Shown here one piece after another: positions 1 to 46,113 of a stretch of 46,113 nt of DNA. Both the position numbers and the translations under genes were made by a program. This DNA is from Chrysochromulina tobinii (lineage: Eukaryota). The notes under the pieces are model-generated. The model searched no databases, had not been told where the DNA came from, and saw nothing but the letters and a program-made list of their open reading frames with translations. Numbering within the stretch: position 1 is the first letter of the stretch; every line of letters begins with the position of its first letter. The stretch lies in assembly GCA_001275005.1 (NCBI GenBank), contig JWZX01003247.1, positions 1 to 46,113 of the forward strand, read 5' to 3'.

Positions 1-1
1 C

Positions 2-1906
2 GGCGGCCGCCTCGCGCGCCGGCAGGACCTTCCGCCCGAGGCCTTTTGGTCGGCAGGCGAGCTGCGGAGGGTCGTGCTGGCGCTGGGCAACGACTTTGGC
101 GTGCTCTTCGTCGCGCTGTCCTACCGGTGGCTCGCAAAGGAGCACCCCGACCCCGACGGCTTCCACCTCGGCATCGTGGCGGCGGTCGCCGAGCTCTACC
201 TCAACCTGAGGGGGGGGATAAAAGGACGGATTAACCTTGGCCCAGATGCATTTCCGTCGCAGCTCACCGCGGCGTTCCGGAGGCACGGGCTCGGCCTCCC
301 CGAGTTCGCGCTGTTCTGGGACTTTGCGAGCCTGCACCAGCCGCCGCGCACCAGAGCCGAGGCGAAGCTCTTCCCCAAGGGCCTGCAGAACTCCAATGTG
401 TGGTATGGCCACGCGCGCACCGTCGTATGGATGCAGAGTGAGCTGCCGAAGGGGTTTGCGGCGCGTATGCGAGCGAGCAAGCCGCCCCTCGCGGAGACGT
501 ACGAGGACTCGGGCTGGTGCTACGTCGAGGCCGCCATCAGCGCCGCCATCAAGCCCGGCTTCCTGCGCCTCGACCTCGCCAAGCGTACCGAGCAGGCGAT
601 GGCGTGCGCCTACGGGCCCGAAGAGCCGGGCGTCCCCGACGACAGGCTCGCGTGCGTGTGCGCGCGGCGTCGGCCGCCGCCGCCGTCGCCGGAAACGGTC
701 CGGCGCCTGCTGCAGACGGAGAAGCGCTTCACCAACTCGTCCGACGTGAGCAAGGTTGCGGACCTGTATGCGACCTTCTTCGGCAAGGTCACCAACGTCG
801 ACGCGCTCGTGTTCCAAGGGCTCGAGTGGGGCGACGCCGACGTCGTCGAGCTGTGCGAGGTGCTGCCCCGCTTTGCGGCCGTGAGAACGCTCGACCTCTC
901 CAGGAACAAGATCGGTCCGGAGGGCGCATCGGCACTCGGCGAGGCGCTCAAGGTCAACGCGGTGGTGACCGAGCTCGAGCTCAGCGGCAACGAGATCGGC
1001 GAAGAGGGTGCCAAGGCGATAGCTGAGGCGCTGAAGGTCAACGCGGTGTTGACCTCGGTGGACCTCCAGTCCAACTCCATCCGCGACGATGGTGCCAAGG
1101 CGATCGCGGAGGCGATGAAGGTCAACGCGGTCTTGACCACTCTGCGCCTGGACGGGAACGAGATCGGTTCGGAGGGAGCCATCGCGATCGCGGAGGCGCT
1201 GAAGGTCAACGCGGTCGTGACCACCTTGGACCTCAGGTGGAGCAAGATCGGCGTTGATGGTGCCAAGGCGATCGCGGAGGCGCTGAAGGTCAATGCGGTG
1301 GTGAACACCCTCTACCTCGGAGGCAACAGCATCGGGGACGAGGGTGCCAAGGCGATCGCGGAGGTGCTGAAGGTCAACGCGGTGTTGACCTCGGTGGACC
1401 TCCAGCTCAACTCCATCGGCAACGATGGTGCCAAGGCGATCGCGGAGGCGATGAAGGTCAACGCGGTGTTGACCTCGGTGGACCTCCAGCTCAACTCCAT
1501 CGGCAACGATGGCGCCAAGGCGATCGCAGAGGCCCTGAAGGTCAATGCGGTGGTGACCACCCTCTTCCTCTCGAGAAACAGCATCGGGGATGAGGGTGCC
1601 AAGGCAATCGCGGAGGCGCTGAAGGTCAACGCGGTGTTGACCTCGGTTGACCTCCAGGTCAACTGGATCGGCGACGATGGTGCCAAGGCGATCGTGGAGG
1701 CACTGAAGGTCAACGCGGTGGTGACCACCCTCAACTTCGGGTTCAACTCCATCGGGGTTGAGGGTGCCAAGGCGATCGCAAAGGCGCTGGAGGTCAACGC
1801 GGTCCTGACCAAGCTCGACCTCGAGTACAACAGCATGGGAGATGCAGGGAAAAAAGCGGTGCGAGATGCGGTGAAGGGCCGGAGTGGATTTGAGTTGGAG
1901 CTGTAG
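2..1906 (+). CDS. HET-like domain plus ribonuclease-inhibitor-type LRR protein (NLRC3-like annotation class); 5' end outside the window
   Basis: The frame is open from position 2 (GGRLARRQDLPPEAF...). N-terminal motifs VALSYRW, LFWDFASLHQ, NVWYGH and DSGWCYVE resemble the HET domain pattern. Twelve 28-aa LRRs (LxLxxNxIGxxGAKAIAEALKVNAV) follow. Stop TAG at 1904-1906. Confidence 0.85.
   Translation, partial: GGRLARRQDLPPEAFWSAGELRRVVLALGNDFGVLFVALSYRWLAKEHPDPDGFHLGIVAAVAELYLNLRGGIKGRINLGPDAFPSQLTAAFRRHGLGLPEFALFWDFASLHQPPRTRAEAKLFPKGLQNSNVWYGHARTVVWMQSELPKGFAARMRASKPPLAETYEDSGWCYVEAAISAAIKPGFLRLDLAKRTEQAMACAYGPEEPGVPDDRLACVCARRRPPPPSPETVRRLLQTEKRFTNSSDVSKVADLYATFFGKVTNVDALVFQGLEWGDADVVELCEVLPRFAAVRTLDLSRNKIGPEGASALGEALKVNAVVTELELSGNEIGEEGAKAIAEALKVNAVLTSVDLQSNSIRDDGAKAIAEAMKVNAVLTTLRLDGNEIGSEGAIAIAEALKVNAVVTTLDLRWSKIGVDGAKAIAEALKVNAVVNTLYLGGNSIGDEGAKAIAEVLKVNAVLTSVDLQLNSIGNDGAKAIAEAMKVNAVLTSVDLQLNSIGNDGAKAIAEALKVNAVVTTLFLSRNSIGDEGAKAIAEALKVNAVLTSVDLQVNWIGDDGAKAIVEALKVNAVVTTLNFGFNSIGVEGAKAIAKALEVNAVLTKLDLEYNSMGDAGKKAVRDAVKGRSGFELEL
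878..1880 (+). repeat. Coding tandem array of about 12 x 84-bp LRR units
   Basis: ggtgccaaggcgatcgcggaggcgctgaaggtcaacgcggtg recurs every 84 bp; units 7 and 8 are almost identical at DNA level. Confidence 0.95.
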
Positions 1907-2914
1907 AAAATGTTTGTGCAAGCAATGTGAACATGTGTGTATCGCTGTTTCGTGATCTGTGAAGTTATTTCCTAATATGGAAGCTGCCGGATTAGGCGTT
2001 TTCAATAGGGTGCTGGAAAAATTTACGCAAAGCGAGCGCGCGCTTCCACACAGGAGAAGGTCTCACGATGCCTTGTGTGGGGTCTGCTCGAGAAAAATGC
2101 TCGCCCATGAGGAAGCCTCCAGACATCCGCGGTCTCTCATGCTCGTACTCATGTCAAAAAACAAGGACGACGCCAATGGCGCCCTCAGAGTAGCCCTCCG
2201 AGCCGTTGCCAAGCCCGGACTCGCGATCGAGCTGTGACGGCTGGCGCCCAAAGCCACGGCACGACGGCCGCCTGCGGGTGCCGGCGCACCGCCTGCGCGC
2301 CTACCAGCACGCCCACCCGGTCAAACTGGCCAAGATGGCGCGCAAGCGCGCACAGCAGCGCTGGAGGCGGGCTGCTCACGCGATTTTGCAAGCAGGTGCG
2401 CGCACCTTTACGCTCGGGTGACGCACCTGAGGGCTGGCATTGTCGCGCACACCAACGCGTGCAACAAGGACGCCTTCCGCAAGCCGGTTCTCCGCTGCGT
2501 GGCCCGAAGACATTCGCTGATCGGACACCTTGAACACAATTCGTGGCGGCGGCCTTTGCGTCAAGGGTCATTGGGCCAGCCAACAGCTGCACCGCGGGCG
2601 CTGCGTGCTTGTATCCTGTGCTTCGCGGCGCGAGGCTCTTTCAAGACGAGCGCCCTGACCTCGCGTCTTGCCAAGGTGGTAGGAGCTCCTTGTGTGGCAA
2701 GAGCGACCGGCGCGTGTGCATCCTTTCAGGTGATGTCGGCGCAACGGTGGCAATCGCAATGCACGCCTCACCATAGGCAAGGCCCAAACTCGAGACGGTG
2801 AGCGACAGAGCGAGCAGTGCCCGTGTGGAGTATGTGCGCGCTGGCCTAGGGCGGTCGCAAGCTCGCTCTCGCGGGAGAATTAATACAGCTTCTCGGGCGA
2901 GGGAACGTCCCTGC

Positions 2915-3004
2915 CGCTGCACCTCGACGGGCATCATCCTGCGACGCTGCACCTCGACGGGCATCATCCTGCGACGCTGCACCTCGACGGGCATCATCCT
3001 GCGA
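2915..3004. repeat. Perfect 30-bp tandem repeat, 3 copies
   Basis: cgctgcacctcgacgggcatcatcctgcga x3, no spacers. Confidence 0.95.
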
Positions 3005-3531
3005 CCAAGCCGCACGCCATTGCGCTACGGGCTCGACGGCGGGGTCGCGCTCGGCTTAGCCGGCTTTAAGCGCTTTACGTTAAGGCTTAAGCGAAACGGG
3101 CTTGCAGCTAAGCGCGCGCATGATTAAACAAAACTTCAGCAGCGGGTCGAGGGTAAAGAAGCGTAAAGAAGCACAAGTTTGTCACAAAGGAATAGTTGAG
3201 CGGGGTCCGTGCCACCCCTCGCCGATATAGCCTGATAATGCCTGATTCTCCCCACGCGGGGAACGATCTGCACGATCTCCCGTCGATTTCATGTGCCAGT
3301 ACACTAGCCGAACACCGCCCCCGGGGGAGCGGTTGGGGAGCGGCTTCGCTTTGGGACGTCTGCGTTTCCATGTGTACTACTATGATTCTCTGGCTGCCGA
3401 TTGCTACGCGTCCTCGACGATTGCTCCACCTCGACCTGAACCGAACAAGACCCCTGGTGGTCCCTGTCTCCAACACATCTGTGGGTCGACTGCAAGGTCT
3501 GCTGCCGGTGCGGCGGACACTCACTCGGCTC

Positions 3532-6075
3532 TCACGGCGCGGCAAACATCTTGCCAAACATGGCCTTGTCCCTCCGCGATTGCTCCTTCATCGCCTCCTT
3601 GAGCTCCTCGAGCTCCTTGCGCACCTCGCGGTTCTGTGGGTCCGCCTTGGCGGCAGTGAGCAGATCCGCCTTCGCGCCTTCGAAGTCCAGATTCAAGCGC
3701 TTCGCCTGCGCGCGCCGGTACAGCGCCTTGACGTTCGCCATGTCGAGCTTGAGCGCGTCGTTGCTCGCCTTCTCCGCCATAGCTCCGTCCCCAAGCTTCA
3801 GATGGCACGCGGCGATGTTGAGGAAGCACGAGAGCGTGATGGCTTTCGACTCACTGAGTTTCGTCTCGATTTCTGCGTCCGACAGCACCGCTGCCGACCT
3901 CACCGAACTCGCCTCTGAAGCCTCCGAAGCCGCCGAAGCCGACGAAGTCGCCGCCGCCGCGCCATCCGAAATGTCGACCCCGGCCTTCTCCTGCTCCCCG
4001 GCCTTCTCCTCTCTCTCCTGTTTGAAATCGGAGAATCGGGGCGCCTTGGAGTTGGAATCCGTGTACCTGCGGAGCCATCTCATGCAATCGTGAATACTCA
4101 GAGGCACCCAACGGCACTCGGCGGCACTCAGGGGCACTCAGCGACGGGTGGACGAACTTGTGCAATGCGAATCGATACTCTCCACGCGCGAAGAGCTTGT
4201 TGCCGCGGCTCTTGAAGCGCATCTGCGCAGCGAGACGCTCCTCGCCGTCCATCGACCACGTCTCCTTGGCTCTGACGAAGCTGAGCAGCTCGAGCTCGAT
4301 CACGACGGCGCTCTCCCTTGCCAAAAAAGGACCAGTCGAATCGAAGCTGGGGCTGCCATACGCCCAAGCCGCCGCCGCCGTGAGCTGCACGAGCTCGCCC
4401 GATTTCATATGGCGGACGGCGGCGTCGATGCACGGCAGGACGCCGGCGGCACCGCCCTCGCTCTGCATAAAAGTACGCGGGCGCTCGATGGGCACCTCTT
4501 CGAGGACCTCGCCGTCCGTGCGCCACGACGGCGAGCCGCCGCCCTCGCCTTGGGCGGTCGAGGCAAGGCGGCGCACCGTGTAACGCACGACGCAGATGGA
4601 CTCTTCATTCGGGGTGAGGTGATCGCCCTTCTCCGACTCCCGCAGTATCTTTTTGATCACCAGCCCATCTGTGAACGGCACCTCCTCCACCTTCGTCCAA
4701 CTTTCGAGGCGCACCTTGAGGCACATGAGAGCACCGTCGGCGCCCGCGTCGGTGCCCGCGACGGCGCCCGCACCCGCCGTCTTGGGCAAGGAGACGCGCA
4801 GCTCCGCCGTCTCATACAGCTGCATCAGCGGCAGTAACGTCTCGAGCCGTGCCGCCAGATCCGCGGGAGATGCGCCCGTCACGGCGCCCTCCTTCTCGAC
4901 CAATCTCGTGCCGATCTCGGCCACTTCCACGTTCGACGCGATCGCACCGAGCGTCACCACCAGACCCTCGGCGCTCGATGCGACCGGCGCGCTGGGCGAT
5001 CTGCGCACCTCGAGATCGAGCTTGACCTCGTACCGCGCCCTCGCCCTCTCCCACCCCTGGCCGCGCCTGAGGACCCGCTTGAGCATCGAGCCGTCCTTGG
5101 TGGCTGAGATGTCTTCGACCCCCACCCAATGCAGCAGCTCGACGGTGATGAAGAGCTCCGCGTTCGGAGGTACGCCGAGATCGGGAGCTCCCGCAGCGCC
5201 GTACCCGAGGGCGGGCGCCACCTTGAGCTCGCACACCTGATGAGGGAGGCACTCAGAGGTCATCGGTCATCAGCGTGTAGGAATGGTGCGACCGCGAGAC
5301 ACTCAGTCGCAATCAGTCGCAATCAAGAGGAGCGCGAGACCCTCAGTCGCAATCAGTCGCAATCAGCGGCAATCAAGAGGAGCGCGAGACCACACACCTC
5401 GCCAGTCGTCATGCCGTTGGCGCCCACGACGGCGCTCTGAAAGAAGGTGGGAACGGACGCGTCGCCTGCTGTGAACGTCTGCTCGAAGTCCTTGAGAAAG
5501 GGTTCACCGTCGCGGCTCAGCCGGCCGGTCCACCTGAGCGTGATCTCGGCGCGCGAGCTCGGCCGCTCCCAGCTCGTGCCCTTGACGAGCCTCCACTTGA
5601 CGAGCTGGCCGTTGTGCGACTGGGTGCGCTCGAAGAGGCGGTGCAGCGTCATCTCGTACTCGAGCACGCTCGCCGCCGGCACGCCGCGCGCCGCGTCGCC
5701 CTCGTCGCCGTAGCCCTGTGAAGGCTGCACTGTGAAGTGCGACATCTCGCCCACTTGCATCGTCTTGAGCCCGGCCTCGACACCCGCGGGCAAGCCGGTG
5801 GATCCGACCGTCAGGCGCCTCCTCGTCGCCTCTTCGAAGGGAGTCTCGCTGCCGGCCACGCGCGCCTTGTAATCGACCTCGACGTCCCACTCTTGCTGCG
5901 GATTGTCGTAGTCGGCGCCCGCGGTGAGGAGCGTCTTGGTCACCGAGTGGTCCTTGAGCACGTCAAAGGTCTTGCCGACGTCCGAACTTTCGAGATGGTG
6001 AGCCGCAAAGTTGCTGCCATCGTCGGGGTCCTCCGGGATAAATCCTCCACCGCCCATTCCATCCGCGTCGTCCAG

Positions 6076-6113
<38 letters not shown>

Positions 6114-6216
6114 TGGGCGACTGATCCGCGGCGCCCTTGCGCTCGTCCTCGTCTACCTGGGCCAGGATCGCGCCCGTGTCCACCTTGGAAAATGTGGTAA
6201 GGTTCTTGGTGCTCAT
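3532..6216 (-). CDS. Multi-FKBP-domain peptidyl-prolyl isomerase with C-terminal TPRs (FKBP62/ROF1-like), about 810 aa; exons 6216-5398, 5236-4158, 4066-3532
   Basis: FKBP motifs GLKTMQVGE..GYG..GVPAASVLEYEMTL, GYG..GVPPNAELFITVELL and AVRHMKSGE..AYG; TPR motifs KSRGNKLF, FLNIAACHLKL, NVKALYRRAQA. Two GT-AG introns join three ORFs in frame (2433 nt). Confidence 0.9.
4067..4157 (-). other. GT-AG intron (91 bp, phase 2) in the FKBP gene
   Basis: AA|GTTCG...CCGCAG|GTACACG; contains tgagtgcc repeats; restores ALHK-YTDS in the TPR region. Confidence 0.8.
5237..5397 (-). other. GT-AG intron (161 bp, phase 0) in the FKBP gene
   Basis: GAG|GTGTGTG...CCCTCATCAG|GTGTGCG; filled with tgattgcgac repeats; restores GMTTGE|VCELKV. 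Confidence 0.9.
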
Positions 6217-6577
6217 GGCGATTGAGTCGGCCGATGTCGGGCCGAGAGCACCTGCGAGTTCCTTCCAGACGAGCCCCAAACTCGTGACGTGGCACCGAGA
6301 CGTTTCAGGACGATTCGCTCAATCCGTTCAAAACACAGGGTGGAGCCGGGACACACGCGGGTATTCAAGTTGTAGTGTGTGGGGTGCTTTTGGTATCCGG
6401 CGGCTCGGATACATGATCTGAAAAAATGGCGCATCGTGGCGGGTCGGAGCCGGGAGCGTCCCGCCGTCCCGTCCCAGCATATGCGCGTGCGTCTCAACAT
6501 CAATCTGAATGTCCAGTTCTCCGCTGATAGAATCGTAAATCAGAATTCTCTATTCTGTGCTGTTGAGACCGGAAATC

Positions 6578-8911
6578 TCACGCCGACGTGTCCTCGAGCT
6601 GCTTCTGCCGGTACTCGGACGGCGCGCGAGCCGAGCCGACGCTCGATCGGCGGCCCATGATGAGGTCACGCCTCGCTGTGCTCGCGTCGACACCCGAACT
6701 CATCGAGTCAGCCATCCACCCTAAGATGGATGAGTCACTCACGCCGGGGCTCGGCGCTGGTAGCCGCGAGGGCGTAGGCATCGAGTTAGAGCTCCTCTCA
6801 TTGAGCCGCGTGTTCCTCGACGAGCGCACGAGGGACTCCAACATTGTCAGCATGGTGCTCATCTGCACCCGCATCGCCTTAATCTCGGCCGCGTCGCCGC
6901 CAGCCGGGCCTCCGAAGCCACCGGCAGTGCCCGCGGCTCGAATGACGGCTTTAGGGAATAAGTGCCGTCTGGAGCGAAAGGAGCTATCATCCGCCGCCGG
7001 CGGCGCGCCGGCGCGCCGGGCTTGAGCCGGAACTTGTTCGGCATCGGCCGCTAAGAGCATCAGGTAGAGCGGGTCCTGCTTCGCGAGCAGGTTGCAGTAC
7101 TGGCGCCAGTGGTGCTGGATGCGCAGGACACGGCACAAGATTGGGTCAGAAGGGCCATTCACGCGCAGCAACGAGGCGTAGTAGTCGAGCTGATCCATGA
7201 CGTAGATGTCTCGCATCAACGCACGGCTAATGGTGCGCGCCGACTGCGGGTCGTGTTCCAGCAGGTGGGTCAGATCCTCCTTCGTTATGAGGAAGACTTC
7301 GCAATCCGAAATGGCCATGTGCGTCTTCGCGCGCCGCCGTCCCAGCAGCGTGTCGGTGCCAAGCACCCCCTCGCTCCTCATCTCGATAGTCACGGATCCA
7401 TCCACGATGTCGAGCTTGTACTGAGACGTGGGCGTGATGCGCATCTCGGTGATCGTCTCATCCGCGCGCAGCAGCACACCCGCCTCGCCTTTGGTGAGGA
7501 AGAGCAGGTCGCGCGAGGCATCGCCTTTGTGGAAGATGACTTCGTTGGCCTTAAAGAAACCCGGGCGCAACTTTGAGAAGGCCCGCTGCTGGAAGTCCAA
7601 GCTCATCTTTTTGAACAGCACGAGCTTGCCGACGTTATCCTGCAACACGTGCTTGACCACCTCGGCGTTCAGCGTCGGATTGAGGCCTGACAAAATGTCG
7701 TCCTCGTCCAAGACAGGCTTCTGCTTGTGGTAGTGCTCGTAGTAGCGGCGTACGCGTATCGCGAGGTTCTTTGGAATCGAACGCCACTCGATGTACTCCT
7801 TGAGCGCGTACATCTTCTCCTCCACATGCTTGGTTTGGCTGTCGAGCGACGCGACGGAGGCGCCGATCTGTCCGATGATGTACGAGAAGATGAGCGATGA
7901 AATGATGAGGCTACCCGTCGCGTATGCAATCTCGGTGTTCGAGACGGCGATGATGTCGCCATAACCCACCGTCGTAAGAGTTGTGAGCGCCCAGTAAACG
8001 GAGAGCATGTACTTGTAGCTCACCTCGCGGTCCGCGGCCTCCTCGTCGTAGCGGAGGAGCCACGTCCTGCCGTCCTCGGTTGGGAACCACGTCGTGTAAA
8101 ACCAGCCGCAGCCAAGCAGGTGCGCGCAGTAAAGCAGCTGACAGATCAGCGTCACCAGACGCATGAGGTGCACGTTGATGTGGATTTCACTATCCTCGAG
8201 GCGCGTCCGAATCTCGCTCATCTTGAAGAGCTTTAGGAGCCGGATCAGGCGGAAGAGGCGAAGCATGCGCATTGCCGCCACGTCGGCCGAGGCCTCACCC
8301 ACAACGAGCTCGAGGAGCTCGATGGGGATCGACGATGGCGCGTCAATCCAGAACCAGCCGCTCATGTACTTTTGGGCGATCGGCAGACCACGCGTCTCCC
8401 AGACGGAGTAGTCGATGATGTACGCAGTTCGAAAGGTGAAGATCACGTCGACGATGAAGACAAGGGAGCTGAGCATCTCGAACGTCCACACCCAGCCCTC
8501 CGCATCGACTTGGAAGCCGATGCGCACGGGAACCATGATAGCCGCATACAGGATGAGCATTGCGATCATCATATCCCAACTTTGCTTCCACGGCTCGTAT
8601 GGATAGATGACGCCTATGGAATTCAGGCAGTCGCAGCGGCGGAATTCGGAAGCGCCAACCTCGTCCTCTCCGACGTGTGGCCTCGAACGAGTGCCCGTTG
8701 GCATCATGCGCATGAAAGTCTTCGCGTGCGCGGCTGCCGCGCGCACTGGTGAGCCCGGTTCCCAGCAGCCGGAGCTCACGACTGCAGCCTCCCACAAGTG
8801 ATGCGCCGCCTCTCCCAGATGGTTCCGAAAGAGCTGCAGGTGCTCGCGGGCGCCCCTCGTGGGTATACCATCGAGGTCAGGGTCGTCACTTGTGGTCGGG
8901 TCACTCGGCAT
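6578..8911 (-). CDS. Voltage-gated K+ channel with cyclic-nucleotide-binding homology domain (KCNH/HCN/CNGK-like), intronless
   Basis: S1-S6 hydrophobic segments, S4 MRMLRLFRLIRLLKLFK, pore filter TTLTTVGYGD, C-linker and CNBD (EVIFHKGD..LLFLTKGEA). First ATG at 8911; the ORF track starts at a TTG at 8935. Confidence 0.92.
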   Translation of the reverse strand: MPSDPTTSDDPDLDGIPTRGAREHLQLFRNHLGEAAHHLWEAAVVSSGCWEPGSPVRAAAAHAKTFMRMMPTGTRSRPHVGEDEVGASEFRRCDCLNSIGVIYPYEPWKQSWDMMIAMLILYAAIMVPVRIGFQVDAEGWVWTFEMLSSLVFIVDVIFTFRTAYIIDYSVWETRGLPIAQKYMSGWFWIDAPSSIPIELLELVVGEASADVAAMRMLRLFRLIRLLKLFKMSEIRTRLEDSEIHINVHLMRLVTLICQLLYCAHLLGCGWFYTTWFPTEDGRTWLLRYDEEAADREVSYKYMLSVYWALTTLTTVGYGDIIAVSNTEIAYATGSLIISSLIFSYIIGQIGASVASLDSQTKHVEEKMYALKEYIEWRSIPKNLAIRVRRYYEHYHKQKPVLDEDDILSGLNPTLNAEVVKHVLQDNVGKLVLFKKMSLDFQQRAFSKLRPGFFKANEVIFHKGDASRDLLFLTKGEAGVLLRADETITEMRITPTSQYKLDIVDGSVTIEMRSEGVLGTDTLLGRRRAKTHMAISDCEVFLITKEDLTHLLEHDPQSARTISRALMRDIYVMDQLDYYASLLRVNGPSDPILCRVLRIQHHWRQYCNLLAKQDPLYLMLLAADAEQVPAQARRAGAPPAADDSSFRSRRHLFPKAVIRAAGTAGGFGGPAGGDAAEIKAMRVQMSTMLTMLESLVRSSRNTRLNERSSNSMPTPSRLPAPSPGVSDSSILGWMADSMSSGVDASTARRDLIMGRRSSVGSARAPSEYRQKQLEDTSA

Positions 8912-9198
8912 GGTGAATGTTTCCAGAGCCTCCAAATCCTCCTTGGACGGGACCGGCCATCATTCTAGTTCGCGACGCCCCGCGCCGGCGCGTCTTACTG
9001 CGTATTGCGGGCTTACCCGTGACGATGCACGATCGAAAAACAGGGATCTATGTAGCTCTTCTAAGCTAGGGAAATTACGATCTAATTTGGGATTACATCA
9101 AGTACGAAATGAAAGTGGAAACTCTCGACCGGTCTCGTTTGACTATGGTCTATGCACTATTGTTCTGTGCTTCTCGTCCTCAGGCGTCAACACCTCCG

Positions 9199-12100
9199 TC
9201 AGGACGCCGGCAGCGCAGCGGGCACGCGCACGAGCTCCCGCACGAGCTCGACGAGCTCGCGCTTGAGAAGCGGCACGAGTAGGCCCTCTCGCTCGAGGTG
9301 CATGGGCACGTTGTGATGGAACGTGTCATGCTCAACGACGACGACGGCGCGCCGCCCGCGCACACGCGCCGCCTGGGTCATGTCCTCGAGGTTGCCGCTC
9401 CCAACGTGCACTGCGACGCGGCCGACGCCGGTGCCGTCATTGCCGCTTGTGCCGGTACCGCCATTAGCGGTGCCGCCGCCGCTGGCGTGCTCTCTCGCGT
9501 GCTGCTCGAGCGCGCGGTCGATCGCCTGCGCACACGCATTCTTGGCCGCGTCCGGTACGAAAGAGCCATGCGAACGGCGGAGGTCGACGCGTGGGCCAAA
9601 AGCGAGCACACGCGCCGCCCGGTGCGCGTGCTGCAGCGCAGCGGTGGCGCCCATGGAGGAGCCGAGCATGAGCACACTCTCATACGGCGCTGCGTGCGCG
9701 TCGATGAGGGCGCCGTAGTGGGCGAGGCCCTCCCAGCCGCCGCGCGGGTCCTGCAGGTAGTACGAGTTGGACGGATCCGCCAGATAGAGCACATCGAGCG
9801 GCCCGCCCGCGGCGCGTGCAGCTGCGCACGGAACCTGCCACTGTTGCATGCCCGGCCCCTGCGCCGCGAAGGCGACGAGCAGCACGGGGGCACGATGGCC
9901 GACACACGCGGGCTCAAAGTGGTGGTCGACGAGGGCGAGGCGATCGTTCAACGTGCCTGCAAGCTGTGAAGGGGGCGTGCCGCGATTCCAGCCGAGCCCC
10001 ACGCGCGTGCCAGGCCATTCGAACGCCTCCTTCAAATCGAATTGGTTCGCACCGAGACCGAGGTTGAGAAGGGGCAGGTGGCGCAGCACACGCTCGCGGA
10101 GCTCGGCGAGGTTCGTCAACTCGTTCGCCTGCACGTAGAGGCTCTTGAGCTTCGTCAATTTGCGCAGCGACGTCGGCAGGTCGAGGAGCCGATTGTGGTG
10201 CGCCTCGAGCTTCGTCAATTGCGCGCACTCGCCCAACTCCTCCGGCAATTGACGAAGCTGGTTGCCAAACAGCCAGAGCTCGCGCAATTGACGAAGCTGG
10301 CCGATGGAGCGCGGCAGCTCCGTCAATCGATTGGCCTCAAGGCAGAGCGTCGAGACGTTGGGTAGCGCGGGCAGCAGCTCGGCGACCGACACGATACCGT
10401 TCGAGCCGAGCTGCAGCCGCTTGAGATGGCGCCCCAGGTGCGTCGTCGTGAGCTGCTCGAGCAGTTGCGTCGGCGGCCGCGTCAAAGGCGGCGTCGGCGT
10501 CAGTGTCGGCGCCTGTGGCGGCGTCTGCGTGAGCGGCGATGGCGGATCGTGCAGACGATTGAAGGAGGCCAGCAGGGCGGTCAGCGCACTAGCATGCATC
10601 GGGAGCAGCGGTAGGGAGGTTTGGTCGTTGCCTTCGAGCTCGAGCACAGCGAGATGCGGGGAGGCGAACGCGCCCGTCGTGTCGAGCTCGACACGGCGCG
10701 TTGAGCTCGACACGGCGCCATCGGATGGGAGCTCTCCTTCGTCGCCTCCCTCAGCCGCCCTCGTTCGGCGCTGCTCGTCAGTCTCGTCAGTCTCGTCAAT
10801 CTCGTCAGTCTCGTCAGTCTCGTCAGCCGCCCTCGTTCGGCGCTGTAGGCCCCAGCGCAGGTGCTTGAGCTTCGCGCAGCGCAGGACCACAGGAGGTAGG
10901 GAGGCGAAGGCGTTGTCCTGCAGGCTGAGCACGTGGAGCTGCGGAAGGTCGGCGAGCCAGCACGGGAGCTGTGAAAAGTCATTCGAGCTGAGTAGAAGCT
11001 CGCCCAGCTCGATCAAGTGGCTCAGGTCGTCGGGGAGGGCGCGTAATTGATTCTCGGACGCGTCGAGGACTCGCAGCGCACGCAATCCGCCCAGCGCCTC
11101 GGGGAGCTCGACGAGTGCACGCCGACGCACGGAGAGCGTCGTGAGGGTCGCACTATGCATGCTCCACCAGCCGCGCTCTGTGGGGAGAGGCGAGGGGAGC
11201 GCCGTAGTGGGCAGCTGGGCGCGCGCGAGGGGCTCAACGCCGGTGTGAGGCGTCCCCGCCGTCGTGGGCGCCTCGGGCACATGCCCATCCGCATCTTCGA
11301 ATGCAGTCTCGTCAATCTCGTCAGTCTCGGCCGCCCGCTGCGTCGCGCTCGACACGGCGCTCTCGGTCAGCCCATGAGGCGACCTGAGCGCCGTACCGAG
11401 CGCCGCCTGGTAGCCCGTCAGCGCCGCATCGGCACACGCGAGCGCCGTGGTGGCAGCAGACGCGTCCCCAGCCGCGGCGGCAAAGCGCGCCATCTGCATC
11501 GTCACCAGCGCCGTGTCGAGCAGCTCGCGTGTGGACATCGTACTGAGCGCCGCTTCGCGCAGTGCGTGTCTGTTTGGAAGGCCTTGCGGCACCGCCCCAC
11601 TGCTCCTAATGAGGCAGTCGACCGCTCGGAGAGTGAGAAGCCAATCGCATGCCTCCGCAGCCTCGGCCCACCGCTCCTGCAGACTCCAGACGCCGATCAA
11701 GAGCACGAGCACAGGCGCCGTGGCGGCAGCGGTGGGCAGCTGGGTAAAGGACGCGCCCGGCACAGCGCCCAAGGACGCGCCCGGTACAGCGCCCATGGCA
11801 GAGGAGGCGGGCGGCGGCGGCGCGCCTGGGGTCATGGCGAAGCATGCCGACTGCCTAATTAGGAGTGGCGTGATGCCCAAACGTGCCGCCGCCCGAAGGC
11901 ACAACGCCTCCGCTCGGGACAGCGCGCCCTGACGAAACGCTTCGGTCGCTCTGGGTAGAAGCAACGAAGGCTCCTCCTCTTCCACAGCGCCGTCGCAAGC
12001 GCCCGCATTCACAGCGCCAGCGCCGCCGCTCGTGACGTGGCCCGCATCGTCGTCGGTCCTCGGTGGTTCGTCATCTGCTCGGGACGGCGCGCGTGCCTCG

Positions 12101-15100
12101 GCTCCCGCGCCCGCGGCAGCTCCCGCGCCCGAAGCGGCGCGCTTGAGCAGCAGCAAGAGCGCCGCCGCGAGCGCCGGGACGGTCGTGTGTTCATAGATCA
12201 GGTTGAGAGGGAGTGTGAGGGATGTGCATGCATCGAGCGCCTCGCGCAATCTGGCGGCCGAGATCGACGAGAGGCCCGCGTCGAAGAGGTCGTCCTCCTC
12301 GCTCACCTGATGAGGGACGCAATCAGCATGCACTCAGAGATGCACTCAGAGATGCACTCAGAGGTCGTCCTCCTCGCTCACCTGATGGAGGACGCAATCG
12401 GCATGCACTCAGGAGTCCTCTCACCGCCTCGCCGCTCGCCTCGAGCATGGCGCCGATCACCAACTGTTGACATTCAGCGAAGCTCCAGCCCGGGGAGCGA
12501 GCGCCCACGACGGCGCCACGTCCAGATCTACCCGAGATCGGCGCGCCCGCAGAGGGGAAGGACGGCGTCGCCGCCGCCGCCGTCGACGCCGCCGTCGCCG
12601 CCGCTGCCGCCGCCGCCACTGCTGCCTTCCCCTCCGTCGCCTCCGCCTCCGCCTCCGCCTCCGCCTCCTCTCCCTCCTCTCCCACCTCCGCAGCTGCTGA
12701 GCGCTGTCGTGGGCGTCTCACAGCCGCCTTCCGAGCCTCCGCGCGCCTCGCCGCATCGAATGCATGCGCCTTCCGAGCCTCCGCGCGCCTCGCCGCCTCA
12801 TGCTCCAACGGCTGCTTCACACGCAAGTCCAGTGTGAGCATGGGCGTCCCAGTGCGCAGGCTTGGCAGTTGGAACGCTTCGGCCAGCCCGATCCGTAGCG
12901 GTTTACCGGTCGGTCCACGTGGCAGCGAGGGGAGCATCAGGAGCATCTCGGGCAGCCACCGACGCGAGAGCAGGCCGTTCGAGCCCGCGGCGCGCCGGAT
13001 CCGATGAGAGGGGTCATCAGAGCGGTCATCAGAGAGGTCATCAGAGGTATCATCAGACGTATCATCAGATCCGGGACCATTAGAGATGGAGCGTACCTGG
13101 GCGAGCGTCACCGTCCGCCCCGACTCGCATACGACCGCCACGCCCACCGCCTCGCCCAGCTCCTCGTGCGGCGCGGCGAAGGCGAGCACCTCGCGCACCC
13201 AACCGTACAGCTCGCCCGCGGGCCGTCGCGCCGTGCCGGGCGCCGTGCCGGGCGCCGTGCCGGGCGCCGTGTCGGGCGCCGTGGTGGGCGCCGTACCGAG
13301 CGGCGCGGTGGGCGGCTCGTCGGGCGCCTCGGGCCCGATGCATGCGGCGAGCAGCGCGTGCTCGACCGCGAGCGGCGAGATCTTCTCGCCCGCGCGGTTG
13401 ATGACCTGATGACGGGGGCAATCCGCAATCAGATGACCTGAGTACGTAATCAGCAATCCGCAATCATACGCAATCAGATGAGTGGGGGGGGGGGCACTCA
13501 GAGTGGCTCAGCGACCAGAGCAGCAGCAGCAGCGAGGCACTCAGAGGCAATCCGCTGATGACCTCCTTGAAGCGGCCGGTGAGATGCAGGTGGCCTTCCG
13601 AGTCGAGCCACCCCTTATCTCCTGTCCGGAGCCAGCCGCCCGGATAGAATGCTTCCAAATTTGGGTCGTATCCGAGATGAGCCCGAGGCTCGTAACCACC
13701 AAAGACGCACGCGCCGCGCACGAGGACCTCACCTTCCACTCCCGGAGCGCCTTCCAAATTAAGGAGGCCGGGGCTCCCATCGGAGCTGTACGAGCTCACG
13801 CCCACCTCGGGCCCGGCCGCGGGGCCGACGGAGGCGAGCTTGCGTCGGGTGCGCTCGCGCGGGTTGGCACAGATGGGCAGGGCTTCGGTCATCGCGTAGG
13901 TCGGGAGCACGAGCGCACCTGATGAGGCAGGCAATCAGAGGGACTCAGCGGCCATCCGACGCCATCCGACGCGAAATCCGACGCAATCAGGGGCGCACCG
14001 GGCAGCGCTTCCTCGAGCTGCTCCCCAATGGATGGAGCGAGAGCGGCGGAGCAATTGCGGATAAAGGCGAGTTGGTGAGAGGGAGGCATGCCGGTCGAGG
14101 CACGCACGCTCAGAGCGTAGCGGAGCACCTCCATGTGGATGGTCGGCACGGCGCTGTACCAGGTAGGCGCCGTCGTGGGCGCGCCCAGCAGCGCCTCCGC
14201 CGTGTCCGCTGCCGGCGCTCGGCTCGGCTGTGTCGGCCTTAGGCCAAGGCATGCAAAGAATTGGGCGGCCTCGAATCGGGGCAGGCAGAGCACCGGCGCC
14301 CCGGCCAGCGCCGTGACGAGCACATTGACCATGAGTCCGTGCAGGTGGAAGAGCGGCATCACATTGAGAGCGAGGGTGGTGCGGTCGAGTCGGAGGGTCG
14401 AGCGTACGCAGAGCGCGCCGACCCCCATGGAGGCATGGGTGAGAGGGACCACCTTGGACGGAGGGAGATCGGAGGGAGATCGGAGGACGATGAGGGAGAT
14501 CGGGCGGAGATGAGGGAGATCAGGCGGAGATCGGGCGAAGAGGGAGGTGATCAGAGGGAGATGATCAGAGGGAGGTCAGAGGGAGATTGATCAGATGAGG
14601 GGGGCACCTTTGGACGACGCGTCGTGCCACTCGTGTGCATCACGAGCGCGATCGCCTCACGCCCAGGACGACGCCCCGCAGCCGCAATCGATCCGGAGGC
14701 GGTGCTGGCAGAGGCGCGAACAGCACGCTCGACGGCCGCGGAGGTTGCACACGTCAAGGTGAAGGCTCCGCATAGTCGCAAGTCCGGATGAAGGACCAGT
14801 AACTGCAGCCCCAGCCGCGGCACTGCCACCCTGGCTGCCGCCGAGTGACGGCCCGCTGGCACGATCAGCGCAGCGGCTGGTAGATCCTGAGGGCATCGCG
14901 GAGCGATCAGAAGCGGTCGGAGAGGAGCATCATCAGACGCAATCAGACGCAATCAGAGGGCAGGTGCTGAGGGTGCCGACGTAATCTGAAGCCATCCGAC
15001 GCAATCTGAGTCAATCTCCCACCTCGAGCTCAAAGAGGGTTTCGGCGTCGGAGAGGTCGGGGTTGAGAGGCGCGAGGGGTAGCAGTGAGCTGAGCGCGAG

Positions 15101-16570
15101 AAAGCACGCGGCCAGCTCGGGGGAGGATGGCAATGAAGTCGCCACGCGCTCGTGCGGCAGGAGGTACGCGCTGTGTCTGGCACGCGACGATGCGATGTCG
15201 TCGTCGTCGTCGTCACCCTCCTCACCCGCCCGACACGGCGCCTCCCCATCCCCTCCCCTAAACCACTCGCCCCCTCCAAGCAATTGTTCACCGAGCCGAC
15301 GCGAGAGTTCACGCAGCGCACGGAAGCTCAAGGGCGCACGCGCATCTCCGCACGCCGAGGCGGGACAAAAGGCAGAGCCCTCATCCGACGGCATCAGATC
15401 GAGAAGACGACTAAAGGCGAACTTCTCGGCGGCGGCGGCGGCGCTCAGAGGCGCTGTAGTGGGCGCTGTGGTGGGCGCTGTGGTGGGCGCTGTGGTGGGC
15501 GCTGTGGCGGCGGCGGCGGCGGCGCTCAGAGGCGCTGGCGGCGGCGGCGGCGGCGGCGGCTGCGGCTGTGGCGGCGGCGGCGCTCCTGACTGCAGCGCCG
15601 CTGCCGTCGGCGGCGGCGTCACGACGTCGCTGCCCACCTTGACGCCGCCGCCCACCTCCCAATGGTCTCCCGGGCAGAGCACGCGTCGGATGGTCAATGA
15701 GACTCGTCGACCACGCACGAGACGGCGCCGCGCCGTCTCGGGCGCAACATGCTCGGGGAGCGCCGTCTCGGGCGCCATCTCGGCCACCGCCTCGGGCGCC
15801 ACCTCGTCCGTCGCCTCGGCCAACGCGCCGTCGGCACCCCGACCGCCGAGCCAGAGCGACGCGCTCATGTCATCCTCGGTGGCTCTCGAGACGCTATGGA
15901 GCGCGTGCGCGTACGCGTCGCCCTCGAAGACGAGCAGTCCACGCCGCGGGAGGAGCAGCGAAGCCAACGGCCGTCGGACGATCACGTCCGAGGACGTGTC
16001 CTCTTCGAGGAACTCAAAGGCCGTGTGGGATCCGAGGCTCAGGATGGCCACGCGTGCCGCGTACAGGGGACCGTCCTTGTGCGCGTCGATGCCCTGCCCC
16101 GGCTGGTACTCGTTGAGGAGCACGTGATTGGGCGGCGAGTCCTCGGGGAAGACGCCCGCGCGCACGAGCTGCTCGCACACGCTCTGCACCCACGCCGGCA
16201 GCGGCTCGTGCACCATCGGCATGGCTGGCTGGCCGCCAAACATTTGCAGCCGTCGGCCGCGAAGCGTCGTCCAGCCGTCAGGCGGCGCACTATCGGCACA
16301 GCGAAGCAACTCTGCTTCCTCCTCGCTGCTGACCCACTCGCGCACGTGCGCGACGCCACCGATGCCACAGCGCACCGTGTGCGCTCGAGGGTCAAAGAGC
16401 TGCCGGTCTGGCCGTGCTGGCAGCAGGTAGTGGTGGAGTGGTGCGGCAGCGCCGCTTTGGTGGACTGGCGGCGATACAGGTGCTTCTGCGGCGGCCGGTT
16501 TCGCGCCAGTTGGGGCGGCTGCGGCGCGCGCCTTGGCCTTCTCGGCCTTTAGGAGCGCCGCGAAGTCCAT
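9199..16570 (-). CDS. NRPS-like multidomain protein of about 2200-2240 aa: ALKBH6-like 2OG-Fe(II) oxygenase, AAE3/Pcs60-like adenylation domain, phosphopantetheine carrier domain, helical region, LRRs, alpha/beta-hydrolase; exons 16570-15023, 14886-14608, 14452-13999, 13918-13563, 13405-12425, 12306-9199
   Basis: Oxygenase: NHVLLNEY..HKDGPLY..H..RVSLTIRRV. Adenylation: HTSGTTRRPK, MPLFHLHGL, TWYSAVPTIH, YAMTEA, RTGD, INRAGEKISP, PTGK. Carrier: DLFDAGLSSISA..LIYEHTTV. LRR: LxxLxLxxNxLxxLP. Hydrolase: LGSSMGA. Five GT-AG introns join all pieces in frame (6726 nt). Confidence 0.8.
12307..12424 (-). other. GT-AG intron (118 bp, phase 0) with an internal second AG|GT junction at 12382/12381
   Basis: GCG|GTGAGAGG...CCCTCATCAG|GTGAGCGAGG; restores the carrier domain EASGEA|VSEEDDLFDAGLSS. 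Confidence 0.85.
13406..13562 (-). other. GT-AG intron (157 bp, phase 0)
   Basis: GAG|GTCATCAG...CGTCATCAG|GTCATCAA; restores TGRFKE|VINRAGEKISP. Confidence 0.92.
13919..13998 (-). other. GT-AG intron (80 bp, phase 1)
   Basis: G|GTGCGCCC...GCCTCATCAG|GTGCGCTC; restores EEALPG-ALVLPTYAMTEA. Confidence 0.9.
14453..14607 (-). other. GT-AG intron (155 bp, phase 0) made of gatctccctc repeats
   Basis: CGTCCAAAG|GTGCCC...CGTCCAAG|GTGGTC; restores TSGTTRRPK|VVPLTH. Confidence 0.9.
14887..15022 (-). other. GT-AG intron (136 bp, phase 0)
   Basis: GAG|GTGGG...GCCCTCAG|GATCTA; gattgcgtc repeats; restores LFELE|DLPAAALIV of the adenylation domain. Confidence 0.85.
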
Positions 16571-16746
16571 GAAAGCGCTCACCGCAGCGCTTTTCGATGC
16601 GCGAAAGCGCTCATTTCTCAAGCACATCCCTGACAGCCGGTACCGAACTCTCGGCCACTGAACACGGCATGCAACCGTTGCCCGTGCACGAGCATGCAAA
16701 CCGCGAAACATCAATCGAACAAAAGTTGACCGGACACGACCCTTAC

Positions 16747-17550
16747 ATGACAACCGCGCTAGCCGCGCCTTCAACGATTGGTGTGCCCTGCGTCTCGATG
16801 GTAGGCACAGACTCGCCGGAACCCTTGGGTCTGGCTGGGCCGTCTCCGGCGCTCGCAGAGGAGGGTCCGGCGCCAATAGACATGAGGTGCGATATTGCGC
16901 TACCCGCGAGTGTGGACGAGTCCGCGGGCGCGAGGCTGCTGTCAGCACAGTCTGCAAGCTCGGCTGAAGCTTCTGTCCCGGCCGCTGCTACCAAGGTGCA
17001 GCATTCTTCAAGTTTGTCAAGGAACATGCCCCGCGGACCGTGGCACGCAGGTCTTCTGAATCCGCACTCCTCCATGAAGTGGATTCCAGGCCGCTCGCAC
17101 TTGGTCGGCGTCTCGTGCTTCTTCTATCTGTTGCCCGCCCTGTGGGGACTCTGCCCACTGTTTCTTATCCAGGTGCTGTGTTCGCTCATGAGCGATTACA
17201 TCATGACCGGCAAGGACAGCAGGTGGCACCCGGCAGATCGCTGTGTGGCGTCGTTCAACGTGCTTTACGTCACGGCGATCGCGTTCGCGCACATTTCGTG
17301 GTGGGAAGTAGTCATTCTGGATGTGGTGTGCCTCAGTTTCTACTCCGCCTCGGTCGCATCCTTGCGCAACAAGGACTATCCGCGATACGTGATCATGCAC
17401 TCGCTATGGCATCTGACGGGAGGACTTGCTGGCGCGTATCTGACCGCGCACGCGTGCGATTTCTCGTTTGGCTCGCTGTGCCGGCCGCGAGCGACAACGG
17501 GGCTTTACTGCGGATGCGGGCCCGCACTGGTAGCATCTCATCCATGGTAG
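16747..17550 (+). CDS. Small multi-pass membrane protein, possibly CREST-superfamily-like hydrolase; start uncertain (16747 or 17026)
   Basis: About 5 hydrophobic segments; SLMSDY..WHPADR and MHSLWHL (HxxWH) motifs. Confidence 0.5.
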   Translation: MTTALAAPSTIGVPCVSMVGTDSPEPLGLAGPSPALAEEGPAPIDMRCDIALPASVDESAGARLLSAQSASSAEASVPAAATKVQHSSSLSRNMPRGPWHAGLLNPHSSMKWIPGRSHLVGVSCFFYLLPALWGLCPLFLIQVLCSLMSDYIMTGKDSRWHPADRCVASFNVLYVTAIAFAHISWWEVVILDVVCLSFYSASVASLRNKDYPRYVIMHSLWHLTGGLAGAYLTAHACDFSFGSLCRPRATTGLYCGCGPALVASHPW

Positions 17551-17994
17551 CTTCTCATCCATGGTAGCAGCGGCTGGCATTCCGCCTCGTCGCGCTCCGC
17601 TGTGTGAGCCCGCGTGCGGCCGCACTTGAATTGTTGAATATGTATTCGAATTCAGACCACGCGGATGGGAAGTCGTCGCGCTGCTCGTTGAGTGCGGTGT
17701 ACTCTGTACAGCTGTAGAACGCGGCATCTACCTTGCTTCCTTGGAGCCATGCTTTGACCTCGAGGCTTCGCGGCTTGGTTGAGCTACCTTTGTATCCGAT
17801 CACGAGAGTATCGGCCTGGGAGCGGAGGCCCGCCGGTGCGTCGGGTTTGACCCATCCGCCACTGCGCGACATGTAGACTGACATGTAATGTCAGTCCGTG
17901 TAATGTTAGATGTTATAATCGTTTATCGTTACCAATTTGAATGGCTCTTTATAGCGAATCTCCCTGAGTGCACTACAGCTGTATCTTCGAGGTC

Positions 17995-20900
17995 TCAACC
18001 GACAATGAGCGGCGGCAGCGGCGCGATGGGCCGCGGCACCTGCGGCAAGCCGGCGATGAACGAGCAGGGATCGCTCACTTGCGTGGCCGCTGGATCATTC
18101 ATCGTGCAGAGAGGGGACGACGCGACGCTAGGTGCCGCGCCCTTGACCCCGCCGCCGCCACCGCCCTTAAAGCGTCCGGATCGGCGACCGACGGTAGCCG
18201 TTGCCGCCGTTGCCGCCGTTGCCGCCGTTGCCGCCGTTGCCGTTGCCGCCGTGTCCGCCGCCGTCTCCGTCGCCACCGGCGCCGTCCCGGGCGCAATCGC
18301 CACCACGAGCCGTTTCGCCGTCTGCGGGCTGAGGAAGCTCTCTCGCAGCCATCGCACGAGCAGCTGCTGTGACGTGGCGCGCATAGCCTCCGCCTCCTCC
18401 TCGGCGCGTCGAAAGGCGTAGCTCTGCCCGTCGATCTCGGACCAGTAGCGCATGGCCTCGTCCTCGATGCTCTTGTCATCGAGCAGCCGATTATCAATCG
18501 CCGCCTGCTGGTTGGACCGGTACTCCGCGGCGGGCATCTTGGCCAGCGTGGCCACGTACCTGATGAGGGAGCTCATCAGAGCTCATGAGTGGTCATCACA
18601 GGCAATCATCGAAGGCAATCAGTCGTACTCCGCATGGGGTAGGCTTACCCTTCAAGGAACCGATACACACGCGCCTCGATGTCGGCGGGTGCGTGCGTGG
18701 CCGACACGACGGAGATCAAAAAGCCGAGGCAACCGTTGGTATGGCGCACTTCGCCACTCACGCTGTAGCCGAGCTGCTGCTTCGTGCGCAGCGTATCGAA
18801 GAGGGGTGTCCACATGAGATGCTCGAGCAAAGAGAGCTTGGCAGCGAGCGCTCTCGAGTCGGGGCCCAGCTGCCAGTACAGATCGAGGGCGCAGTTCTGG
18901 TCCTCCGGGTTGCGGTTGGGTGCGCGTCGCACGAGCAGCCCGCCCGCAGGCAGCGCTGCACAGCCCTCCCATCTGGGGCTGGGCGTTGGGGGGGGCTCGC
19001 CGAGTGCGCGCCCGACGAGGTCGAACAGGGAGCGCACCTCAGAGCGAGCGAGGTTGCCGCCAGCGTACAGGGTGATGAAGGCGCCCCCGCCCTCGCCAAG
19101 CAAATCCCCGCCGCCCTCGCCCTTCGACGCGCCCTTCGCCCCGCCGAGCTGAGCGCCGACAAATGCGGCGAGCGATTCCGGCGTCACCTCGCCCGCACTG
19201 AGGACCGCAAGCCGGTCGGCCGCAGACACGTGCGTCGGGTCGAGGCAGCGCAGCCGCTCGTTGTACGCCAGCTCCGACGGAGCGAAGCCCGCGTTTCGCA
19301 GCGCGAGCTGATAGTCGTTGAGGACGCGTGCGAGTGTGGGCGCATCGCACGGGCGGCTCGCCACTGCATAGAGCTCGGTGCACACGCGCTCGAGCAGATG
19401 GCCAAGCTTGTGGGAGAAGCCGTCCACCTGCAGTTGCCATCCGAGCTCCGACGGAGAGAGATCGTAAGCGAGCCCCGCAACGGTCGCTGCATACGCGTCG
19501 GTGTTCATGCGCTCGAGGGTCACTTTGGCGGCGACCTCACGCATCACTCGCATGCGCGCCCGAGTCCTCGCCATCTCGGAGAGCTCGGAGGCGGAGAGAG
19601 TGCCCGTGCTGCCGGTGCTGCCGGTGCGGCTGACCGTAGAGGGGCGTGCGGTGTTGATGGAGACGCACACGATCGCCTTTGGCGTCGCAAAGGTCGTATC
19701 GGTCTTGTGGAACGCGAGGCCACGTGTCGACGAGTGCACTAGCTCTGGAGGTGTACGAGCCGGCCGAGCCGCCGCCGCCGCCACCGATGCGACAGCCAGG
19801 GCCGCACCCCGCGTCACCTCAGCGGCCGGCATTGGTCGTTGGGTCTCGCCACCATGGCGCAGTGTAAAGTCGGTCGCGATGTATTCGTTGCGCGGCGGCA
19901 GCTCAAAGGGTGTGGAGAGCGGCTCCGAGGGCCGTCCCTCATACGCTTCCCACCAGCGAGCCAGCTGTGCCGAGTTCACAGGCTTCACTGTGAACTCGGT
20001 CCCGAACCAAGGCTCAAGCTGCCACGTGTCACTCTCGCCCTCGGAGGGCGCACCGACCAGCGCCGATGCCTGCTCTTCGGCGACCCCGCCCTCGGCCTTG
20101 AGGCCCTCGCCTGAATCGCCCTCCGCCTTGTACGAGACGGTGACCACGAGCCTGTCGGGCGTGAGGCCACCGAGGAGCTCTCGCAGCCGCGTCGGCTCCC
20201 AATTGGGGCTGTACAGAGCCTCGGCGGAGAGGGTCTCATCGGGTGGCAGCCGCCGAAGCAGCGAGATTGCGAGCCGGCGCACCGCGTCGATCTCCCTCTC
20301 TTGCTCCGCGTACGCGAAGCGCATCTGCGCAATGTCGCGCAGCTCGTCATACACTCCTTGTAGCCGTTCGGTCGGCTCGCGTGACAGGTGGCCGACGGCG
20401 CCGAGGACGAGGTCGAGCACACGGTCGACGCGATCGAGCCCACGGGAAGTGAGCTCCACCTCGAGATCGAAGAGCGCGGCATTGCTCGTGTGCATCTCCT
20501 CATCGACCCCCGCCGCCAGCCCCGTCGCCAACCCTTCCAGCTTGAGCGCCTCCAGGGCCGAGCCTTTGCCCTCGTGCCCAAGCAGATGGCCGACCAGCAC
20601 CTCCGGCTTGGTGCCGTACGCGTTGAGCAAACTCGGAACGAACCAGTTGAGTTTGAGGGTACGCCCCTCGCGAAGTGGGACTGAGCGCACCCAGAGCGGT
20701 GGCTTCCAGCCGGCTACCGCCGCCGCCGCCGCCGCCGCACCCCCGCTCGCATCGCCTCCTCCGCGCTCGCCACCTTCGCGCTCGCCACCTTCGCGCTCGC
20801 GTGCACCGCGCTCGCCAGCTCCGTCGTCGCCCAATCCTCCCAATGGAAGCGGCGCGCGCGCAAACGACGGGCGGGCTACCGGCTGCGAGGGTAGCCGCGC

Positions 20901-21848
20901 ACCCATCTCCTCGACCCAGCCCTGGAGAGTGTCGAGGTCTTCCCCGCCCAGAGCCACCAAGCCCATCAGGCCCGCATGGTAGTAGCGGCTGTGGAACGCT
21001 CGGAGCGCCGACTGCATGTCGACGCCGCGCGCCGCCGGCCCGATCTCGAGCGATCGACGATCGCCCCACATGAACCGGCGGTACGGGTGGGCAGGCGCGC
21101 ATAGGTGCCCAAGCAGCTGCGCGTGCCGATTTCCCTCCTCCTGACGTGCCTGCTGGAACTCGCTCTCGATGGCCTTCACCTCACGCGCGGCAGAGCCTAC
21201 GTTGAACGAGGGCGTGGCCATAAAGTCGAGGAAGCGGTCGAGTGCCGGCTTGAGCTGCGAGGGGCTCACATCAAAGTACACCACCGTGTGCTCCGCCGAG
21301 GTCTCCCCATTGTCCTCGCCGCCGTGCGCCGAGAGGAAGCGGTTCCACTCGTCTTCGTCCGGATAGCGCTCGGAACCCATGAAAACCATGTGCTCGCAAA
21401 AGTGGGCGAGGCCGTCGAGGTCGGGCGGGTCGGACATGCCGCCCACGCCCACCGCGAGCGCGACCGCCGCCTTGCTGCCCGCACTTGCGCCGGCTTCGTC
21501 GTCCTCGTCCTCACCTTCCTCCTCGTCTTCCTCATCATCTTCGTCCTCATCATCCTCGTCCTCGTCCTCTCCATCACCCTCGTGATTCTTTTCATCCTCT
21601 CCATCGTCGTCCTTGTCGGTGGGCACGGCCACGGCGTCCGGATCGGAGATGAGCAGCGCGCGCAGCCCATTGGGCAGCTCAATGAGCCGATATAATCTTT
21701 TGTCGTTGACCGGCTTGGCGAGACGGTCGCTCAGCGTCATCGACGCCGTGCGCTGCCCGAGGCGTGCACGTTTAATTGGGGGCATGGAGAAAGTGTCCAC
21801 AGCGGTGAGGAGGGAGACGGCGTAGAAAGCGGCGAAGCCCAAGCGCAT
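17995..21848 (-). CDS. M16A zinc metallopeptidase, nardilysin/insulysin-like, about 1254 aa; exons 21848-18649, 18559-17995
   Basis: DKRLYRLIELPNGLRALLISD, long acidic tract, GLAHFCEHMVFMGS (HxxEH), LLGHEGKGS, FDTLRTKQQLGY; one intron joins the frames (3765 nt). Confidence 0.92.
18560..18648 (-). other. GT-AG intron (89 bp, phase 2) in the M16A gene
   Basis: GG|GTAAGC...CCCTCATCAG|GTACGT; tgattgcc repeats; restores RFLEG-YVATL. Confidence 0.9.
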
Positions 21849-22499
21849 CCGTCGGCGACGTCGGCTTTAGGTCGCGCGCTGTCCCGGTGGTTGCACAAGC
21901 GCATGCATATATGGTGATGGGGGGAAGGGGGGGGGACGGGGGTGAGGTGCGGTAAGGATAATGACTGACCCGCCGTGAACAGATGCTGCGTGATTTTTCA
22001 TCTCTAGATGCGCCCCTTCCCGAGCGTACAGTCTACAGAACTACAAGCGATGGGGCGACCGCACACGCGGCAGCGCTCGCCTTGCGCTCGCCGCCGCAAG
22101 CCGCGGCGCGAACTCCGCGTCGAGCATCGTGAGGCGCTCGCCGCACAGCTCAAAGAGCGCCGCCACCGCGCCCGCTACGAGTGCGCCGCACGCGCGCACG
22201 GCCTTTTCGAGCGCCGACTGAGCCAGCTCCAGCTGCGACTGCTCCGGAGCGCCGCCTCGCTCACGGGCGCCGCGGCTCCGAGAACCCGAATTCGTCGCGA
22301 GTGCCACCCGGCAGGTGCCCATCTGGGAGTGGCAGCCCCAAGGCGGCGGCCATGACCGGGCCAAAGGACTCACGCCCAAAGATGCGCTCGCCACGATGTG
22401 GCCGTCGGGCTGCAGACCGTACACCGTGTACCCCCTCGCGCCCGCTGCAGCCCATGGCGTTGGGCCGGTGGAAGCAGGAAGGCCAGAGGCTCTTTGGCC

Positions 22500-22910
22500 G
22501 TGCGACCGGTGCTTTCGCGCTCCGTGATGAAGCGCCGGGTGAGCAAGCTGTCGCCCTGCTCCTTGACGTACACTCGGAGATGGGTCTTGTACTTGTTGCG
22601 GACGAGCCACAGTAGACGTTGTCCCTGCCGTCGCGGGCGCGCACGTGAGGGCGCAGAGCAGGACAGGGGCGCGGACGCAGGCAAGTGGAGGGAGAGTGTG
22701 GGACAGGCGCACATGTGGACGTGGTCCGTTGTGATCTTGCCACCTTGTGCGCGCTTGGTGCCGCGGGCACCGGGCTGCCCGCGTTCCGACTTTCTTCGAG
22801 ACCTCACCGACGCAACAGCCACCTCCTGCCAGGACGAGTGCCTCGGCGGTTTTTTTCACGAATCCATCAAACCGCCCGGTGAAGCAGATAATCATGCCCA
22901 AGAAGCTCAT
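22500..22910 (-). pseudogene. Possible BRCT-domain gene fragment
   Basis: MSFLGMIICFTGRFDGFVKKTAEALVLAGGGCCVGEVSKKV fits the first half of a BRCT fold; the downstream frame loses similarity and I could not build a convincing spliced continuation. Confidence 0.35.
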
Positions 22911-23131
22911 GTCGCTGACGACTGGCTGCGACGAGGATCACCATTTTTGGAAAAGCTCACCGCACACGACGAAGAAAAAATGTGCCAAAAAAGGGGAACA
23001 TTGCTTGCATGCCACTGTCAAAAAAAACCAAGACGACGCCGTAAATCGATTCAACAAGCTTGCAGAGATGGCTCACCACCGCATCATGTTAACGTTCACA
23101 CCTCGGCGGCGCGCGTTTCTCAGACGCGAAA

Positions 23132-25444
23132 ATGTCGACGGAGGCGGCCGCGATCGAGAACATCGCCGTGTACGCTCGCATCCGCTCGAGCTCCCAGCCC
23201 GCGGAGGCGAGCAGCGACGTGAGCGTCGTCGACGGCCAGCCGGACAAGGTACGTGCGAAGGACTTGCAATTCAACCTCGATCACGCGTTCGGCAGTGACG
23301 CCAAGCAGGCGGAAGTGTTCAACGTGATTGGCGCGCCGCTCGTGCAGCGCATCACCGACGGATATAATGCGTGCATTATTGCCTATGGCCAGACTGGCAG
23401 CGGCAAGACGTACACGATGCTTGGTCCTGAGAACGCGAAGCTCGACGGCTCGGGTGGCGAGACGGCCGACCTGGGCATCGTCCCACGCGCATGCCTGCAG
23501 CTCTTCAAGATGCTGCCCGCGGGCTACACGGTGACGACAAGCTACATGGAGGTCTACAATGACAACGTCAACGACCTCCTCACGGCCGACTACACGAACA
23601 AGGAATACCTGCCGCTGCGCGAGACGGTGACGGGCCACGTCGAGCCTGACGGCATCACGCGGCGGCAGGTCAAGAGCGCCTCGGACGTGATGAAGGCGAT
23701 CGCGCTCGGCGATAGCCGGCGCGTCGTCGCCGCCATGGCCATGAATCCTCGCTCGTCGCGCGGCCATGGCCTGATCGCCATCGAGACGTACACCGACAAG
23801 GGCATGTCGCACGGCCGGCTCTGCCTCGTCGACCTCGCCGGTGAGATTTTGCCCTGTGATTGCCACATGATGGAGACATGATGGCCAAATGATTGCCATC
23901 TGATCGTCATATGATTTTCATCCGATTGCCAAATGATTGCCAAAATGATTGCGACGTGATTGCGACATGGTTGCCATAGGATTGCGCTATAGGATTGCCC
24001 TCCGATGGACCTCAGGTATGGAGAGCTCCAAAAAGTCCGGCGCGGTCGACGTCTCGGGCCCGTCCGCGGCCAAAGCTCGCCAAGAGGAGGCGAAGCGCAT
24101 CAACATGAGCCTTCTGGCCCTGTCGAATGTCGTCAATGCTCTCGCGTCCAAGGGCGCGATGAAGGTGCCCTTCCGAGACTCGAAGCTCACACGGCTGCTG
24201 CAGAGCTCGCTAGCGGGCAACTGTAAGGCGGCCTTCGTGGTCATGCTGCGCGGCGAGAAGCAGAATGTCGAGGAGGCGACCCTCACCCTCCGCTTTGCTC
24301 AGGCGAGAGTGCCACCCACACTGAGTGCCACACTGAGTGCCACACTGACTACCGCTGGTTGCCAGATTGATTGCCAGATTCGAGTGACATCGATTGCGGA
24401 CCCTCCGTTTGGCGATCTGATGGCGATCTCTCGACCTCCGTGATTGCGGACCCTCCGGATTTCGCAGCGTGCCAAAGCGGTGGCCGCGACCGTGATGAGG
24501 AATGAAGACTCCGTCAAGGCGAGGAGTACAGGGGCGGCCTTCCTCGCCGCCCAGAAGAAGCTCGAGGAAGAGCTGCAGGCGCAGCGCGCCGCGCTGAGCG
24601 CGTACCAGGAGAAGCTCGCCAGCGCTGAAGGCGTGAAGGAGGCTATGAAGGCGAAGGTCGACACGCTGCTCTCGGAGATGCAGTCTCTGCAGCGTGATGC
24701 GGACGACGCGAAGCGGCAGAGGCGTCAAGAGGCGCTACAGGACGAGACGGTGGCTATGTCGCAGGCGGCGCTTGAGAGGCGTGTGAAGGCGCTCGAGCAG
24801 CGCAACCGGTGCGTGGGGGGTGGTCCTTGATTGTGATCTGATCGCGATCTGATTGAGGTCTGATTGAGGCCTGATGGAGCTCTGAGTGCATATGATTATT
24901 GCCTTCATCGGCGCACAGAGAGCTCGAGGAGGAGAATCGTCTGCTTCGTCAACGCGACATCATGCACCGGCTCATCGAGCTTGATCAGCTGGAGGCCGCG
25001 AGCGGCGACGGTGTGAAAGGCGGGCTCGGTGTGAACAAGGAGCAGCTCGCCACCTTCAACACGCCGTCGATGTCCGTGACGGGTGCCTTTGCAGTGCAGC
25101 TTGACCGCCAGATAGAAGAGAGCGAGGTCCGTCGCGAGGTGCGCCGAAAAGCGAGCGCTCAGCGATTGAGCAGTGGGCAAGCAACCGTTCCACAGAGGAG
25201 ATGGTCTCTGCTGCGGATGACCTTTCTATCCAAAAGGGCCAAGGGAAGAAGCGTGGCCCGGGGGAGCGGATTCGCAGCTGCGCGTGGCTCGTTGCGGCGC
25301 GTGAACCCGGCGCCCAAGACGACAAAGAAGGTGCTCTCGCGTGAGGACCAGGCGACCATCAAGATCCAGGCTGTCTGGCGCGGCAAGATGGTGCGCGATG
25401 AGCTCGCGTTCGGGTATGGCGACGAGCACGCGTACGGGTACTGA
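23132..25444 (+). CDS. Divergent N-terminal-motor kinesin with coiled coil and C-terminal IQ motif, about 620 aa; exons 23132-23840, 24016-24302, 24468-24808, 24919-25444
   Basis: IAVYARIR, AYGQTGSGKTYTM, YMEVYND, NPRSSRGH, LVDLAG, VPFRDSKLTRLLQSSLAGN, TLRFAQRAK; tail IQAVWRGKMVR. Three introns join the frames (1863 nt). Confidence 0.92.
23841..24015 (+). other. GT-AG intron (175 bp, phase 1) in the kinesin gene
   Basis: G|GTGAG...CCTCAG|GTATG; many tgattgcc units. Confidence 0.88.
24303..24467 (+). other. GC-AG intron (165 bp, phase 0) in the kinesin gene
   Basis: CAG|GCGAG...TCGCAG|CGT; restores the conserved TLRFAQ|RAK; contains ctgagtgccaca and gattgcggaccctccg repeats. Confidence 0.85.
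24809..24918 (+). other. GT-AG intron (110 bp, phase 2) in the kinesin gene
   Basis: CG|GTGCG...GCACAG|AGAG; ctgatt repeats; restores the coiled coil EQRNR-ELEEEN. Confidence 0.85.
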
Positions 25445-25596
25445 GAGGATGGGGGGCGATTTGGTGAGGACGGGGGGGATACGGTTACCGGTCTAAGAGT
25501 CTCGGGGAATTCGCTTTTTCGTCCAGTTTTTGGGGCCGGGGCCGCGGCGGGACGCGGCGCGTCGGCGTGCCGCGTCGTCCGCTCGGCCGCGCAGCC

Positions 25597-26427
25597 ATGG
25601 CAACGGGCGCTGGCTTACTTACGTTTGGCACGGACGAACGACAGCCCGCGAGTGGCACGCGCTGGGCCTTTGCAGATGCGCGCTCGGTCGGATGGACCCA
25701 GCGCGGCTTGCTAGGTTGGAAAGGTCACCTGCAGAGTGGGCACGTGTCCGAGGATCCTCACACGCGAAGAGGCGGCCCGTTCCGAGTTTTGCAGCTCGGG
25801 CGCACGCCACCCGATGAGGGAAATCGCCTTTTGGAGGACTCGGTGATGGTCATGGACAGTCTGCTAACGCTGCAAGAGTGTGCGACCATGATTGGTGCTG
25901 CGAATGCTTGGTGCGACCGTGAACCGTGGACCGGTGAGTCGCTGCGTCGCATGCAGTGCCACACGCGCGGCATCAACCTCGACGGCGAGGCCCATGCTCT
26001 GGCGCACATCATCCTGACGCGTGTGCTCTGGTTCGTCGAAAATCTCGAGCCAGAGCTCACGGCGGAGCTCTTTCCCAGGAAAGGTAAGCGCCATCTGGCT
26101 GACATGTCCTTCACGTTCAGCGGTCAGGAGCCCATGATCAATCGGTACACGACGGGCGGCATGTTCGACCCGCACCAGGACGGCCATGCGCTCACGGTGC
26201 TCGTGCCCCTATCGGCACCCGACATGGACTTTTCGGCAGGCGGCACCGCATTTTGGTCTGGCGAGGTCACATCTGACTCATCAGTTGCGAAGAGCTTTCC
26301 GCCCTCGCTGGTGATACGGCCACCCGCCGGGACCGGCATCTTCTGGCGCGGCCATATCACGCACGCCGGTCTGCCCATTAGGTCGGGCATGCGCCACGTG
26401 TTCGTGGCCAGCTTCGATCTAAGTTGA
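25597..26427 (+). CDS. 2OG-Fe(II) dioxygenase (prolyl/lysyl-hydroxylase-like fold)
   Basis: INRY..FDPHQD (HxD), GGTAF, ITHAGLPIRSGMRHVFVASF (distal His and 2OG-binding Arg). Confidence 0.85.
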   Translation: MATGAGLLTFGTDERQPASGTRWAFADARSVGWTQRGLLGWKGHLQSGHVSEDPHTRRGGPFRVLQLGRTPPDEGNRLLEDSVMVMDSLLTLQECATMIGAANAWCDREPWTGESLRRMQCHTRGINLDGEAHALAHIILTRVLWFVENLEPELTAELFPRKGKRHLADMSFTFSGQEPMINRYTTGGMFDPHQDGHALTVLVPLSAPDMDFSAGGTAFWSGEVTSDSSVAKSFPPSLVIRPPAGTGIFWRGHITHAGLPIRSGMRHVFVASFDLS

Positions 26428-26817
26428 GCGAATGGAGATCAAACGAGTGCGTTTGAGTGGATCATGTGTGAGTGGGTGAGAGCTTGGTGTGCGGAGTTAA
26501 CCGTGAGAGAGCTGTGGGAGTCGCTGCGGGGGCGACGGGAATCACCACTTTACACCGACGGGTACGAAACATGTGCCTTGTCGACGTATACCCGTCCGTG
26601 ATCAGGGCGCCACGCCGTAGCAGTCCTAAGGGAGGCCAGTAGGCCAAACCTACCCAACAATACTCTATTCACGCAGACTTTTTCGAGGCGCTGTGAATGC
26701 ATCGTGCCGAAGCACGTTTCGAGAAAAAGAATCAAGCCGAGGCATTTCACAACCCAGTCCGTGTGCTTTCACCTCTGCGTTCAACGCTGCGTAGATACAG
26801 GGTGAAAGGCCTGCTCG

Positions 26818-27990
26818 ATGACCACGAGCGTGTTCGCCATGGCACTTGCCCAGCTCACGCCCATCCAATTCAACTTCACCGGAATTCTGGACGAGTTCGC
26901 ATATCTCGGCGTGCCACGGCAGTACAAGGTACTCTTCCCAACTGTCGAGATTGCTCCCAAAGCGGCTCGCGTGCCGGCAATCCTCATGCTGCACGGCAAC
27001 ACGGCCGACGCAGACACGCTCGCGCTACAGACAAATATGACTCAATTTGCTCCCGCCCGCGGCTTCTTCCTCGTCATGCCCGACGGGGTGCAGACACCCG
27101 GCTCAAAGCACCGCACCATGGACCGCAGCTGGAATTCGGGTGCGTGCTGCGACGAGGCCTACACGCACAACGTGGACGACGTCGCCTTCCTGTCCGCCGT
27201 GATCGACGATTTGCTTCATCGATTTCCTCATATCGATCCCGGTGCCGTCTACATGACGGGCACCTCACTTGGCGGCTCGATGGCTCTGCGCGCGGCTTGC
27301 AGCATCCCGGAGAAGCTCGCCGGCGTCGCATCCGATGTGGGGAGCTTTGAGGCCTACAATGGTATGTCCTGTGCCTCGGCATGCGAGGCCAACGAGGCCG
27401 ACGGGTACACCTACTGTGTCTGGAATCAGAGCGCTCACGCTGGCTGCACACGGGACGCTTACGCGCGTCGGCTACCCGAGCATCGACTGCCCCAGACTTA
27501 CAGCTGCGACGCGCAGAGGCATAAGCCGGTGCCGACGCTGTTGGCGAATGGTTGGCTGGATCCTGTGTCCAATGTGTCGGGTGGCATCACCTACCCCACG
27601 ATCGCGAACACGTCGGGCTCCTACAACACCTCCTTCCCGCCAACTGACTTTGTGACCAGTTTCCTGCTGGAGACTTGGGGTTGCGATCCCCATGCCGAGA
27701 GCGTCATCAGCTTCCACAACGGCACGCTTCGTAACTACACGAGCTGCCGCACGTGGCCGAGCTGCGCGACGAACGTGACGCTCTGCCTGAGCGACGCGGG
27801 CCACAAGTGGTTTGGTGACCATCCGGACATTTACGCCGTGTGCCGCTTCCAGGGGCGCTCAGATGACGAGTGCAACATCGACCAGATCCTGGCGGATTTT
27901 GGGCCCGACACGGACTCGATGCGGTTGACCAATGAGATGCTCGACTTCTTCGAGCGCCATCTGCCGTGGACCATGGGAAGATCGGGTTGA
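26818..27990 (+). CDS. LpqC/PHB-depolymerase-like serine esterase, probably secreted
   Basis: ILMLHG, VMPDG, SWNSGACC, DDVAFL, YMTGTSLGG (GxSxG), late GH; hydrophobic N-terminus, many Cys and N-x-S/T sequons. Confidence 0.85.
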   Translation: MTTSVFAMALAQLTPIQFNFTGILDEFAYLGVPRQYKVLFPTVEIAPKAARVPAILMLHGNTADADTLALQTNMTQFAPARGFFLVMPDGVQTPGSKHRTMDRSWNSGACCDEAYTHNVDDVAFLSAVIDDLLHRFPHIDPGAVYMTGTSLGGSMALRAACSIPEKLAGVASDVGSFEAYNGMSCASACEANEADGYTYCVWNQSAHAGCTRDAYARRLPEHRLPQTYSCDAQRHKPVPTLLANGWLDPVSNVSGGITYPTIANTSGSYNTSFPPTDFVTSFLLETWGCDPHAESVISFHNGTLRNYTSCRTWPSCATNVTLCLSDAGHKWFGDHPDIYAVCRFQGRSDDECNIDQILADFGPDTDSMRLTNEMLDFFERHLPWTMGRSG

Positions 27991-28191
27991 GAAATATGAA
28001 AATGGTGGGGGGGGTGTTTGTTGGCGAGCCGACGCACACGAAACACAGCACACGGAAAGTTTAATCTTGCAGGTTGCGTCAAGTTCGTCAACCCGCTTCA
28101 CTCGACGCGTTTTTTCACAAGGGAAAGTGATCGCCGACACACCCCACACGGCCAGCCCTCCGCGTCGAGCAAGTGTGAGAGCGCGCACTCC

Positions 28192-28974
28192 ATGGCAACC
28201 CTGCTCAACGTGACCTCGCAGCGCCTCACGCATCTCGATGGACCGCCAGCATACCCCGTCGACAACTTCGTCTCGCGTGCGTACAGCTGGGATAACGATG
28301 GTGTGGTGATGACTACCTTCACGGTCATCCTCACCATCCTCCTGGAGCTCTGCTCCTTGGATGCCGTGAGCCGCATCGTCAGCGCCAAGCAGGGCGCGCA
28401 GCTCTACGCAAAGGGTGTCGCCATGAATGTGGTCAACAACTGTCTTCTCGGCCCGCTGGCGTACGAGCTTGTGTCCACGTGCTTCATGGCTCCGCCCCTG
28501 AGCGGGTGGGGCCGAGTTGGGATGGTGACGGCTATCCTCGTGGGGCATGCGATCGGATACTACCTCGCACACCGCTGGATGCACACGAAGCAGATGTACT
28601 GGGCGCACCGCTTCCACCACCGCTTTAACATGCACGTGGCTCCTGTGACGGCAAACGCTGTGTCTCTGGCCGAGTACGTAGTGGCCTACATGGCGCCGTT
28701 CATCCTTGGTTCGGCGCTGCTGCAGCCCGACCGGCTGTCGCTGTTCGTGGCGGTGGGCATCATCTCGCTGAACAATCTGCTCATCCACACGCCGCGCCTC
28801 GCCGACCTCTCCGCGCGCCTCGTCCCTTGGCTGTTCGTGTCGACCGAGATGCACTTGGAGCATCACCGCAAGCTGACCACGCACTGGGCCGCGCCGACCA
28901 TCTCGATCGATCGTCTGATCGAGTACTTCATGGGCACGCCGGGAAGCTACGGCAAGGAGTTCAAGGACGACTGA
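28192..28974 (+). CDS. Fatty acid hydroxylase / sterol desaturase superfamily membrane protein
   Basis: His boxes HRWMH, HRFHH and HLEHH with intervening hydrophobic segments. Confidence 0.88.
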   Translation: MATLLNVTSQRLTHLDGPPAYPVDNFVSRAYSWDNDGVVMTTFTVILTILLELCSLDAVSRIVSAKQGAQLYAKGVAMNVVNNCLLGPLAYELVSTCFMAPPLSGWGRVGMVTAILVGHAIGYYLAHRWMHTKQMYWAHRFHHRFNMHVAPVTANAVSLAEYVVAYMAPFILGSALLQPDRLSLFVAVGIISLNNLLIHTPRLADLSARLVPWLFVSTEMHLEHHRKLTTHWAAPTISIDRLIEYFMGTPGSYGKEFKDD

Positions 28975-29627
28975 GCTTCTGGGAGCATGTGTAGCTGTGG
29001 GAGATATCCCATTTTAGCAGCAGCCTGTGCCGCGCTGCAAACGTACCTTATTACTGCAAACGCTGTGTTAACGCTGTGTGAGCCGGTGAGGCTGGAGACG
29101 TGAGAAGCTGAAAGCCGTTGCACATTGCTCATTGCTCCTTGTGGACATCGTTCGCATTCTCTTAGGAACGCAAGCGCATCCAAAATGCAAGACGATATCC
29201 GAAAACGCGACGCCATCGGGGTAAGGTAACGTTAACGTAACGATGCGACGCGCGACAGGGGCCCGCGCCGCCACGAGCACAGCGCGCCCCGCGATGGCAA
29301 GCGCACAGCCACACCGGAACGGGTAACGCGGGTAAGCGCACACATCGTCACACACGAGGCCGCGCGCGGAGGTCTGCGTCTGGCGGCGGGCGTCACCGTC
29401 TAGTCACCGTCACAGGCCGTCAGGCCCCGTCAGCCAGGAGCCAGCGCGGCAGCGCAGGACTGCGGGGAACGCGAGTCCGCGACCGGGGAGCGATTGGTAT
29501 CAGTGATTTTCAGTGATTGATCGTTCAGACCAGGCGGTGCAGCACCTCCGCAAGCTCAGCCCTCGAGAGATACTCGAGAGATCGGATTGAGCGTCCTCGA
29601 GTCGCTTGATGACGAGTCGCTCAGGGC

Positions 29628-30509
29628 TCACACGTTGTATGCGCCGGGCGCTGGCGTATTGCCAAAGCGTGCGGCCAGCTTTTGCGTGTACCAGCGGTCG
29701 CAGCTGCCGAAACCACGAGAAGGTGAACCGGCTTTTGTGCTCAGCCTCTGCGGGCCGATCGAGTCCTGCAGCGTGTAGATGGGCCCTGGCGAGATCTTGC
29801 CGAAACTCTTGGTCCGTTCTTGGGCTGCGGACGTGTACACTTTGTCCATGTTCTCGCGCGTGCTCGTGCCCATTCCGAAGAGGGGCGCGGAGGCGAAGCG
29901 GCCCACCGCCTGTGGGCCGACGCTTGAGGCGATCTCGTACGCTCCCGGCGCCGGCTGCTTCGCGGCGGCCTTGAGGGACGGGTCCTTGAAACGCTCATTC
30001 GTTCCGAAACCCCAGCAAGGCTCCGAGCCTTTGCAGGACGAGTACTGCTTGCCGACCCCGGCGACCCCGCTGTAAGTGGCGGGCCCCGGCGAGCCCACGC
30101 CTGAAAAGGTGGAGATCGAGTGCTCTTCAGACACGTAGACCTTCTCGACGCCCTGGCGTGTGGAGGTGCCCATCGAGAAGCCGCCCGGCCCGCCAATCGT
30201 GTCTTTCATGTCGTAAGCGTTTGGCCGCTGGCTAGCAGGAAGATGGTTGAACCGCTCGGAGGTGCCCATCCCGTACGACGGCTGGGACGTGAGAATGAGC
30301 TGCGGTCCGAGCACACTCTTACTGCCGTACTTGGCTGGGCCGGGCGACAACGGCATGGTCGAGAGCTCTGCGTGCTTCGGCGAGATGAAGACTTTGGCCG
30401 CATGCTCGCGAGTCGAGGTGCCGAAGCCATAAGAGGGCGCCGACTGGCGCGAGGAGACCCACTGGTTGCCAAGCGTACTGGACACAAATGTGGTCAACGC
30501 GTCAGCCAT
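29628..30509 (-). CDS. PGP-repeat (SHIPPO/STPG, ODF3-like) ciliary microtubule-associated protein
   Basis: Repeated SPGPAKY, SPGPATY, PAPGAY, SPGPIY, TPAPGAY alternating with P(S/L)(Y/F)G(F/M)GTSxR. Confidence 0.8.
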   Translation of the reverse strand: MADALTTFVSSTLGNQWVSSRQSAPSYGFGTSTREHAAKVFISPKHAELSTMPLSPGPAKYGSKSVLGPQLILTSQPSYGMGTSERFNHLPASQRPNAYDMKDTIGGPGGFSMGTSTRQGVEKVYVSEEHSISTFSGVGSPGPATYSGVAGVGKQYSSCKGSEPCWGFGTNERFKDPSLKAAAKQPAPGAYEIASSVGPQAVGRFASAPLFGMGTSTRENMDKVYTSAAQERTKSFGKISPGPIYTLQDSIGPQRLSTKAGSPSRGFGSCDRWYTQKLAARFGNTPAPGAYNV

Positions 30510-30743
30510 TGCGACCGGCACTCTTTCTGTCCTCAGAAACTCGACTCACGGCCAGTCGCGTGCTCGCGTCCAAGTAGAAGGTTCCCGGGCACCCGCGTTC
30601 TTCGTTCGGTCGGATGTACAACCAAGAACGACCTGGAACGCTCTGCGTGAGCACTAATTGAGGTCCGGGACAAGAGGGAAGACCTCTGATTGAAAGGATC
30701 ATTCGCTGGAGCGCTCTCAAATGCGCGCTCTCACTGTCCAAGG

Positions 30744-33227
30744 TCAGACCATAGCCTTCGCGTTGGCCTGAAGGTTGGCGCGTGCGCGGGGGCCAAACTG
30801 CTTGCCCGGCACGGGAGTAACGGCGGCGCCCACGGCGACGCCCCCGCGCCCGTTTGGTTTCGTGGGCGGCGCGCCGCTCGGCGCTGGGGCTGCGGCTGCT
30901 GACGTTCCAAGAAAGGGGATCCAGCTGAACCATCCGCGACTCGGGGGCGGCGGCTTGGCGGCGGCCGGCTTGGCGGCGGCCGGCTTCACGGCGGCGCCAC
31001 GTTGGCTGCGTCCCTTGTCGGCCGCCTTGTCCGCGGGCGCGAGGGCGGCGGCGGCCTTAGCAGCCGGTAGCTTGGGCGCGGGTAGCTTGATGACGTCCCC
31101 ACGACGTGCTGCGGCTACCTCCCTGTGCCACCACCAGATTTGGAAGGCGCGTCGGCCGGCGGCGAGGAGCAGCAAGGCGGCGGCGATGAGCGTCAGGCTA
31201 TGGGCGGCCGAGGGGCTGCCGAGCAGTCGAACCGCCCAGGAGTCTGTTGGCCAATTCTCGAGCATGCTTGTGGGCAGGCCCGTACCCTCAGACGTCCCAT
31301 GGACGGGCGGCGGCTCGGCAAACCAGCGTGCGCCGTAGCCGGCGATGAGGAGCTCTGCGGCGGCGAGGCTCGTCCAAGGCGCAAAAGCGGCGGCGGCGGC
31401 GGCGGCGACGGGGGGCGGCGCCTCGCCTGCTTCGAGGTCGGTCTCATGCAAGGGAGCGTACTCGATGCCACTGCCGCCTCCGCAGAGTCGCGTGCCCAGA
31501 TGGCACAGCAACGTCCACAGAGTGACGAGAGCGATGACGAGGGCGCCCAGGTGGAGCAGTGCCGTTCCGGGCTCCGCCGCAAACGGCGTCGCGCACGAGC
31601 TGCTCACCTCGAGCTCGACCTCCTTCTCGAAGCTCATGAAGGCCTGCTTCGCTGCAGCCCACCGCGCCTCGAAGCTGTCGTCCATACTGCTGCTGCTGCT
31701 GCTGCTGCTGATGTGCGCAATGGGTGCGCTGGGCGGTGGAAACTTGGCCCATGCAAGCTCCCGCCGCCCGTGCGCCGTCGCGAGCGCCTCGGCACTAGTG
31801 GTGCTAGGCGCGAGCGAGCCGCGGAGCGTCGTCATCGGCGGCGCACACGCCGCCGTCCAGCTCCCGAGCACGAGGAGGAGGAGCAGCAGCGCCACGAGCG
31901 TGAGCAGGTCGGCGCACGCGCTCCCCTCCGGCCGCGGCGGCTCCGGCAGCCTGCGTCGCACCGGCTTCTTGGGCGGCGACTTGGTGCCGAAATCGACCCT
32001 GGCCTTCGCGGTGAACTCGGCGCGCGGCTCCGACGGCGCACCGGGCGCCGCGTACTCGACCTCCACAAAGGGGTTCTTGGCGGCCCTCTCGCGCTCGAGC
32101 TCCGCGGCTTTGAGCTTCGCCGCCGCCGCCTTCTCATACCGAAGCCTCGAGCCGTTGGGCAGATTCTCCCAACCATCGACGAGCATCGCACGCGACGGTG
32201 GGCCGTCCGTACTGCGCATCGCGAGCCTCGTCTTCTCCTCGGCGTACTCCTCGAAGGCGGTCTTCTGCAGCTGCTCCTCAGCGCTCAGCTCCTCGAAGAC
32301 CCTCTCCTTCTTCGGTGCCGGCGCCCTCTTCTTCGGCGGCGGCGGCGGCGGCGGCGCAGCACCTCGGGAGGGCGGCACGGAGGGCGGCGGCGCGGCCGGA
32401 ACGGCGCTGTCCTCCGACCCCGCCGACGATGGACCGGCGGCGCTCGTGCCTGGGTACACGCTGCCGCGCGGAGAGCAATAGCCTTCCTCGATTGCCGGCG
32501 CAAACGTCGCACCGCCCTTGCCCTTCTTCGGCGGCGGGAGCGCCTGCGCGGTCGGGGGCGCGTACTCACGGCCATATGCGGTTTGCGGCGGTTCGTCGTC
32601 GTCTGCGTAGAGCAGGGCCGCGGCGCGCTCCTCTTTTTCGGGCGAGGGCGCACGCTTGTGCTCCCTCTTCTGCTGCTCACGCATCTCGCGCAGCTCCGAC
32701 AGCTCCTGCGCCATCGCAGCCTCGAGGTTCTCGCGGTCGACGGCGGCCGCCTCTTTCATGACCCGTAGCTCCTTGAGCTCCTCGGCGACGGCCTTGCCCG
32801 CGCGCTCGAGGTTGGCGCGATCGGCCGCGGCCGCCTTGCGCAGCTCCTGAAGCTCCTGCGCGAGCCGCTGCTCGCGCTGCTGCTCGCGCTGCTGCTCGAG
32901 CTCGCGCTGGCGCTGGTACTCCTCGTCTTCCTCCCGCTGCAGCTGGTTCCAGCGCGCGACGGCCGCGAGCTCGAGCTGCGCGAGCTCGGCGTCATTGAGT
33001 CGGTGACCCTTTGCCAGCCGGTCCTTGAGCACGTTCACCTCGTCCTCAGCCGAGCTCTTCTTCTTCTCCGGTGCAGCTGCCGGCCCCATCTTGGCGTCCA
33101 GCACAGCGCTCGACGCCTTGCTCGATTTCAGCGGCTTGCTCGTGCTCGCTTTGGCTGGAGTGGCGGCCTCCTTCTTCTTGCTCGTGGGCGATACGGCTTT
33201 GCTGAGGGATTTCAGCATGCTGCTCAT
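30744..33227 (-). CDS. Unknown 827-aa protein: coiled coil, HMG-box-like segment, 3-4 transmembrane segments
   Basis: Long ATG-started ORF with coding-like composition; E/Q/R-rich coiled coil; KTAFEEYAEE..WENL..RLRYEKAA; hydrophobic stretches in the C-terminal half. Confidence 0.7.
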   Translation of the reverse strand: MSSMLKSLSKAVSPTSKKKEAATPAKASTSKPLKSSKASSAVLDAKMGPAAAPEKKKSSAEDEVNVLKDRLAKGHRLNDAELAQLELAAVARWNQLQREEDEEYQRQRELEQQREQQREQRLAQELQELRKAAAADRANLERAGKAVAEELKELRVMKEAAAVDRENLEAAMAQELSELREMREQQKREHKRAPSPEKEERAAALLYADDDEPPQTAYGREYAPPTAQALPPPKKGKGGATFAPAIEEGYCSPRGSVYPGTSAAGPSSAGSEDSAVPAAPPPSVPPSRGAAPPPPPPPKKRAPAPKKERVFEELSAEEQLQKTAFEEYAEEKTRLAMRSTDGPPSRAMLVDGWENLPNGSRLRYEKAAAAKLKAAELERERAAKNPFVEVEYAAPGAPSEPRAEFTAKARVDFGTKSPPKKPVRRRLPEPPRPEGSACADLLTLVALLLLLLVLGSWTAACAPPMTTLRGSLAPSTTSAEALATAHGRRELAWAKFPPPSAPIAHISSSSSSSSMDDSFEARWAAAKQAFMSFEKEVELEVSSSCATPFAAEPGTALLHLGALVIALVTLWTLLCHLGTRLCGGGSGIEYAPLHETDLEAGEAPPPVAAAAAAAFAPWTSLAAAELLIAGYGARWFAEPPPVHGTSEGTGLPTSMLENWPTDSWAVRLLGSPSAAHSLTLIAAALLLLAAGRRAFQIWWWHREVAAARRGDVIKLPAPKLPAAKAAAALAPADKAADKGRSQRGAAVKPAAAKPAAAKPPPPSRGWFSWIPFLGTSAAAAPAPSGAPPTKPNGRGGVAVGAAVTPVPGKQFGPRARANLQANAKAMV

Positions 33228-33465
33228 GAGTGCACCGGACGGACTGCGCCGAGGAGGTCAATCCGCGGCTCTGCGTGCTCAAACACTTCGCGAAGCGTTG
33301 ACCCTCTTTCACCCCAAATTTGGGTTCGCCCATTCTCGTGATTTCACAGTCGTACCGGGTAGGTCGCTTTCAAGGGACAGGACTGTCAGTTTCCCCGGTC
33401 CAGCAGTTGCAACACGAGCAAGCGTGCGTACATAGGCGTCAGAGACGCGGGCCTGCTACGGTTCG

Positions 33466-34422
33466 TCAAGTCCGGATCATTTCCGGCCATGATTCCGACG
33501 CGTTGCCTTCGGGTGCTGCTGCTGGCGAGGGCGGCTCGACGTGCAACGCAGCGATGCTCTCGGCGACTCGGCCAACTTCATTGCCAAAGTCGTCAGCCTC
33601 CCGCAGCAAGAACGCCTCCGTCTGCTCCCGGCTCATCTCGGGCTCATGCCACGCCCGCACCGCCGCCGTTGTCACGTGCGCCAGGTACTTGGGCAGGTCC
33701 TCCTCATTGAGGTTGATGCGCCGCTGCATCTTGGGCGCTGGCGAGCCGCTCGATCGCTCGAGCTGCCGAAAGTAGTGCTCGATCGTCTCCAGCAGGTAGT
33801 CGGGCAAAGGGGCGAATAGCATCTTGCGGCGCAGTAAACTCTTTGCGTCCAATGCTGCCGCCGTCATCAGGCGTGGCTCTTGGGCACCGTCCGGGATCCA
33901 GACCACCGGTCGTACCGACGCATCTCCGCTCATCTTGAGGAGTAGCAAGCACGGCGAGTCGGCCGAGAGCGCGCCCACCGCCTGCGCGAGCGTCACACGC
34001 CGAGGGAAGCGAACGCGCGGTCCGCACTTGGGAGCACAGCGCATGTCGAGCTCGCTCCCTTTCCACAGCGCGTCGGCCACTTGGCGCACCACCTCAGGCG
34101 GCAGCTTGCTCAGAAGAGAGTCCGATGAGCTGGGGCGTGCACCGAGCCAAAGCAGCCTCTCCGTCTGCCAGCGCGCAGCTGCGGCGTAGTCAGTCTCGCT
34201 CCCGAAACTCGAAGTGAAGAGACCCCAATCGGAGGCGGGATTGCGGAGTTCGGAAACGTTGATCTCCTCGTAGCCAGGAAACGCGCCGCCGACGCAGCAG
34301 ATCTGCACGTAGACGCTGGCCAGCGGGTCCAAAGTGGCGTTGCACAAGGCTTGCAATACGCCATCCCTATTTCGTACCATCCAGTGCCGAATGGCCTCCT
34401 GCGCCTCCTGCGCGGCCGTCAT
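33466..34422 (-). CDS. Hypothetical protein; start uncertain (34422 or 34497)
   Basis: Globular-looking ORF with a weak F-box-like stretch SLLSKLPPEVVRQVADAL; no family recognised. Confidence 0.55.
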   Translation of the reverse strand: MTAAQEAQEAIRHWMVRNRDGVLQALCNATLDPLASVYVQICCVGGAFPGYEEINVSELRNPASDWGLFTSSFGSETDYAAAARWQTERLLWLGARPSSSDSLLSKLPPEVVRQVADALWKGSELDMRCAPKCGPRVRFPRRVTLAQAVGALSADSPCLLLLKMSGDASVRPVVWIPDGAQEPRLMTAAALDAKSLLRRKMLFAPLPDYLLETIEHYFRQLERSSGSPAPKMQRRINLNEEDLPKYLAHVTTAAVRAWHEPEMSREQTEAFLLREADDFGNEVGRVAESIAALHVEPPSPAAAPEGNASESWPEMIRT

Positions 34423-34768
34423 GCGGGACCGGGCTCTCCTCGTATTGAGGACCGGAGGCACCGTGCCACGCCGAGTGCGGAGTGCCGATGCGGCCATTCC
34501 TTGTCCTTTGAGTGATGATGAGGGCGGAGAGAAAGGAAGAAGCGAACGCGCAAGGGATCGGGATCGCGCGCGCGTGAACACACAGAAAACCTGTGTACAA
34601 GAGTCGGACATGTCAAGTCAGTTCAAGCTCAAGTCAAGTTTTCCTTACTCACCTGGCTCAGAAAAAACAGAACGCCAAGGGTCGTCGTCTACACGTGTGG
34701 AGCGGCTCGCGGCAGCTGCCAGCTCAAAGACTTTCAAAGCAAGCAAGCACCAAGCAGCAATGAGCAAA

Positions 34769-34819
34769 GACTTTTAAAGACGACGTTGAGCTTGCTTGAC
34801 TTTCAAAGACGACGTTGAG
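34769..34819. repeat. 22-bp direct repeat pair in an intergenic tract rich in tcaag/tcaaag
   Basis: gacttttaaagacgacgttgag and gactttcaaagacgacgttgag, one mismatch. Confidence 0.8.
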
Positions 34820-35094
34820 TATCCCCGCAGGTTTGAAAAGTGCGCCCTGGGCGCGCGGATTGACTCTCTATACTAGTAAACTCGTGTCGTCGAGAAGGTT
34901 CTGGATCTCGCGGTGGGACTCGGACCCTCTCAGTTTGCTGTCTCTGTTTGGCCGCTGTTAAGAGCCCATAGATTGCCCATGCAGCAAATGAATCGGCGTC
35001 TCAGTTCGTTCGGTTCGTGTGTCGAGGACTTCGAGGGCGGCCCGATGCGCTGCGACGACGAGGAGATCTCGATCTGATATCTATGGGCATCAGC

Positions 35095-35544
35095 TCACCG
35101 CCGTCGAGACCAGCTTAGCAGTTGCTTGGTCAGATGCCATCCAAGGCCCAGCTCGCATTCATACACCGCCAGCTGCGCGCCCGTCTCGCTGCGCAAAATG
35201 TCTGCTGTCCGCTGTGCGTCTCTCCACGTCGTCCAGAGCGCTTTTGATCGGCCATGGCTGTCAGTGCGCGCGCACGGCATTGATGACGGCCGCCCATGGC
35301 GAGGCGCGAGATGCCAGCAACCGCAGGCGCTGCACAAGTACGGTGATAGCCACTCGCTACCCGAACGGGCGTTTGCATGCACGGCGCCTTCATGTGCATC
35401 AGCCTGAGAGGCATACTCGGTGAGCGGTAGGCCAGTGGCACGGCCGAAGCAAGTGGTGCTCTTAGTCGGGCGGTTGTGTATCGAGCGTTCGAACCACGAT
35501 CGTCGAGCAACGCCCCCTCGTAGCACCTTCGTCACGACCATCAT
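35095..35544 (-). CDS. Small protein with two YxC..WHL putative Zn-binding modules
   Basis: Internal duplication: TEYASQADA..PYLCSACGCWHLA and KALWTTWRDA..VYECELGLGWHLT. Confidence 0.6.
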   Translation of the reverse strand: MMVVTKVLRGGVARRSWFERSIHNRPTKSTTCFGRATGLPLTEYASQADAHEGAVHANARSGSEWLSPYLCSACGCWHLAPRHGRPSSMPCARTDSHGRSKALWTTWRDAQRTADILRSETGAQLAVYECELGLGWHLTKQLLSWSRRR

Positions 35545-35778
35545 CGGGAGCCACGACCGATGAACTTGCAAGTGGTCAGATGATGACAGGAGGTGCGCCG
35601 ATCGGCGGACGGGGCCGCGCGGGGGAACCTAGTGGGCGAAAAATTTCCAATCGCGGCCCGACAAGTCAAGTCAACGCGAGTCCAACGCGAGTCCGAAGAC
35701 CGTGACGGAACAATAGGATGCTTTTCGACGAGGGGCCTCGTACAAGAAAGTGTCCATTACGGCGCGTCAACCGTCGCA

Positions 35779-37851
35779 ATGCGCAGCACGGTGCAGCCTG
35801 CGGATCGCCAGTTCCTCAAGCGCCAGAAGGGCGTGAAGGCGAAAATCGCGGCGCTCGCCTTCACCCTCGACAAACCGCTTCTGTCGCTCTTGCAATGCCA
35901 CATCTCGGTCTTCCCACGCGCTTGCTGTCGGGTGGAGCTCTGGTTTTTCACGCTGCTGCACACGGGCCTGTTCGTGCTCAAGCTGTACGGCTACACACCT
36001 TTGTTGGCGTCGATTACCAACGAACGCGCGCCCGTCAACGAATGGGCAATCACGCTCGAGGTCTCGATCGTGTCCATCTCGTCGACCTTCATGGCGCTCC
36101 TCCTCGTCTTCTACAACAGCCAGTGCTACGGTCGTTTCACGTCGTTCTACCATGCGTCGTGCGGCATGGGTGGCGCGCTGCAGGAGATCGCCGAGATCAC
36201 ATCGGTCACGATGGCTGGATCCCCGGCGCAGCGCTGGGACGTGTGCCGCTACGCGCTCGCCTCGGCCACTACGATCTACGGGAAGGTACTCAACCTCTCT
36301 AGGAACAAGCTGGCCAAGCTGGACGATGAGGCGTGGGAGCGTCTGATGGTCTCGGAGGAGGCGTGGCTGGGCACGGCCAAGGAGGGCGTGGAGCCCGCGA
36401 TGCCCGCACTCCTCGACGACAAGGAGCGCTTCGTCCTCTGCTCCGCCGAATGCGCCGGCAAGGAGTTCCAGATCCTCCAGATGTGGTCTCTGGACGCGGC
36501 GTACCGCGTGTACGCGCCCAACGGCGGCGCGGATGGGCTCATGTGCCACTACGGCCGTCTCGAGGATGCCGTGCTCCGGCTGCGCTCGCACGGCGCGGCC
36601 ATCACCAATCTGCTCGAGATGCCCGTGCCGTTCCCGTACTATCACATCCTCGTCGTGATCATGTTCGTCAACTTCACGCTGTTCAGCGTCGCCTTTCTGG
36701 ACCTGAACTCGTACGCGACGCCAGTCGCGATGTTCCTGATCGTCTTCATCTTCAGCGCGATGCGCGAGCTCTCATCAGCCCTCGCCAATCCCTTTGGCAC
36801 CGACGAGGCAGCCTCCCTCGTGTCCGCGTACGTTCACAAGCAGCGCGAGCTCATCTCGTTCCTTGCATGCTCGGAGCGCTGGCAGATGCATGCGTATGTT
36901 TGGGAGCCGGATGCAGGCGATGATGGGCAGCAGCTGCAGCAGCTGCCGTTGCCTCACCTGCCGCCTCATCCCGCCGACCTTGAGGCCGCGTACGCCACCG
37001 CCTATGCGCATCAGGAGCATCTGCTACAGCAGCAGCAGCAGCTGCAACAGCTCGAGGAGCAGCTCGAGCAGCAGCAGTACGAGCCGCCATACGACGAGGA
37101 GCCCCAGTCGTTACGGATGGAGCCGTTACGGATGGAGCAGCGCCTCGCCCTCGAGCAGCTGCTCGCCGAGCAGGGCGCGCAGATCGCCGCCCTCCAGGCG
37201 AACCTGCAGCAAGCCGCCGCTGCCCGCTCGGCACCCAACGGAAGCGCCGTCTCGAGCGCACCCAGAGGAAGCGGCGCAGCCCCAGCCGCCGCCGCGCCGA
37301 CCGCCGCGGGCGCAGGCGCGGCGCCAGCACCGCAGCGCGGTACGTTGCGCCCGGCGGGTCATGCTTGCATGCTTCCACCCGTCGTCGGACCACGCCCGGC
37401 ACGGCGCGGTCCTCTCAAGCTCGACGAACCCGGAGGCGCGCCCGCGACGGCGCCGTGCGCGGCGGCTGCCGTCCCAACGGCTCCTCCCCAGCGCGCGCCG
37501 CCGCCGCTGCCGAGCTCAGACGAGATTGCGCGGGGCTCGGGTGCGCTCGAGACGGCGCCTCCTAACGTGCTCCACGGCAACACGACGCAGCAGCGTGCCT
37601 CGCATTCCACAGCTTGGGCACGGGAGTTGCCGCCGGATCCCGTGCCGCAGACCCTCTCGTCGATCAAAACGACTCAGCCCTCGGCTGTGCCCACAGTACG
37701 CGCGCTGCTCAGTCCTCCGCCCGCCGCTGCGGCCGTGCAGCTGCCCGGCTACGAGTGCGTCAACGTCAATGGCAAGGTGAGCTGGCAGCCTGTGCGAGCG
37801 GGCGCGCACGCGGAAGGGGAGAATCAGATCGTGTATGAGAAGGAGGATTGA
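35779..37851 (+). CDS. Bestrophin-family anion channel with a long Q/A/P-rich tail
   Basis: LLLVFYNSQCYGRF, MPVPFPYYH, RELSSALANPFGTD; four hydrophobic segments; intronless. Confidence 0.85.
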   Translation: MRSTVQPADRQFLKRQKGVKAKIAALAFTLDKPLLSLLQCHISVFPRACCRVELWFFTLLHTGLFVLKLYGYTPLLASITNERAPVNEWAITLEVSIVSISSTFMALLLVFYNSQCYGRFTSFYHASCGMGGALQEIAEITSVTMAGSPAQRWDVCRYALASATTIYGKVLNLSRNKLAKLDDEAWERLMVSEEAWLGTAKEGVEPAMPALLDDKERFVLCSAECAGKEFQILQMWSLDAAYRVYAPNGGADGLMCHYGRLEDAVLRLRSHGAAITNLLEMPVPFPYYHILVVIMFVNFTLFSVAFLDLNSYATPVAMFLIVFIFSAMRELSSALANPFGTDEAASLVSAYVHKQRELISFLACSERWQMHAYVWEPDAGDDGQQLQQLPLPHLPPHPADLEAAYATAYAHQEHLLQQQQQLQQLEEQLEQQQYEPPYDEEPQSLRMEPLRMEQRLALEQLLAEQGAQIAALQANLQQAAAARSAPNGSAVSSAPRGSGAAPAAAAPTAAGAGAAPAPQRGTLRPAGHACMLPPVVGPRPARRGPLKLDEPGGAPATAPCAAAAVPTAPPQRAPPPLPSSDEIARGSGALETAPPNVLHGNTTQQRASHSTAWARELPPDPVPQTLSSIKTTQPSAVPTVRALLSPPPAAAAVQLPGYECVNVNGKVSWQPVRAGAHAEGENQIVYEKED

Positions 37852-38346
37852 TAGGGCGATTGGAAAGGGGGAGCCACTTCGGCTCCGCGAACGTGGGTGG
37901 CGTCTCTCTAGCGTCGAGGCGCCGCGACGTGCGTGGTGCGATTCGAGAAGTAACCTGAAGCGTCGCTTTGACAATTGTATGTTTATAGATGTTAGATCCC
38001 CGCGCATGCCGCATCCAATCGGCCCGTACGCGTTCGGCTACGACAACGACGCCGGCTCGTCAGGAATGTGCCGTCTGTGCCCCGGGCGGAACGGACGACG
38101 GGAGGTCGGGACGTCGAGGCGCCAAGGTCGCTCGACCTTAACGCTCGACGCCTCCACCGGTCGAACCGACGACGACGCGGGCTGCGGTGATACGGCCGTC
38201 CGTTCCACCTCGCCTATGCGTAGCGGAGCGAACCCCCTAAGTATGTAAAGCCCACTGATCTGAGTTGCGTCCTGAGGCTCTTCGCGGCTCGCAGTTCGCG
38301 ACGGTCGCAGTCGGTCGCCGGCCCATCCAATCCGGCGAGCTACCGA

Positions 38347-40131
38347 CTAGCACCAAGGAGTGTCTATGGGTTGCCGCAGCCAGCACGGGCCCACGCCGAC
38401 GTCGCCGCACGAGCCTAGGCACATGGCGAGAGCCGTCGTCGTCGTCGGGTCGACGCCGGCGGGGGGCATGTAGCCCGGCAGCTCCTTTGCAAGCATCGCA
38501 AGGGTTCGGACGGACAGCCAATTATTGCAAGCCATGTTCGCGCTCAGAGGCGGGCTTAGGTGGGCCGTCATGTTCAAGAGGTCGGAGCAGTGAAAGTCGT
38601 GGCCGTTGAGCGTGCCCACTTTGGGCGCATCCGCACACTCGGACGCGGAAGGCACCGTCCAGTTTGTCGGTTTGCAGTAGGTGGTCAAGCCAGCCGCCTC
38701 CGCGAGCGCATGCATGATCGTGCTCCGCGCCCGCTGTCCCGCGGTCAACAGGTTTGCATACGGGCGCGAGCAGTTCATGCCGCCAATACCGGCGCCGAAG
38801 TTGAAGCCCGATGTGATCGCCATCGAGACGCCCATCCGAAACTGCGGCATGTAGCCTTGGATCAGCGAGCCCGAGCCATAGTCTTGGCCGCCGTGGCCGA
38901 TCACCAGGAAGCCGCAAACGTCGAGTGGGACGCCGATCCCGTCCCACCGCCCCTCGAGCCCAAGCCCATACGCAACGATGTACTGCCCAAACTCTTCTGT
39001 GAGCGGCGCGAAGTCTGCCATCTGCGCGAGGGAAGCTTCGCTAATCAAAGCCTTCGAGTCGTTACGGAAGGCGGCGAAGGTGAAGCGTGCCACGTCCAAC
39101 GGGCGCGGCGCGATGTTCCCCCCCATCCACGAGTTGAGGCACGAGTGGTTCGAGATGTCGACGAAGGTCTCGTTCTCGAACCTGGAAGTGTACTGGTGCG
39201 CGATGCTCCCATAACTGAGGCAAGTGCCACGTGTGGGGAACAGGGTCGCATCGTCCACAGGGAGAGCTTCGCCCCACGAAAGCAAGCGCTGATCGAGCTG
39301 CGCCCAGTCATCGAGATCGAAGAGGCCGGCGAGTGCTAGCCCTATGAGCGAGTACGCGTTCGTCGAGTAGGCTCCTCGTCGCACCGTCTGTCCCGCGCCC
39401 GGCTGGCCCGCGGGCACGATGGTCTCCTCGCCCGGAGAGAAGAGGAACGACTTGTCCTGCTCGACGAGATACTCCAGGGGCTCCACATCGCGCGTCGAGT
39501 TCAGCACGGCGTAGTAGAGCCACTCGTTGCCGCCGGGCGTGTCGTAGTAGTCCCTGAGCCCCGAGTTCATGCTGAGGATGTGACGAAACGTCACGTTCTC
39601 GATGCGCGTGTCGTTCTTCCACAGGTTGAGCACACTCACCGCAGTCGGCCGCCCCTCGCCAGGGAAGCAGTGCAAGAAGCGCAGGCAGTACGAGCACCTG
39701 AGGTTCGTCTCTTGAGTCACGGCGCTGCAGTCGGGCTTCGGCGCCACGAGGCAGTGGGAGATTGGCGCGCATTCGGCGGCGCAGTACAGCGGGGCCTGGT
39801 CGCACGTCATCGGCTTCGCGAGGTACCTGTCGACCAGCGGTGCGACCGGCTGGTCGAGCTGAATGATGCCGACCTCGGCGAGACGCATCACCGCCACGGC
39901 GGTGTACATTTTGGTGGTCGAGCCCACGGGAATCTGGTTGTCGGGCGTCAGCCTGCTCGTGGTAGGCGTGCCATAGTTGTTCGCGCCGGACGTCAATGCG
40001 AGTTCGGTCGTTTCATTGTGAACGGCAAAGGAGAAGCTGCAGTTGAAGAAGGCGCTGTGGTCGTCCAAAATGCCTTGCAATCTCTCCTGCAGGCCGCTAA
40101 AGGCTGCGAAAACAAACCAGGCGAGCATCAT
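38347..40131 (-). CDS. Secreted beta-lactamase-related serine hydrolase (peptidase S12-like)
   Basis: Signal-peptide-like N-terminus, IPVGSTTKMYTA (SxxK), RHILSMNSGL, AYSTNAYSLIG, IGHGG. Confidence 0.85.
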   Translation of the reverse strand: MMLAWFVFAAFSGLQERLQGILDDHSAFFNCSFSFAVHNETTELALTSGANNYGTPTTSRLTPDNQIPVGSTTKMYTAVAVMRLAEVGIIQLDQPVAPLVDRYLAKPMTCDQAPLYCAAECAPISHCLVAPKPDCSAVTQETNLRCSYCLRFLHCFPGEGRPTAVSVLNLWKNDTRIENVTFRHILSMNSGLRDYYDTPGGNEWLYYAVLNSTRDVEPLEYLVEQDKSFLFSPGEETIVPAGQPGAGQTVRRGAYSTNAYSLIGLALAGLFDLDDWAQLDQRLLSWGEALPVDDATLFPTRGTCLSYGSIAHQYTSRFENETFVDISNHSCLNSWMGGNIAPRPLDVARFTFAAFRNDSKALISEASLAQMADFAPLTEEFGQYIVAYGLGLEGRWDGIGVPLDVCGFLVIGHGGQDYGSGSLIQGYMPQFRMGVSMAITSGFNFGAGIGGMNCSRPYANLLTAGQRARSTIMHALAEAAGLTTYCKPTNWTVPSASECADAPKVGTLNGHDFHCSDLLNMTAHLSPPLSANMACNNWLSVRTLAMLAKELPGYMPPAGVDPTTTTALAMCLGSCGDVGVGPCWLRQPIDTPWC

Positions 40132-40771
40132 AGCGACAAGTGCTCATCGTGATGCTCGCTTTCTCGCTGGTCATGGCGACCCATACACGCGGACGTTCAC
40201 ATTCACACACGTAACAGTGCCGTAGCACCGGTTGTCGCGTCTGTCGTGTTAACGTTCACACATTCACACACACACGCACTCGGGGCCGCGCAGGGGCGGC
40301 TTAGAAGAGCGACTTGTGTGCGCCCTCTCCACACTCTGTAATCAAAGTTCCTGTCAGGTTTTCATACTTCGATGGGCGAACAGGCGAGCGACCGAGTCAC
40401 CGAGAGGAAAAAACGCAAAATTGCGGGACGTGGTACCACTCCCAGTACTTTCTAAAGTATCACGACTTTGCAAAATGGGCGCACTTAGGATCTTAGACCC
40501 TTACCAGTCGTGGTGAGACGCCACGGGCGGGTCGCGGGAGGGCCGGGACCCGCGAGCAGAGTGTGTTTTATCAAAAGCGTCCGGTCCATGCCCCGCGAAA
40601 ACTAGCATGTAGCATCCGGCTAGCTCGTCACCTCGTCTAATCGTACGGTAGAAGTTGCGTGTGCGGTGTGGACGACCTTTTCGAGTGCCAGGCGGCTTGT
40701 GAAGTGACTTGGAGTTGCGAAGTGGAAATAATTGGTAAATTGGATGATTGTGCGCGCGGCGCGCGTCACGG

Positions 40772-43700
40772 TCACGCATGGTGGACGGCGGCCCCGCCCT
40801 GCTGTATCAGCAGCATGCACCATTCAGTGTGGAATGTGGAGGGAAGGTGCGAGACGAGTTCGGCCGCCATCGGCACGAGCGCCGGCGGCTTGGTGCTCAT
40901 GAAGAGCGTGTGTAGCGCTCGCAAGCCGGACAGCGCCGCAGCGCGCTGCTCGGCCGTCGACGAGCTTCGATGGGCGCCTAGCCGGACGGCGTCGAGATGG
41001 GCGCGTGCCTCGCGCTTGAATTGGGCATACAGCACGTCATCGCCGAGCCGCGCCTTGATTTGCATCATTAAGTGCTTGCCTCGCTCATGCGCGCCGTCGT
41101 GGGCCACACGCTCCCGCGCACCGCTACCAGCACCGCCGCCGCCACCGCCCTCGGGTTTTGGTGCCCTCGCGTCGTCGTCGTCGCCGGCGTCGGCGGTGCC
41201 GCACCTCTCCGCCGTCGCCGTCCTTGGGCGCTTTGACTCCGGGGGATGGGCGGCCGCGGAGGCTGCTGCGGTTGCGGGCCGTTTGGGAGCAACGGCAGAG
41301 GCGGCGGCCGAGGCGGCGGCCGAGGCATGCTCGGCAGGAGCAGAGCGATCGACAGGGCCTGGCTGCTTCGGCGTCGGGTGTGACGAACCTCGGTCTGCTG
41401 TTGACGAACCTCGGTCTGCTGTTGACGAACCTCGGTCTGATGTTGACGAACCTCGGTCTGCTGTTGACGAACCTCGGACGCCGTTCGAAGTTGCCCCTAC
41501 TCGCGCCGCTGATGCCGCTTGCAGCTGCCGAGAGCCACCAGTGAAAGCGGGCGAGGCACCGCTTCCGCTGGTGAGAGCAGCGCCGGCGCCGGCGCCGCTC
41601 GCACCACCGGCGCTCGCCGCCCCACCTGCCGCGGCCCCACCTGCCGCCGCCCCACCTGCCGCCGCCCCACCTGCCGCCGCCCCCGCTCTTGCCGCGCCCG
41701 ATCCCGTCGATGGCAGGGCGCTCAGCGGGGCGCGCGGCACAAAGCGAGCGCCTGGCGTGGTCGTGACTGGCGGCGGCGGCGCCGACGTCGCAGGTCCACC
41801 GCCGGCATGGCCCATCGCGCCGCCGGTGTGCACTCGCGAGGCGGCGGCGGCGGCGACAATTGCGGGCATAGACGCGGCCGCGGGGCGAACTTGAGGCACC
41901 GTGGGGTGAGGCGCGGAGCCGTACTGAGCACTTGCATGCAGGGCCGCGGGGCGAACTTGAGGCACCGTGGGCGGAGGTGCGGGCGGATAGCCAGGGCCAG
42001 ACCCGGGCCGGACAGATCTGGCCGGACCTGCCGCTAGACCCGTCGGCAGTCCTTGGCTGTGCGCCGCCGCCGCCGACGACGACGACTGCGTAGGTGCACC
42101 GTTGACGAACCCCTTCGTGCCTCCCGGCGCCAGCGCTGGTGGACCGGTAGGCCCTAAGAGTGCAGATGAGCCCCCTCTCGCCGCCGCCGCCGCCACCGCC
42201 GCTGCTGCTGCGTGCGACCCGGGGGCGGCTCGCTTGGTGGGCAGCGGCGCCGTAGCGGAGGCTGCCACCTGCAGCGCCATTAGCACCTGGCGCACGTGCG
42301 GCAGGTGCTTTGGGACGAAGCGCACGAATCTCGCGCGGAGCTCCTCTCGCCCCGGCATGCCGAAGAGAGATCGCATCTGGTGCTGCATCTCGTGGGGCAC
42401 CACCTCCATCGGAAGGCTGGCGCTGCCGTGAGCACCATGGTTGGCGCTGCCGTGGGCGCCATCGGACGGTTTCGGGAGCGCGAGAAGGGCACGTACGAGA
42501 GCCATGAAGCGAGCATACTCCTCGGCCGTGAGCAGGGTGCGCGCGAGGTTGAGCAGGTCTACAGCCGTCACTGGCGCAGCCGAGGAGCCAGCCGAAGTGC
42601 TCGCAGCTGCCGCCGCCGCTGCCTCCGCCGGCCTCGCAAGAAGCTGATGGCCACCACCGCCCCCCCCCGCCCCGCCGCCCACACGAATGCCACCACGTAC
42701 CGAGGTTTCCCCGGGGTGTAGGCGCCAGTCCTCACGTGGCGGTGCCCACGCCGCCCTTCGCTGCGCTGTCGTGGAGGCGGCAGCGGCGGCACTGCCGGCA
42801 GCGCCGGCGGCGGCGGCGGCGGCGAAGGAAGGGTCGGGTTCTTTCGTGTCACCGCCAGCCACGTCATCGATCATCGCTTGAGCGCCGCTGGGCTCGTCGG
42901 TGTAACGACCCTCGCCGCCACTGCTGACCGCAGCTGCCCAGGCTGCCTCGACGACAGCACCGCTCCTGCCAAGGCCGCCTCCGCCGAGCCCGACACGACC
43001 GGCGCCGCCACCCTCCTCCGCGTCCGCAGCCGCAGCGGCAGCAGCGGCGGCGGCTGAGGTGTACCGAGCACCCTTGCTACTACTACTGGCGAGTGCAGCG
43101 TGCAGCGAGGGCGTCGGTGCGGGTGGCGGCAAAGCGGGCAACGGCCGAGGTCCGAGCGGAGCGCATGGGGTGGCCGCATGGACGCTCTCGCCTTCTTCGA
43201 GCTCCACCGTCCCAACGTCCCCAGACGCGGTGGAGGCGAGCTCCGAGCGTAACTTGAAGAAGCGCTGCAAGGCAGGGTAGCCCTGCCCGAACGAGCTGAA
43301 CTGCTTCACGTGCGGACGCAGCCACAACGAGAGGCCGTCGACCCATGCGCTCTTTGCAAAACGAGACTCGCAAAGCATCACCGCGCCAAAGTCGTTGCGG
43401 TGTCGAATGACACGGCCGACCGCCTGGTTGACCGCACGCATCGCCTGTTGATGATACCATGCTTCCCCGGACAGCATGCCAGAGGCGCCCGAGCCGCCCA
43501 GCCCCGAGCTGCGTGCCGCGCCCGCGCGCCGCTGGTCGAGATACTGCCGCTTGAGCTCGACCTTGGCATCGAACGCAGGCGGAAGCGGCAGACCAGTGAT
43601 CACGACGCCACGGCACGCGCTGTCGGCAAAGTCGACGCCTTCGGACAGCTTGCCGCGGCACACAGCGAGCAGCATCGCGCCGCCCGTGCCACGGAAGAGC

Positions 43701-45843
43701 GAGGATTGGACGGCATCCTGGAAGGTCTGAACGGCCGCCGCGCATTCGGACGCGTCTCGCGGCTCGACGACGAGCGTCTTGAGCTTACGCAATCGCTCGA
43801 GCACCGAAGGGCCGCCGTCGGGTGATGCCAACGCCCACGCGGCGTGCGCTGACTGCATGGCCGAGTAGGAGGGGAAGAAGACGAGGACGCCCTGCGGCAC
43901 GAGGCGCGCGAAGTTGATGATCGCATTGCCCAGGTCGCGCTTCGCATCCTCGCTCTCGCGCTGAGCGTACGACGAGGTGAGCTCATGCCCCGAGGGCCCC
44001 TTGGTGAAGGTGCCGATGAGCAACTGCGCCTGCGGATCGATGACGTGCGGGTTCTCGAGCTTGTACTCAAAGGGCAAGCCCAGCTCATCAGCGAATGAAC
44101 CCAGGGGAGAGAGCGTACCCGAGGTAAGCAGCACGGAGCGCACGCCCGCCGCCTTGAGCGCGCGCATCGCCGCACCCGAATGGAAGCACCAGTAGCCGAG
44201 CACACGTGGCTTGGCGTCGAGCGTGCCCGCGGCCCGTGCCTTGCCCCCGGCGCCGCCCCCCTTGCCGCCCTCGCGCTCTTTCAACTCGTGGATGCAAAGC
44301 CGGTACTCTGCGGGCGAGCGCTCGGGGTCGAACGCAATCTTGAATGCGTCCGCGAGCTTCTGCAGATTGAAGGAGCTCCCCGCGGTCACGCCGAAGCGTG
44401 CTGCCTCACCCAGTGTGGTGACGCACCTGCATCCAAGGCGCGATCCGCAGCGAATCAGTGGTCAGCAAAGCCCGTCAGACGCGCTGGGCGAGCAGAGTGT
44501 CTCCACAGCCATCCACGCACCTCTCACAAAGTTCGACCAGAGGCGTGACCGTGACACCGTCGATGCCTGCCGCGCCGAGCATTCGACCGAGCTCCTCACC
44601 GGCCGCCACGTACCGAGCCTCCGCGCGCGTCTGCTGCAGCGGCACCTTGGCGACGCTCTCGTCCACCGCCAGCAGCAGCTGACGCAGCCGGACGAGCTCA
44701 TCAGGGCTCACGCCGCGCACGCCGCCGTTGGCATTCTCGAGACCGTCCACCTCCGGGTCGACCGCCTCGGAGTCATCGGCGCCGCGGTTCCGTGCGCCCG
44801 CGAGGAGCCGGTCGACCTCGCGCACCGCTCCCGCGAGCTCAAGCGAGCTCAGGTCGAACGAGGCGGCGTCGGCGCACACGCGCTCGATGTTATGCGCTTC
44901 GTCAAAGATGAGCACGTCGCTCGCCAGGTTGATGTTGAGCGCGCGCCGCACCTTCGAATCCAGCAGCAGGAAGGTGGCAATCAAAGGGACTCAGTGGCAG
45001 TCCACCAGGGCACTCAACGGAATTCAACGGCACTCAGCTGGAGCGCGCTGCACCTTCGGATCCAGCAGGTAGTTGTATGGGAGGAAGAGCACGTCCGAGC
45101 ACACCTGTGGGGAGTGTGGGGCGTCGTGATGAGCACTTGCATGCAGGGAAGAGGATGAGGAAGAGCACTTCCGAGCACACCTGCAGCTCCCGCGCGAGGT
45201 AAAATGGGCAGAGCTCGTCGCGCTTGGAGGAGCTCACGAAGTCCTCGATGTCGGGCACGGCGCGCACGCTCTCGTCGGCCGCCGCCTGCGGGTGCGCCAG
45301 CGAGCCGTGCTTGCGCTTCGCCTCCTGCAGCTTGCGATAGTAGACGCAAGACTGGGCTGCTGTCAGTGCCTGGCACGCGGCAGACTGCGACGGGCCAGTG
45401 AGCTTTGATACGTCCTGGTGGCAGCAGAGCTGCTCGCGTGAGCCGAGCATGCAGACGAGCGGCCGGTGCACCGTGCGACGCAGCTCGCGCACCACCTGCT
45501 GCAGCTGCGAGTGTGTGCGCGAAGCGTAGATGATCCTCGGCACGCGCCCGTCGCCGCCGCCGCCACCGCCGCCCGTCCCGAGGGTGGCCGACAAACCCGC
45601 GGCCCACGCTGCGCCTGCCGCGACGTTCGCCGACGCCGCACGCTGCCGCTGGATCTGCGCGCGCCGCCACCCAAGGGCCGCGCACAGCAAGCAGAGCGTC
45701 TTGCCAGTGCCAGTTGGGCTCTCAAGCAGTGCGTTGGAGCCGTGCTCGAGCGCGAGCACGACCTTTTCCATGTACACGAGCTGGACCGGGTAGGCCTCGA
45801 AGGGGAAGTCGACCGCGCATCCCGCGATGTCATACAATGGCAT
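40772..45843 (-). CDS. RTEL1: Regulator of telomere elongation helicase 1 (Fe-S DEAH helicase), about 1599 aa; exons 45843-45181, 45104-45054, 44951-44521, 44426-40772
   Basis: ESPTGTGKT, IIYASRTHSQL, Fe-S cysteines (LCC, AC, SC, LCPFY), PYNYLLD, DEAHN, LTSGTLSP, RGKLSEGVDF, QAVGRVIRHRNDFG, LSLWLRP; harmonin-homology-like helical segments in the tail favour RTEL1 over FANCJ. Spliced length 4800 nt. Confidence 0.9.
41381..41477. repeat. Coding 21-bp tandem repeat, about 4.6 copies (GSSTADR) in the RTEL1 tail
   Basis: tgacgaacctcggtctgctgt repeated, one variant unit. Confidence 0.95.
44427..44520 (-). other. GT-AG intron (94 bp, phase 2) in RTEL1
   Basis: AG|GTGCGTGG...ATGCAG|GTGCGTCA; restores LCER-CVTTL. 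Confidence 0.85.
44952..45053 (-). other. GT-AG intron (102 bp, phase 0) in RTEL1
   Basis: CCGAAG|GTGCAG...TTCGAAG|GTGCGG; contains an in-frame stop; restores LLDPK|VRRAL. Confidence 0.9.
45105..45180 (-). other. GT-AG intron (76 bp, phase 0) in RTEL1
   Basis: CAG|GTGTGCTCGGAAG...CCCCACAG|GTGTGCTCGGACG; restores RELQ|VCSDVLFLPYNY. Confidence 0.92.
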
Positions 45844-45919
45844 CGCAAGCGCGAGGCTCTCGCCACGATTTGTTTGTGCTCGACGCGCGAAAGTAGGTTC
45901 CTATGGGGTGCGGTGGGAA

Positions 45920-46100
45920 TAAAGTTAACTGTTAACGTTAAAGTTACCTAACACACGACAAAGTTACCTAACATTAACAAAAGCTGATCTTGCTTCCCGC
46001 TGGATGGCGTGTTCATAGTTAATGTTAATGTTCATGGTTAATGTTCCATGTTAATGTACAATTGTTCATGGTTATTTGTTCGTGTTCACGTTCCACGTCC
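45920..46100. promoter_or_regulatory. AT-rich upstream region of RTEL1 with reiterated GTTAA/GTTCA motifs
   Basis: aagttacctaaca twice (45941, 45961); gttaac, gttaat and gttcat reiterated; sharp GC drop directly upstream of the ATG at 45843. Confidence 0.4.
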
Positions 46101-46113
46101 AGCTGTCCACGTC

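What the first reader, a model, noticed from the sequence alone, without database searches (positions are those of the whole stretch)
4067..45180. Window-wide intron-generating process: introns sit between duplicated exon junctions of variable length
Seen: in 11 of 14 reconstructed introns the downstream exon itself begins with GT. The donor and acceptor contexts are often direct repeats: AG|GTGTG (5237-5397), TCGTCCAA(A)G|GTG (14453-14607), G|GTGCGC (13919-13998), AG|GTCATCA (13406-13562), AG|GTGCGT (44427-44520), and 26-27 bp in two RTEL1 introns. Established: introner elements (for example in Micromonas and Aureococcus) are DNA-transposon-derived, have near-identical copies and short, family-specific target-site duplications, and co-opt the duplication as a splice site. 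Short AG|GT matches alone are also expected from protosplice-site bias. Inference: here the duplication length varies from about 3 to 27 bp, I see no terminal inverted repeats, and the interiors are non-identical mosaics of short repeats. That fits staggered-break repair or a target-primed, template-slipping polymerase that creates introns de novo rather than a classical introner.
Basis: partly seen in the sequence, partly recalled or inferred. Interest (0 to 1): 0.9.

Follow-up and report, generated by a model that had tools for sequence, protein, structure and literature searches.

The report
Introns born with long target duplications
In the alga Chrysochromulina tobinii, young introns consist of a short DNA cassette shared across the genome plus a 10-55-base copy of the neighbouring exon, and one such intron is present in some natural alleles and absent in others, which likely reflects an ongoing way of making introns that published introner surveys scored as absent from this genome.

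Summary
The window is a C. tobinii contig. In detail: 11 of 15 rebuilt introns precede an exonic GT. Junction repeats beat shuffled pairs (2 of 200,000 permutations), and the 27- and 26-nt RTEL1 repeats are real. In 134 related loci, 57 of 117 acceptors have an upstream copy of the exon start (null 3 of 1,491). Copies are 12-55 nt, and a mirror form copies the upstream exon end. RTEL1 intron 1 is polymorphic: 15 of 15 listed members of one ORF cluster lack it and are diverse, while 10 intron-bearing alleles are identical in exon 1. That is the signature of a recent gain. The 25-nt core also sits, with a long duplication, in non-spliceable in-frame insertions, including a missed one at 41900-41965. 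Best reading: intron parts are copied into staggered target sites, then local slippage scrambles them; the enzyme is inferred, not found. The scan noted this before on another piece of this genome (e1-2577349). A new variant of introner-like gain.

The parts
4067..4157 (-). FKBP/TPR gene intron 2, GT-AG, 91 nt; junction repeat only 2 nt; degenerate filler
   Evidence: open spliced frame; sequence
5237..5397 (-). FKBP intron 1, 161 nt; 7-nt junction repeat; ends in acceptor cassette 1
   Evidence: RNA pieces start at 5393 in two runs (table 8)
12307..12424 (-). AMP-enzyme gene intron 6, 118 nt; holds an inner copy of its own acceptor plus about 22 nt of the downstream exon (64-nt repeat, spacing 75)
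13001..13096 (-). AMP intron 5, 96 nt, in frame and stop-free; acceptor reads GG in this assembly, AG in run X7
   Evidence: table 3 (position 13002)
13406..13562 (-). AMP intron 4, 157 nt; 9-nt junction repeat; inner copy of acceptor plus exon start
   Evidence: RNA piece starts at 13556
13919..13998 (-). AMP intron 3, 80 nt; 7-nt junction repeat; cassette 1
   Evidence: RNA piece ends at 13993 with 3 letters left (weak)
14453..14607 (-). AMP intron 2, 155 nt; its end resembles the upstream exon end (one indel)
   Evidence: RNA piece ends at 14449
14887..15022 (-). AMP intron 1, 136 nt; 3-nt repeat; filler
18560..18648 (-). Insulinase (M16) gene intron, 89 nt; 4-nt repeat; cassette 1
23841..24015 (+). 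Kinesin intron 1, 175 nt; 3-nt repeat
   Evidence: RNA piece ends at 23839; 27 of 27 longer homologous ORFs run through the site
24303..24467 (+). Kinesin intron 2, GC-AG, 165 nt; 3-nt repeat
   Evidence: RNA piece starts at 24465 in X15, retained in X16
24809..24918 (+). Kinesin intron 3, 110 nt; 1-nt repeat
   Evidence: RNA pieces end at 24807 in two runs
41900..41965 (-).
   Evidence: frame stays open
44427..44520 (-). RTEL1 intron 3, 94 nt; 8-nt junction repeat
   Evidence: homologue alignment
44952..45053 (-). RTEL1 intron 2, 102 nt; both splice sites come from a 26-nt duplication (15 nt of upstream exon end, 11 nt of downstream exon start)
   Evidence: shared by all close alleles that reach it
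45105..45180 (-). RTEL1 intron 1, 76 nt; starts with a 24-nt copy of the next exon, ends in cassette family 2; polymorphic presence/absence

Best explanation
These spliceosomal introns consist of short cassettes shared across the genome plus a 10-55-base duplicate of the adjacent exon, and they likely arise when a host polymerase repairing a staggered break copies part of an existing intron into the gap. Shown: the duplication, the shared cassettes, two mirror forms (cassette carries branch point and acceptor while the duplicate supplies GT/GC; or cassette carries donor and branch point while the duplicate supplies AG), and an empty allele at RTEL1 intron 1. Inferred: (1) offset nicks 10-55 nt apart leave overhangs whose fill-in makes the duplication; (2) one end anneals by 2-6-nt microhomology to another intron, DNA or RNA, more often one nearby on the same strand, and copies about 25-60 nt; (3) selection keeps exonic insertions only if they splice in register or keep the frame; (4) the long direct repeat then drives slippage and unequal exchange, giving stacked units, AG|GT inner sites and microsatellite-like filler, until the repeat decays to the 1-9 nt seen in most introns. 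No transposase would be needed.
For: Copies of the exon start: 57 of 117 cassette-1 acceptors vs 3 of 1,491 shuffled; 27 of 43 family-2 acceptors vs 1 of 1,500. Mirror form: 32 of 103 donors vs 1 of 1,500 (some are inner tandem copies). Lengths form a continuum, 12-55 nt, median 23, in 77 sites. Recent gain: 15 of 15 listed intron-less ORFs differ from the window's exon 1 by 0-4 residues, while 10 intron-bearing ORFs differ by none; one allele shows a 13-codon copy directly before the cassette (P0236). Insertion does not need splice sites: 26 of 77 duplicated cores lack in-register GY..AG, and 15 of these 26 (12 of 18 after hand removal of 8, p = 0.004) keep the frame. Non-local template: 17 of 77 units follow intron-like sequence unlike their own filler and 38 sit at an exon-like boundary; only 11 are whole local duplications. 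Microhomology of 3 nt or more at the variable end: 17 of 44 testable sites vs 20.5% in simulated blunt joins, p = 0.004. Nearby same-strand introns share more filler: 0.040 vs 0.026; within 4 kb, same strand 0.038 vs opposite strand 0.021.
Against: The 25-nt core and the 54-nt cassette have rather fixed ends (family-2 core starts within -3 to +6 nt of the copy end in 15 of 27; 7 of 10 family-3 copies are exactly 54 nt). That suits a defined mobile element better than random templating. The microhomology and proximity effects are modest, and the pairs are not independent. Only 53 of 348 filler clusters and 2 of 15 window introns have a long in-register duplication, so decay is assumed for the rest. 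The empty allele is seen only as protein. No enzyme, break or intermediate was observed.
Confidence: 0.45

Rival explanations
1. The cassettes are very short non-autonomous retroposons (SINE-like, or spliced intron RNA) inserted by target-primed reverse transcription with a borrowed non-LTR reverse transcriptase/endonuclease. The long variable duplication is the usual product of offset first and second nicks.
For: Defined cassette ends and near-identical copies. Variable long duplications and microhomology at the truncated end are typical of LINE-1 insertions (recalled, no call). Filler clusters lie on the coding strand in 163 of 199 cases. Filler words are nearly confined to introns: 44 in 1,805 intron nt vs 6 scattered elsewhere in the window. 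Non-LTR-derived introners make up about 5% of classified cases (PMC12130899, passage).
Against: The mirror forms would need templates of both polarities. No poly(A) or other uniform tail. No Rfam family above threshold in 6 cassette-rich loci. No RT motif among 1,532 ORFs of 150 aa or more in the fetched loci, though these cover only about 1% of the genome. The orientation of bare cores is mixed or unclear.
Confidence: 0.3
2. The intron positions are old. Local tandem duplication across a splice site, followed by exact loss of the original intron, renews intron sequence in place and leaves a copy of the exon at the new border; shared cassettes spread by gene conversion.
For: Local duplication across acceptors and donors is directly visible (12307-12424, 13406-13562; 11 of 77 units; several inner copies). 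One relative at 63% identity has an interruption at the RTEL1 intron 1 position and one (70%) at or near intron 2.
Against: RTEL1 intron 1 is absent from diverse close alleles and from 17 of 18 more distant relatives. 14 of those 18 are interrupted at scattered positions within about 35 codons, most of them other than the window's, as expected from repeated independent gains. Bare cores with duplications occur in open exonic frames, where no intron existed.
Confidence: 0.1
3. A classical DNA-transposon introner with a short fixed target duplication (such as the 4-nt, TIR-less families in marine Chrysochromulina) made the introns, and later slippage lengthened some duplications and scrambled the interiors.
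For: Such families are published for the genus: 4-bp TSD, no TIR, about 70 nt, carrying the donor, like family 3 here in layout. Many junction repeats in the window are 3-9 nt.
Against: The youngest-looking cases have the longest, perfect copies (21 of 47 donor-side copies have no mismatch). The polymorphic RTEL1 intron carries 24-39 nt of exon copy. There is no peak at one short length and no TIR.
Confidence: 0.12

Closest known systems
Introners of marine Chrysochromulina sp. Tara MAGs (Gozashti et al. 2022; bioRxiv 10.1101/2022.06.06.494994, PMC9860276)
   Same: Same genus; about 60-90-nt introns; no TIRs; one splice site carried, the other co-opted from a target duplication; strongly genic.
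   Different: The published TSD is 4 bp; here it is 10-55 nt and variable, on either side. Copies are not end-to-end alike because a third to a half of each intron is locus-specific. C. tobinii was in the 2022 input list and is scored with 0 introner families in the 2025 survey (PMC12130899, file 7).
Introner-like elements of Symbiodinium and Polarella glacialis (bioRxiv 10.1101/2020.10.14.339549)
   Same: Carry the acceptor and recruit the donor from the TSD, or the reverse, or recruit both.
   Different: The classes described in the passages read have fixed TSDs of 3-8 nt.
Daphnia pulex new introns from staggered double-strand-break repair (PMC4202315)
   Same: Polymorphic recent gains; a direct repeat shared by intron and adjacent exon; internal repeats in young introns.
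   Different: The repeats are 4-12 bp; the passages read describe no genome-wide shared cassettes supplying branch point and splice site.
Intron gain by tandem genomic duplication of AGGT-containing exon segments (review PMC3443670)
   Same: RTEL1 intron 2 takes both splice sites from a duplicated AG|GT segment.
   Different: Here foreign cassette or filler sequence lies between the copies.
Sister stwintrons of Hypoxylaceae (PMC8469720)
   Same: Related introns proposed to spread through break repair using intron RNA.
   Different: Those have terminal inverted repeats and internal symmetry; the passages read mention no long target duplications.

Membership tests
Introner (TE-derived intron family) | Many introns at unrelated loci share near-identical sequence | tested here: met
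   Met for parts, not whole introns: 54-nt cassette 50-54 of 54 identical in 7 copies in 5 loci; 113 cores; cassette 1 in 134 loci
Introner (TE-derived intron family) | Similarity extends end to end across the intron | tested here: not met
   10-55 nt of each young intron is a copy of the local exon; the longest exact shared 3' end between single units of different loci is 9-41 nt
Introner (TE-derived intron family) | Recent gain shown by empty orthologous sites | tested here: met
   RTEL1 intron 1 absent in 15 of 15 listed close ORFs and 17 of 18 distant ones; protein-level evidence only
Introner (TE-derived intron family) | Splice site co-opted from a target-site duplication | tested here: met
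DNA-transposon (MITE-type) introner | Fixed short family-specific TSD | tested here: not met
   continuum of 10-55 nt
DNA-transposon (MITE-type) introner | Terminal inverted repeats | tested here: not met
   best inverted match 4-7 nt in 15 window introns; only a small internal hairpin in cassette 1
Non-LTR retroposon / SINE | Variable-length TSD | tested here: met
   the LINE-1 range of about 7-20 nt is recalled
Non-LTR retroposon / SINE | tRNA/7SL/5S-derived head and a uniform 3' tail | tested here: not met
   no Rfam match at gathering level in 6 loci; no poly(A) in the sequences
Non-LTR retroposon / SINE | Partner autonomous element with RT and endonuclease in the genome | not testable with these tools
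   no whole genome held; motif scan of about 1% of the genome was empty
Break-repair (NHEJ / Pol theta) intron gain | Direct repeat from a staggered break, templated filler, junction microhomology | tested here: inconclusive
   repeat met; microhomology modestly enriched (17 of 44 vs 20.5%); template source not identified; needs genetics

The most novel reading that the evidence does not exclude
C. tobinii has a self-propagating intron-parts system with no transposase: a 25-nt branch-point core and two splice-site cassettes are copied by one target-primed reaction into 10-55-nt staggered cuts, in either direction. The reaction builds new introns, stacks second introns onto existing junctions and leaves in-frame peptide insertions. 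This would be a route of mass intron gain that similarity-based introner searches miss, and scattered intron positions in other haptophytes suggest it may be widespread.
Probability: 0.35. Interest if true: 0.9.

Novelty: new variant of a known kind. Interest (0 to 1): 0.72.

Why it matters
The source of most newly gained spliceosomal introns is an open question; a review read here says that thousands of gains fit no known mechanism (PMC3443670, passage). Here a cultured alga with a public genome and wild alleles shows likely ongoing gain with an unusually informative footprint: long duplications that date each event, empty alleles and mirror architectures. It suggests why a survey that looks for similar whole introns could score this genome as having no introners. 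It also makes the break-repair versus retroposition question testable by resequencing, mutation accumulation or targeted nicks.

Tried and rejected
No whole genome was held and the loci could not be extended to their records, so there is no genome-wide census and no search for an autonomous element. Cassette 1 had 0 hits in viral contigs and 5 single hits in prokaryotic genomes, which I left unexamined as likely chance. Strain pairs among the loci (7 pairs viewed) share their cassette introns and differ in array length; both members were found through the motif, so this says nothing about presence/absence. The open-frame test after removal is weak: 47 of 53 open after removal and 14 of 53 unspliced, but random joins are open in 1,719 of 2,000. 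A sense-only orientation of bare cores was not supported: neighbouring intron words were on the same strand for 8, opposite for 7, tied for 3. Mismatches between copy and exon showed no third-position bias (4, 8, 8 by codon position). The exon-1 protein tree was unresolved among close alleles, so I used difference counts. Rfam gave nothing above threshold; the RT motif scan was empty. The kinesin read-through count is ascertained, because only long ORFs were searched. A Helitron origin was considered and rejected because Helitrons make no target duplication (PMC12130899 passage).
Full report
Source. Clusters of window ORFs contain Chrysochromulina tobinii proteins KOO22830.1 and KOO22821.1 on a 46,113-nt contig, and C. 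parva members. The window is therefore a C. tobinii contig. The intron-bearing genes are an FKBP, a 2OG-Fe(II)/AMP-binding/PP-binding/LRR protein, an M16 peptidase, a kinesin and an RTEL1-like helicase. None of the 15 exon or ORF translations scanned with Pfam hit a transposase or RT family.

Observation. I rebuilt 15 introns. Eleven precede an exonic GT. Exact junction repeats average 5.5 nt against 3.7 for shuffled pairs; 2 of 200,000 permutations reach the observed sum, and 55 of 200,000 do so without the two long RTEL1 cases. The RTEL1 repeats are 27 nt (96%) and 26 nt (92%). Six introns have repeats of 3 nt or less. There are no TIRs. RNA contig pieces from three runs stop at the predicted edges of six introns; the joints were not displayed, and one contig retains kinesin intron 2. 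RTEL1 junctions rest on homologue alignment alone, which is gap-free at all three.

Wider sample. A scan with a 19-nt acceptor motif that omits the following GT returned 134 distinct metagenome loci, from 3 of 64 parts of the collection. That they come from the C. tobinii/parva complex is inferred: GC is similar, records of different origin overlap at 93-100% identity, and one contig length (76,594) equals that listed for window proteins. Of 251 motif hits I dropped 104 with filler in the next 80 nt and 30 that were duplicates or had short flanks. Of the 117 left, 87 are followed by GT and 19 by GC, and 57 have an upstream copy of the exon start scoring 10 or more, against 3 of 1,491 shuffled pairs. 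With a relaxed motif, 79 of 219 score 12 or more. After removing two tandem arrays, the 77 copies are 12-55 nt long, median 23, and 63 of 77 units are 110 nt or shorter.

Three shared cassettes. Family 1 is a 20-nt branch-point plus acceptor cassette preceded by CTGAY-type tandem filler; it forms a small hairpin, and a branch-point-like A lies 17 nt from the end in 139 of 219 acceptors. Family 2 is a 24-26-nt core followed by a pyrimidine run and CACAG; 27 of 43 terminal cases have a 10-45-nt exon-start copy, against 1 of 1,500. RTEL1 intron 1 belongs to it. Family 3 is a 54-nt donor-carrying cassette that ends in the same core (example: L014, minus strand, 9411-9464). Seven of 10 copies have that exact length and are 50-54 of 54 identical, and the AG often comes from a copy of the upstream exon end. 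That mirror form is general: 32 of 103 filler-adjacent donors against 1 of 1,500, some of them inner tandem copies. In a census of 348 filler clusters, 53 have an in-register duplication scoring 12 or more (null 1 of 1,164): 34 downstream-type, 10 upstream-type, 9 both. So long duplications mark a minority, which I read as the young fraction.

Insertion without splice sites. Of 113 cores, 77 have a flanking duplication (null 35 of 761). Of these, 51 have GY..AG in register and 26 do not. Fifteen of the 26 are multiples of three. After removing by hand 7 that look like offset introns and 1 tandem twin, 12 of 18 are (p = 0.004), and 10 of those 12 lie in open frames of at least 630 nt. One is in this window, in the last RTEL1 exon: a 25-nt core between 41-nt copies, 66 nt in all. 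This indicates that the insertion comes first and selection sorts the outcomes (inferred).

Recent gain. The 269-aa ORF that reads into RTEL1 intron 1 is itself on record from JGI, Logan and ENA, so these gene calls ignore introns and ORFs report the DNA state. A sister cluster of 18 ORFs, 15 of them listed, reads straight through the intron 1 site and then into intron 2, on contigs up to 31,766 nt. These intron-less alleles differ from the window's exon 1 by 0-4 residues, whereas 10 intron-bearing alleles differ by none. That is the pattern of a young derived allele. One intron-bearing allele shows a 13-codon exon copy directly before the cassette (P0236), so the duplication was about 39 nt. 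Eight of the 15 keep the intron 2 copy identical to the exon at the codon where the window differs. Among 33 near-length hits, 3 are close alleles, 9 end before the junction, 3 are distant (44-47%) and 18 are at 57-81% identity. Of the 18, one is interrupted at the intron 1 position, one at or near intron 2, and 14 in all break off at scattered places within about 35 codons. Ten longer homologues aligned, eight of them from ENA or Logan, also run through all three sites, as do 27 of 27 kinesin homologues at two sites; both sets are ascertained for long ORFs. Limits: all this is protein-level, and precise loss between long repeats could also create empty alleles, though it would not explain their greater diversity.

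Local turnover. Eleven of 77 units are whole local duplications and 11 share only the cassette with the sequence before them; 17 follow unlike sequence and 38 sit at an exon-like boundary. Several junctions carry an upstream-type unit stacked on a downstream-type unit. The window shows inner acceptor-plus-exon copies at 12307-12424 and 13406-13562. Inner AG|GT sites could be spliced in two steps like recursive splice sites (recalled concept, untested), which would make such duplications harmless mainly before GT/GC exons. Filler array length differs between strains.

Mechanism. Shown: long variable duplication, shared cassettes, mirror forms, a polymorphic site, local amplification. Modest signals: microhomology of at least 3 nt at the variable end in 17 of 44 testable sites against 20.5% simulated, and more filler sharing between nearby same-strand introns. 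Inferred: a staggered break is filled in and captures part of another intron. Tandem duplications from breaks with complementary overhangs are reported in PMC8355091 (listing and start of abstract only). I put host repair copying at 0.45, a borrowed non-LTR RT at 0.30, a decayed classical introner at 0.12 and renewal at old positions at 0.10. The fixed ends of the 25- and 54-nt cassettes are the best argument for the retroposon rival.

Literature. Gozashti et al. 2022 (bioRxiv passages; PMC9860276 supplement rows, file cut when stored) report TIR-less introners with a 4-bp TSD in marine Chrysochromulina MAGs. Their 2025 survey lists C. tobinii with 0 families (PMC12130899 passages and file 7; files 13 and 14 not searched). 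Dinoflagellate classes have 3-8-nt TSDs (passages) and Daphnia gains 4-12-bp repeats (passages). The C. tobinii genome paper mentions introns once, as about one per gene (passages). Ten searches found no description of these cassettes or of 10-55-nt duplications; subscription papers, and consensus files I could not see, may hold one. I saw it after my own counts; it agrees but is not independent proof.

Verdict. Real, non-random and recent. It works like an introner system but fails two defining tests of DNA-transposon introners (fixed short TSD, TIRs) and the end-to-end similarity test. New variant of a known kind; interest 0.72.

Noticed in passing
window 41900-41965 (-): Family-2 core with a 41-nt duplication, in frame in the last RTEL1 exon, without a usable acceptor: a predicted 22-codon protein insertion.
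   Followed up: partly
window 13001-13096 (-): In-frame, stop-free 96-nt intron whose acceptor reads GG in this assembly and AG in run X7: either an assembly error or an allele turning into exon.
   Followed up: partly
window 9199-16570 (-): The joined frame gives one 2,209-aa protein: 2OG-Fe(II) oxygenase, AMP-binding, PP-binding and LRR domains. It may be a real fusion or two genes; not checked with RNA.
   Followed up: no
window 24303-24467 (+): GC-AG intron; spliced edges in one RNA run, retained in another.
   Followed up: partly
window 2923-3004, 10770-10823, 41383-41476: Short tandem repeats unrelated to the intron filler, the first intergenic and the other two inside ORFs.
   Followed up: no
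P0303, P0307-P0311, P0313-P0316, P0318, P0321, P0324: RTEL1 ORFs of relatives break off at many different positions within about 35 codons; P0303's tail is a tandem peptide repeat that may translate similar filler. Suggests frequent independent gains in relatives.
   Followed up: partly
L048 (-, near 1061), L070 (-, near 4216), L095, L135 (positions counted on the strand shown): Stacked junctions: a unit ending in a copy of the upstream exon is directly followed by a unit starting with a copy of the downstream exon.
   Followed up: partly
window 431-1906 (+), L043, L060: Members of an LRR gene family at 74-84% DNA identity; the window copy is intronless.
   Followed up: no

Follow-up and report, generated by a model that had tools for sequence, protein, structure and literature searches.

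The window analysed here, that is, the whole 46,113-nt stretch of Chrysochromulina tobinii contig JWZX01003247.1, carries on its minus strand (16570-9199) a gene for which a seven-exon model of 6,630 nt with a single terminal stop predicts a protein of 2,209 aa. From the N- to the C-terminus, this protein comprises an ALKBH6-like oxygenase, an AAE3-type adenylation (A) domain, a carrier (T) domain, a TPR-like helical domain, leucine-rich repeats (LRRs) and an alpha/beta hydrolase; inspection by eye revealed no recognisable biosynthetic genes neighbouring it. Exon 1 (15023..16570, minus strand, as for all features below) encodes aa 1-516, carrying in one frame the oxygenase, a Pro/Ala/Thr linker and the N-terminal part of the A domain, and is followed by exons 2 (14608..14886), 3 (13999..14452), 4 (13563..13918) and 5 (13097..13405). 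Exon 6 (12425..13000) holds the end of the A domain, a charged helix plus linker and the first helix of the carrier, and the 3,108-nt exon 7 (9199..12306), parts of which are covered by RNA contigs, encodes the carrier, TPR-like domain, LRRs, hydrolase and stop codon. A preliminary description had held the fusions to be free of splice guesses, which stands for oxygenase and A domain within exon 1 and for carrier, LRRs and hydrolase within exon 7; on the contrary, the link from the A domain to the carrier does rest on splicing, at introns 5 and 6.

Splicing of introns 1-3 is confirmed by RNA, the joint of intron 1 being present in runs X14 and X17, that of intron 2 in X14 and that of intron 3 in X16, with the introns on both sides of exon 2 spliced within one X14 contig. 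Introns 4 and 5 showed no spliced joint in the four RNA runs, while all six exon junctions agree gap-free with the sequences of relatives, that of exon 4 with the intron-free relative P0008. Intron 5 ends in CGG instead of AG, and its retention would be harmless because its 96 nt are in frame and stop-free. Intron 6 (12307..12424, 118 nt) consists of a 43-nt and a 75-nt GT-AG unit in tandem, and in 3/4 runs the RNA has only the distal 75-nt unit removed, with the 43 nt retained, leading to a predicted stop at aa 1227. No single full-length mRNA was found among the RNA data, and none of the RNA contigs listed bridges the ALKBH6 and A domains, or A and T.

It might then be thought that the locus mainly yields a truncated ALKBH6-A protein, or separate transcripts, with the full chain rare or not made. 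The 75-nt-only joints of intron 6, the missing RNA joints of introns 4 and 5, the absence of an AG end in the latter, and an RNA depth of 0-1.6 between oxygenase and A domain would all fit such products. Nonetheless, the libraries contain unspliced sequence elsewhere, with contigs reading through introns 3 and 4, and therefore the part-spliced RNA may be precursor; the same junctions are encoded intron-free in relatives; and exon 7 is open over 1,035 codons, with 89% identity to relative P0002 in the queried part. In addition, the linker contains no Met between aa 266 and 392, and therefore the whole A domain is readable only from the oxygenase frame. Truncated or separate main products are considered very improbable, and the one-chain fusion is confirmed as real and conserved.

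The A-T-TPR-LRR-hydrolase core was also found in further protists from the sea and from fresh water, Picozoa, Emiliania and Prorocentrum among them, and literature searches found no published description of this architecture, in agreement with its initial presentation as an uncharacterised one. Among 25 relatives scanned, the carrier was detected in 22, and A, T and LRR occurred in one called chain in 14, 11 of which also present the hydrolase nucleophile. The LRR-hydrolase part matches distant relatives at 46-62%, the three most divergent being left out. The front ends seen are an AAE3-type A domain alone, A with PhyH, A with ALKBH6 (one clade), and a fatty-acyl-AMP ligase (FAAL) with a ketoreductase (KR). 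PhyH appears in 7/25 relatives, N-terminal in 6/25 and as an unrelated C-terminal domain in 1/25 (P0007), and KR in 4/25, while L007-L009 and L011 are complete relatives free of oxygenase. Three separate 2OG-oxygenase fusions are thereby found, namely N-terminal PhyH, C-terminal PhyH and ALKBH6. On the LRR-hydrolase tree, whose deeper forks are not all starred, the FAAL-KR proteins P0012 and P0014 are placed among AAE3-type proteins, so that one back end appears to accept different loaders.

The oxygenase (15677..16378) is recognised as Pfam 2OG-FeII_Oxy_2 (E 1.9e-11), its best PDB match being human ALKBH6 (E 1.5e-34), followed by ALKBH8 (9.4e-10). The HxD..H metal ligands and the N, Y, R and S ligands of 2OG are all kept, with N153, Y155, H164, D166, H225, R289 and S291 corresponding to N103, Y105, H114, D116, H182, R218 and S220 in the numbering given for the human protein in PMC8892091. 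Among 42 ALKBH6 relatives found, 5 are fused to an A domain, and the called chain lacks A-domain sequence in the other 37. Six fused domains form one clade (support 100/99) inside the haptophyte-type ALKBH6 proteins that stand alone, an N-terminal motif being common to both, and the fusion is kept in three lineages that lie 0.26-0.38 changes per site apart in the ALKBH6 domain.

This nesting, together with the low-complexity and weakly conserved linker after the oxygenase (12-60/80 identities) and with relatives that work without an oxygenase, would suit an ALKBH6 that is just a passenger, namely an ordinary gene that fused once and whose product still performs its customary nucleic-acid-related function, independently of the acyl chemistry. 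On the contrary, maintenance of the fusion across the three lineages, the PhyH oxygenase that the sister group of the ALKBH6 fusions has in the same N-terminal slot, and the third oxygenase at the C-terminus of P0007 suggest selection for oxygenase chemistry, even though 2OG oxygenases are common in such genomes. A passenger ALKBH6 is taken as a serious possibility, somewhat short of an even chance, and is compatible with the self-loading acyltransferase proposed below. Oxidation as an obligatory step, as initially envisaged, is in any case doubtful for ALKBH6, because complete relatives either lack the oxygenase or have PhyH or ketoreductase instead.

The A domain (12859..15424, aa about 383-1030, exons 1-6) matches Pfam AMP-binding in exons 2-4, and the core motifs are intact, the catalytic and A-domain motifs quoted in the preliminary description being all present. 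Judged from sequence, it is nearest to the AAE3/Pcs60 group, as had been proposed, the closest PDB matches of the A domain of relative P0008 being oxalate-CoA ligases (E 2e-60 to 5e-51). It keeps the P-loop TSGTT, C743-S744 and K1015, and the residues at AAE3 positions His214, His216, Cys288-Ser289, Ala313-Met314 and Lys500, with Ser289 and Lys500 of the AAE3 oxalate pocket present as S744 and K1015. A Leu is found at AAE3 Val215 and Pro775 at AAE3 His319, and oxalate as the substrate is doubtful because this His is replaced by Pro in 13/13 family A domains with the motif. A C2-C3 acid with a single carboxylate is the probable substrate, with glyoxylate, glycolate, pyruvate and acrylate as candidates; it need not be oxalate.

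The carrier (12157..12472) spans intron 6 and matches Pfam PP-binding with E 1.5e-7 and 32 bits (cut-off 20.8). Its predicted phosphopantetheine-bearing Ser1188 (codon at 12267) is invariant in 23/23 aligned sequences, within a motif that reads GLSS in the algal protein and GLDS or GVDS in P0024 and P0027. With both A domain and carrier showing intact motifs, the NRPS-like single chain originally described is supported. Between carrier and LRRs, a structure model reveals a TPR-like helical domain (11383..11982) of about three repeats with low-complexity inserts, which was absent from the preliminary description. Its best match is the TPR of kinesin light chain 2 (rmsd 3.4, 124 residues aligned) with a Z of 13.2, a level that helical repeats can reach through arrangement alone; most top rows are TPR, and TPR clusters score 0.91-0.92 in the Atlas, while no Pfam TPR match was obtained and Foldseek was not significant. 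The LRRs (10026..11145; Pfam LRR_8, E 1.4e-17) form two blocks separated by an acidic insert, with about 11 repeats by pattern. TPR-like domain and LRRs thus place about 700 residues between carrier and hydrolase, an order kept in relatives.

LRRs often act as receptors, and those found here are similar to SHOC2 and to bacterial-type repeats, features that would agree with a sensor-gated enzyme in which a foreign or stress ligand, once recognised by the LRRs, would trigger acyl activation and release and so the production of a signal or defence compound. Nonetheless, the Pfam scan found neither a nucleotide-binding switch nor any other immune domain, and the LRR-hydrolase part is strongly conserved, unlike diversifying receptors. 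Such gating is regarded as improbable, and the sensor, signalling and defence roles first suggested gain no direct support.

The terminal domain (9229..9951) shows the motif GSSMG and a predicted triad S2058-D2149-H2172, assigned from position in the model and from invariance, each residue being conserved in 21/21 aligned sequences. This hydrolase has no Pfam or NCBIfam match, including no thioesterase family, yet it models as an alpha/beta hydrolase fold (pLDDT 81, pTM 0.82). In the Atlas, an Asp2 cluster ranks third (0.94, 194/256 features), and the fold search places the capsule O-acetyltransferase CsaC (6yuo) fourth among 48,161 chains (Z 15.3, rmsd 3.0), level with esterases; lipases and esterases equal or outrank it (top Z 15.8), and thioesterase folds rank lower by a small gap (DcsB Z 14.0, Pks13-TE Z 13.9). 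A direct profile search of the PDB with the family hydrolase gave 0 matches. The family profile does align (hhalign 97%, E 1.1e-10) with a bacterial group, selected by its shared GSSMG pattern, whose best non-repeat PDB matches are CsaC (6.3e-5), an XcbB/CpsF capsule protein (8.1e-5) and, more weakly, Gap2 (0.033), and a polysaccharide flippase lies nearby in 3/3 examined loci of this group. A conserved Phe and Tyr precede the nucleophile Ser by 71 and 35 residues, compared with 74 and 35 in CsaC. For the CsaC triad extension H201-Q138-Y79, compared by spacing, Tyr/Phe/Trp is kept, and the Q138/H201 positions hold Gln/His in P0024 and Arg/Gln in the algal protein. Weak and indirect as these indications are, they incline towards glycan O-acyltransferases of the CsaC/Asp2 kind more than towards NRPS thioesterases.

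These observations also bear on whether the protein is a small-molecule NRPS-like A-T-TE synthetase, in which the hydrolase would be a release or condensing thioesterase giving an ester, a lactone or a free modified acid, the oxygenase or ketoreductase would tailor, and TPR and LRR would only scaffold or localise. The level ranking of esterases with CsaC agrees with it, as do the optional KR and PhyH domains, both typical of tailoring. Some PhyH-type enzymes are known to act on substrates bound to a carrier. A-T-TE genes are also reported as widespread in algae, each haptophyte genome having 5 to 8 of them (PMC7073580), and T-TPR scaffolds are described in dinoflagellates (PMC8283056). On the contrary, the long TPR and LRR segment in conserved order, the slightly lower rank of thioesterase folds and the sequence links of the hydrolase to glycan O-acyltransferases speak against such a synthetase, which is judged unlikely, although to be taken seriously.

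We give about an even chance to the protein being an acyltransferase that loads itself and then transfers a small acyl group to a macromolecule bound by its TPR and LRR repeats. By established A-T chemistry, a small carboxylic acid would be activated by the A domain at the expense of ATP and loaded as a thioester on phosphopantetheinyl-Ser1188. Resemblance to CsaC/Asp2 suggests that an acyl-Ser2058 intermediate would then form and be resolved by an acceptor hydroxyl instead of water. From the anatomy of the chain, this hydroxyl may belong to a glycan or protein chosen, and likely held, by TPR and LRR. The acyl group would be set by the front end, as in the sister subfamily with fatty-acyl-AMP ligase and ketoreductase. 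The 2OG oxygenase may be an optional accessory oxidising the tethered acyl group, the acceptor or a precursor, the weakest step in the case of ALKBH6. Hence, of the earlier idea that a small carboxylate is loaded and then transferred to a target, the transfer is favoured by the presence of a TPR-like domain and by the weak lean of the hydrolase towards CsaC/Asp2, while oxalate as the acid does not hold well. More tentatively, and with chances clearly below even, the family may constitute a protist-wide one-chain writer of a novel macromolecular modification, with target choice by TPR/LRR, a delivery domain drawn from bacterial capsule O-acetyltransferases, swapped loaders (small or fatty acid) and redox domains, a 2OG oxygenase recruited three times, and, in the lineage studied here, ALKBH6 acting on a carrier-bound or a protein or glycan substrate.

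Thiotemplate enzymes normally make small molecules, and the combination of target-binding repeats with a glycan-acyltransferase-like end would, if true, represent a new eukaryotic route to CoA-free acylation of macromolecules. The family covers haptophytes, Picozoa and dinoflagellates, abundant plankton with many A-domain genes lacking an assigned function, and its natural variants (no oxygenase, PhyH, ALKBH6, FAAL-KR) provide a ready comparative series, with intron-free members that are easily expressed. For ALKBH6, whose activity is not settled, the fusion gives a testable clue to the substrate; should the writer reading be true, it would be the first handle on the chemistry of this enzyme.

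Among known systems, Dlt D-alanylation (DltA, DltC, DltB/D) follows the logic proposed here, in that a small acyl group is activated with ATP, loaded on a carrier and passed to a hydroxyl of a polymer; it does so through separate bacterial proteins with a membrane acyltransferase, the algal version being one soluble chain with repeat domains. The nearest solved relatives of the A domain are Arabidopsis AAE3 (5IE0/5IE2/5IE3), LsOCS (6QJZ) and Pcs60 (8AFF), which are stand-alone, whereas the algal domain shares one chain with its carrier and differs at Val215 and at His319, one of two proposed oxalate-specificity residues. Human ALKBH6 (7VJS/7VJV), the nearest solved relative of the oxygenase, is presented in PMC8892091 as binding nucleic acids, with no known substrate; the sequence match is clear and the ligands are kept, but the algal domain sits fused ahead of an A domain. 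NRPS-like A-T-TE proteins, as described for the 'Other(A)' genes of algae (PMC7073580) and the fungal A-T-TE synthetases, share the A domain, the carrier with conserved Ser and a C-terminal alpha/beta hydrolase, in the same order and without condensation domain. On the contrary, the algal chain has an A domain of the oxalate-CoA ligase group, an N-terminal 2OG oxygenase, and TPR-like and LRR domains in place of a thioesterase directly after the carrier, its hydrolase not being recognised as a thioesterase. The dinoflagellate thiolation-TPR scaffold proteins outlined in PMC8283056 also have a carrier followed by TPR-like repeats, to which the algal chain adds A, LRR and hydrolase; leucine or LRRs are not mentioned in the main text of either survey. 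Finally, CsaC (SacC) of Neisseria meningitidis serogroup A (6YUO) and Asp2/Gap2 of the accessory Sec system share with the hydrolase the alpha/beta fold and the Ser-Asp-His triad, and CsaC also a similar spacing of the oxyanion Phe and Tyr and, as donor, a thioester from which acetyl is taken through an acyl-Ser (PMC7501274). CsaC differs in its Q138/H201 extension, in a structural identity of about 12% with no direct sequence match, and in that the algal donor would be an acyl-carrier in cis, within a eukaryotic multidomain chain.

The 2,209-residue chain is encoded on the reverse strand by a seven-exon gene running from 16570 to 9199, whose 6,630 coding bases, as deduced by open-frame reading, contain a single stop, the terminal one. 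Scanned with Pfam one exon at a time, exon 1 yielded a 2OG-FeII_Oxy_2 domain, exons 2-4 yielded pieces of AMP-binding, and exon 7 yielded PP-binding together with LRR families. Five introns exhibit GT-AG ends, while intron 5 (13001-13096, reverse strand, 96 nt) ends in CGG in place of CAG; it is in frame and stop-free, the frame stays open upon its retention, and it may be either a retained intron or a mutated allele.

Four of the six RNA runs containing this stretch were compared with the gene model. The spliced joint of intron 1 was found in two of them and those of introns 2 and 3 in one each, with a single contig running from exon 3 through exon 2 into the end of exon 1, and spliced joints of introns 4 and 5 were absent from all four. 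In three of these runs the distal 75 nt of intron 6 are alone missing, and the 43 nt left would end the protein at residue 1227. Since introns 3 and 4 also appear unspliced in these libraries, such RNA may be a precursor; alternatively, the genome may have an allele that lacks the 75-nt duplication. None of the RNA pieces listed bridges the oxygenase and the adenylation (A) domain, depth in that bin being 0-1.6, so that the single full-length mRNA is a prediction. Nevertheless, continuity of the junctions across this RNA gap is supported by homologous chains, because all six splice points align gap-free to one protein, that of Picozoa sp. COSAG06 (P0008); the same holds for five of the splice points with P0099 or P0003, called proteins of relatives. 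That the full chain is rarely made in this organism is regarded as improbable, and the multidomain fusion observed in the preliminary description is confirmed by the open frame, the domains found and the junctions matching relatives. Intron-like words near 11860 and 11611, considered as extra introns in exon 7, were rejected, the frame being open and no RNA joint occurring there; one RNA contig covers 11310-12027 of this exon without gaps.

Intron 6 (12307-12424, reverse strand) consists of two tandem GT-AG units of 43 and 75 nt, the second opening on a repeat of the ~22 bases that begin exon 7, and looks as if born by tandem duplication or removed in two steps. RNA contigs of other loci stack on its motif to a depth of 112-131, compared with 1-18 in most bins, suggesting a genome-wide intron family. 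The introns at 13406-13562, 13919-13998, 14453-14607 and 14887-15022 (reverse strand) are packed with short CTGATTGC-like repeats; several of them open with bases repeating the start of the next exon, and intron 4 displays three AG/GTCATC sites. At 12898, RNA contigs from three of the four runs carry a G>A change, reflecting another allele or strain.

The oxygenase has human ALKBH6 as its best solved relative (E 1.5e-34), followed by ALKBH8 (9.4e-10), and every residue that PMC8892091 names as a metal or 2OG ligand is in place. Its nearest named ALKBH6 is that of Prymnesium parvum, so that the source, a eukaryote, is probably a haptophyte. A search of this region against long proteins matched none of 5,404 candidates, a result misleading for fusions because the genes of relatives are called in pieces at introns. 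On the contrary, a near-length search with exon 1 produced 42 matches among 7,993 candidates, five of which continue into A-domain sequence (91, 91, 81, 45 and 50% identity). P0062 and P0099 comprise ALKBH6 and the A domain up to the intron 4 site, and P0114 and P0003 the remainder; as the contigs of the paired pieces are equal in size (19,929 and 18,078), they suggest that a distant relative encodes this full chain as well. A tree was built from 38 ALKBH6 domains, omitting P0095-P0098 and the short P0093 and with P0099 standing for P0062. All six fused rows fall into a single clade (100/99) free of unfused rows, the latter being called ORFs of which some may be cut. Their core is conserved (118-165 identities of 165) and their linker is variable (12-60 of 80). 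Clade and core together indicate a single origin of the fusion, from an ordinary ALKBH6, followed by its retention. The oxygenase might be a passenger uncoupled from the acyl chemistry, a reading towards which we are somewhat less than evenly inclined; against it stand the PhyH oxygenase that the sister group holds in the identical N-terminal slot and the fusion of a third oxygenase at another place in the family.

When the last 433 residues were searched against longer proteins, 56 matches were obtained among 7,984 candidates. The best 27 of them match LRR and hydrolase, and two are pieces of the window gene itself, leaving 25 relatives, of which 22 carry PP-binding and 14 show A, carrier (T) and LRR within one called chain; the hydrolase nucleophile is also present in 11 of these 14, the other three appearing cut short. 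Apart from the Picozoa protein, named relatives belong to Prorocentrum cordatum (P0025, P0027), and an Emiliania huxleyi fragment falls in the cluster of P0014. Automatic database labels of relatives include 'acyl-CoA synthetase/LRR protein'. Metagenome loci L007-L009 and L011 encode an intron-free, oxygenase-free form of ~1,560 codons; that of L009 (6047-10768) lies on a eukaryote-like contig with C2H2 zinc-finger and aldo-keto reductase-like neighbours, as judged by eye.

Front ends are either an AAE3-type A domain alone, the same domain preceded by PhyH (6 of the 25 relatives), or a fatty-acyl-AMP-ligase (FAAL) type A domain plus ketoreductase (KR), the KR occurring in 4 of the 25. The A domain of P0012 is of the FAAL type, and FAAL-KR precedes the same T-TPR-LRR-hydrolase part in P0012, P0014, P0024, P0027 and locus L004; the core A-domain motifs searched are absent from P0024 and P0027. 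The front part of this subfamily may resemble the loading part of BurA. P0007 carries an unrelated PhyH after the hydrolase. This second kind, C-terminal to the hydrolase, is also seen in P0203, while the close relative P0004 stops at the hydrolase; N- and C-terminal PhyH domains share no detectable similarity (E 0.28). In a 25-row tree computed from the LRR-hydrolase part and excluding P0026, the window protein clusters with P0002 and P0003 (100/99), a group nested in a 12-row set (97/94) containing the N-terminal PhyH proteins, and P0012 and P0014 lie near oxygenase-free AAE3-type proteins (88/99, fork not starred). As front ends vary among relatives and across the tree, the constant part of the family is T-TPR-LRR-hydrolase.

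Assignment of the A domain to the AAE3/Pcs60 group was upheld, the best solved relatives of the P0008 domain being the oxalate-CoA ligases 5IE0, 6QJZ and 8AFF. Among the pocket residues listed in PMC8905533, where Ser289 and His319 are named as specificity residues, the Ser, Cys, Ala-Met, His216 and Lys positions are retained in the window protein. However, His319 is replaced by Pro in all 13 family members having the motif, and Val215 by Leu in all 12 covering the position. Judged from these residues, the second carboxylate anchor of the AAE3 pocket is lost in the family, which strictly falls outside AAE3, and the acid activated is likely small. Oxalate, considered as the substrate, becomes doubtful.

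Downstream of the carrier, the predicted model shows stacked helical hairpins. A wide fold search with this region placed the TPR of kinesin light chain 2 first (Z 13.2, rmsd 3.4, 124 aligned), TPR proteins occupying most rows; the Atlas likewise pointed to TPR clusters, and Foldseek, queried with the model of carrier plus TPR, retrieved nothing at E up to 0.001. On this modelled fold we call the region TPR-like. It is followed by ~11 LRRs in two blocks.

The carrier is detected by Pfam as PP-binding, while the C-terminal domain matches no Pfam or NCBIfam family and is recognized as an alpha/beta hydrolase from its model (pLDDT 81.4, pTM 0.82). Its predicted triad, Ser2058, Asp2149 and His2172, is shared without exception by the 21 sequences aligned. 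Esterases obtain nearly level fold scores, with CsaC, the capsule O-acetyltransferase of Neisseria meningitidis serogroup A, ranking fourth and tied with the top (Z 15.3, rmsd 3.0, 191 aligned). Asp2 is not among the best 50 rows, an absence compatible with Asp2 likeness; in the Atlas, unnamed bacterial clusters lead and an Asp2 cluster is third (0.94, 194 of 256). A hydrolase-only profile (8 sequences) retrieved no PDB chain at E up to 10, and none of the 92 loci that matched the pattern in prokaryote genomes was confirmed.

The family profile does match a group of weak bacterial matches (97%, E 1.1e-10), whose own profile finds CsaC, an XcbB/CpsF capsule protein and Gap2, with sub-threshold Asp2 matches in three of its five proteins; the chain to CsaC through this group is indirect, because the group was selected by shared motif. 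TAL-effector and antibody rows of that search were set aside as sums of non-significant repeat matches. These unnamed bacterial hydrolases (L025-L031, e.g., L029 9662-10579 and L031 9809-10732), related to CsaC, adjoin polysaccharide flippase, glycosyltransferase and nucleotide-sugar genes, the flippase being nearby in three of three loci examined, and are likely undescribed surface-glycan O-acyltransferases. In the family hydrolase, the conserved Phe and Tyr are spaced as in CsaC. Judged by spacing, the Gln and His of CsaC recur in P0024 and are replaced by Arg and Gln in the window protein. As reported, CsaC transfers acetyl from acetyl-CoA to sugar via an acyl-Ser (PMC7501274), and Asp2 O-acetylates GlcNAc of a glycoprotein (PMC5578698).

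Altogether, a self-loading acyltransferase is the likeliest reading of the chain, at even odds. The A domain would activate a small acid and load it onto the phosphopantetheine of Ser1188, steps that follow from established A-T chemistry; the terminal domain would then use Ser2058 to move the acyl group onto a glycan or protein hydroxyl, the acceptor being bound by the TPR and LRR, with acyl transfer and target selection being the inferred steps. That these repeats belong to a sensor-gated enzyme seems improbable. A small-molecule A-T-TE synthetase is unlikely, although A-T-TE genes are common in algae, as stated in PMC7073580. Judged by eye, neighbouring genes in the window, all on the reverse strand, resemble those for an FKBP-type protein (3854-6318), a cyclic-nucleotide-gated channel (6578-8959), an insulinase-type peptidase (18648-21866) and a DNA helicase (40775-44461); none of these four suggests a biosynthetic cluster.

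No description of this architecture was found in the literature searched, although genes of this kind may be listed in supplementary tables of antiSMASH results or domains. T-TPR proteins occur in dinoflagellates (PMC8283056), and 'leucine' or 'LRR' is absent from the available texts of that report and of PMC7073580, as well as from that of the Chrysochromulina tobin genome paper (PMC4580454). The enzyme interpretation stands as regards the NRPS-like loader and weakens as regards oxalate: the window chain would work like NRPS-like enzymes in its loading part, and it falls outside the strict A-T-TE enzymes.

Follow-up and report, generated by a model that had tools for sequence, protein, structure and literature searches.

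The RTEL1-like gene and its 66-bp unit

The window analyzed here is a 46,113-nt stretch of DNA from the freshwater alga Chrysochromulina tobinii; another of its genes encodes a product that, where the two align, shows 100% identity to a protein labelled with this species name. A long frame on its minus strand matches RTEL1 helicases and is modeled as a four-exon, RTEL1-like helicase gene (40772..45843) that encodes 1599 aa once three segments (45105-45180, 44952-45053, and 44427-44520) are removed. Over the helicase part, the model matches two haptophyte-like relatives, P0002 and P0003, at 63%. All three introns lie on the minus strand. Intron 1 (45105..45180; 76 nt; GT-AG) is real at the protein level, because its deletion restores the alignment to both relatives; it combines duplicated sequence of the next exon with a linker, a conserved core, a C-rich tract, and a terminal CAG. 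Its 27-bp target duplication (45157..45183, with one mismatch to the partner copy at 45081-45107) provides the GT donor. In intron 2 (44952..45053; 102 nt) the filler is a different one and AG|GT is flanked on each side by host duplication, and intron 3 (44427..44520; 94 nt) features a short duplication at its junction.

The exon sequence further downstream harbors a 66-bp unit at residues 1201-1232, in a low-complexity tail past the helicase domain where P0002 and P0003 do not align; the site alone is likely of little functional weight. As the initial annotation had described, an exact 30-bp direct repeat (41876-41905 and 41942-41971; period 66) encodes PTVPQVRPAA twice, at residues 1201 and 1223, and the minus-strand frame is open throughout. 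The full duplication is longer, at 41 bp with three mismatches, of which two change one codon, and only 25 nt of the unit are foreign. Read along the minus strand, the first host copy (41942..41982) is followed by the filler (41917..41941) and the second host copy (41876..41916). A 19-mer (41925..41943) recurs in intron 1, which bears out another of the annotation's claims; at its start it shares 3 nt of microhomology with the end of the duplication, and 3' microhomology at the unit scored 0. The 16-mer within it occurs exactly twice in the window (41926-41941 and 45131-45146).

The assembly is sound at this position. In an independent metagenome contig (L053 and L054 are one contig), 141 nt around the unit are identical, and both repeat copies with the same HPTV junction are present in all seven long alleles among the 15 listed of 31 cluster members. 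These two observations exclude a consensus error, which the annotation had flagged for checking.

Two readings of the unit had been offered: a non-canonical GT-CG intron, precisely spliced out, or an exonised insertion tolerated because its length is a multiple of three (3n). The intron reading draws on a GT directly after the repeat junction, on a length of 66 nt that falls within the range of the family introns described below (64-123 nt), and on the core, which may carry a branch site. Its 3' end, however, is not part of any element. Because the duplication reaches 41 bp, the terminal CCCCACG is duplicated host sequence, and because the CG lies inside the second host copy, the filler is the core alone and the unit lacks the C-rich tract and CAG of the family introns. 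The earlier description of the same filler having ended on CG in place of AG is thus corrected: the 3' module was never copied here. Intron 1 and the unit were also considered as a close parent-offspring pair and rejected as such, since the two sequences diverge just after the 19-mer and intron 1 instead matches an intron of another locus.

A family of introns with a shared core

To place the unit within a family, we scanned 16 of 64 metagenome parts, which yielded 128 matches to an 18-mer of the core. We stored 127 loci and dropped three: L021 and L115 proved to be chance matches with no family sequence past the motif, and L048 was also left out. With one mismatch allowed, 299 occurrences formed 233 clusters, of which 11 were skipped at contig ends; the remainder resolved into 146 distinct sites in 124 loci plus the window, 121 of them single-core. 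All family counts refer to the window and the loci around these 128 matches from 16 of 64 parts. A GT/GC..AG pair is present at 72 sites, and the motif is enriched in introns, as the annotation had anticipated.

Family likeness spans the core and the 3' part rather than the whole intron. Conservation covers roughly 4 nt upstream and 26 nt downstream of the motif start and reaches 89-98% over seven positions outside the search pattern. Three builds recur: (i) a copy of the next exon starting with GT/GC, followed by core, tract, and CAG; (ii) the family's own 5' end, followed by the core and a copy of the previous exon ending in AG; and (iii) the core alone between two host copies, as in the 66-bp unit. 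For acceptors of the first build, an upstream copy of at least 12 nt was found in 58 of 106 cases versus 5 of 105 in the null. Target duplications vary from 10 to 47 bp, fillers from 20 to 100 nt, and the shortest family intron found is 64 nt; AG stands before the donor in only 30 of 55 cases.

These traits bear on the type of element involved. The short, fixed-length duplications and fixed ends of MITEs and DNA transposons are not seen. Variable target duplications and 5'-truncated copies, a combination expected of target-primed reverse transcription by non-LTR (SINE-like) elements, are both present, along with captured flanks, and none of the copies inspected has a poly(A) tail. Sites anchored at the 3' end only outnumber those anchored at the 5' end only by 31 to 3, a skew that splice selection on donors could also yield. 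The 19-mer has no match in viral contigs, where a longer pattern has a single host-like match at a contig end, and bacterial and archaeal genomes returned no match to the family. An Rfam search of L007, L020, and L042 recovered no family and thus no small-RNA source of the core. A core hairpin with a four-base loop was rejected as a signal, given its weak fold (-3.4 kcal/mol) and the lack of compensatory changes in variants.

Cores occur at 43 per Mb within the window and at 95 per Mb in flanking sequence, densities biased upward by clustering. Scaled to the 59-Mb genome (PMC4580454), they suggest 2,500-5,600 family copies.

Some cores are amplified in tandem. L007:9820-10210 contains four antisense 51-nt units that encode repeated peptides in an open frame, and L049:4240-4593 contains eight tandem core units. 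In L057 (cores near 6014, 6081, and 6658), the core begins where the family 3' end stops, a head-to-tail join of the sort that a circular template or a slip would produce.

Frame and strand of the insertions

An insertion event could be defined at 96 of the 121 single-core sites; we excluded the 25 multi-core clusters and the 25 sites that showed no clear event, and tallied separately six sites with an acceptor whose register was not clean. A model self-trained on the same loci assigned coding context from the empty site.

The 72 events with a splice pair comprise 40 in sense orientation, one antisense, and 31 uncalled. Lengths of the 41 coding events among them show no 3n bias (14, 18, and 9 for remainders 0, 1, and 2). 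The 18 events without a splice pair behave differently: all ten in coding context (seven sense, three antisense) are 3n, or nine of nine when the 66-bp unit is set aside, versus two of the eight in non-coding context (2, 4, and 2). With Fisher p values serving as a guide only, because thresholds were chosen after inspecting the data, coding copies with and without a pair differ in frame (p = 1.5e-4) and in orientation (antisense in 3/10 without versus 1/41 with a pair, p = 0.02); the one antisense copy with a pair is itself 3n. The exonic reading, tolerance owing to 3n length, is therefore strongly backed at the family level (10/10 versus 14/41).

Copies lying antisense within long frames of L007, L033, and L040 cannot be introns of their genes. 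Together with the 3n restriction in coding DNA, such copies argue against the GT-CG intron, for which an element-borne 3' end and a sense-only class free in length would be expected; neither is found. The duplicate copies of 11 exonic events show 28 differences, 17 of them at third codon positions (p = 0.003); 14 of the changes are synonymous and 14 non-synonymous. Exonic copies account for about one tenth of classified events.

Donor chains and probable recent gains

Related introns of the family reside in many unrelated genes, and precisely spliced introns with empty alleles occur within it, though not for the 66-nt unit. In L071, two neighboring introns of the family have perfect duplications of 40 and 30 bp; L036 and L063, from other strains, lack both introns, and each of their empty sites contains one copy of the duplicated sequence. 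Perfect copies on haplotypes that are 3.6% apart would favor recent gain over loss. Clean empty sites were recovered for two of the 46 events covered by another locus, where some of the cover is the same strain; among loci with orthologous cover, no exonic copy had an empty allele.

The empty alleles speak to a further explanation, in which the unit is what is left of an older intron after partial conversion by spliced cDNA replaced both of its ends. The duplicated exon does sit, in many introns, about where the family's own 5' end would be, and some introns, such as RTEL1 intron 2, have host copies on both sides. But empty alleles contain no intron at all, antisense copies cannot derive from a resident intron, family-own sequence at both ends occurs at just 1 of 121 sites, and the duplication at the unit lacks AG|GT. 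We regard conversion of a resident intron as decidedly unlikely and retain insertion as the preferred reading.

Several introns can be paired with a donor. RTEL1 intron 1 matches the L034 intron over 70 nt at 90%, and 14-16 nt of this match are the L034 intron's host-derived flank, from which the intron 1 linker was likely taken. Further pairs run from L039 to L026 (75 nt at 96%), from L060 to L020 (70 nt at 97%), and from L125 to L103, in addition to a local pair in L020. In the traced pairs, the shared linker before the core is part of the donor's own host duplication. At L022:4410-4587, inside an EttA-like gene, the whole L060 intron is present from GT to AG without a long duplication, and this copy was later expanded by 47-nt tandem units. 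The host gene is a bacterial-type EttA-like ABC-F (NCBIfam E 2.5e-14 on 43 aa, under the curated cut-off). Captured flanks and the whole-intron copy indicate that progeny introns act as donors.

Microhomology at the junctions modestly exceeds a simulated null on both sides (5' mean 2.35 versus 1.34, n = 37; 3' mean 3.4 versus 1.68, n = 10). Microhomology at both junctions of a templated filler is a feature of insertions of the polymerase theta type. Local copying as a general rule was rejected, with same-locus copies no more alike than distant ones (7.35 versus 6.75 mean mismatches); three traced donor pairs are nonetheless local. No clear distant case of copying beyond the donor's AG was found among the family loci, and an inverted local pair in L014 is only suggestive of it.

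Other fillers and repeats

A second filler family, ending in CCCTCATCAG and bearing short internal repeats, occurs in the window at 12285-12412 (minus strand), 5244, 13926, and 18567. Its copy at 12285 has a 28-bp duplication with a period of 75 and lies directly after another such end. For CCCTCATCAG-type acceptors in the loci, a duplication of at least 12 nt was found in 27 of 76 cases versus 3 of 75 in the null. Three more 3n units of duplication plus filler, each with other fillers, lie in open frames at 10751-10845, 12725-12796, and 15427-15537 (periods 72, 42, and 81; repeats of 23-30 bp) and are likely exonic products of the same process.

The RTEL1 tail also contains a 21-bp tandem repeat (41381-41456) whose copy number varies among alleles (P0001 versus P0131). 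Its TGACGAACC motif recurs in L007 and L128 and possibly represents another filler family. At L014:340-380 and L057:10210-10270, strains differ by the presence or absence of 56 bp, in which some 27 bp of duplicated sequence frame a filler of repeated CCCTAATATGG. Related motifs of the form CCCTAATT also occur in exons of L007 and at the end of an intron; these motifs may resemble telomere repeats. Elsewhere in the window, a leucine-rich-repeat-like gene with 84-bp repeats occupies positions 1-1900 of the plus strand.

Transcript evidence

RNA data touch the unit lightly: six runs contain 0.10-0.18 of the window's words. One 244-nt contig (contig 3 of run X15; 41779-42022) retains the unit without a gap. 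It has a depth of 2.5, derives from a related strain, and is possibly DNA, as the same run also contains a piece upstream of the start codon. Within the unit, the contig's three listed differences comprise two synonymous substitutions and a Ser-to-Ala replacement. No joint that skips 66 nt is present among 15 listed of 16 in four RNA runs. The runs likewise show no joint across the RTEL1 introns, including 45105-45180, so the gene lacks a positive control. Duplication-type introns are spliced elsewhere: in polyA run X18, L007 introns of 101 nt (with a 14-nt duplication) and 207 nt (with core-like copies) are both joined precisely at GT..AG. Also in L007, among the joints listed, an antisense exonic core is joined to its unique exon (X20 record 23) in a record that stops short of bridging the whole insertion.

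The contig that retains the unit and the missing 66-nt joint add weakly to the case against a GT-CG intron, which we consider very unlikely. Partial removal, or alternative retention, through a cryptic in-frame pair was weighed on the same data. Two 42-nt GT..AG pairs (41965-41924 and 41931-41890) overlap the unit in frame; at 42 nt, however, they are shorter than any family intron, and no 42-nt joint is found among those listed in the four runs. We consider this reading very unlikely as well.

Proposed origin of the unit and the family

We propose that the 66-bp unit consists of RTEL1 coding sequence, duplicated over 41 bp, on either side of a 25-nt family core, and that it is likely translated rather than spliced. 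A length divisible by three and a location in a low-complexity tail likely account for its retention. The unit is most likely an exonised misfire and not a proto GT-CG intron; the annotation's claim that one insertion process produced both the unit and intron 1 is supported.

The family inserts with a variable target duplication of 10-47 bp, in either orientation, and takes in the flank of earlier copies; insertions are filtered by frame and strand. A mechanism consistent with these observations would begin with a staggered break in the target, from which a free end may anneal by 2-4 bases to an existing family intron. Some 20-70 nt would be copied from that intron before rejoining, and fill-in would create the duplication. 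Selection would then keep two kinds of product: sense copies in which the duplication starts with GT/GC and the copied part ends in AG, giving new introns of any length, and 3n copies free of stop codons, such as the 66-bp unit, giving peptide inserts.

As for the template, an intron-bearing RNA has about an even chance, DNA template switching is a serious but lesser candidate, and a dedicated transposase is improbable. The whole-intron copy and 5' truncation point to RNA, though splicing selection could shape both signs, and the inverted local pair in L014 together with the microhomologies fits DNA switching as well. More broadly, and tentatively, the introns may need no dedicated transposon to spread: any intron of the family, probably in RNA form, could template the repair of staggered breaks, and in-frame misfires could have written the same short peptides, read in sense or antisense frame, into perhaps hundreds of proteins. 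With a parent intron as the repair template, each new intron would be a chimera of target exon and the parent's 3' half, and would later itself be a parent. If so, captured flanks permit a parent-to-offspring pedigree of spliceosomal introns.

The origin of new spliceosomal introns is a long-standing question, in part because the parents are seldom traceable. In this family, parent introns can be named from captured flank, and gains are still polymorphic among strains. Surviving failed insertions provide a built-in control that separates insertion, which is blind to strand and frame, from selection, under which a copy must be spliced or preserve the frame. The related copies suggest intron gain in which older introns are copied blindly and selection acts afterwards. 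The value of the 66-bp unit is as one member of this control class within an active, traceable intron-making process.

Comparison with known intron-gain systems

For C. tobinii, a 2025 survey lists zero introner families (PMC12130899, file 7), which suggests that searches for likeness across entire introns may overlook such a family, and the available text of the genome paper mentions introns once (PMC4580454). We found no description of the core family in the literature searched, mostly outside subscription journals. In the same genus, introners of a marine Chrysochromulina sp. show a 4-bp duplication, supply the 5' site themselves, and co-opt a 3' site (10.1101/2022.06.06.494994; PMC9860276); no terminal inverted repeats are reported for them in the accessible portions of these papers. 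The core motifs have no match in the searched rows of the PMC9860276 supplement, which may contain no sequences.

The closest parallels are the introners of Symbiodinium and Polarella glacialis (classes 4/5 and 6/8/10), which bring their own 3' splice site and obtain the 5' one through target duplication (10.1101/2020.10.14.339549; 10.1101/2022.06.06.494994). As in those systems, a repeated element of the C. tobinii family supplies AG and recruits GT/GC from duplicated target. In the sections available, however, duplications in Symbiodinium and Polarella are 3-8 nt and fixed per class, whereas those of C. tobinii are variable. Symbiodinium elements have inverted repeats, while the ends of the C. 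tobinii family are not fixed and host-derived flank is passed on. Persistence of truncated copies as in-frame peptide inserts, in both orientations, is a further difference from the accounts of both dinoflagellates that we could consult.

In Daphnia pulex, introns are gained through staggered double-strand break repair, and, as here, a direct repeat of neighboring exon sequence brackets the insertion (PMC4202315). The Daphnia repeats are shorter, at 4-12 bp, and the portions of that report available describe no shared filler family. Insertions without splice signals are expected there to be purged, and the four fates listed omit retention of the whole insertion in frame (PMC4202315), which is found in C. 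tobinii. Tandem genomic duplication of AGGT and intron transposition appear as separate mechanisms in another account (PMC3443670, seen in part). The C. tobinii family resembles both, in that a duplicated exon segment gives a splice site and an intron can be copied whole (L060 to L022); it unites them in one event, and AG precedes a donor in little more than half of the cases. Plain reverse splicing into mRNA is excluded by the antisense copies. Overall, the length of its target duplications sets the C. tobinii family apart from described introners, and the present analysis adds an exonic class, insertion in both orientations, and donor chains.

Follow-up and report, generated by a model that had tools for sequence, protein, structure and literature searches.

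An intron-like insertion in an RTEL1-type gene of Chrysochromulina tobinii is real, young and still segregating, and it is one of a multi-locus class of introns that contain an exon copy. The window, that is the whole stretch of 46,113 nt that was analysed, contains this insertion as a 76-nt unit on the minus strand. The evidence consists of the anatomy of the unit, its presence and absence among alleles, the family cassette inside it, a footprint that recurs throughout the family, and an excess of short homology at the inner joins.

Gene context and predicted exon-intron layout

The gene lies on the minus strand and is of the RTEL1 type: DEAD_2 and Helicase_C_2 were matched in Pfam, a match to ARCH_RTEL1 was weak and under Pfam's cutoff, and named homologues are annotated as RTEL1. 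Exon 1 (45181-45843) comprises 221 codons counted from the ATG and is followed by the predicted intron 1 (45105-45180; 76 nt, GT..AG, phase 0), which is missing from 15 of the 31 listed alleles. Exon 2 (45054-45104) has 17 codons with the conserved PYNYLLD motif, the predicted intron 2 (44952-45053) has 102 nt, exon 3 (44521-44951) contains the DEAH motif, the predicted intron 3 (44427-44520) has 94 nt, and exon 4 (40772-44426) encodes the helicase C-terminal domain followed by a low-complexity tail; all of these features are on the minus strand. The exons downstream of the 76-nt unit are intact and conserved.

Each end of intron 2 copies its flanking exon, the repeat being 26 nt long and containing AAG/GT, and the filler is made of TGATTGCC-type repeats. 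With AG/GT in both copies, intron 2 resembles a gain by tandem duplication as described in the available text of PMC3443670. It was present in all 16 alleles that are readable there in frame and absent from relatives at 81% identity. At the intron 2 site of a relative with 69% identity (P0161), the read-through consists of repeated exon peptides around a different repeat filler, and thus the exon-copy footprint may reach other species. A search for an exon copy at intron 3 gave no significant result (228 of 1000 shuffles scored as high).

Other genes of the window, between 3854 and 40143, were assigned by Pfam to an FKBP, a cyclic-nucleotide-gated channel, an AMP-binding plus carrier-LRR protein, 2OG-Fe(II) oxygenases, an M16 peptidase, an esterase, a fatty-acid hydroxylase, a bestrophin and a beta-lactamase-fold protein. 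Another protein encoded in the window is 99% identical to one assigned by NCBI to C. tobinii, a haptophyte. More short repeats flanking low-complexity filler were seen at 12285-12412, 10751-10845, 24392-24457 and 5293-5365, one of them being a 75-nt tandem GT..AG unit.

Anatomy of the 76-nt unit

The unit is framed by a direct repeat of 27 nt (45081-45107 and 45157-45183) with 26 identical positions and an offset of 76 nt. At up to three mismatches, the 27-nt sequence had two matches in the window compared to an expected 0.00, and none of 100 shuffles reached two. The sequence-only reading had claimed that the first 24 nt of intron 1 copy the following exon and that the donor GT is derived from this exon, and both claims are borne out. 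On the minus strand the unit (45105-45180) starts with GT and ends with CAG, and its 76 nt are not a multiple of three. The upstream repeat copy (45157-45183, minus strand) covers the last 3 nt of exon 1 (CAG) and the first 24 nt of the intron, and is the source of the donor GT, with which the exon copy starts. The downstream repeat copy (45081-45107, minus strand) consists of the acceptor CAG and the first 24 nt of exon 2. The single mismatch of the repeat, at 45169, was found in 7 of the 16 intron-bearing alleles, as judged by the encoded residue.

Between the exon copy and the acceptor, the earlier reading had described an inserted filler. Such an insert is present, but it is not unique: 43 nt of it (45105-45147, minus strand) represent the 3′ half of a multi-copy intron family. 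This family cassette comprises a conserved core, a CTCAT, a pyrimidine-rich tract and the CAG acceptor. The CTCAT resembles the branch-point consensus, and its A at 45130 is a putative branch point. The insert begins with a 9-nt spacer (45148-45156, minus strand) that had been left out of the earlier description; it is missing from a 78-nt allele (P0194) and looks as if it may have been patched together from adjacent short repeats. Since 43 of the 76 nt are family cassette, the unit differs from a pure tandem-duplication intron, in which the whole interior would be exon-derived and both splice sites would come from the duplication.

Positions 45128-45145 match positions 45160-45177 at 14 of 18 places, and the mismatch in the intronic copy lengthens the match of the exon copy to the cassette core. 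This mismatch may hint at local templating. No inverted pairs of at least 8 nt, and hence no terminal inverted repeats at the site, were found in 45090-45195, and folding of the unit revealed no notable structure (z −1.43). A contig from one public DNA run spans 41654-45930 with no differences from the window; this run is possibly the window's own source, so that the match counts as non-independent support.

Predicted removal of the unit by splicing

If the unit is left in, the reading frame shifts and the protein terminates at 269 residues. Removal of the unit restores a spacing of 23 residues between the two flanking motifs, as found in 111 of the 113 homologues that have both motifs. The GT..AG ends together with the conserved frame that is regained upon removal correspond to a spliceosomal U2-type intron, and the 76-nt insertion is likely spliced out. 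Across the family, removal of the unit preserved the frame at all 10 sites with a clear coding signal, and 6 of these units are not multiples of three.

In contigs from seven RNA runs, no spliced joint at intron 1 was found among the joints listed, and a narrower contig search gave no pieces bridging the intron 1 junction among those listed. Two pieces of 151 and 158 nt, both from one RNA library, retained introns 1 and 2 and represent DNA or pre-mRNA. One piece from run X19 ends at 45162 with one difference and does not distinguish a spliced from an unspliced template. Run X15 has a loose end of 13 nt at 45168, which was first considered as a strain variant; it matches an adapter, presumably that of Illumina, and is uninformative. 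An adapter origin of the 27-nt repeat itself was rejected, given that the copy codes for helicase residues that are conserved and that it differs between alleles.

Alleles with and without intron 1

Prokaryote-style gene calls on metagenome contigs run into introns, and consequently such ORFs report the intron state of each allele. Of the 31 listed ORFs, 15 belong to the cluster of the window (27 members) and 15 to a sister cluster (18 members), and one is a singleton; the data are at the protein level and the rows are non-independent samples. Intron 1 was missing in 15 of the 31 ORFs, in which the exon 2 peptide is single-copy and yet the frame reads on into intron 2. An intron-less allele with a single copy of the 27-mer, which the earlier reading had proposed to look for, is thus present. 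One of these open alleles (P0200) is identical to the window at all 221 residues of exon 1, and contigs with open alleles reach 31,766 nt.

The unit recurs in 15 other listed ORFs from three sources (JGI, ENA, Logan). Its 76-nt form was seen in 15 listed ORFs; at the mismatch, 8 of them encode the same residue as the exon and 7 the same residue as the window. The remaining carrier, P0194, stems from a single contig and has a 78-nt in-frame form, in which 13 exon-copy codons are directly joined to the cassette. Past the exon copy its peptide matches the translated cassette exactly, and exon and cassette share a 5-mer at the join, as deduced for the DNA from the protein. The 16 carriers have at most one exon 1 substitution compared to the window, two of them also with an alignment gap. 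Open alleles have 0-5 such substitutions, and most of them have substitutions that are absent from all carriers. This makes assembly collapse of the repeat an unlikely origin of the open alleles. That they represent partly spliced transcripts is also unlikely, given contigs of 7-32 kb.

Outgroups at 81% identity have neither intron 1 nor intron 2. The earlier reading had pointed out that the same intron position in distant species would speak against a recent gain. The junction is open in 16 of the 17 other relatives that have the motif, in agreement with a recent gain; the exception is a relative with 58% identity (P0173), which is broken exactly at junction 1, with an unrelated read-through that we interpret as a possible parallel gain. 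In a protein tree the carriers did not form one clade (4 changes), with too few differences for resolution. At the protein level, open single-copy alleles in close kin and absence from the outgroup are both observed, as expected for a recent gain. The sequences favour the view that the insertion was gained recently and is still segregating. The earlier proposal of a very young intron made by duplication plus filler is therefore supported, since alleles without it exist among near-identical organisms.

A cassette family with an exon-copy footprint

A second copy of the cassette core lies at 41921-41942 in the same gene, and the core was also matched in 38 metagenome stretches, which we group into 12 regions and which include the intron 1 locus twice. 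The loci were picked by exact match, which biases this sample of the family. In one DNA run, summed contig depth was about 13,270 for the cassette versus 75 for the flanking contig, a ratio that is not a copy number. The core pattern had no matches in viral contigs or in prokaryote genomes, and a looser pattern gave one locus in a viral collection. Related sequence in introns of unrelated genes, which defines introners in the broad sense, was found for the 3′ half only.

Of 33 distinct acceptor cassettes, 24 are preceded by a copy of the start of the following exon that is anchored at the acceptor; among 1500 shuffled pairs, such a copy was found in 17. When 3 strain or tandem duplicates are left out, 22 of 30 independent sites have an anchored exon copy, with a chance level of about 1%. 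This test supersedes our first repeat survey (37 of 64 at a score of at least 15), whose null of 6.7% was inflated by neighbouring sites. At the 20 sites outside tandem arrays, the copies are 10-39 nt long (median 27) and 79-100% identical, 17 of them begin with GT, and the units have lengths of 55-114 nt. The inner join overlaps the family sequence by at least 4 bases at 5 of these 20 sites versus 4.2% of simulated blunt joins (p ~0.001; the null allows greedy extension, and two tandem arrays were left out). At 11 of the 20 inner joins there was no overlap with the three family strings used.

A mirror class of units starts with the family donor, followed by a ragged end and then by a copy of the end of the upstream exon. 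This arrangement was found at 10 of 45 sites versus 3 of 1000 by chance, and 8 of these units end in AG. A second, unrelated cassette family has the same footprint (23 of 49 sites, 12 copies beginning with GT), and some of its members are plain tandem repeats. The orientation of the core (n = 64) was sense in 35 cases, antisense in 5 and unclear in 24. Cassettes that are most alike have slightly more exon-start bases in common than expected by chance (2.5 versus 2.0, p = 0.034). An all-pairs test for shared flanks (rho 0.07, p = 0.28) and a test for regional clustering of similar cassettes (p = 0.41) gave no significant result, and hence nearby templates are unsupported.

Some family units without splice sites remain in frame. 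One example is the second core copy in the RTEL1 gene (41876-41982, minus strand), which lies between 40-nt repeats in the RTEL1 tail and has a 66-nt period. It has no GT..AG register, is present in all 7 close members checked, and is probably translated. Back-to-back exon-copy units differ in tandem number between strains (L002 versus L029; L034 versus L007), which implies zero-length exons or recursive splicing; in the pair L002 and L029, an exon-copy unit is located directly behind a similar cassette in one strain only. In units of 60 and 63 nt at unrelated loci (L003 281 and 531; L033 6317), the bases after one cassette subtype are not GT, and the frame is kept. The two copies of this subtype at L003 are oppositely oriented and 250 nt apart.

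Discussion

We favour the view that half an intron was copied by microhomology-guided synthesis amid a local duplication, a DNA-level event to which we assign about an even chance. We infer that template switching took place during DNA repair or replication, at a staggered break or a stalled fork. A short exon stretch would have been duplicated, and the same round of copying would have placed the back half of a family intron already present in the genome between the duplicates via a few matching bases. In the first product, about 40 nt of copied exon would have met the cassette at the shared 5-mer, as in the 78-nt allele, and later patching would have turned this product into the 76-nt form; the patched look of the 9-nt spacer suggests this order of the two alleles. 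In coding DNA, selection would retain only products with a GT start, an AG end and a length sufficient for splicing, or products that preserve the frame. Such selective survival would account for the exact ends and the long duplications. Extended to the family, this points more tentatively, and in our estimate somewhat short of an even chance, to a continual, transposon-free making of introns, in which intron halves are copied by microhomology into fresh exon duplications of 20-40 nt, in both mirror forms and in more than one family. The duplication would contribute the splice site that the half intron lacks and make the product long enough to be spliced, and every intron gained in this way would serve as a further template.

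The template could also have been RNA. Excised intron RNAs may have been retroposed in a target-primed manner by a non-LTR reverse transcriptase, with the AG as the 3′ end of the RNA, a shortened 5′ end joined by microhomology, and the long variable repeat as target-site duplication. Target-primed insertion leaves a fixed 3′ end, a ragged 5′ end, a variable duplication and microhomology at the 5′ side. The exact AG end, the ragged 5′ end, the long duplications of variable length and the 5′ microhomology seen here resemble this outcome, and the combination of variable target duplication, fixed 3′ end and truncated 5′ end is that of a non-LTR (SINE-like) element. Retroposition moreover directly predicts the strong sense bias of the cores, and it has a precedent in the non-LTR introners that make up about 5% of the classified ones in the available text of PMC12130899. 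However, no listed cassette has a poly(A) or simple-repeat 3′ tail, all of them ending at CAG, and mirror-image units as well as units ragged at both ends would require other substrates. In addition, at two unrelated loci one cassette subtype is continued by identical bases other than GT, which looks as though copying had overrun the AG. A scan of 25 ORFs of the window found no reverse transcriptase, a result with little bearing on the rest of the genome. We consider retroposition, the main rival, rather unlikely, while still giving it appreciable weight. A DNA-level event is in line with the mirror class, with units ragged at both ends, with the existence of a second family and with the missing tail. 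The comparisons of shared flanks and of regional clustering, which were meant to tell a DNA from an RNA template, gave a weak signal for the nearest cassettes and otherwise none.

Both mirror classes would be simply explained if the intron position were old and one end of a resident intron had been overwritten by exon sequence, by half-completed mRNA-templated intron loss or by tandem duplication across the acceptor, the open alleles then being precise losses. The strain-specific unit behind a similar cassette (L002 versus L029) and the break at junction 1 in P0173 point in the same direction, and such a scenario may apply to other family sites. At intron 1 it is very improbable: all but one of the 17 other relatives that have the motif are open, the open alleles are more diverse than the carriers, and the sequence has no older intron upstream of the 76-nt unit. 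We judge it very improbable that the unit is an unspliced insertion in a truncated null allele, or an artefact of assembly. All the RNA-library pieces seen were indeed unspliced, but the exons downstream are intact and conserved, the species appears to be haploid according to the available text of PMC4580454, 16 listed ORFs from three sources contain the unit, with substitutions of its own, and restoration of the frame holds across the family. A classical MITE-like introner, a cut-and-paste DNA transposon whose splice donor comes from the target-site duplication, would share the multi-copy nature of the family and the splice-site logic of classes 4/5 and 6/8/10 in Symbiodinium and Polarella (bioRxiv 2020.10.14.339549, as far as its available text describes them). 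This origin has hardly any probability in our view, because the duplications measure 10-39 nt instead of a fixed 3-9 nt, the inner end is ragged, the site has no inverted repeat and its folding is ordinary.

Intron 1 has partial parallels in known systems. In the introner-like elements of Symbiodinium and Polarella glacialis (classes 4/5 and 6/8/10; bioRxiv 10.1101/2020.10.14.339549, available text), the acceptor is also carried and the donor recruited from the target duplication, an arrangement that is reviewed in PMC11282704 as well. Their duplication has a fixed length of 4 or 8 nt, and inverted repeats are described for the Symbiodinium elements, whereas the duplication found here, with 10-39 nt, accounts for a third to half of the intron length and meets the cassette in a ragged inner join. 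The introners of marine Chrysochromulina (PMC9860276) are from the same genus, are likewise short and co-opt one splice site from the target, but the example figured there has a 4-bp duplication and carries its 5′ splice site. That 2022 screen, according to its available text, demanded similarity near both intron ends, while the 5′ parts of the introns described here are locus-specific exon copies. In a 2025 screen, C. tobinii was scored with 0 introner families (PMC12130899, supplement file 7). Without fixed ends, inverted repeats or duplications of fixed length, intron 1 is not a classical introner.

Intron 1 combines features of break-repair neointrons and of gain by tandem duplication. As in the neointrons of Daphnia pulex that are attributed to double-strand-break repair (PMC4202315, available text), the gain is segregating and a direct repeat is shared with the adjacent exon and accompanied by filler; later internal rearrangement and parallel gains are further similarities. 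The repeats shared with exons in Daphnia measure 4-12 bp and the filler is mostly untraceable, whereas intron 1 has a far longer repeat of about 27 nt and a ready-made half intron of a family. In tandem duplication of an AGGT-containing exon (PMC3443670, available text; PMC4974935 is listed as a case in potato), a duplicated exon also provides a splice site and leaves the protein unchanged. There, both sites are supplied by the duplication without a foreign cassette, while intron 1 imports the branch region and the acceptor. The main text of the C. tobinii genome paper (PMC4580454), in its available part, mentions introns once. Our literature search, which covered few subscription journals and supplements in part, found no description of long exon-copy introns in Chrysochromulina.

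The origin of the sequence of new introns is an open question, and most young introns have no traceable source (PMC4202315, available text). Here the source, the footprint and the alleles before and after the gain are all visible in one species. C. tobinii is a cultured alga with a small genome and published RNA-seq data (PMC4580454, available text). Open, 78-nt and 76-nt alleles coexist at one site, so that intron birth from a DNA or an RNA template, and selection on length and frame, become directly testable. The joining of a duplicated exon piece to a sequence common to many genes, in a unit that is likely spliced, points to a route to new introns that has been overlooked and is likely still in use. 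Exon-copy introns expose a blind spot in published introner screens: a screen that requires similarity at both ends would miss the copying of half an intron, and this route, if true, may account for intron gains in genomes that were scored as free of introners.

Follow-up and report, generated by a model that had tools for sequence, protein, structure and literature searches.

A 26-base duplication centred on AG|GT holds both predicted splice sites of a likely young intron in an RTEL1-like gene of Chrysochromulina tobinii

Introduction

Several routes of intron gain have already been described, and the origin of most recently gained introns cannot be traced (PMC4974935). In tandem-duplication introns, an exon segment containing AGGT is duplicated and both splice sites lie inside the repeat (PMC3443670; PMC2891723; PMC4974935). 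The staggered-break neointrons of Daphnia pulex carry exon-end repeats of 4-12 bases and are frequently gained in parallel (PMC4202315; reviewed in PMC3443670). Among the Introners, classes 13 and 14 of Polarella obtain both splice sites from a 4-base target duplication (bioRxiv 10.1101/2020.10.14.339549), and those of Chrysochromulina sp. make 4-base duplications, carry their own donor and co-opt an acceptor (bioRxiv 10.1101/2022.06.06.494994). Short target duplications have been reviewed (PMC11282704), non-LTR introners are treated in a study whose main text names no haptophyte (PMC12130899), and direct repeats of 4-30 bases at or near intron borders have been reported for a mixed set of 213 introns (PMC11782384). 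In the literature searched, mostly open papers and their main texts, we found none on long-duplication introns in haptophytes; the supplements of Introner studies, such as Dataset S2 of PMC12130899 and the tables of the 2022 preprint, may list such cases.

Here we analyze a predicted intron of 102 bases, intron 2 of an RTEL1-like gene of Chrysochromulina tobinii, in a stretch of 46,113 nucleotides (assembly GCA_001275005.1, contig JWZX01003247.1) that is referred to as the window throughout. Measured against the systems as the cited texts describe them, it shares with the Daphnia neointrons an insert of untraced source, a direct repeat of the adjacent exon at the ends of the insert and internal short repeats, but its repeat has 26 bases instead of 4-12 and spans the junction on both sides, and its filler resembles other introns of the same genome. 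As in the Polarella Introners, a duplicated target (AGGH in that case) would provide donor as well as acceptor and leave the mRNA unchanged; there, however, the duplication has 4 bases (3-8 across classes) and the elements form multi-copy families, whereas the RTEL1 duplication has 26 bases and encloses a single-copy filler. The Chrysochromulina sp. Introners have the haptophyte host group and the lack of terminal inverted repeats in common with RTEL1 intron 2, yet differ in their 4-base duplications and in the way they obtain donor and acceptor. The likeness to tandem-duplication introns consists in a duplicated AG|GT-bearing exon segment that gives both splice sites and in the decay of the intronic copies; in those introns the body is the duplicated sequence and intron length equals duplication length, while abutting copies are absent as the body of the RTEL1 intron, three quarters of which are foreign to the exon. 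A repeat of 26 bases falls within the range given in PMC11782384, the abstract of which makes no statement about register with both splice sites. Intron 2 thus differs from the known routes in the length and symmetry of its duplication and in its intron-like filler.

Results

The RTEL1-like gene and its predicted introns

The gene lies on the minus strand, and its original assignment to RTEL1 is borne out by the domains DEAD_2, Helicase_C_2 and ARCH_RTEL1, the last of these at 21 bits and below its cut-off of 27, and by the best named relatives of the product, which are RTEL1 proteins. A model with four exons is free of stops over 1,599 codons. Exon 1 (45181-45843) runs from the start codon through DEAD_2 positions 1-114 and is followed by intron 1 (45105-45180, 76 bases), exon 2 (45054-45104, 51 bases or 17 codons), the predicted phase-0 GT-AG intron 2 (44952-45053, 102 bases) and exon 3 (44521-44951), which encodes DEAD_2 positions 134-171 and the DEAH box. 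The gap between DEAD_2 positions 114 and 134 accommodates the 17 codons of exon 2. Intron 3 (44427-44520, 94 bases) is predicted from the gene model, has no RNA junction in the data examined and begins with six bases identical to the first six of the next exon. Exon 4 (40772-44426, of which 40775-44426 enter the stop-free frame) contains ARCH_RTEL1, Helicase_C_2 and a long low-complexity tail. The first 2,340 coding bases hold nine AGGT sites, with introns at three. For another gene of the window, the best named match is from Prymnesium polylepis (65%). Human RTEL1 may have an exon boundary at the codon of intron 2, a point that carries no weight here.

If the 102 bases were retained, they would introduce two in-frame stops. 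Of the 15 GT/GC-AG pairs around the site that stay in frame and free of stops, 45053/44952 is the only one to yield a protein of homologue length. Six RNA runs (X13-X18) were compared with the window as contigs. Coverage was thin, such that uncovered parts are uninformative, and no contig contained the joint 45054-44951. Intron 1 is spliced in one contig from run X17, seen as a skip of 76 bases, so the gene is transcribed; the same contig covers exon 2 and ends at 45049, where it carries the intronic base and may represent DNA or unspliced RNA. The same two origins are possible for a contig of 151 bases from run X18 that runs across the acceptor of intron 2 unspliced. A skip of 166 bases in an X16 contig was assigned to another locus (its short side has 20 letters, and 20 foreign letters stand between the two sides). 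Protein logic, that is frame, homologue length and exonic conservation, favors the view that 44952-45053 is spliced out.

A near-identical repeat in register with both splice sites

The donor-side copy of the repeat (45043-45068) consists of 15 exonic bases followed by 11 intronic ones, and the acceptor-side copy (44941-44966) of 15 intronic bases ending in AG followed by 11 exonic ones. Both have AG|GT in the same register, with 15 bases before and 11 after the junction on the minus strand; they are spaced 102 bases apart and agree at 24 of 26 positions. From window composition, the chance of at least 20 matches at the 22 positions outside AGGT is 6e-10. When the 304 AGGT sites outside the leucine-rich-repeat gene described below were compared in all 46,056 pairs, the modal match was 10 of 26 and just 12 pairs reached 24, the other 11 being tandem arrays or one other local duplication. 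The repeat that had been proposed is therefore real and far beyond chance, both predicted splice sites indeed fall inside a duplicated exon segment, and the previous repeat-flanked intron is as close as had been stated, exon 2 between them measuring 51 bases. A gapped alignment hints that the two copies may stay alike for some 10 bases more on the upstream side.

The two mismatches are 45059, C in the exon, against 44957, T in the intron, and 45049, A in the intron (donor +5), against 44947, G in the exon. That each mismatch involves one exonic and one intronic copy had been read as a sign of intronic decay. This pattern is automatic and by itself uninformative, because every position of a junction-centred repeat has one copy of each kind. 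The decay itself is upheld by the comparison with homologues, of which 108 out of 120 have the anchoring motif. The upstream mismatch gives Pro in the exon copy (45/108 homologues) and would give Ser in the intron copy (2/108); at the downstream mismatch, the exon copy codes for a near-invariant Arg (107/108) and the intron copy would code for Gln (0/108). As the exonic copies keep conserved residues at both positions, it is the intronic copies (44957 and 45049) that have changed, which is expected under any model with a working exon. The homologues also bear on the GT itself. The codon after intron 2 (44951-44949, minus strand) is Val, found in 1 of the 108 homologues, and relatives have Ala, Thr or Ser; the codon after intron 1 (45104-45102, minus strand) is likewise Val and matched by none. 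After both junctions the closest relatives mostly have Ala. The GT of the intron-2 site was probably created shortly before the duplication by an Ala-to-Val codon change.

A filler that resembles other introns

Between the repeat copies lie 76 bases (44967-45042), referred to here as the filler. They contain five units of about 10 bases of the type YTGAKTGCCN, in agreement with the tgagtgcc/tgattgcc units noted earlier, and, 33 bases upstream of the AG, a branch-like TTGAT. Among 103 tandem offsets against the flanking exon, none matches more than 28 of 76 bases, and local alignment with the reconstructed target stays at background level (p = 0.60). Neither an inverted nor a direct copy of local exon explains the filler, with scores of 17 and 14 against a null mean of 17.8. 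Hence 76 of the 102 intron bases are not derived from the exon, and the proposal that the intron was made wholly by duplicating an exon segment does not hold: these bases match no flanking exon and resemble other introns. At 80% likeness, the filler has a flat read depth of 42.4, as in exons, and is thus single copy in the one DNA run used for this estimate (X9), which possibly stems from the window's own source DNA.

The filler has 18 of 19 bases in common with the putative intron 13998-13919 (E 0.002). In sense alignments it scores above dinucleotide shuffles for nine of the 12 putative introns with which it was compared, no more than 24 of 500 shuffles doing as well; likeness above shuffles is absent for 15022-14887 and for RTEL1 introns 1 and 3. 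The unit YTGAKTGC is found 31 times in the whole window; 28 of these fall, all in sense orientation, within 1,511 intron bases, where the antisense form is lacking. This likeness is partly circular, since these putative introns were picked by the same words as occur in the filler. The catalogue of 12 introns was made by hand (an automatic finder gave four candidates, one with a doubtful donor), and two borders of the catalogued introns agree with homologues. Intron 2 has no terminal inverted repeats beyond its GC-rich duplicated ends, a source copy of the filler did not come to light, and a plasmid search gave no match. A structured RNA was rejected on account of fold (nothing special, z -1.2) and Rfam (no matching family), and four prokaryote matches to the filler pattern were dismissed as chance. 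At the end of the filler (44970-44976), seven bases repeat the splice junction in inverted orientation, which may reflect repair microhomology or chance.

Intron 1 and other duplications in the window

Intron 1 has a donor that stems from a copy of 24-27 bases of the start of the next exon, and its body, a repeat present in very many copies, supplies the acceptor itself. In DNA run X9 the summed contig depth on this body rises to 20,823 compared with 42, most of the 180 X9 contigs aligned to the window fall on 45105-45180, and matches to the repeat frequently stop shortly after the acceptor, at CAG|GT(G). Intron 1 therefore has the many similar copies by which an Introner is recognized, and the filler of intron 2 does not. 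Neither viral contigs nor prokaryote genomes contained a hit when scanned with patterns for the intron-1 repeat and for the common intron end. Exon 4 of the same gene contains a copy of the repeat without the acceptor AG, with a 41-base direct repeat (41876-41982, minus strand); these 66 bases (41896-41961) are in frame and look like an insertion that stayed exonic.

AG|GT-bearing duplications that flank a filler occur in the window at intron 1 (76 bases), at intron 2 and at 12381-12307 (75 bases). The last belongs to a 53-base repeat with a spacing of 75 (12285-12412, minus strand) that duplicates the 3' end of an intron plus 22 bases of the next exon and results in two tandem acceptors, similar to the potato RdRp case or to a second insertion at the same site. 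In the putative introns 5397-5237, 13562-13406 and 13998-13919 (minus strand), 7 of the 10 positions after GT match the start of the next exon, and these are possibly older, decayed duplications. For the 10 putative introns that were not picked by repeats, donor positions +3 to +12 match the next exon 39 times compared with 30.5 in permuted data (p = 0.034); the likeness on the acceptor side of the same introns is not significant (31 vs 27.5, p = 0.21). Intron 2 has 9 of 10 matches on the acceptor side and other introns have at most 6, so a duplication-derived acceptor is peculiar to intron 2.

The window contains at least the following further repeats. A perfect 23-base direct repeat surrounds a 9-base array at 10751-10845 (spacing 72), and a perfect 30-base direct repeat surrounds a 12-base filler at 12725-12796 (spacing 42); both are in frame within an open frame. 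A 30-base tandem triplet has AG|GT in each unit (2915-3005, minus strand). A 13-base exact repeat centred on AG|GT (30166-30261, plus strand, spacing 96) may be due to chance, as a long frame lies there on the other strand. A kinesin gene contains a putative GC-AG intron with array units of 10-12 bases (24303-24467, plus strand). The region around 9199-15100 (minus strand) encodes a fusion protein with an AMP-binding domain, a phosphopantetheine site and leucine-rich repeats, the relatives of which that share its domain order are mostly without names.

Relatives lacking intron 2 and distant loci sharing its position

A quick tree was calculated from 52 rows, namely the window, 34 of 156 proteins and 17 of 79 loci (18 loci had been chosen, and L013 was dropped as too short). 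The window RTEL1 nests in a clade of 12 rows with an SH-aLRT value of 100 and inner supports of 83-99, directly beside P0007, with which it is 78% identical. Of its 11 other rows, eight cover the intron-2 site, and all eight are uninterrupted; the remaining three (P0006, P0008 and P0039) start only after it and may contain the intron, and P0002-P0010 were compared as protein sequences. At least four of the eight are nevertheless probably genomic: L002 and L003 each come from a contig with several genes, P0007 runs out into an intron-like tail away from this site, and the contig of P0002 measures 27,386 bases. The eight uninterrupted relatives favor intron gain, and with at least four of them bearing genomic signs, retention of an older intron would need four to five losses as opposed to one gain. 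We conclude that the 102-base stretch is likely a young intron.

The position itself could be old. Among 79 loci, 63 were scorable including L001, and 7 of the 62 others (L007, L009-L013 and L028), which represent two distant AT-rich eukaryote lineages, are interrupted at the codon boundary of intron 2; in L019, L033 and L049 an intron lies at the boundary of intron 1. Distant loci with introns at these boundaries mean that both positions could be old, and the shared position may reflect parallel gain or an old site. When 21 of 64 parts of a metagenome collection were scanned, one same-species locus was obtained; L001, the sole second locus of this species, is 99.98% identical and not independent. 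An AT-rich repeat at the end of the window (45983-46113) differs from L001 positions 1-219, reflecting an assembly or allele difference.

Discussion

We propose that intron 2 arose when an intron-type insert of about 76 bases entered an RTEL1 exon during repair of a staggered break that left a 26-base target duplication, a reading to which we assign a probability of roughly 55%. Shortly beforehand, AG|GT would have arisen in the exon through the Ala-to-Val codon change. A staggered break would then have left a 26-base overhang, the filling-in of which duplicated the landing site, and the gap would have been closed by copying about 76 bases from another intron. Since the duplicated segment holds AG|GT, the left copy could serve as donor and the right copy as acceptor; splicing would remove the insert together with one repeat copy and restore the protein exactly, and the insertion would have been retained because AG|GT fell inside the duplication. 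The 76 bases that are not derived from the exon argue for an insertion with a long target duplication and against a plain tandem duplication, and it is from the footprint that we infer the order of events and the involvement of break-repair machinery rather than a mobile element. By the same reasoning, such insertions would survive in coding DNA only if they are in frame or if AG|GT lies inside the duplication.

The filler could instead be an aged or truncated non-autonomous mobile element, an Introner, possibly of a retro type with long, variable target duplications, or an element whose own acceptor was later lost, so that splicing fell back on the AG of the duplication. The neighboring intron 1, 51 bases away, contains a repeat present in very many copies and accompanied by a 24-27-base duplication, a copy of that repeat without AG sits in frame in exon 4, the filler end parallels the 3' end of intron 13998-13919 up to about 5 bases before its AG, and the donors of the 10 introns not picked by repeats resemble the start of the next exon. 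Against this, the depth of the filler is flat, 488 of 500 shuffles score as well against the intron-1 repeat as the filler does, and terminal inverted repeats beyond the GC-rich ends, a special fold and an Rfam match were all lacking, which leaves a mobile origin unlikely on balance. Still less probable in our view is an older intron, ancestral or gained earlier in the lineage, both ends of which were replaced by exon sequence, as could happen if repair templated by a spliced RNA or cDNA was aborted, and the old body of which survives as the filler. Such a history would fit the interrupted codon boundary in seven distant loci (and that of intron 1 in three) and a filler resembling an ordinary intron body of this genome minus its usual end, but all eight informative clade members are without the intron, the ancestral version requires four to five losses (a count that does not weigh against an earlier gain within this lineage), and parallel gain is common in some lineages (PMC4202315).

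A classical tandem duplication of an AGGT-bearing exon segment of 26-36 bases, with an array grown or inserted between the copies later, would place both sites inside the repeat, as that model predicts (PMC3443670; PMC2891723), and would agree with the possible extension of the repeat by some 10 bases and with the 30-base tandem triplet at 2915-3005. However, a unit of 26 bases shifts the frame and is far below the shortest putative introns of this window (75-80 bases), so that the short-duplication intermediate would probably have broken the helicase core, and the filler matches no exon offset; we regard this sequence of events as slightly more doubtful even than an overwritten old intron. 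That the stretch is unspliced and the gene copy broken appears very improbable: none of the six RNA runs shows the junction and two RNA-library contigs read unspliced sequence, but the four-exon model is free of stops throughout, only the intronic copies have changed and the gene is transcribed with intron 1 removed.

If insertion during break repair is correct, the duplicated ends of intron 2 record the insertion site, supply both splice signals and act as a clock, which stands at two changes in 22 free positions. As a single case, the intron adds a long-duplication example to the routes of intron gain that have already been described. Should the footprint be genome-wide, as intron 1 and the three possibly decayed cases suggest, one could directly count, in this haptophyte, the insertions that turn into introns and test whether a new exonic GT precedes them. 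A general process in which array-type DNA is copied from introns into exons with target duplications of 11-40 bases and becomes established at new Ala-to-Val GT sites is a tentative idea that we consider more apt to fail than to hold; if true, intron gain in this organism would rescue or exploit new exonic donors and leave a datable repeat pair for each event.
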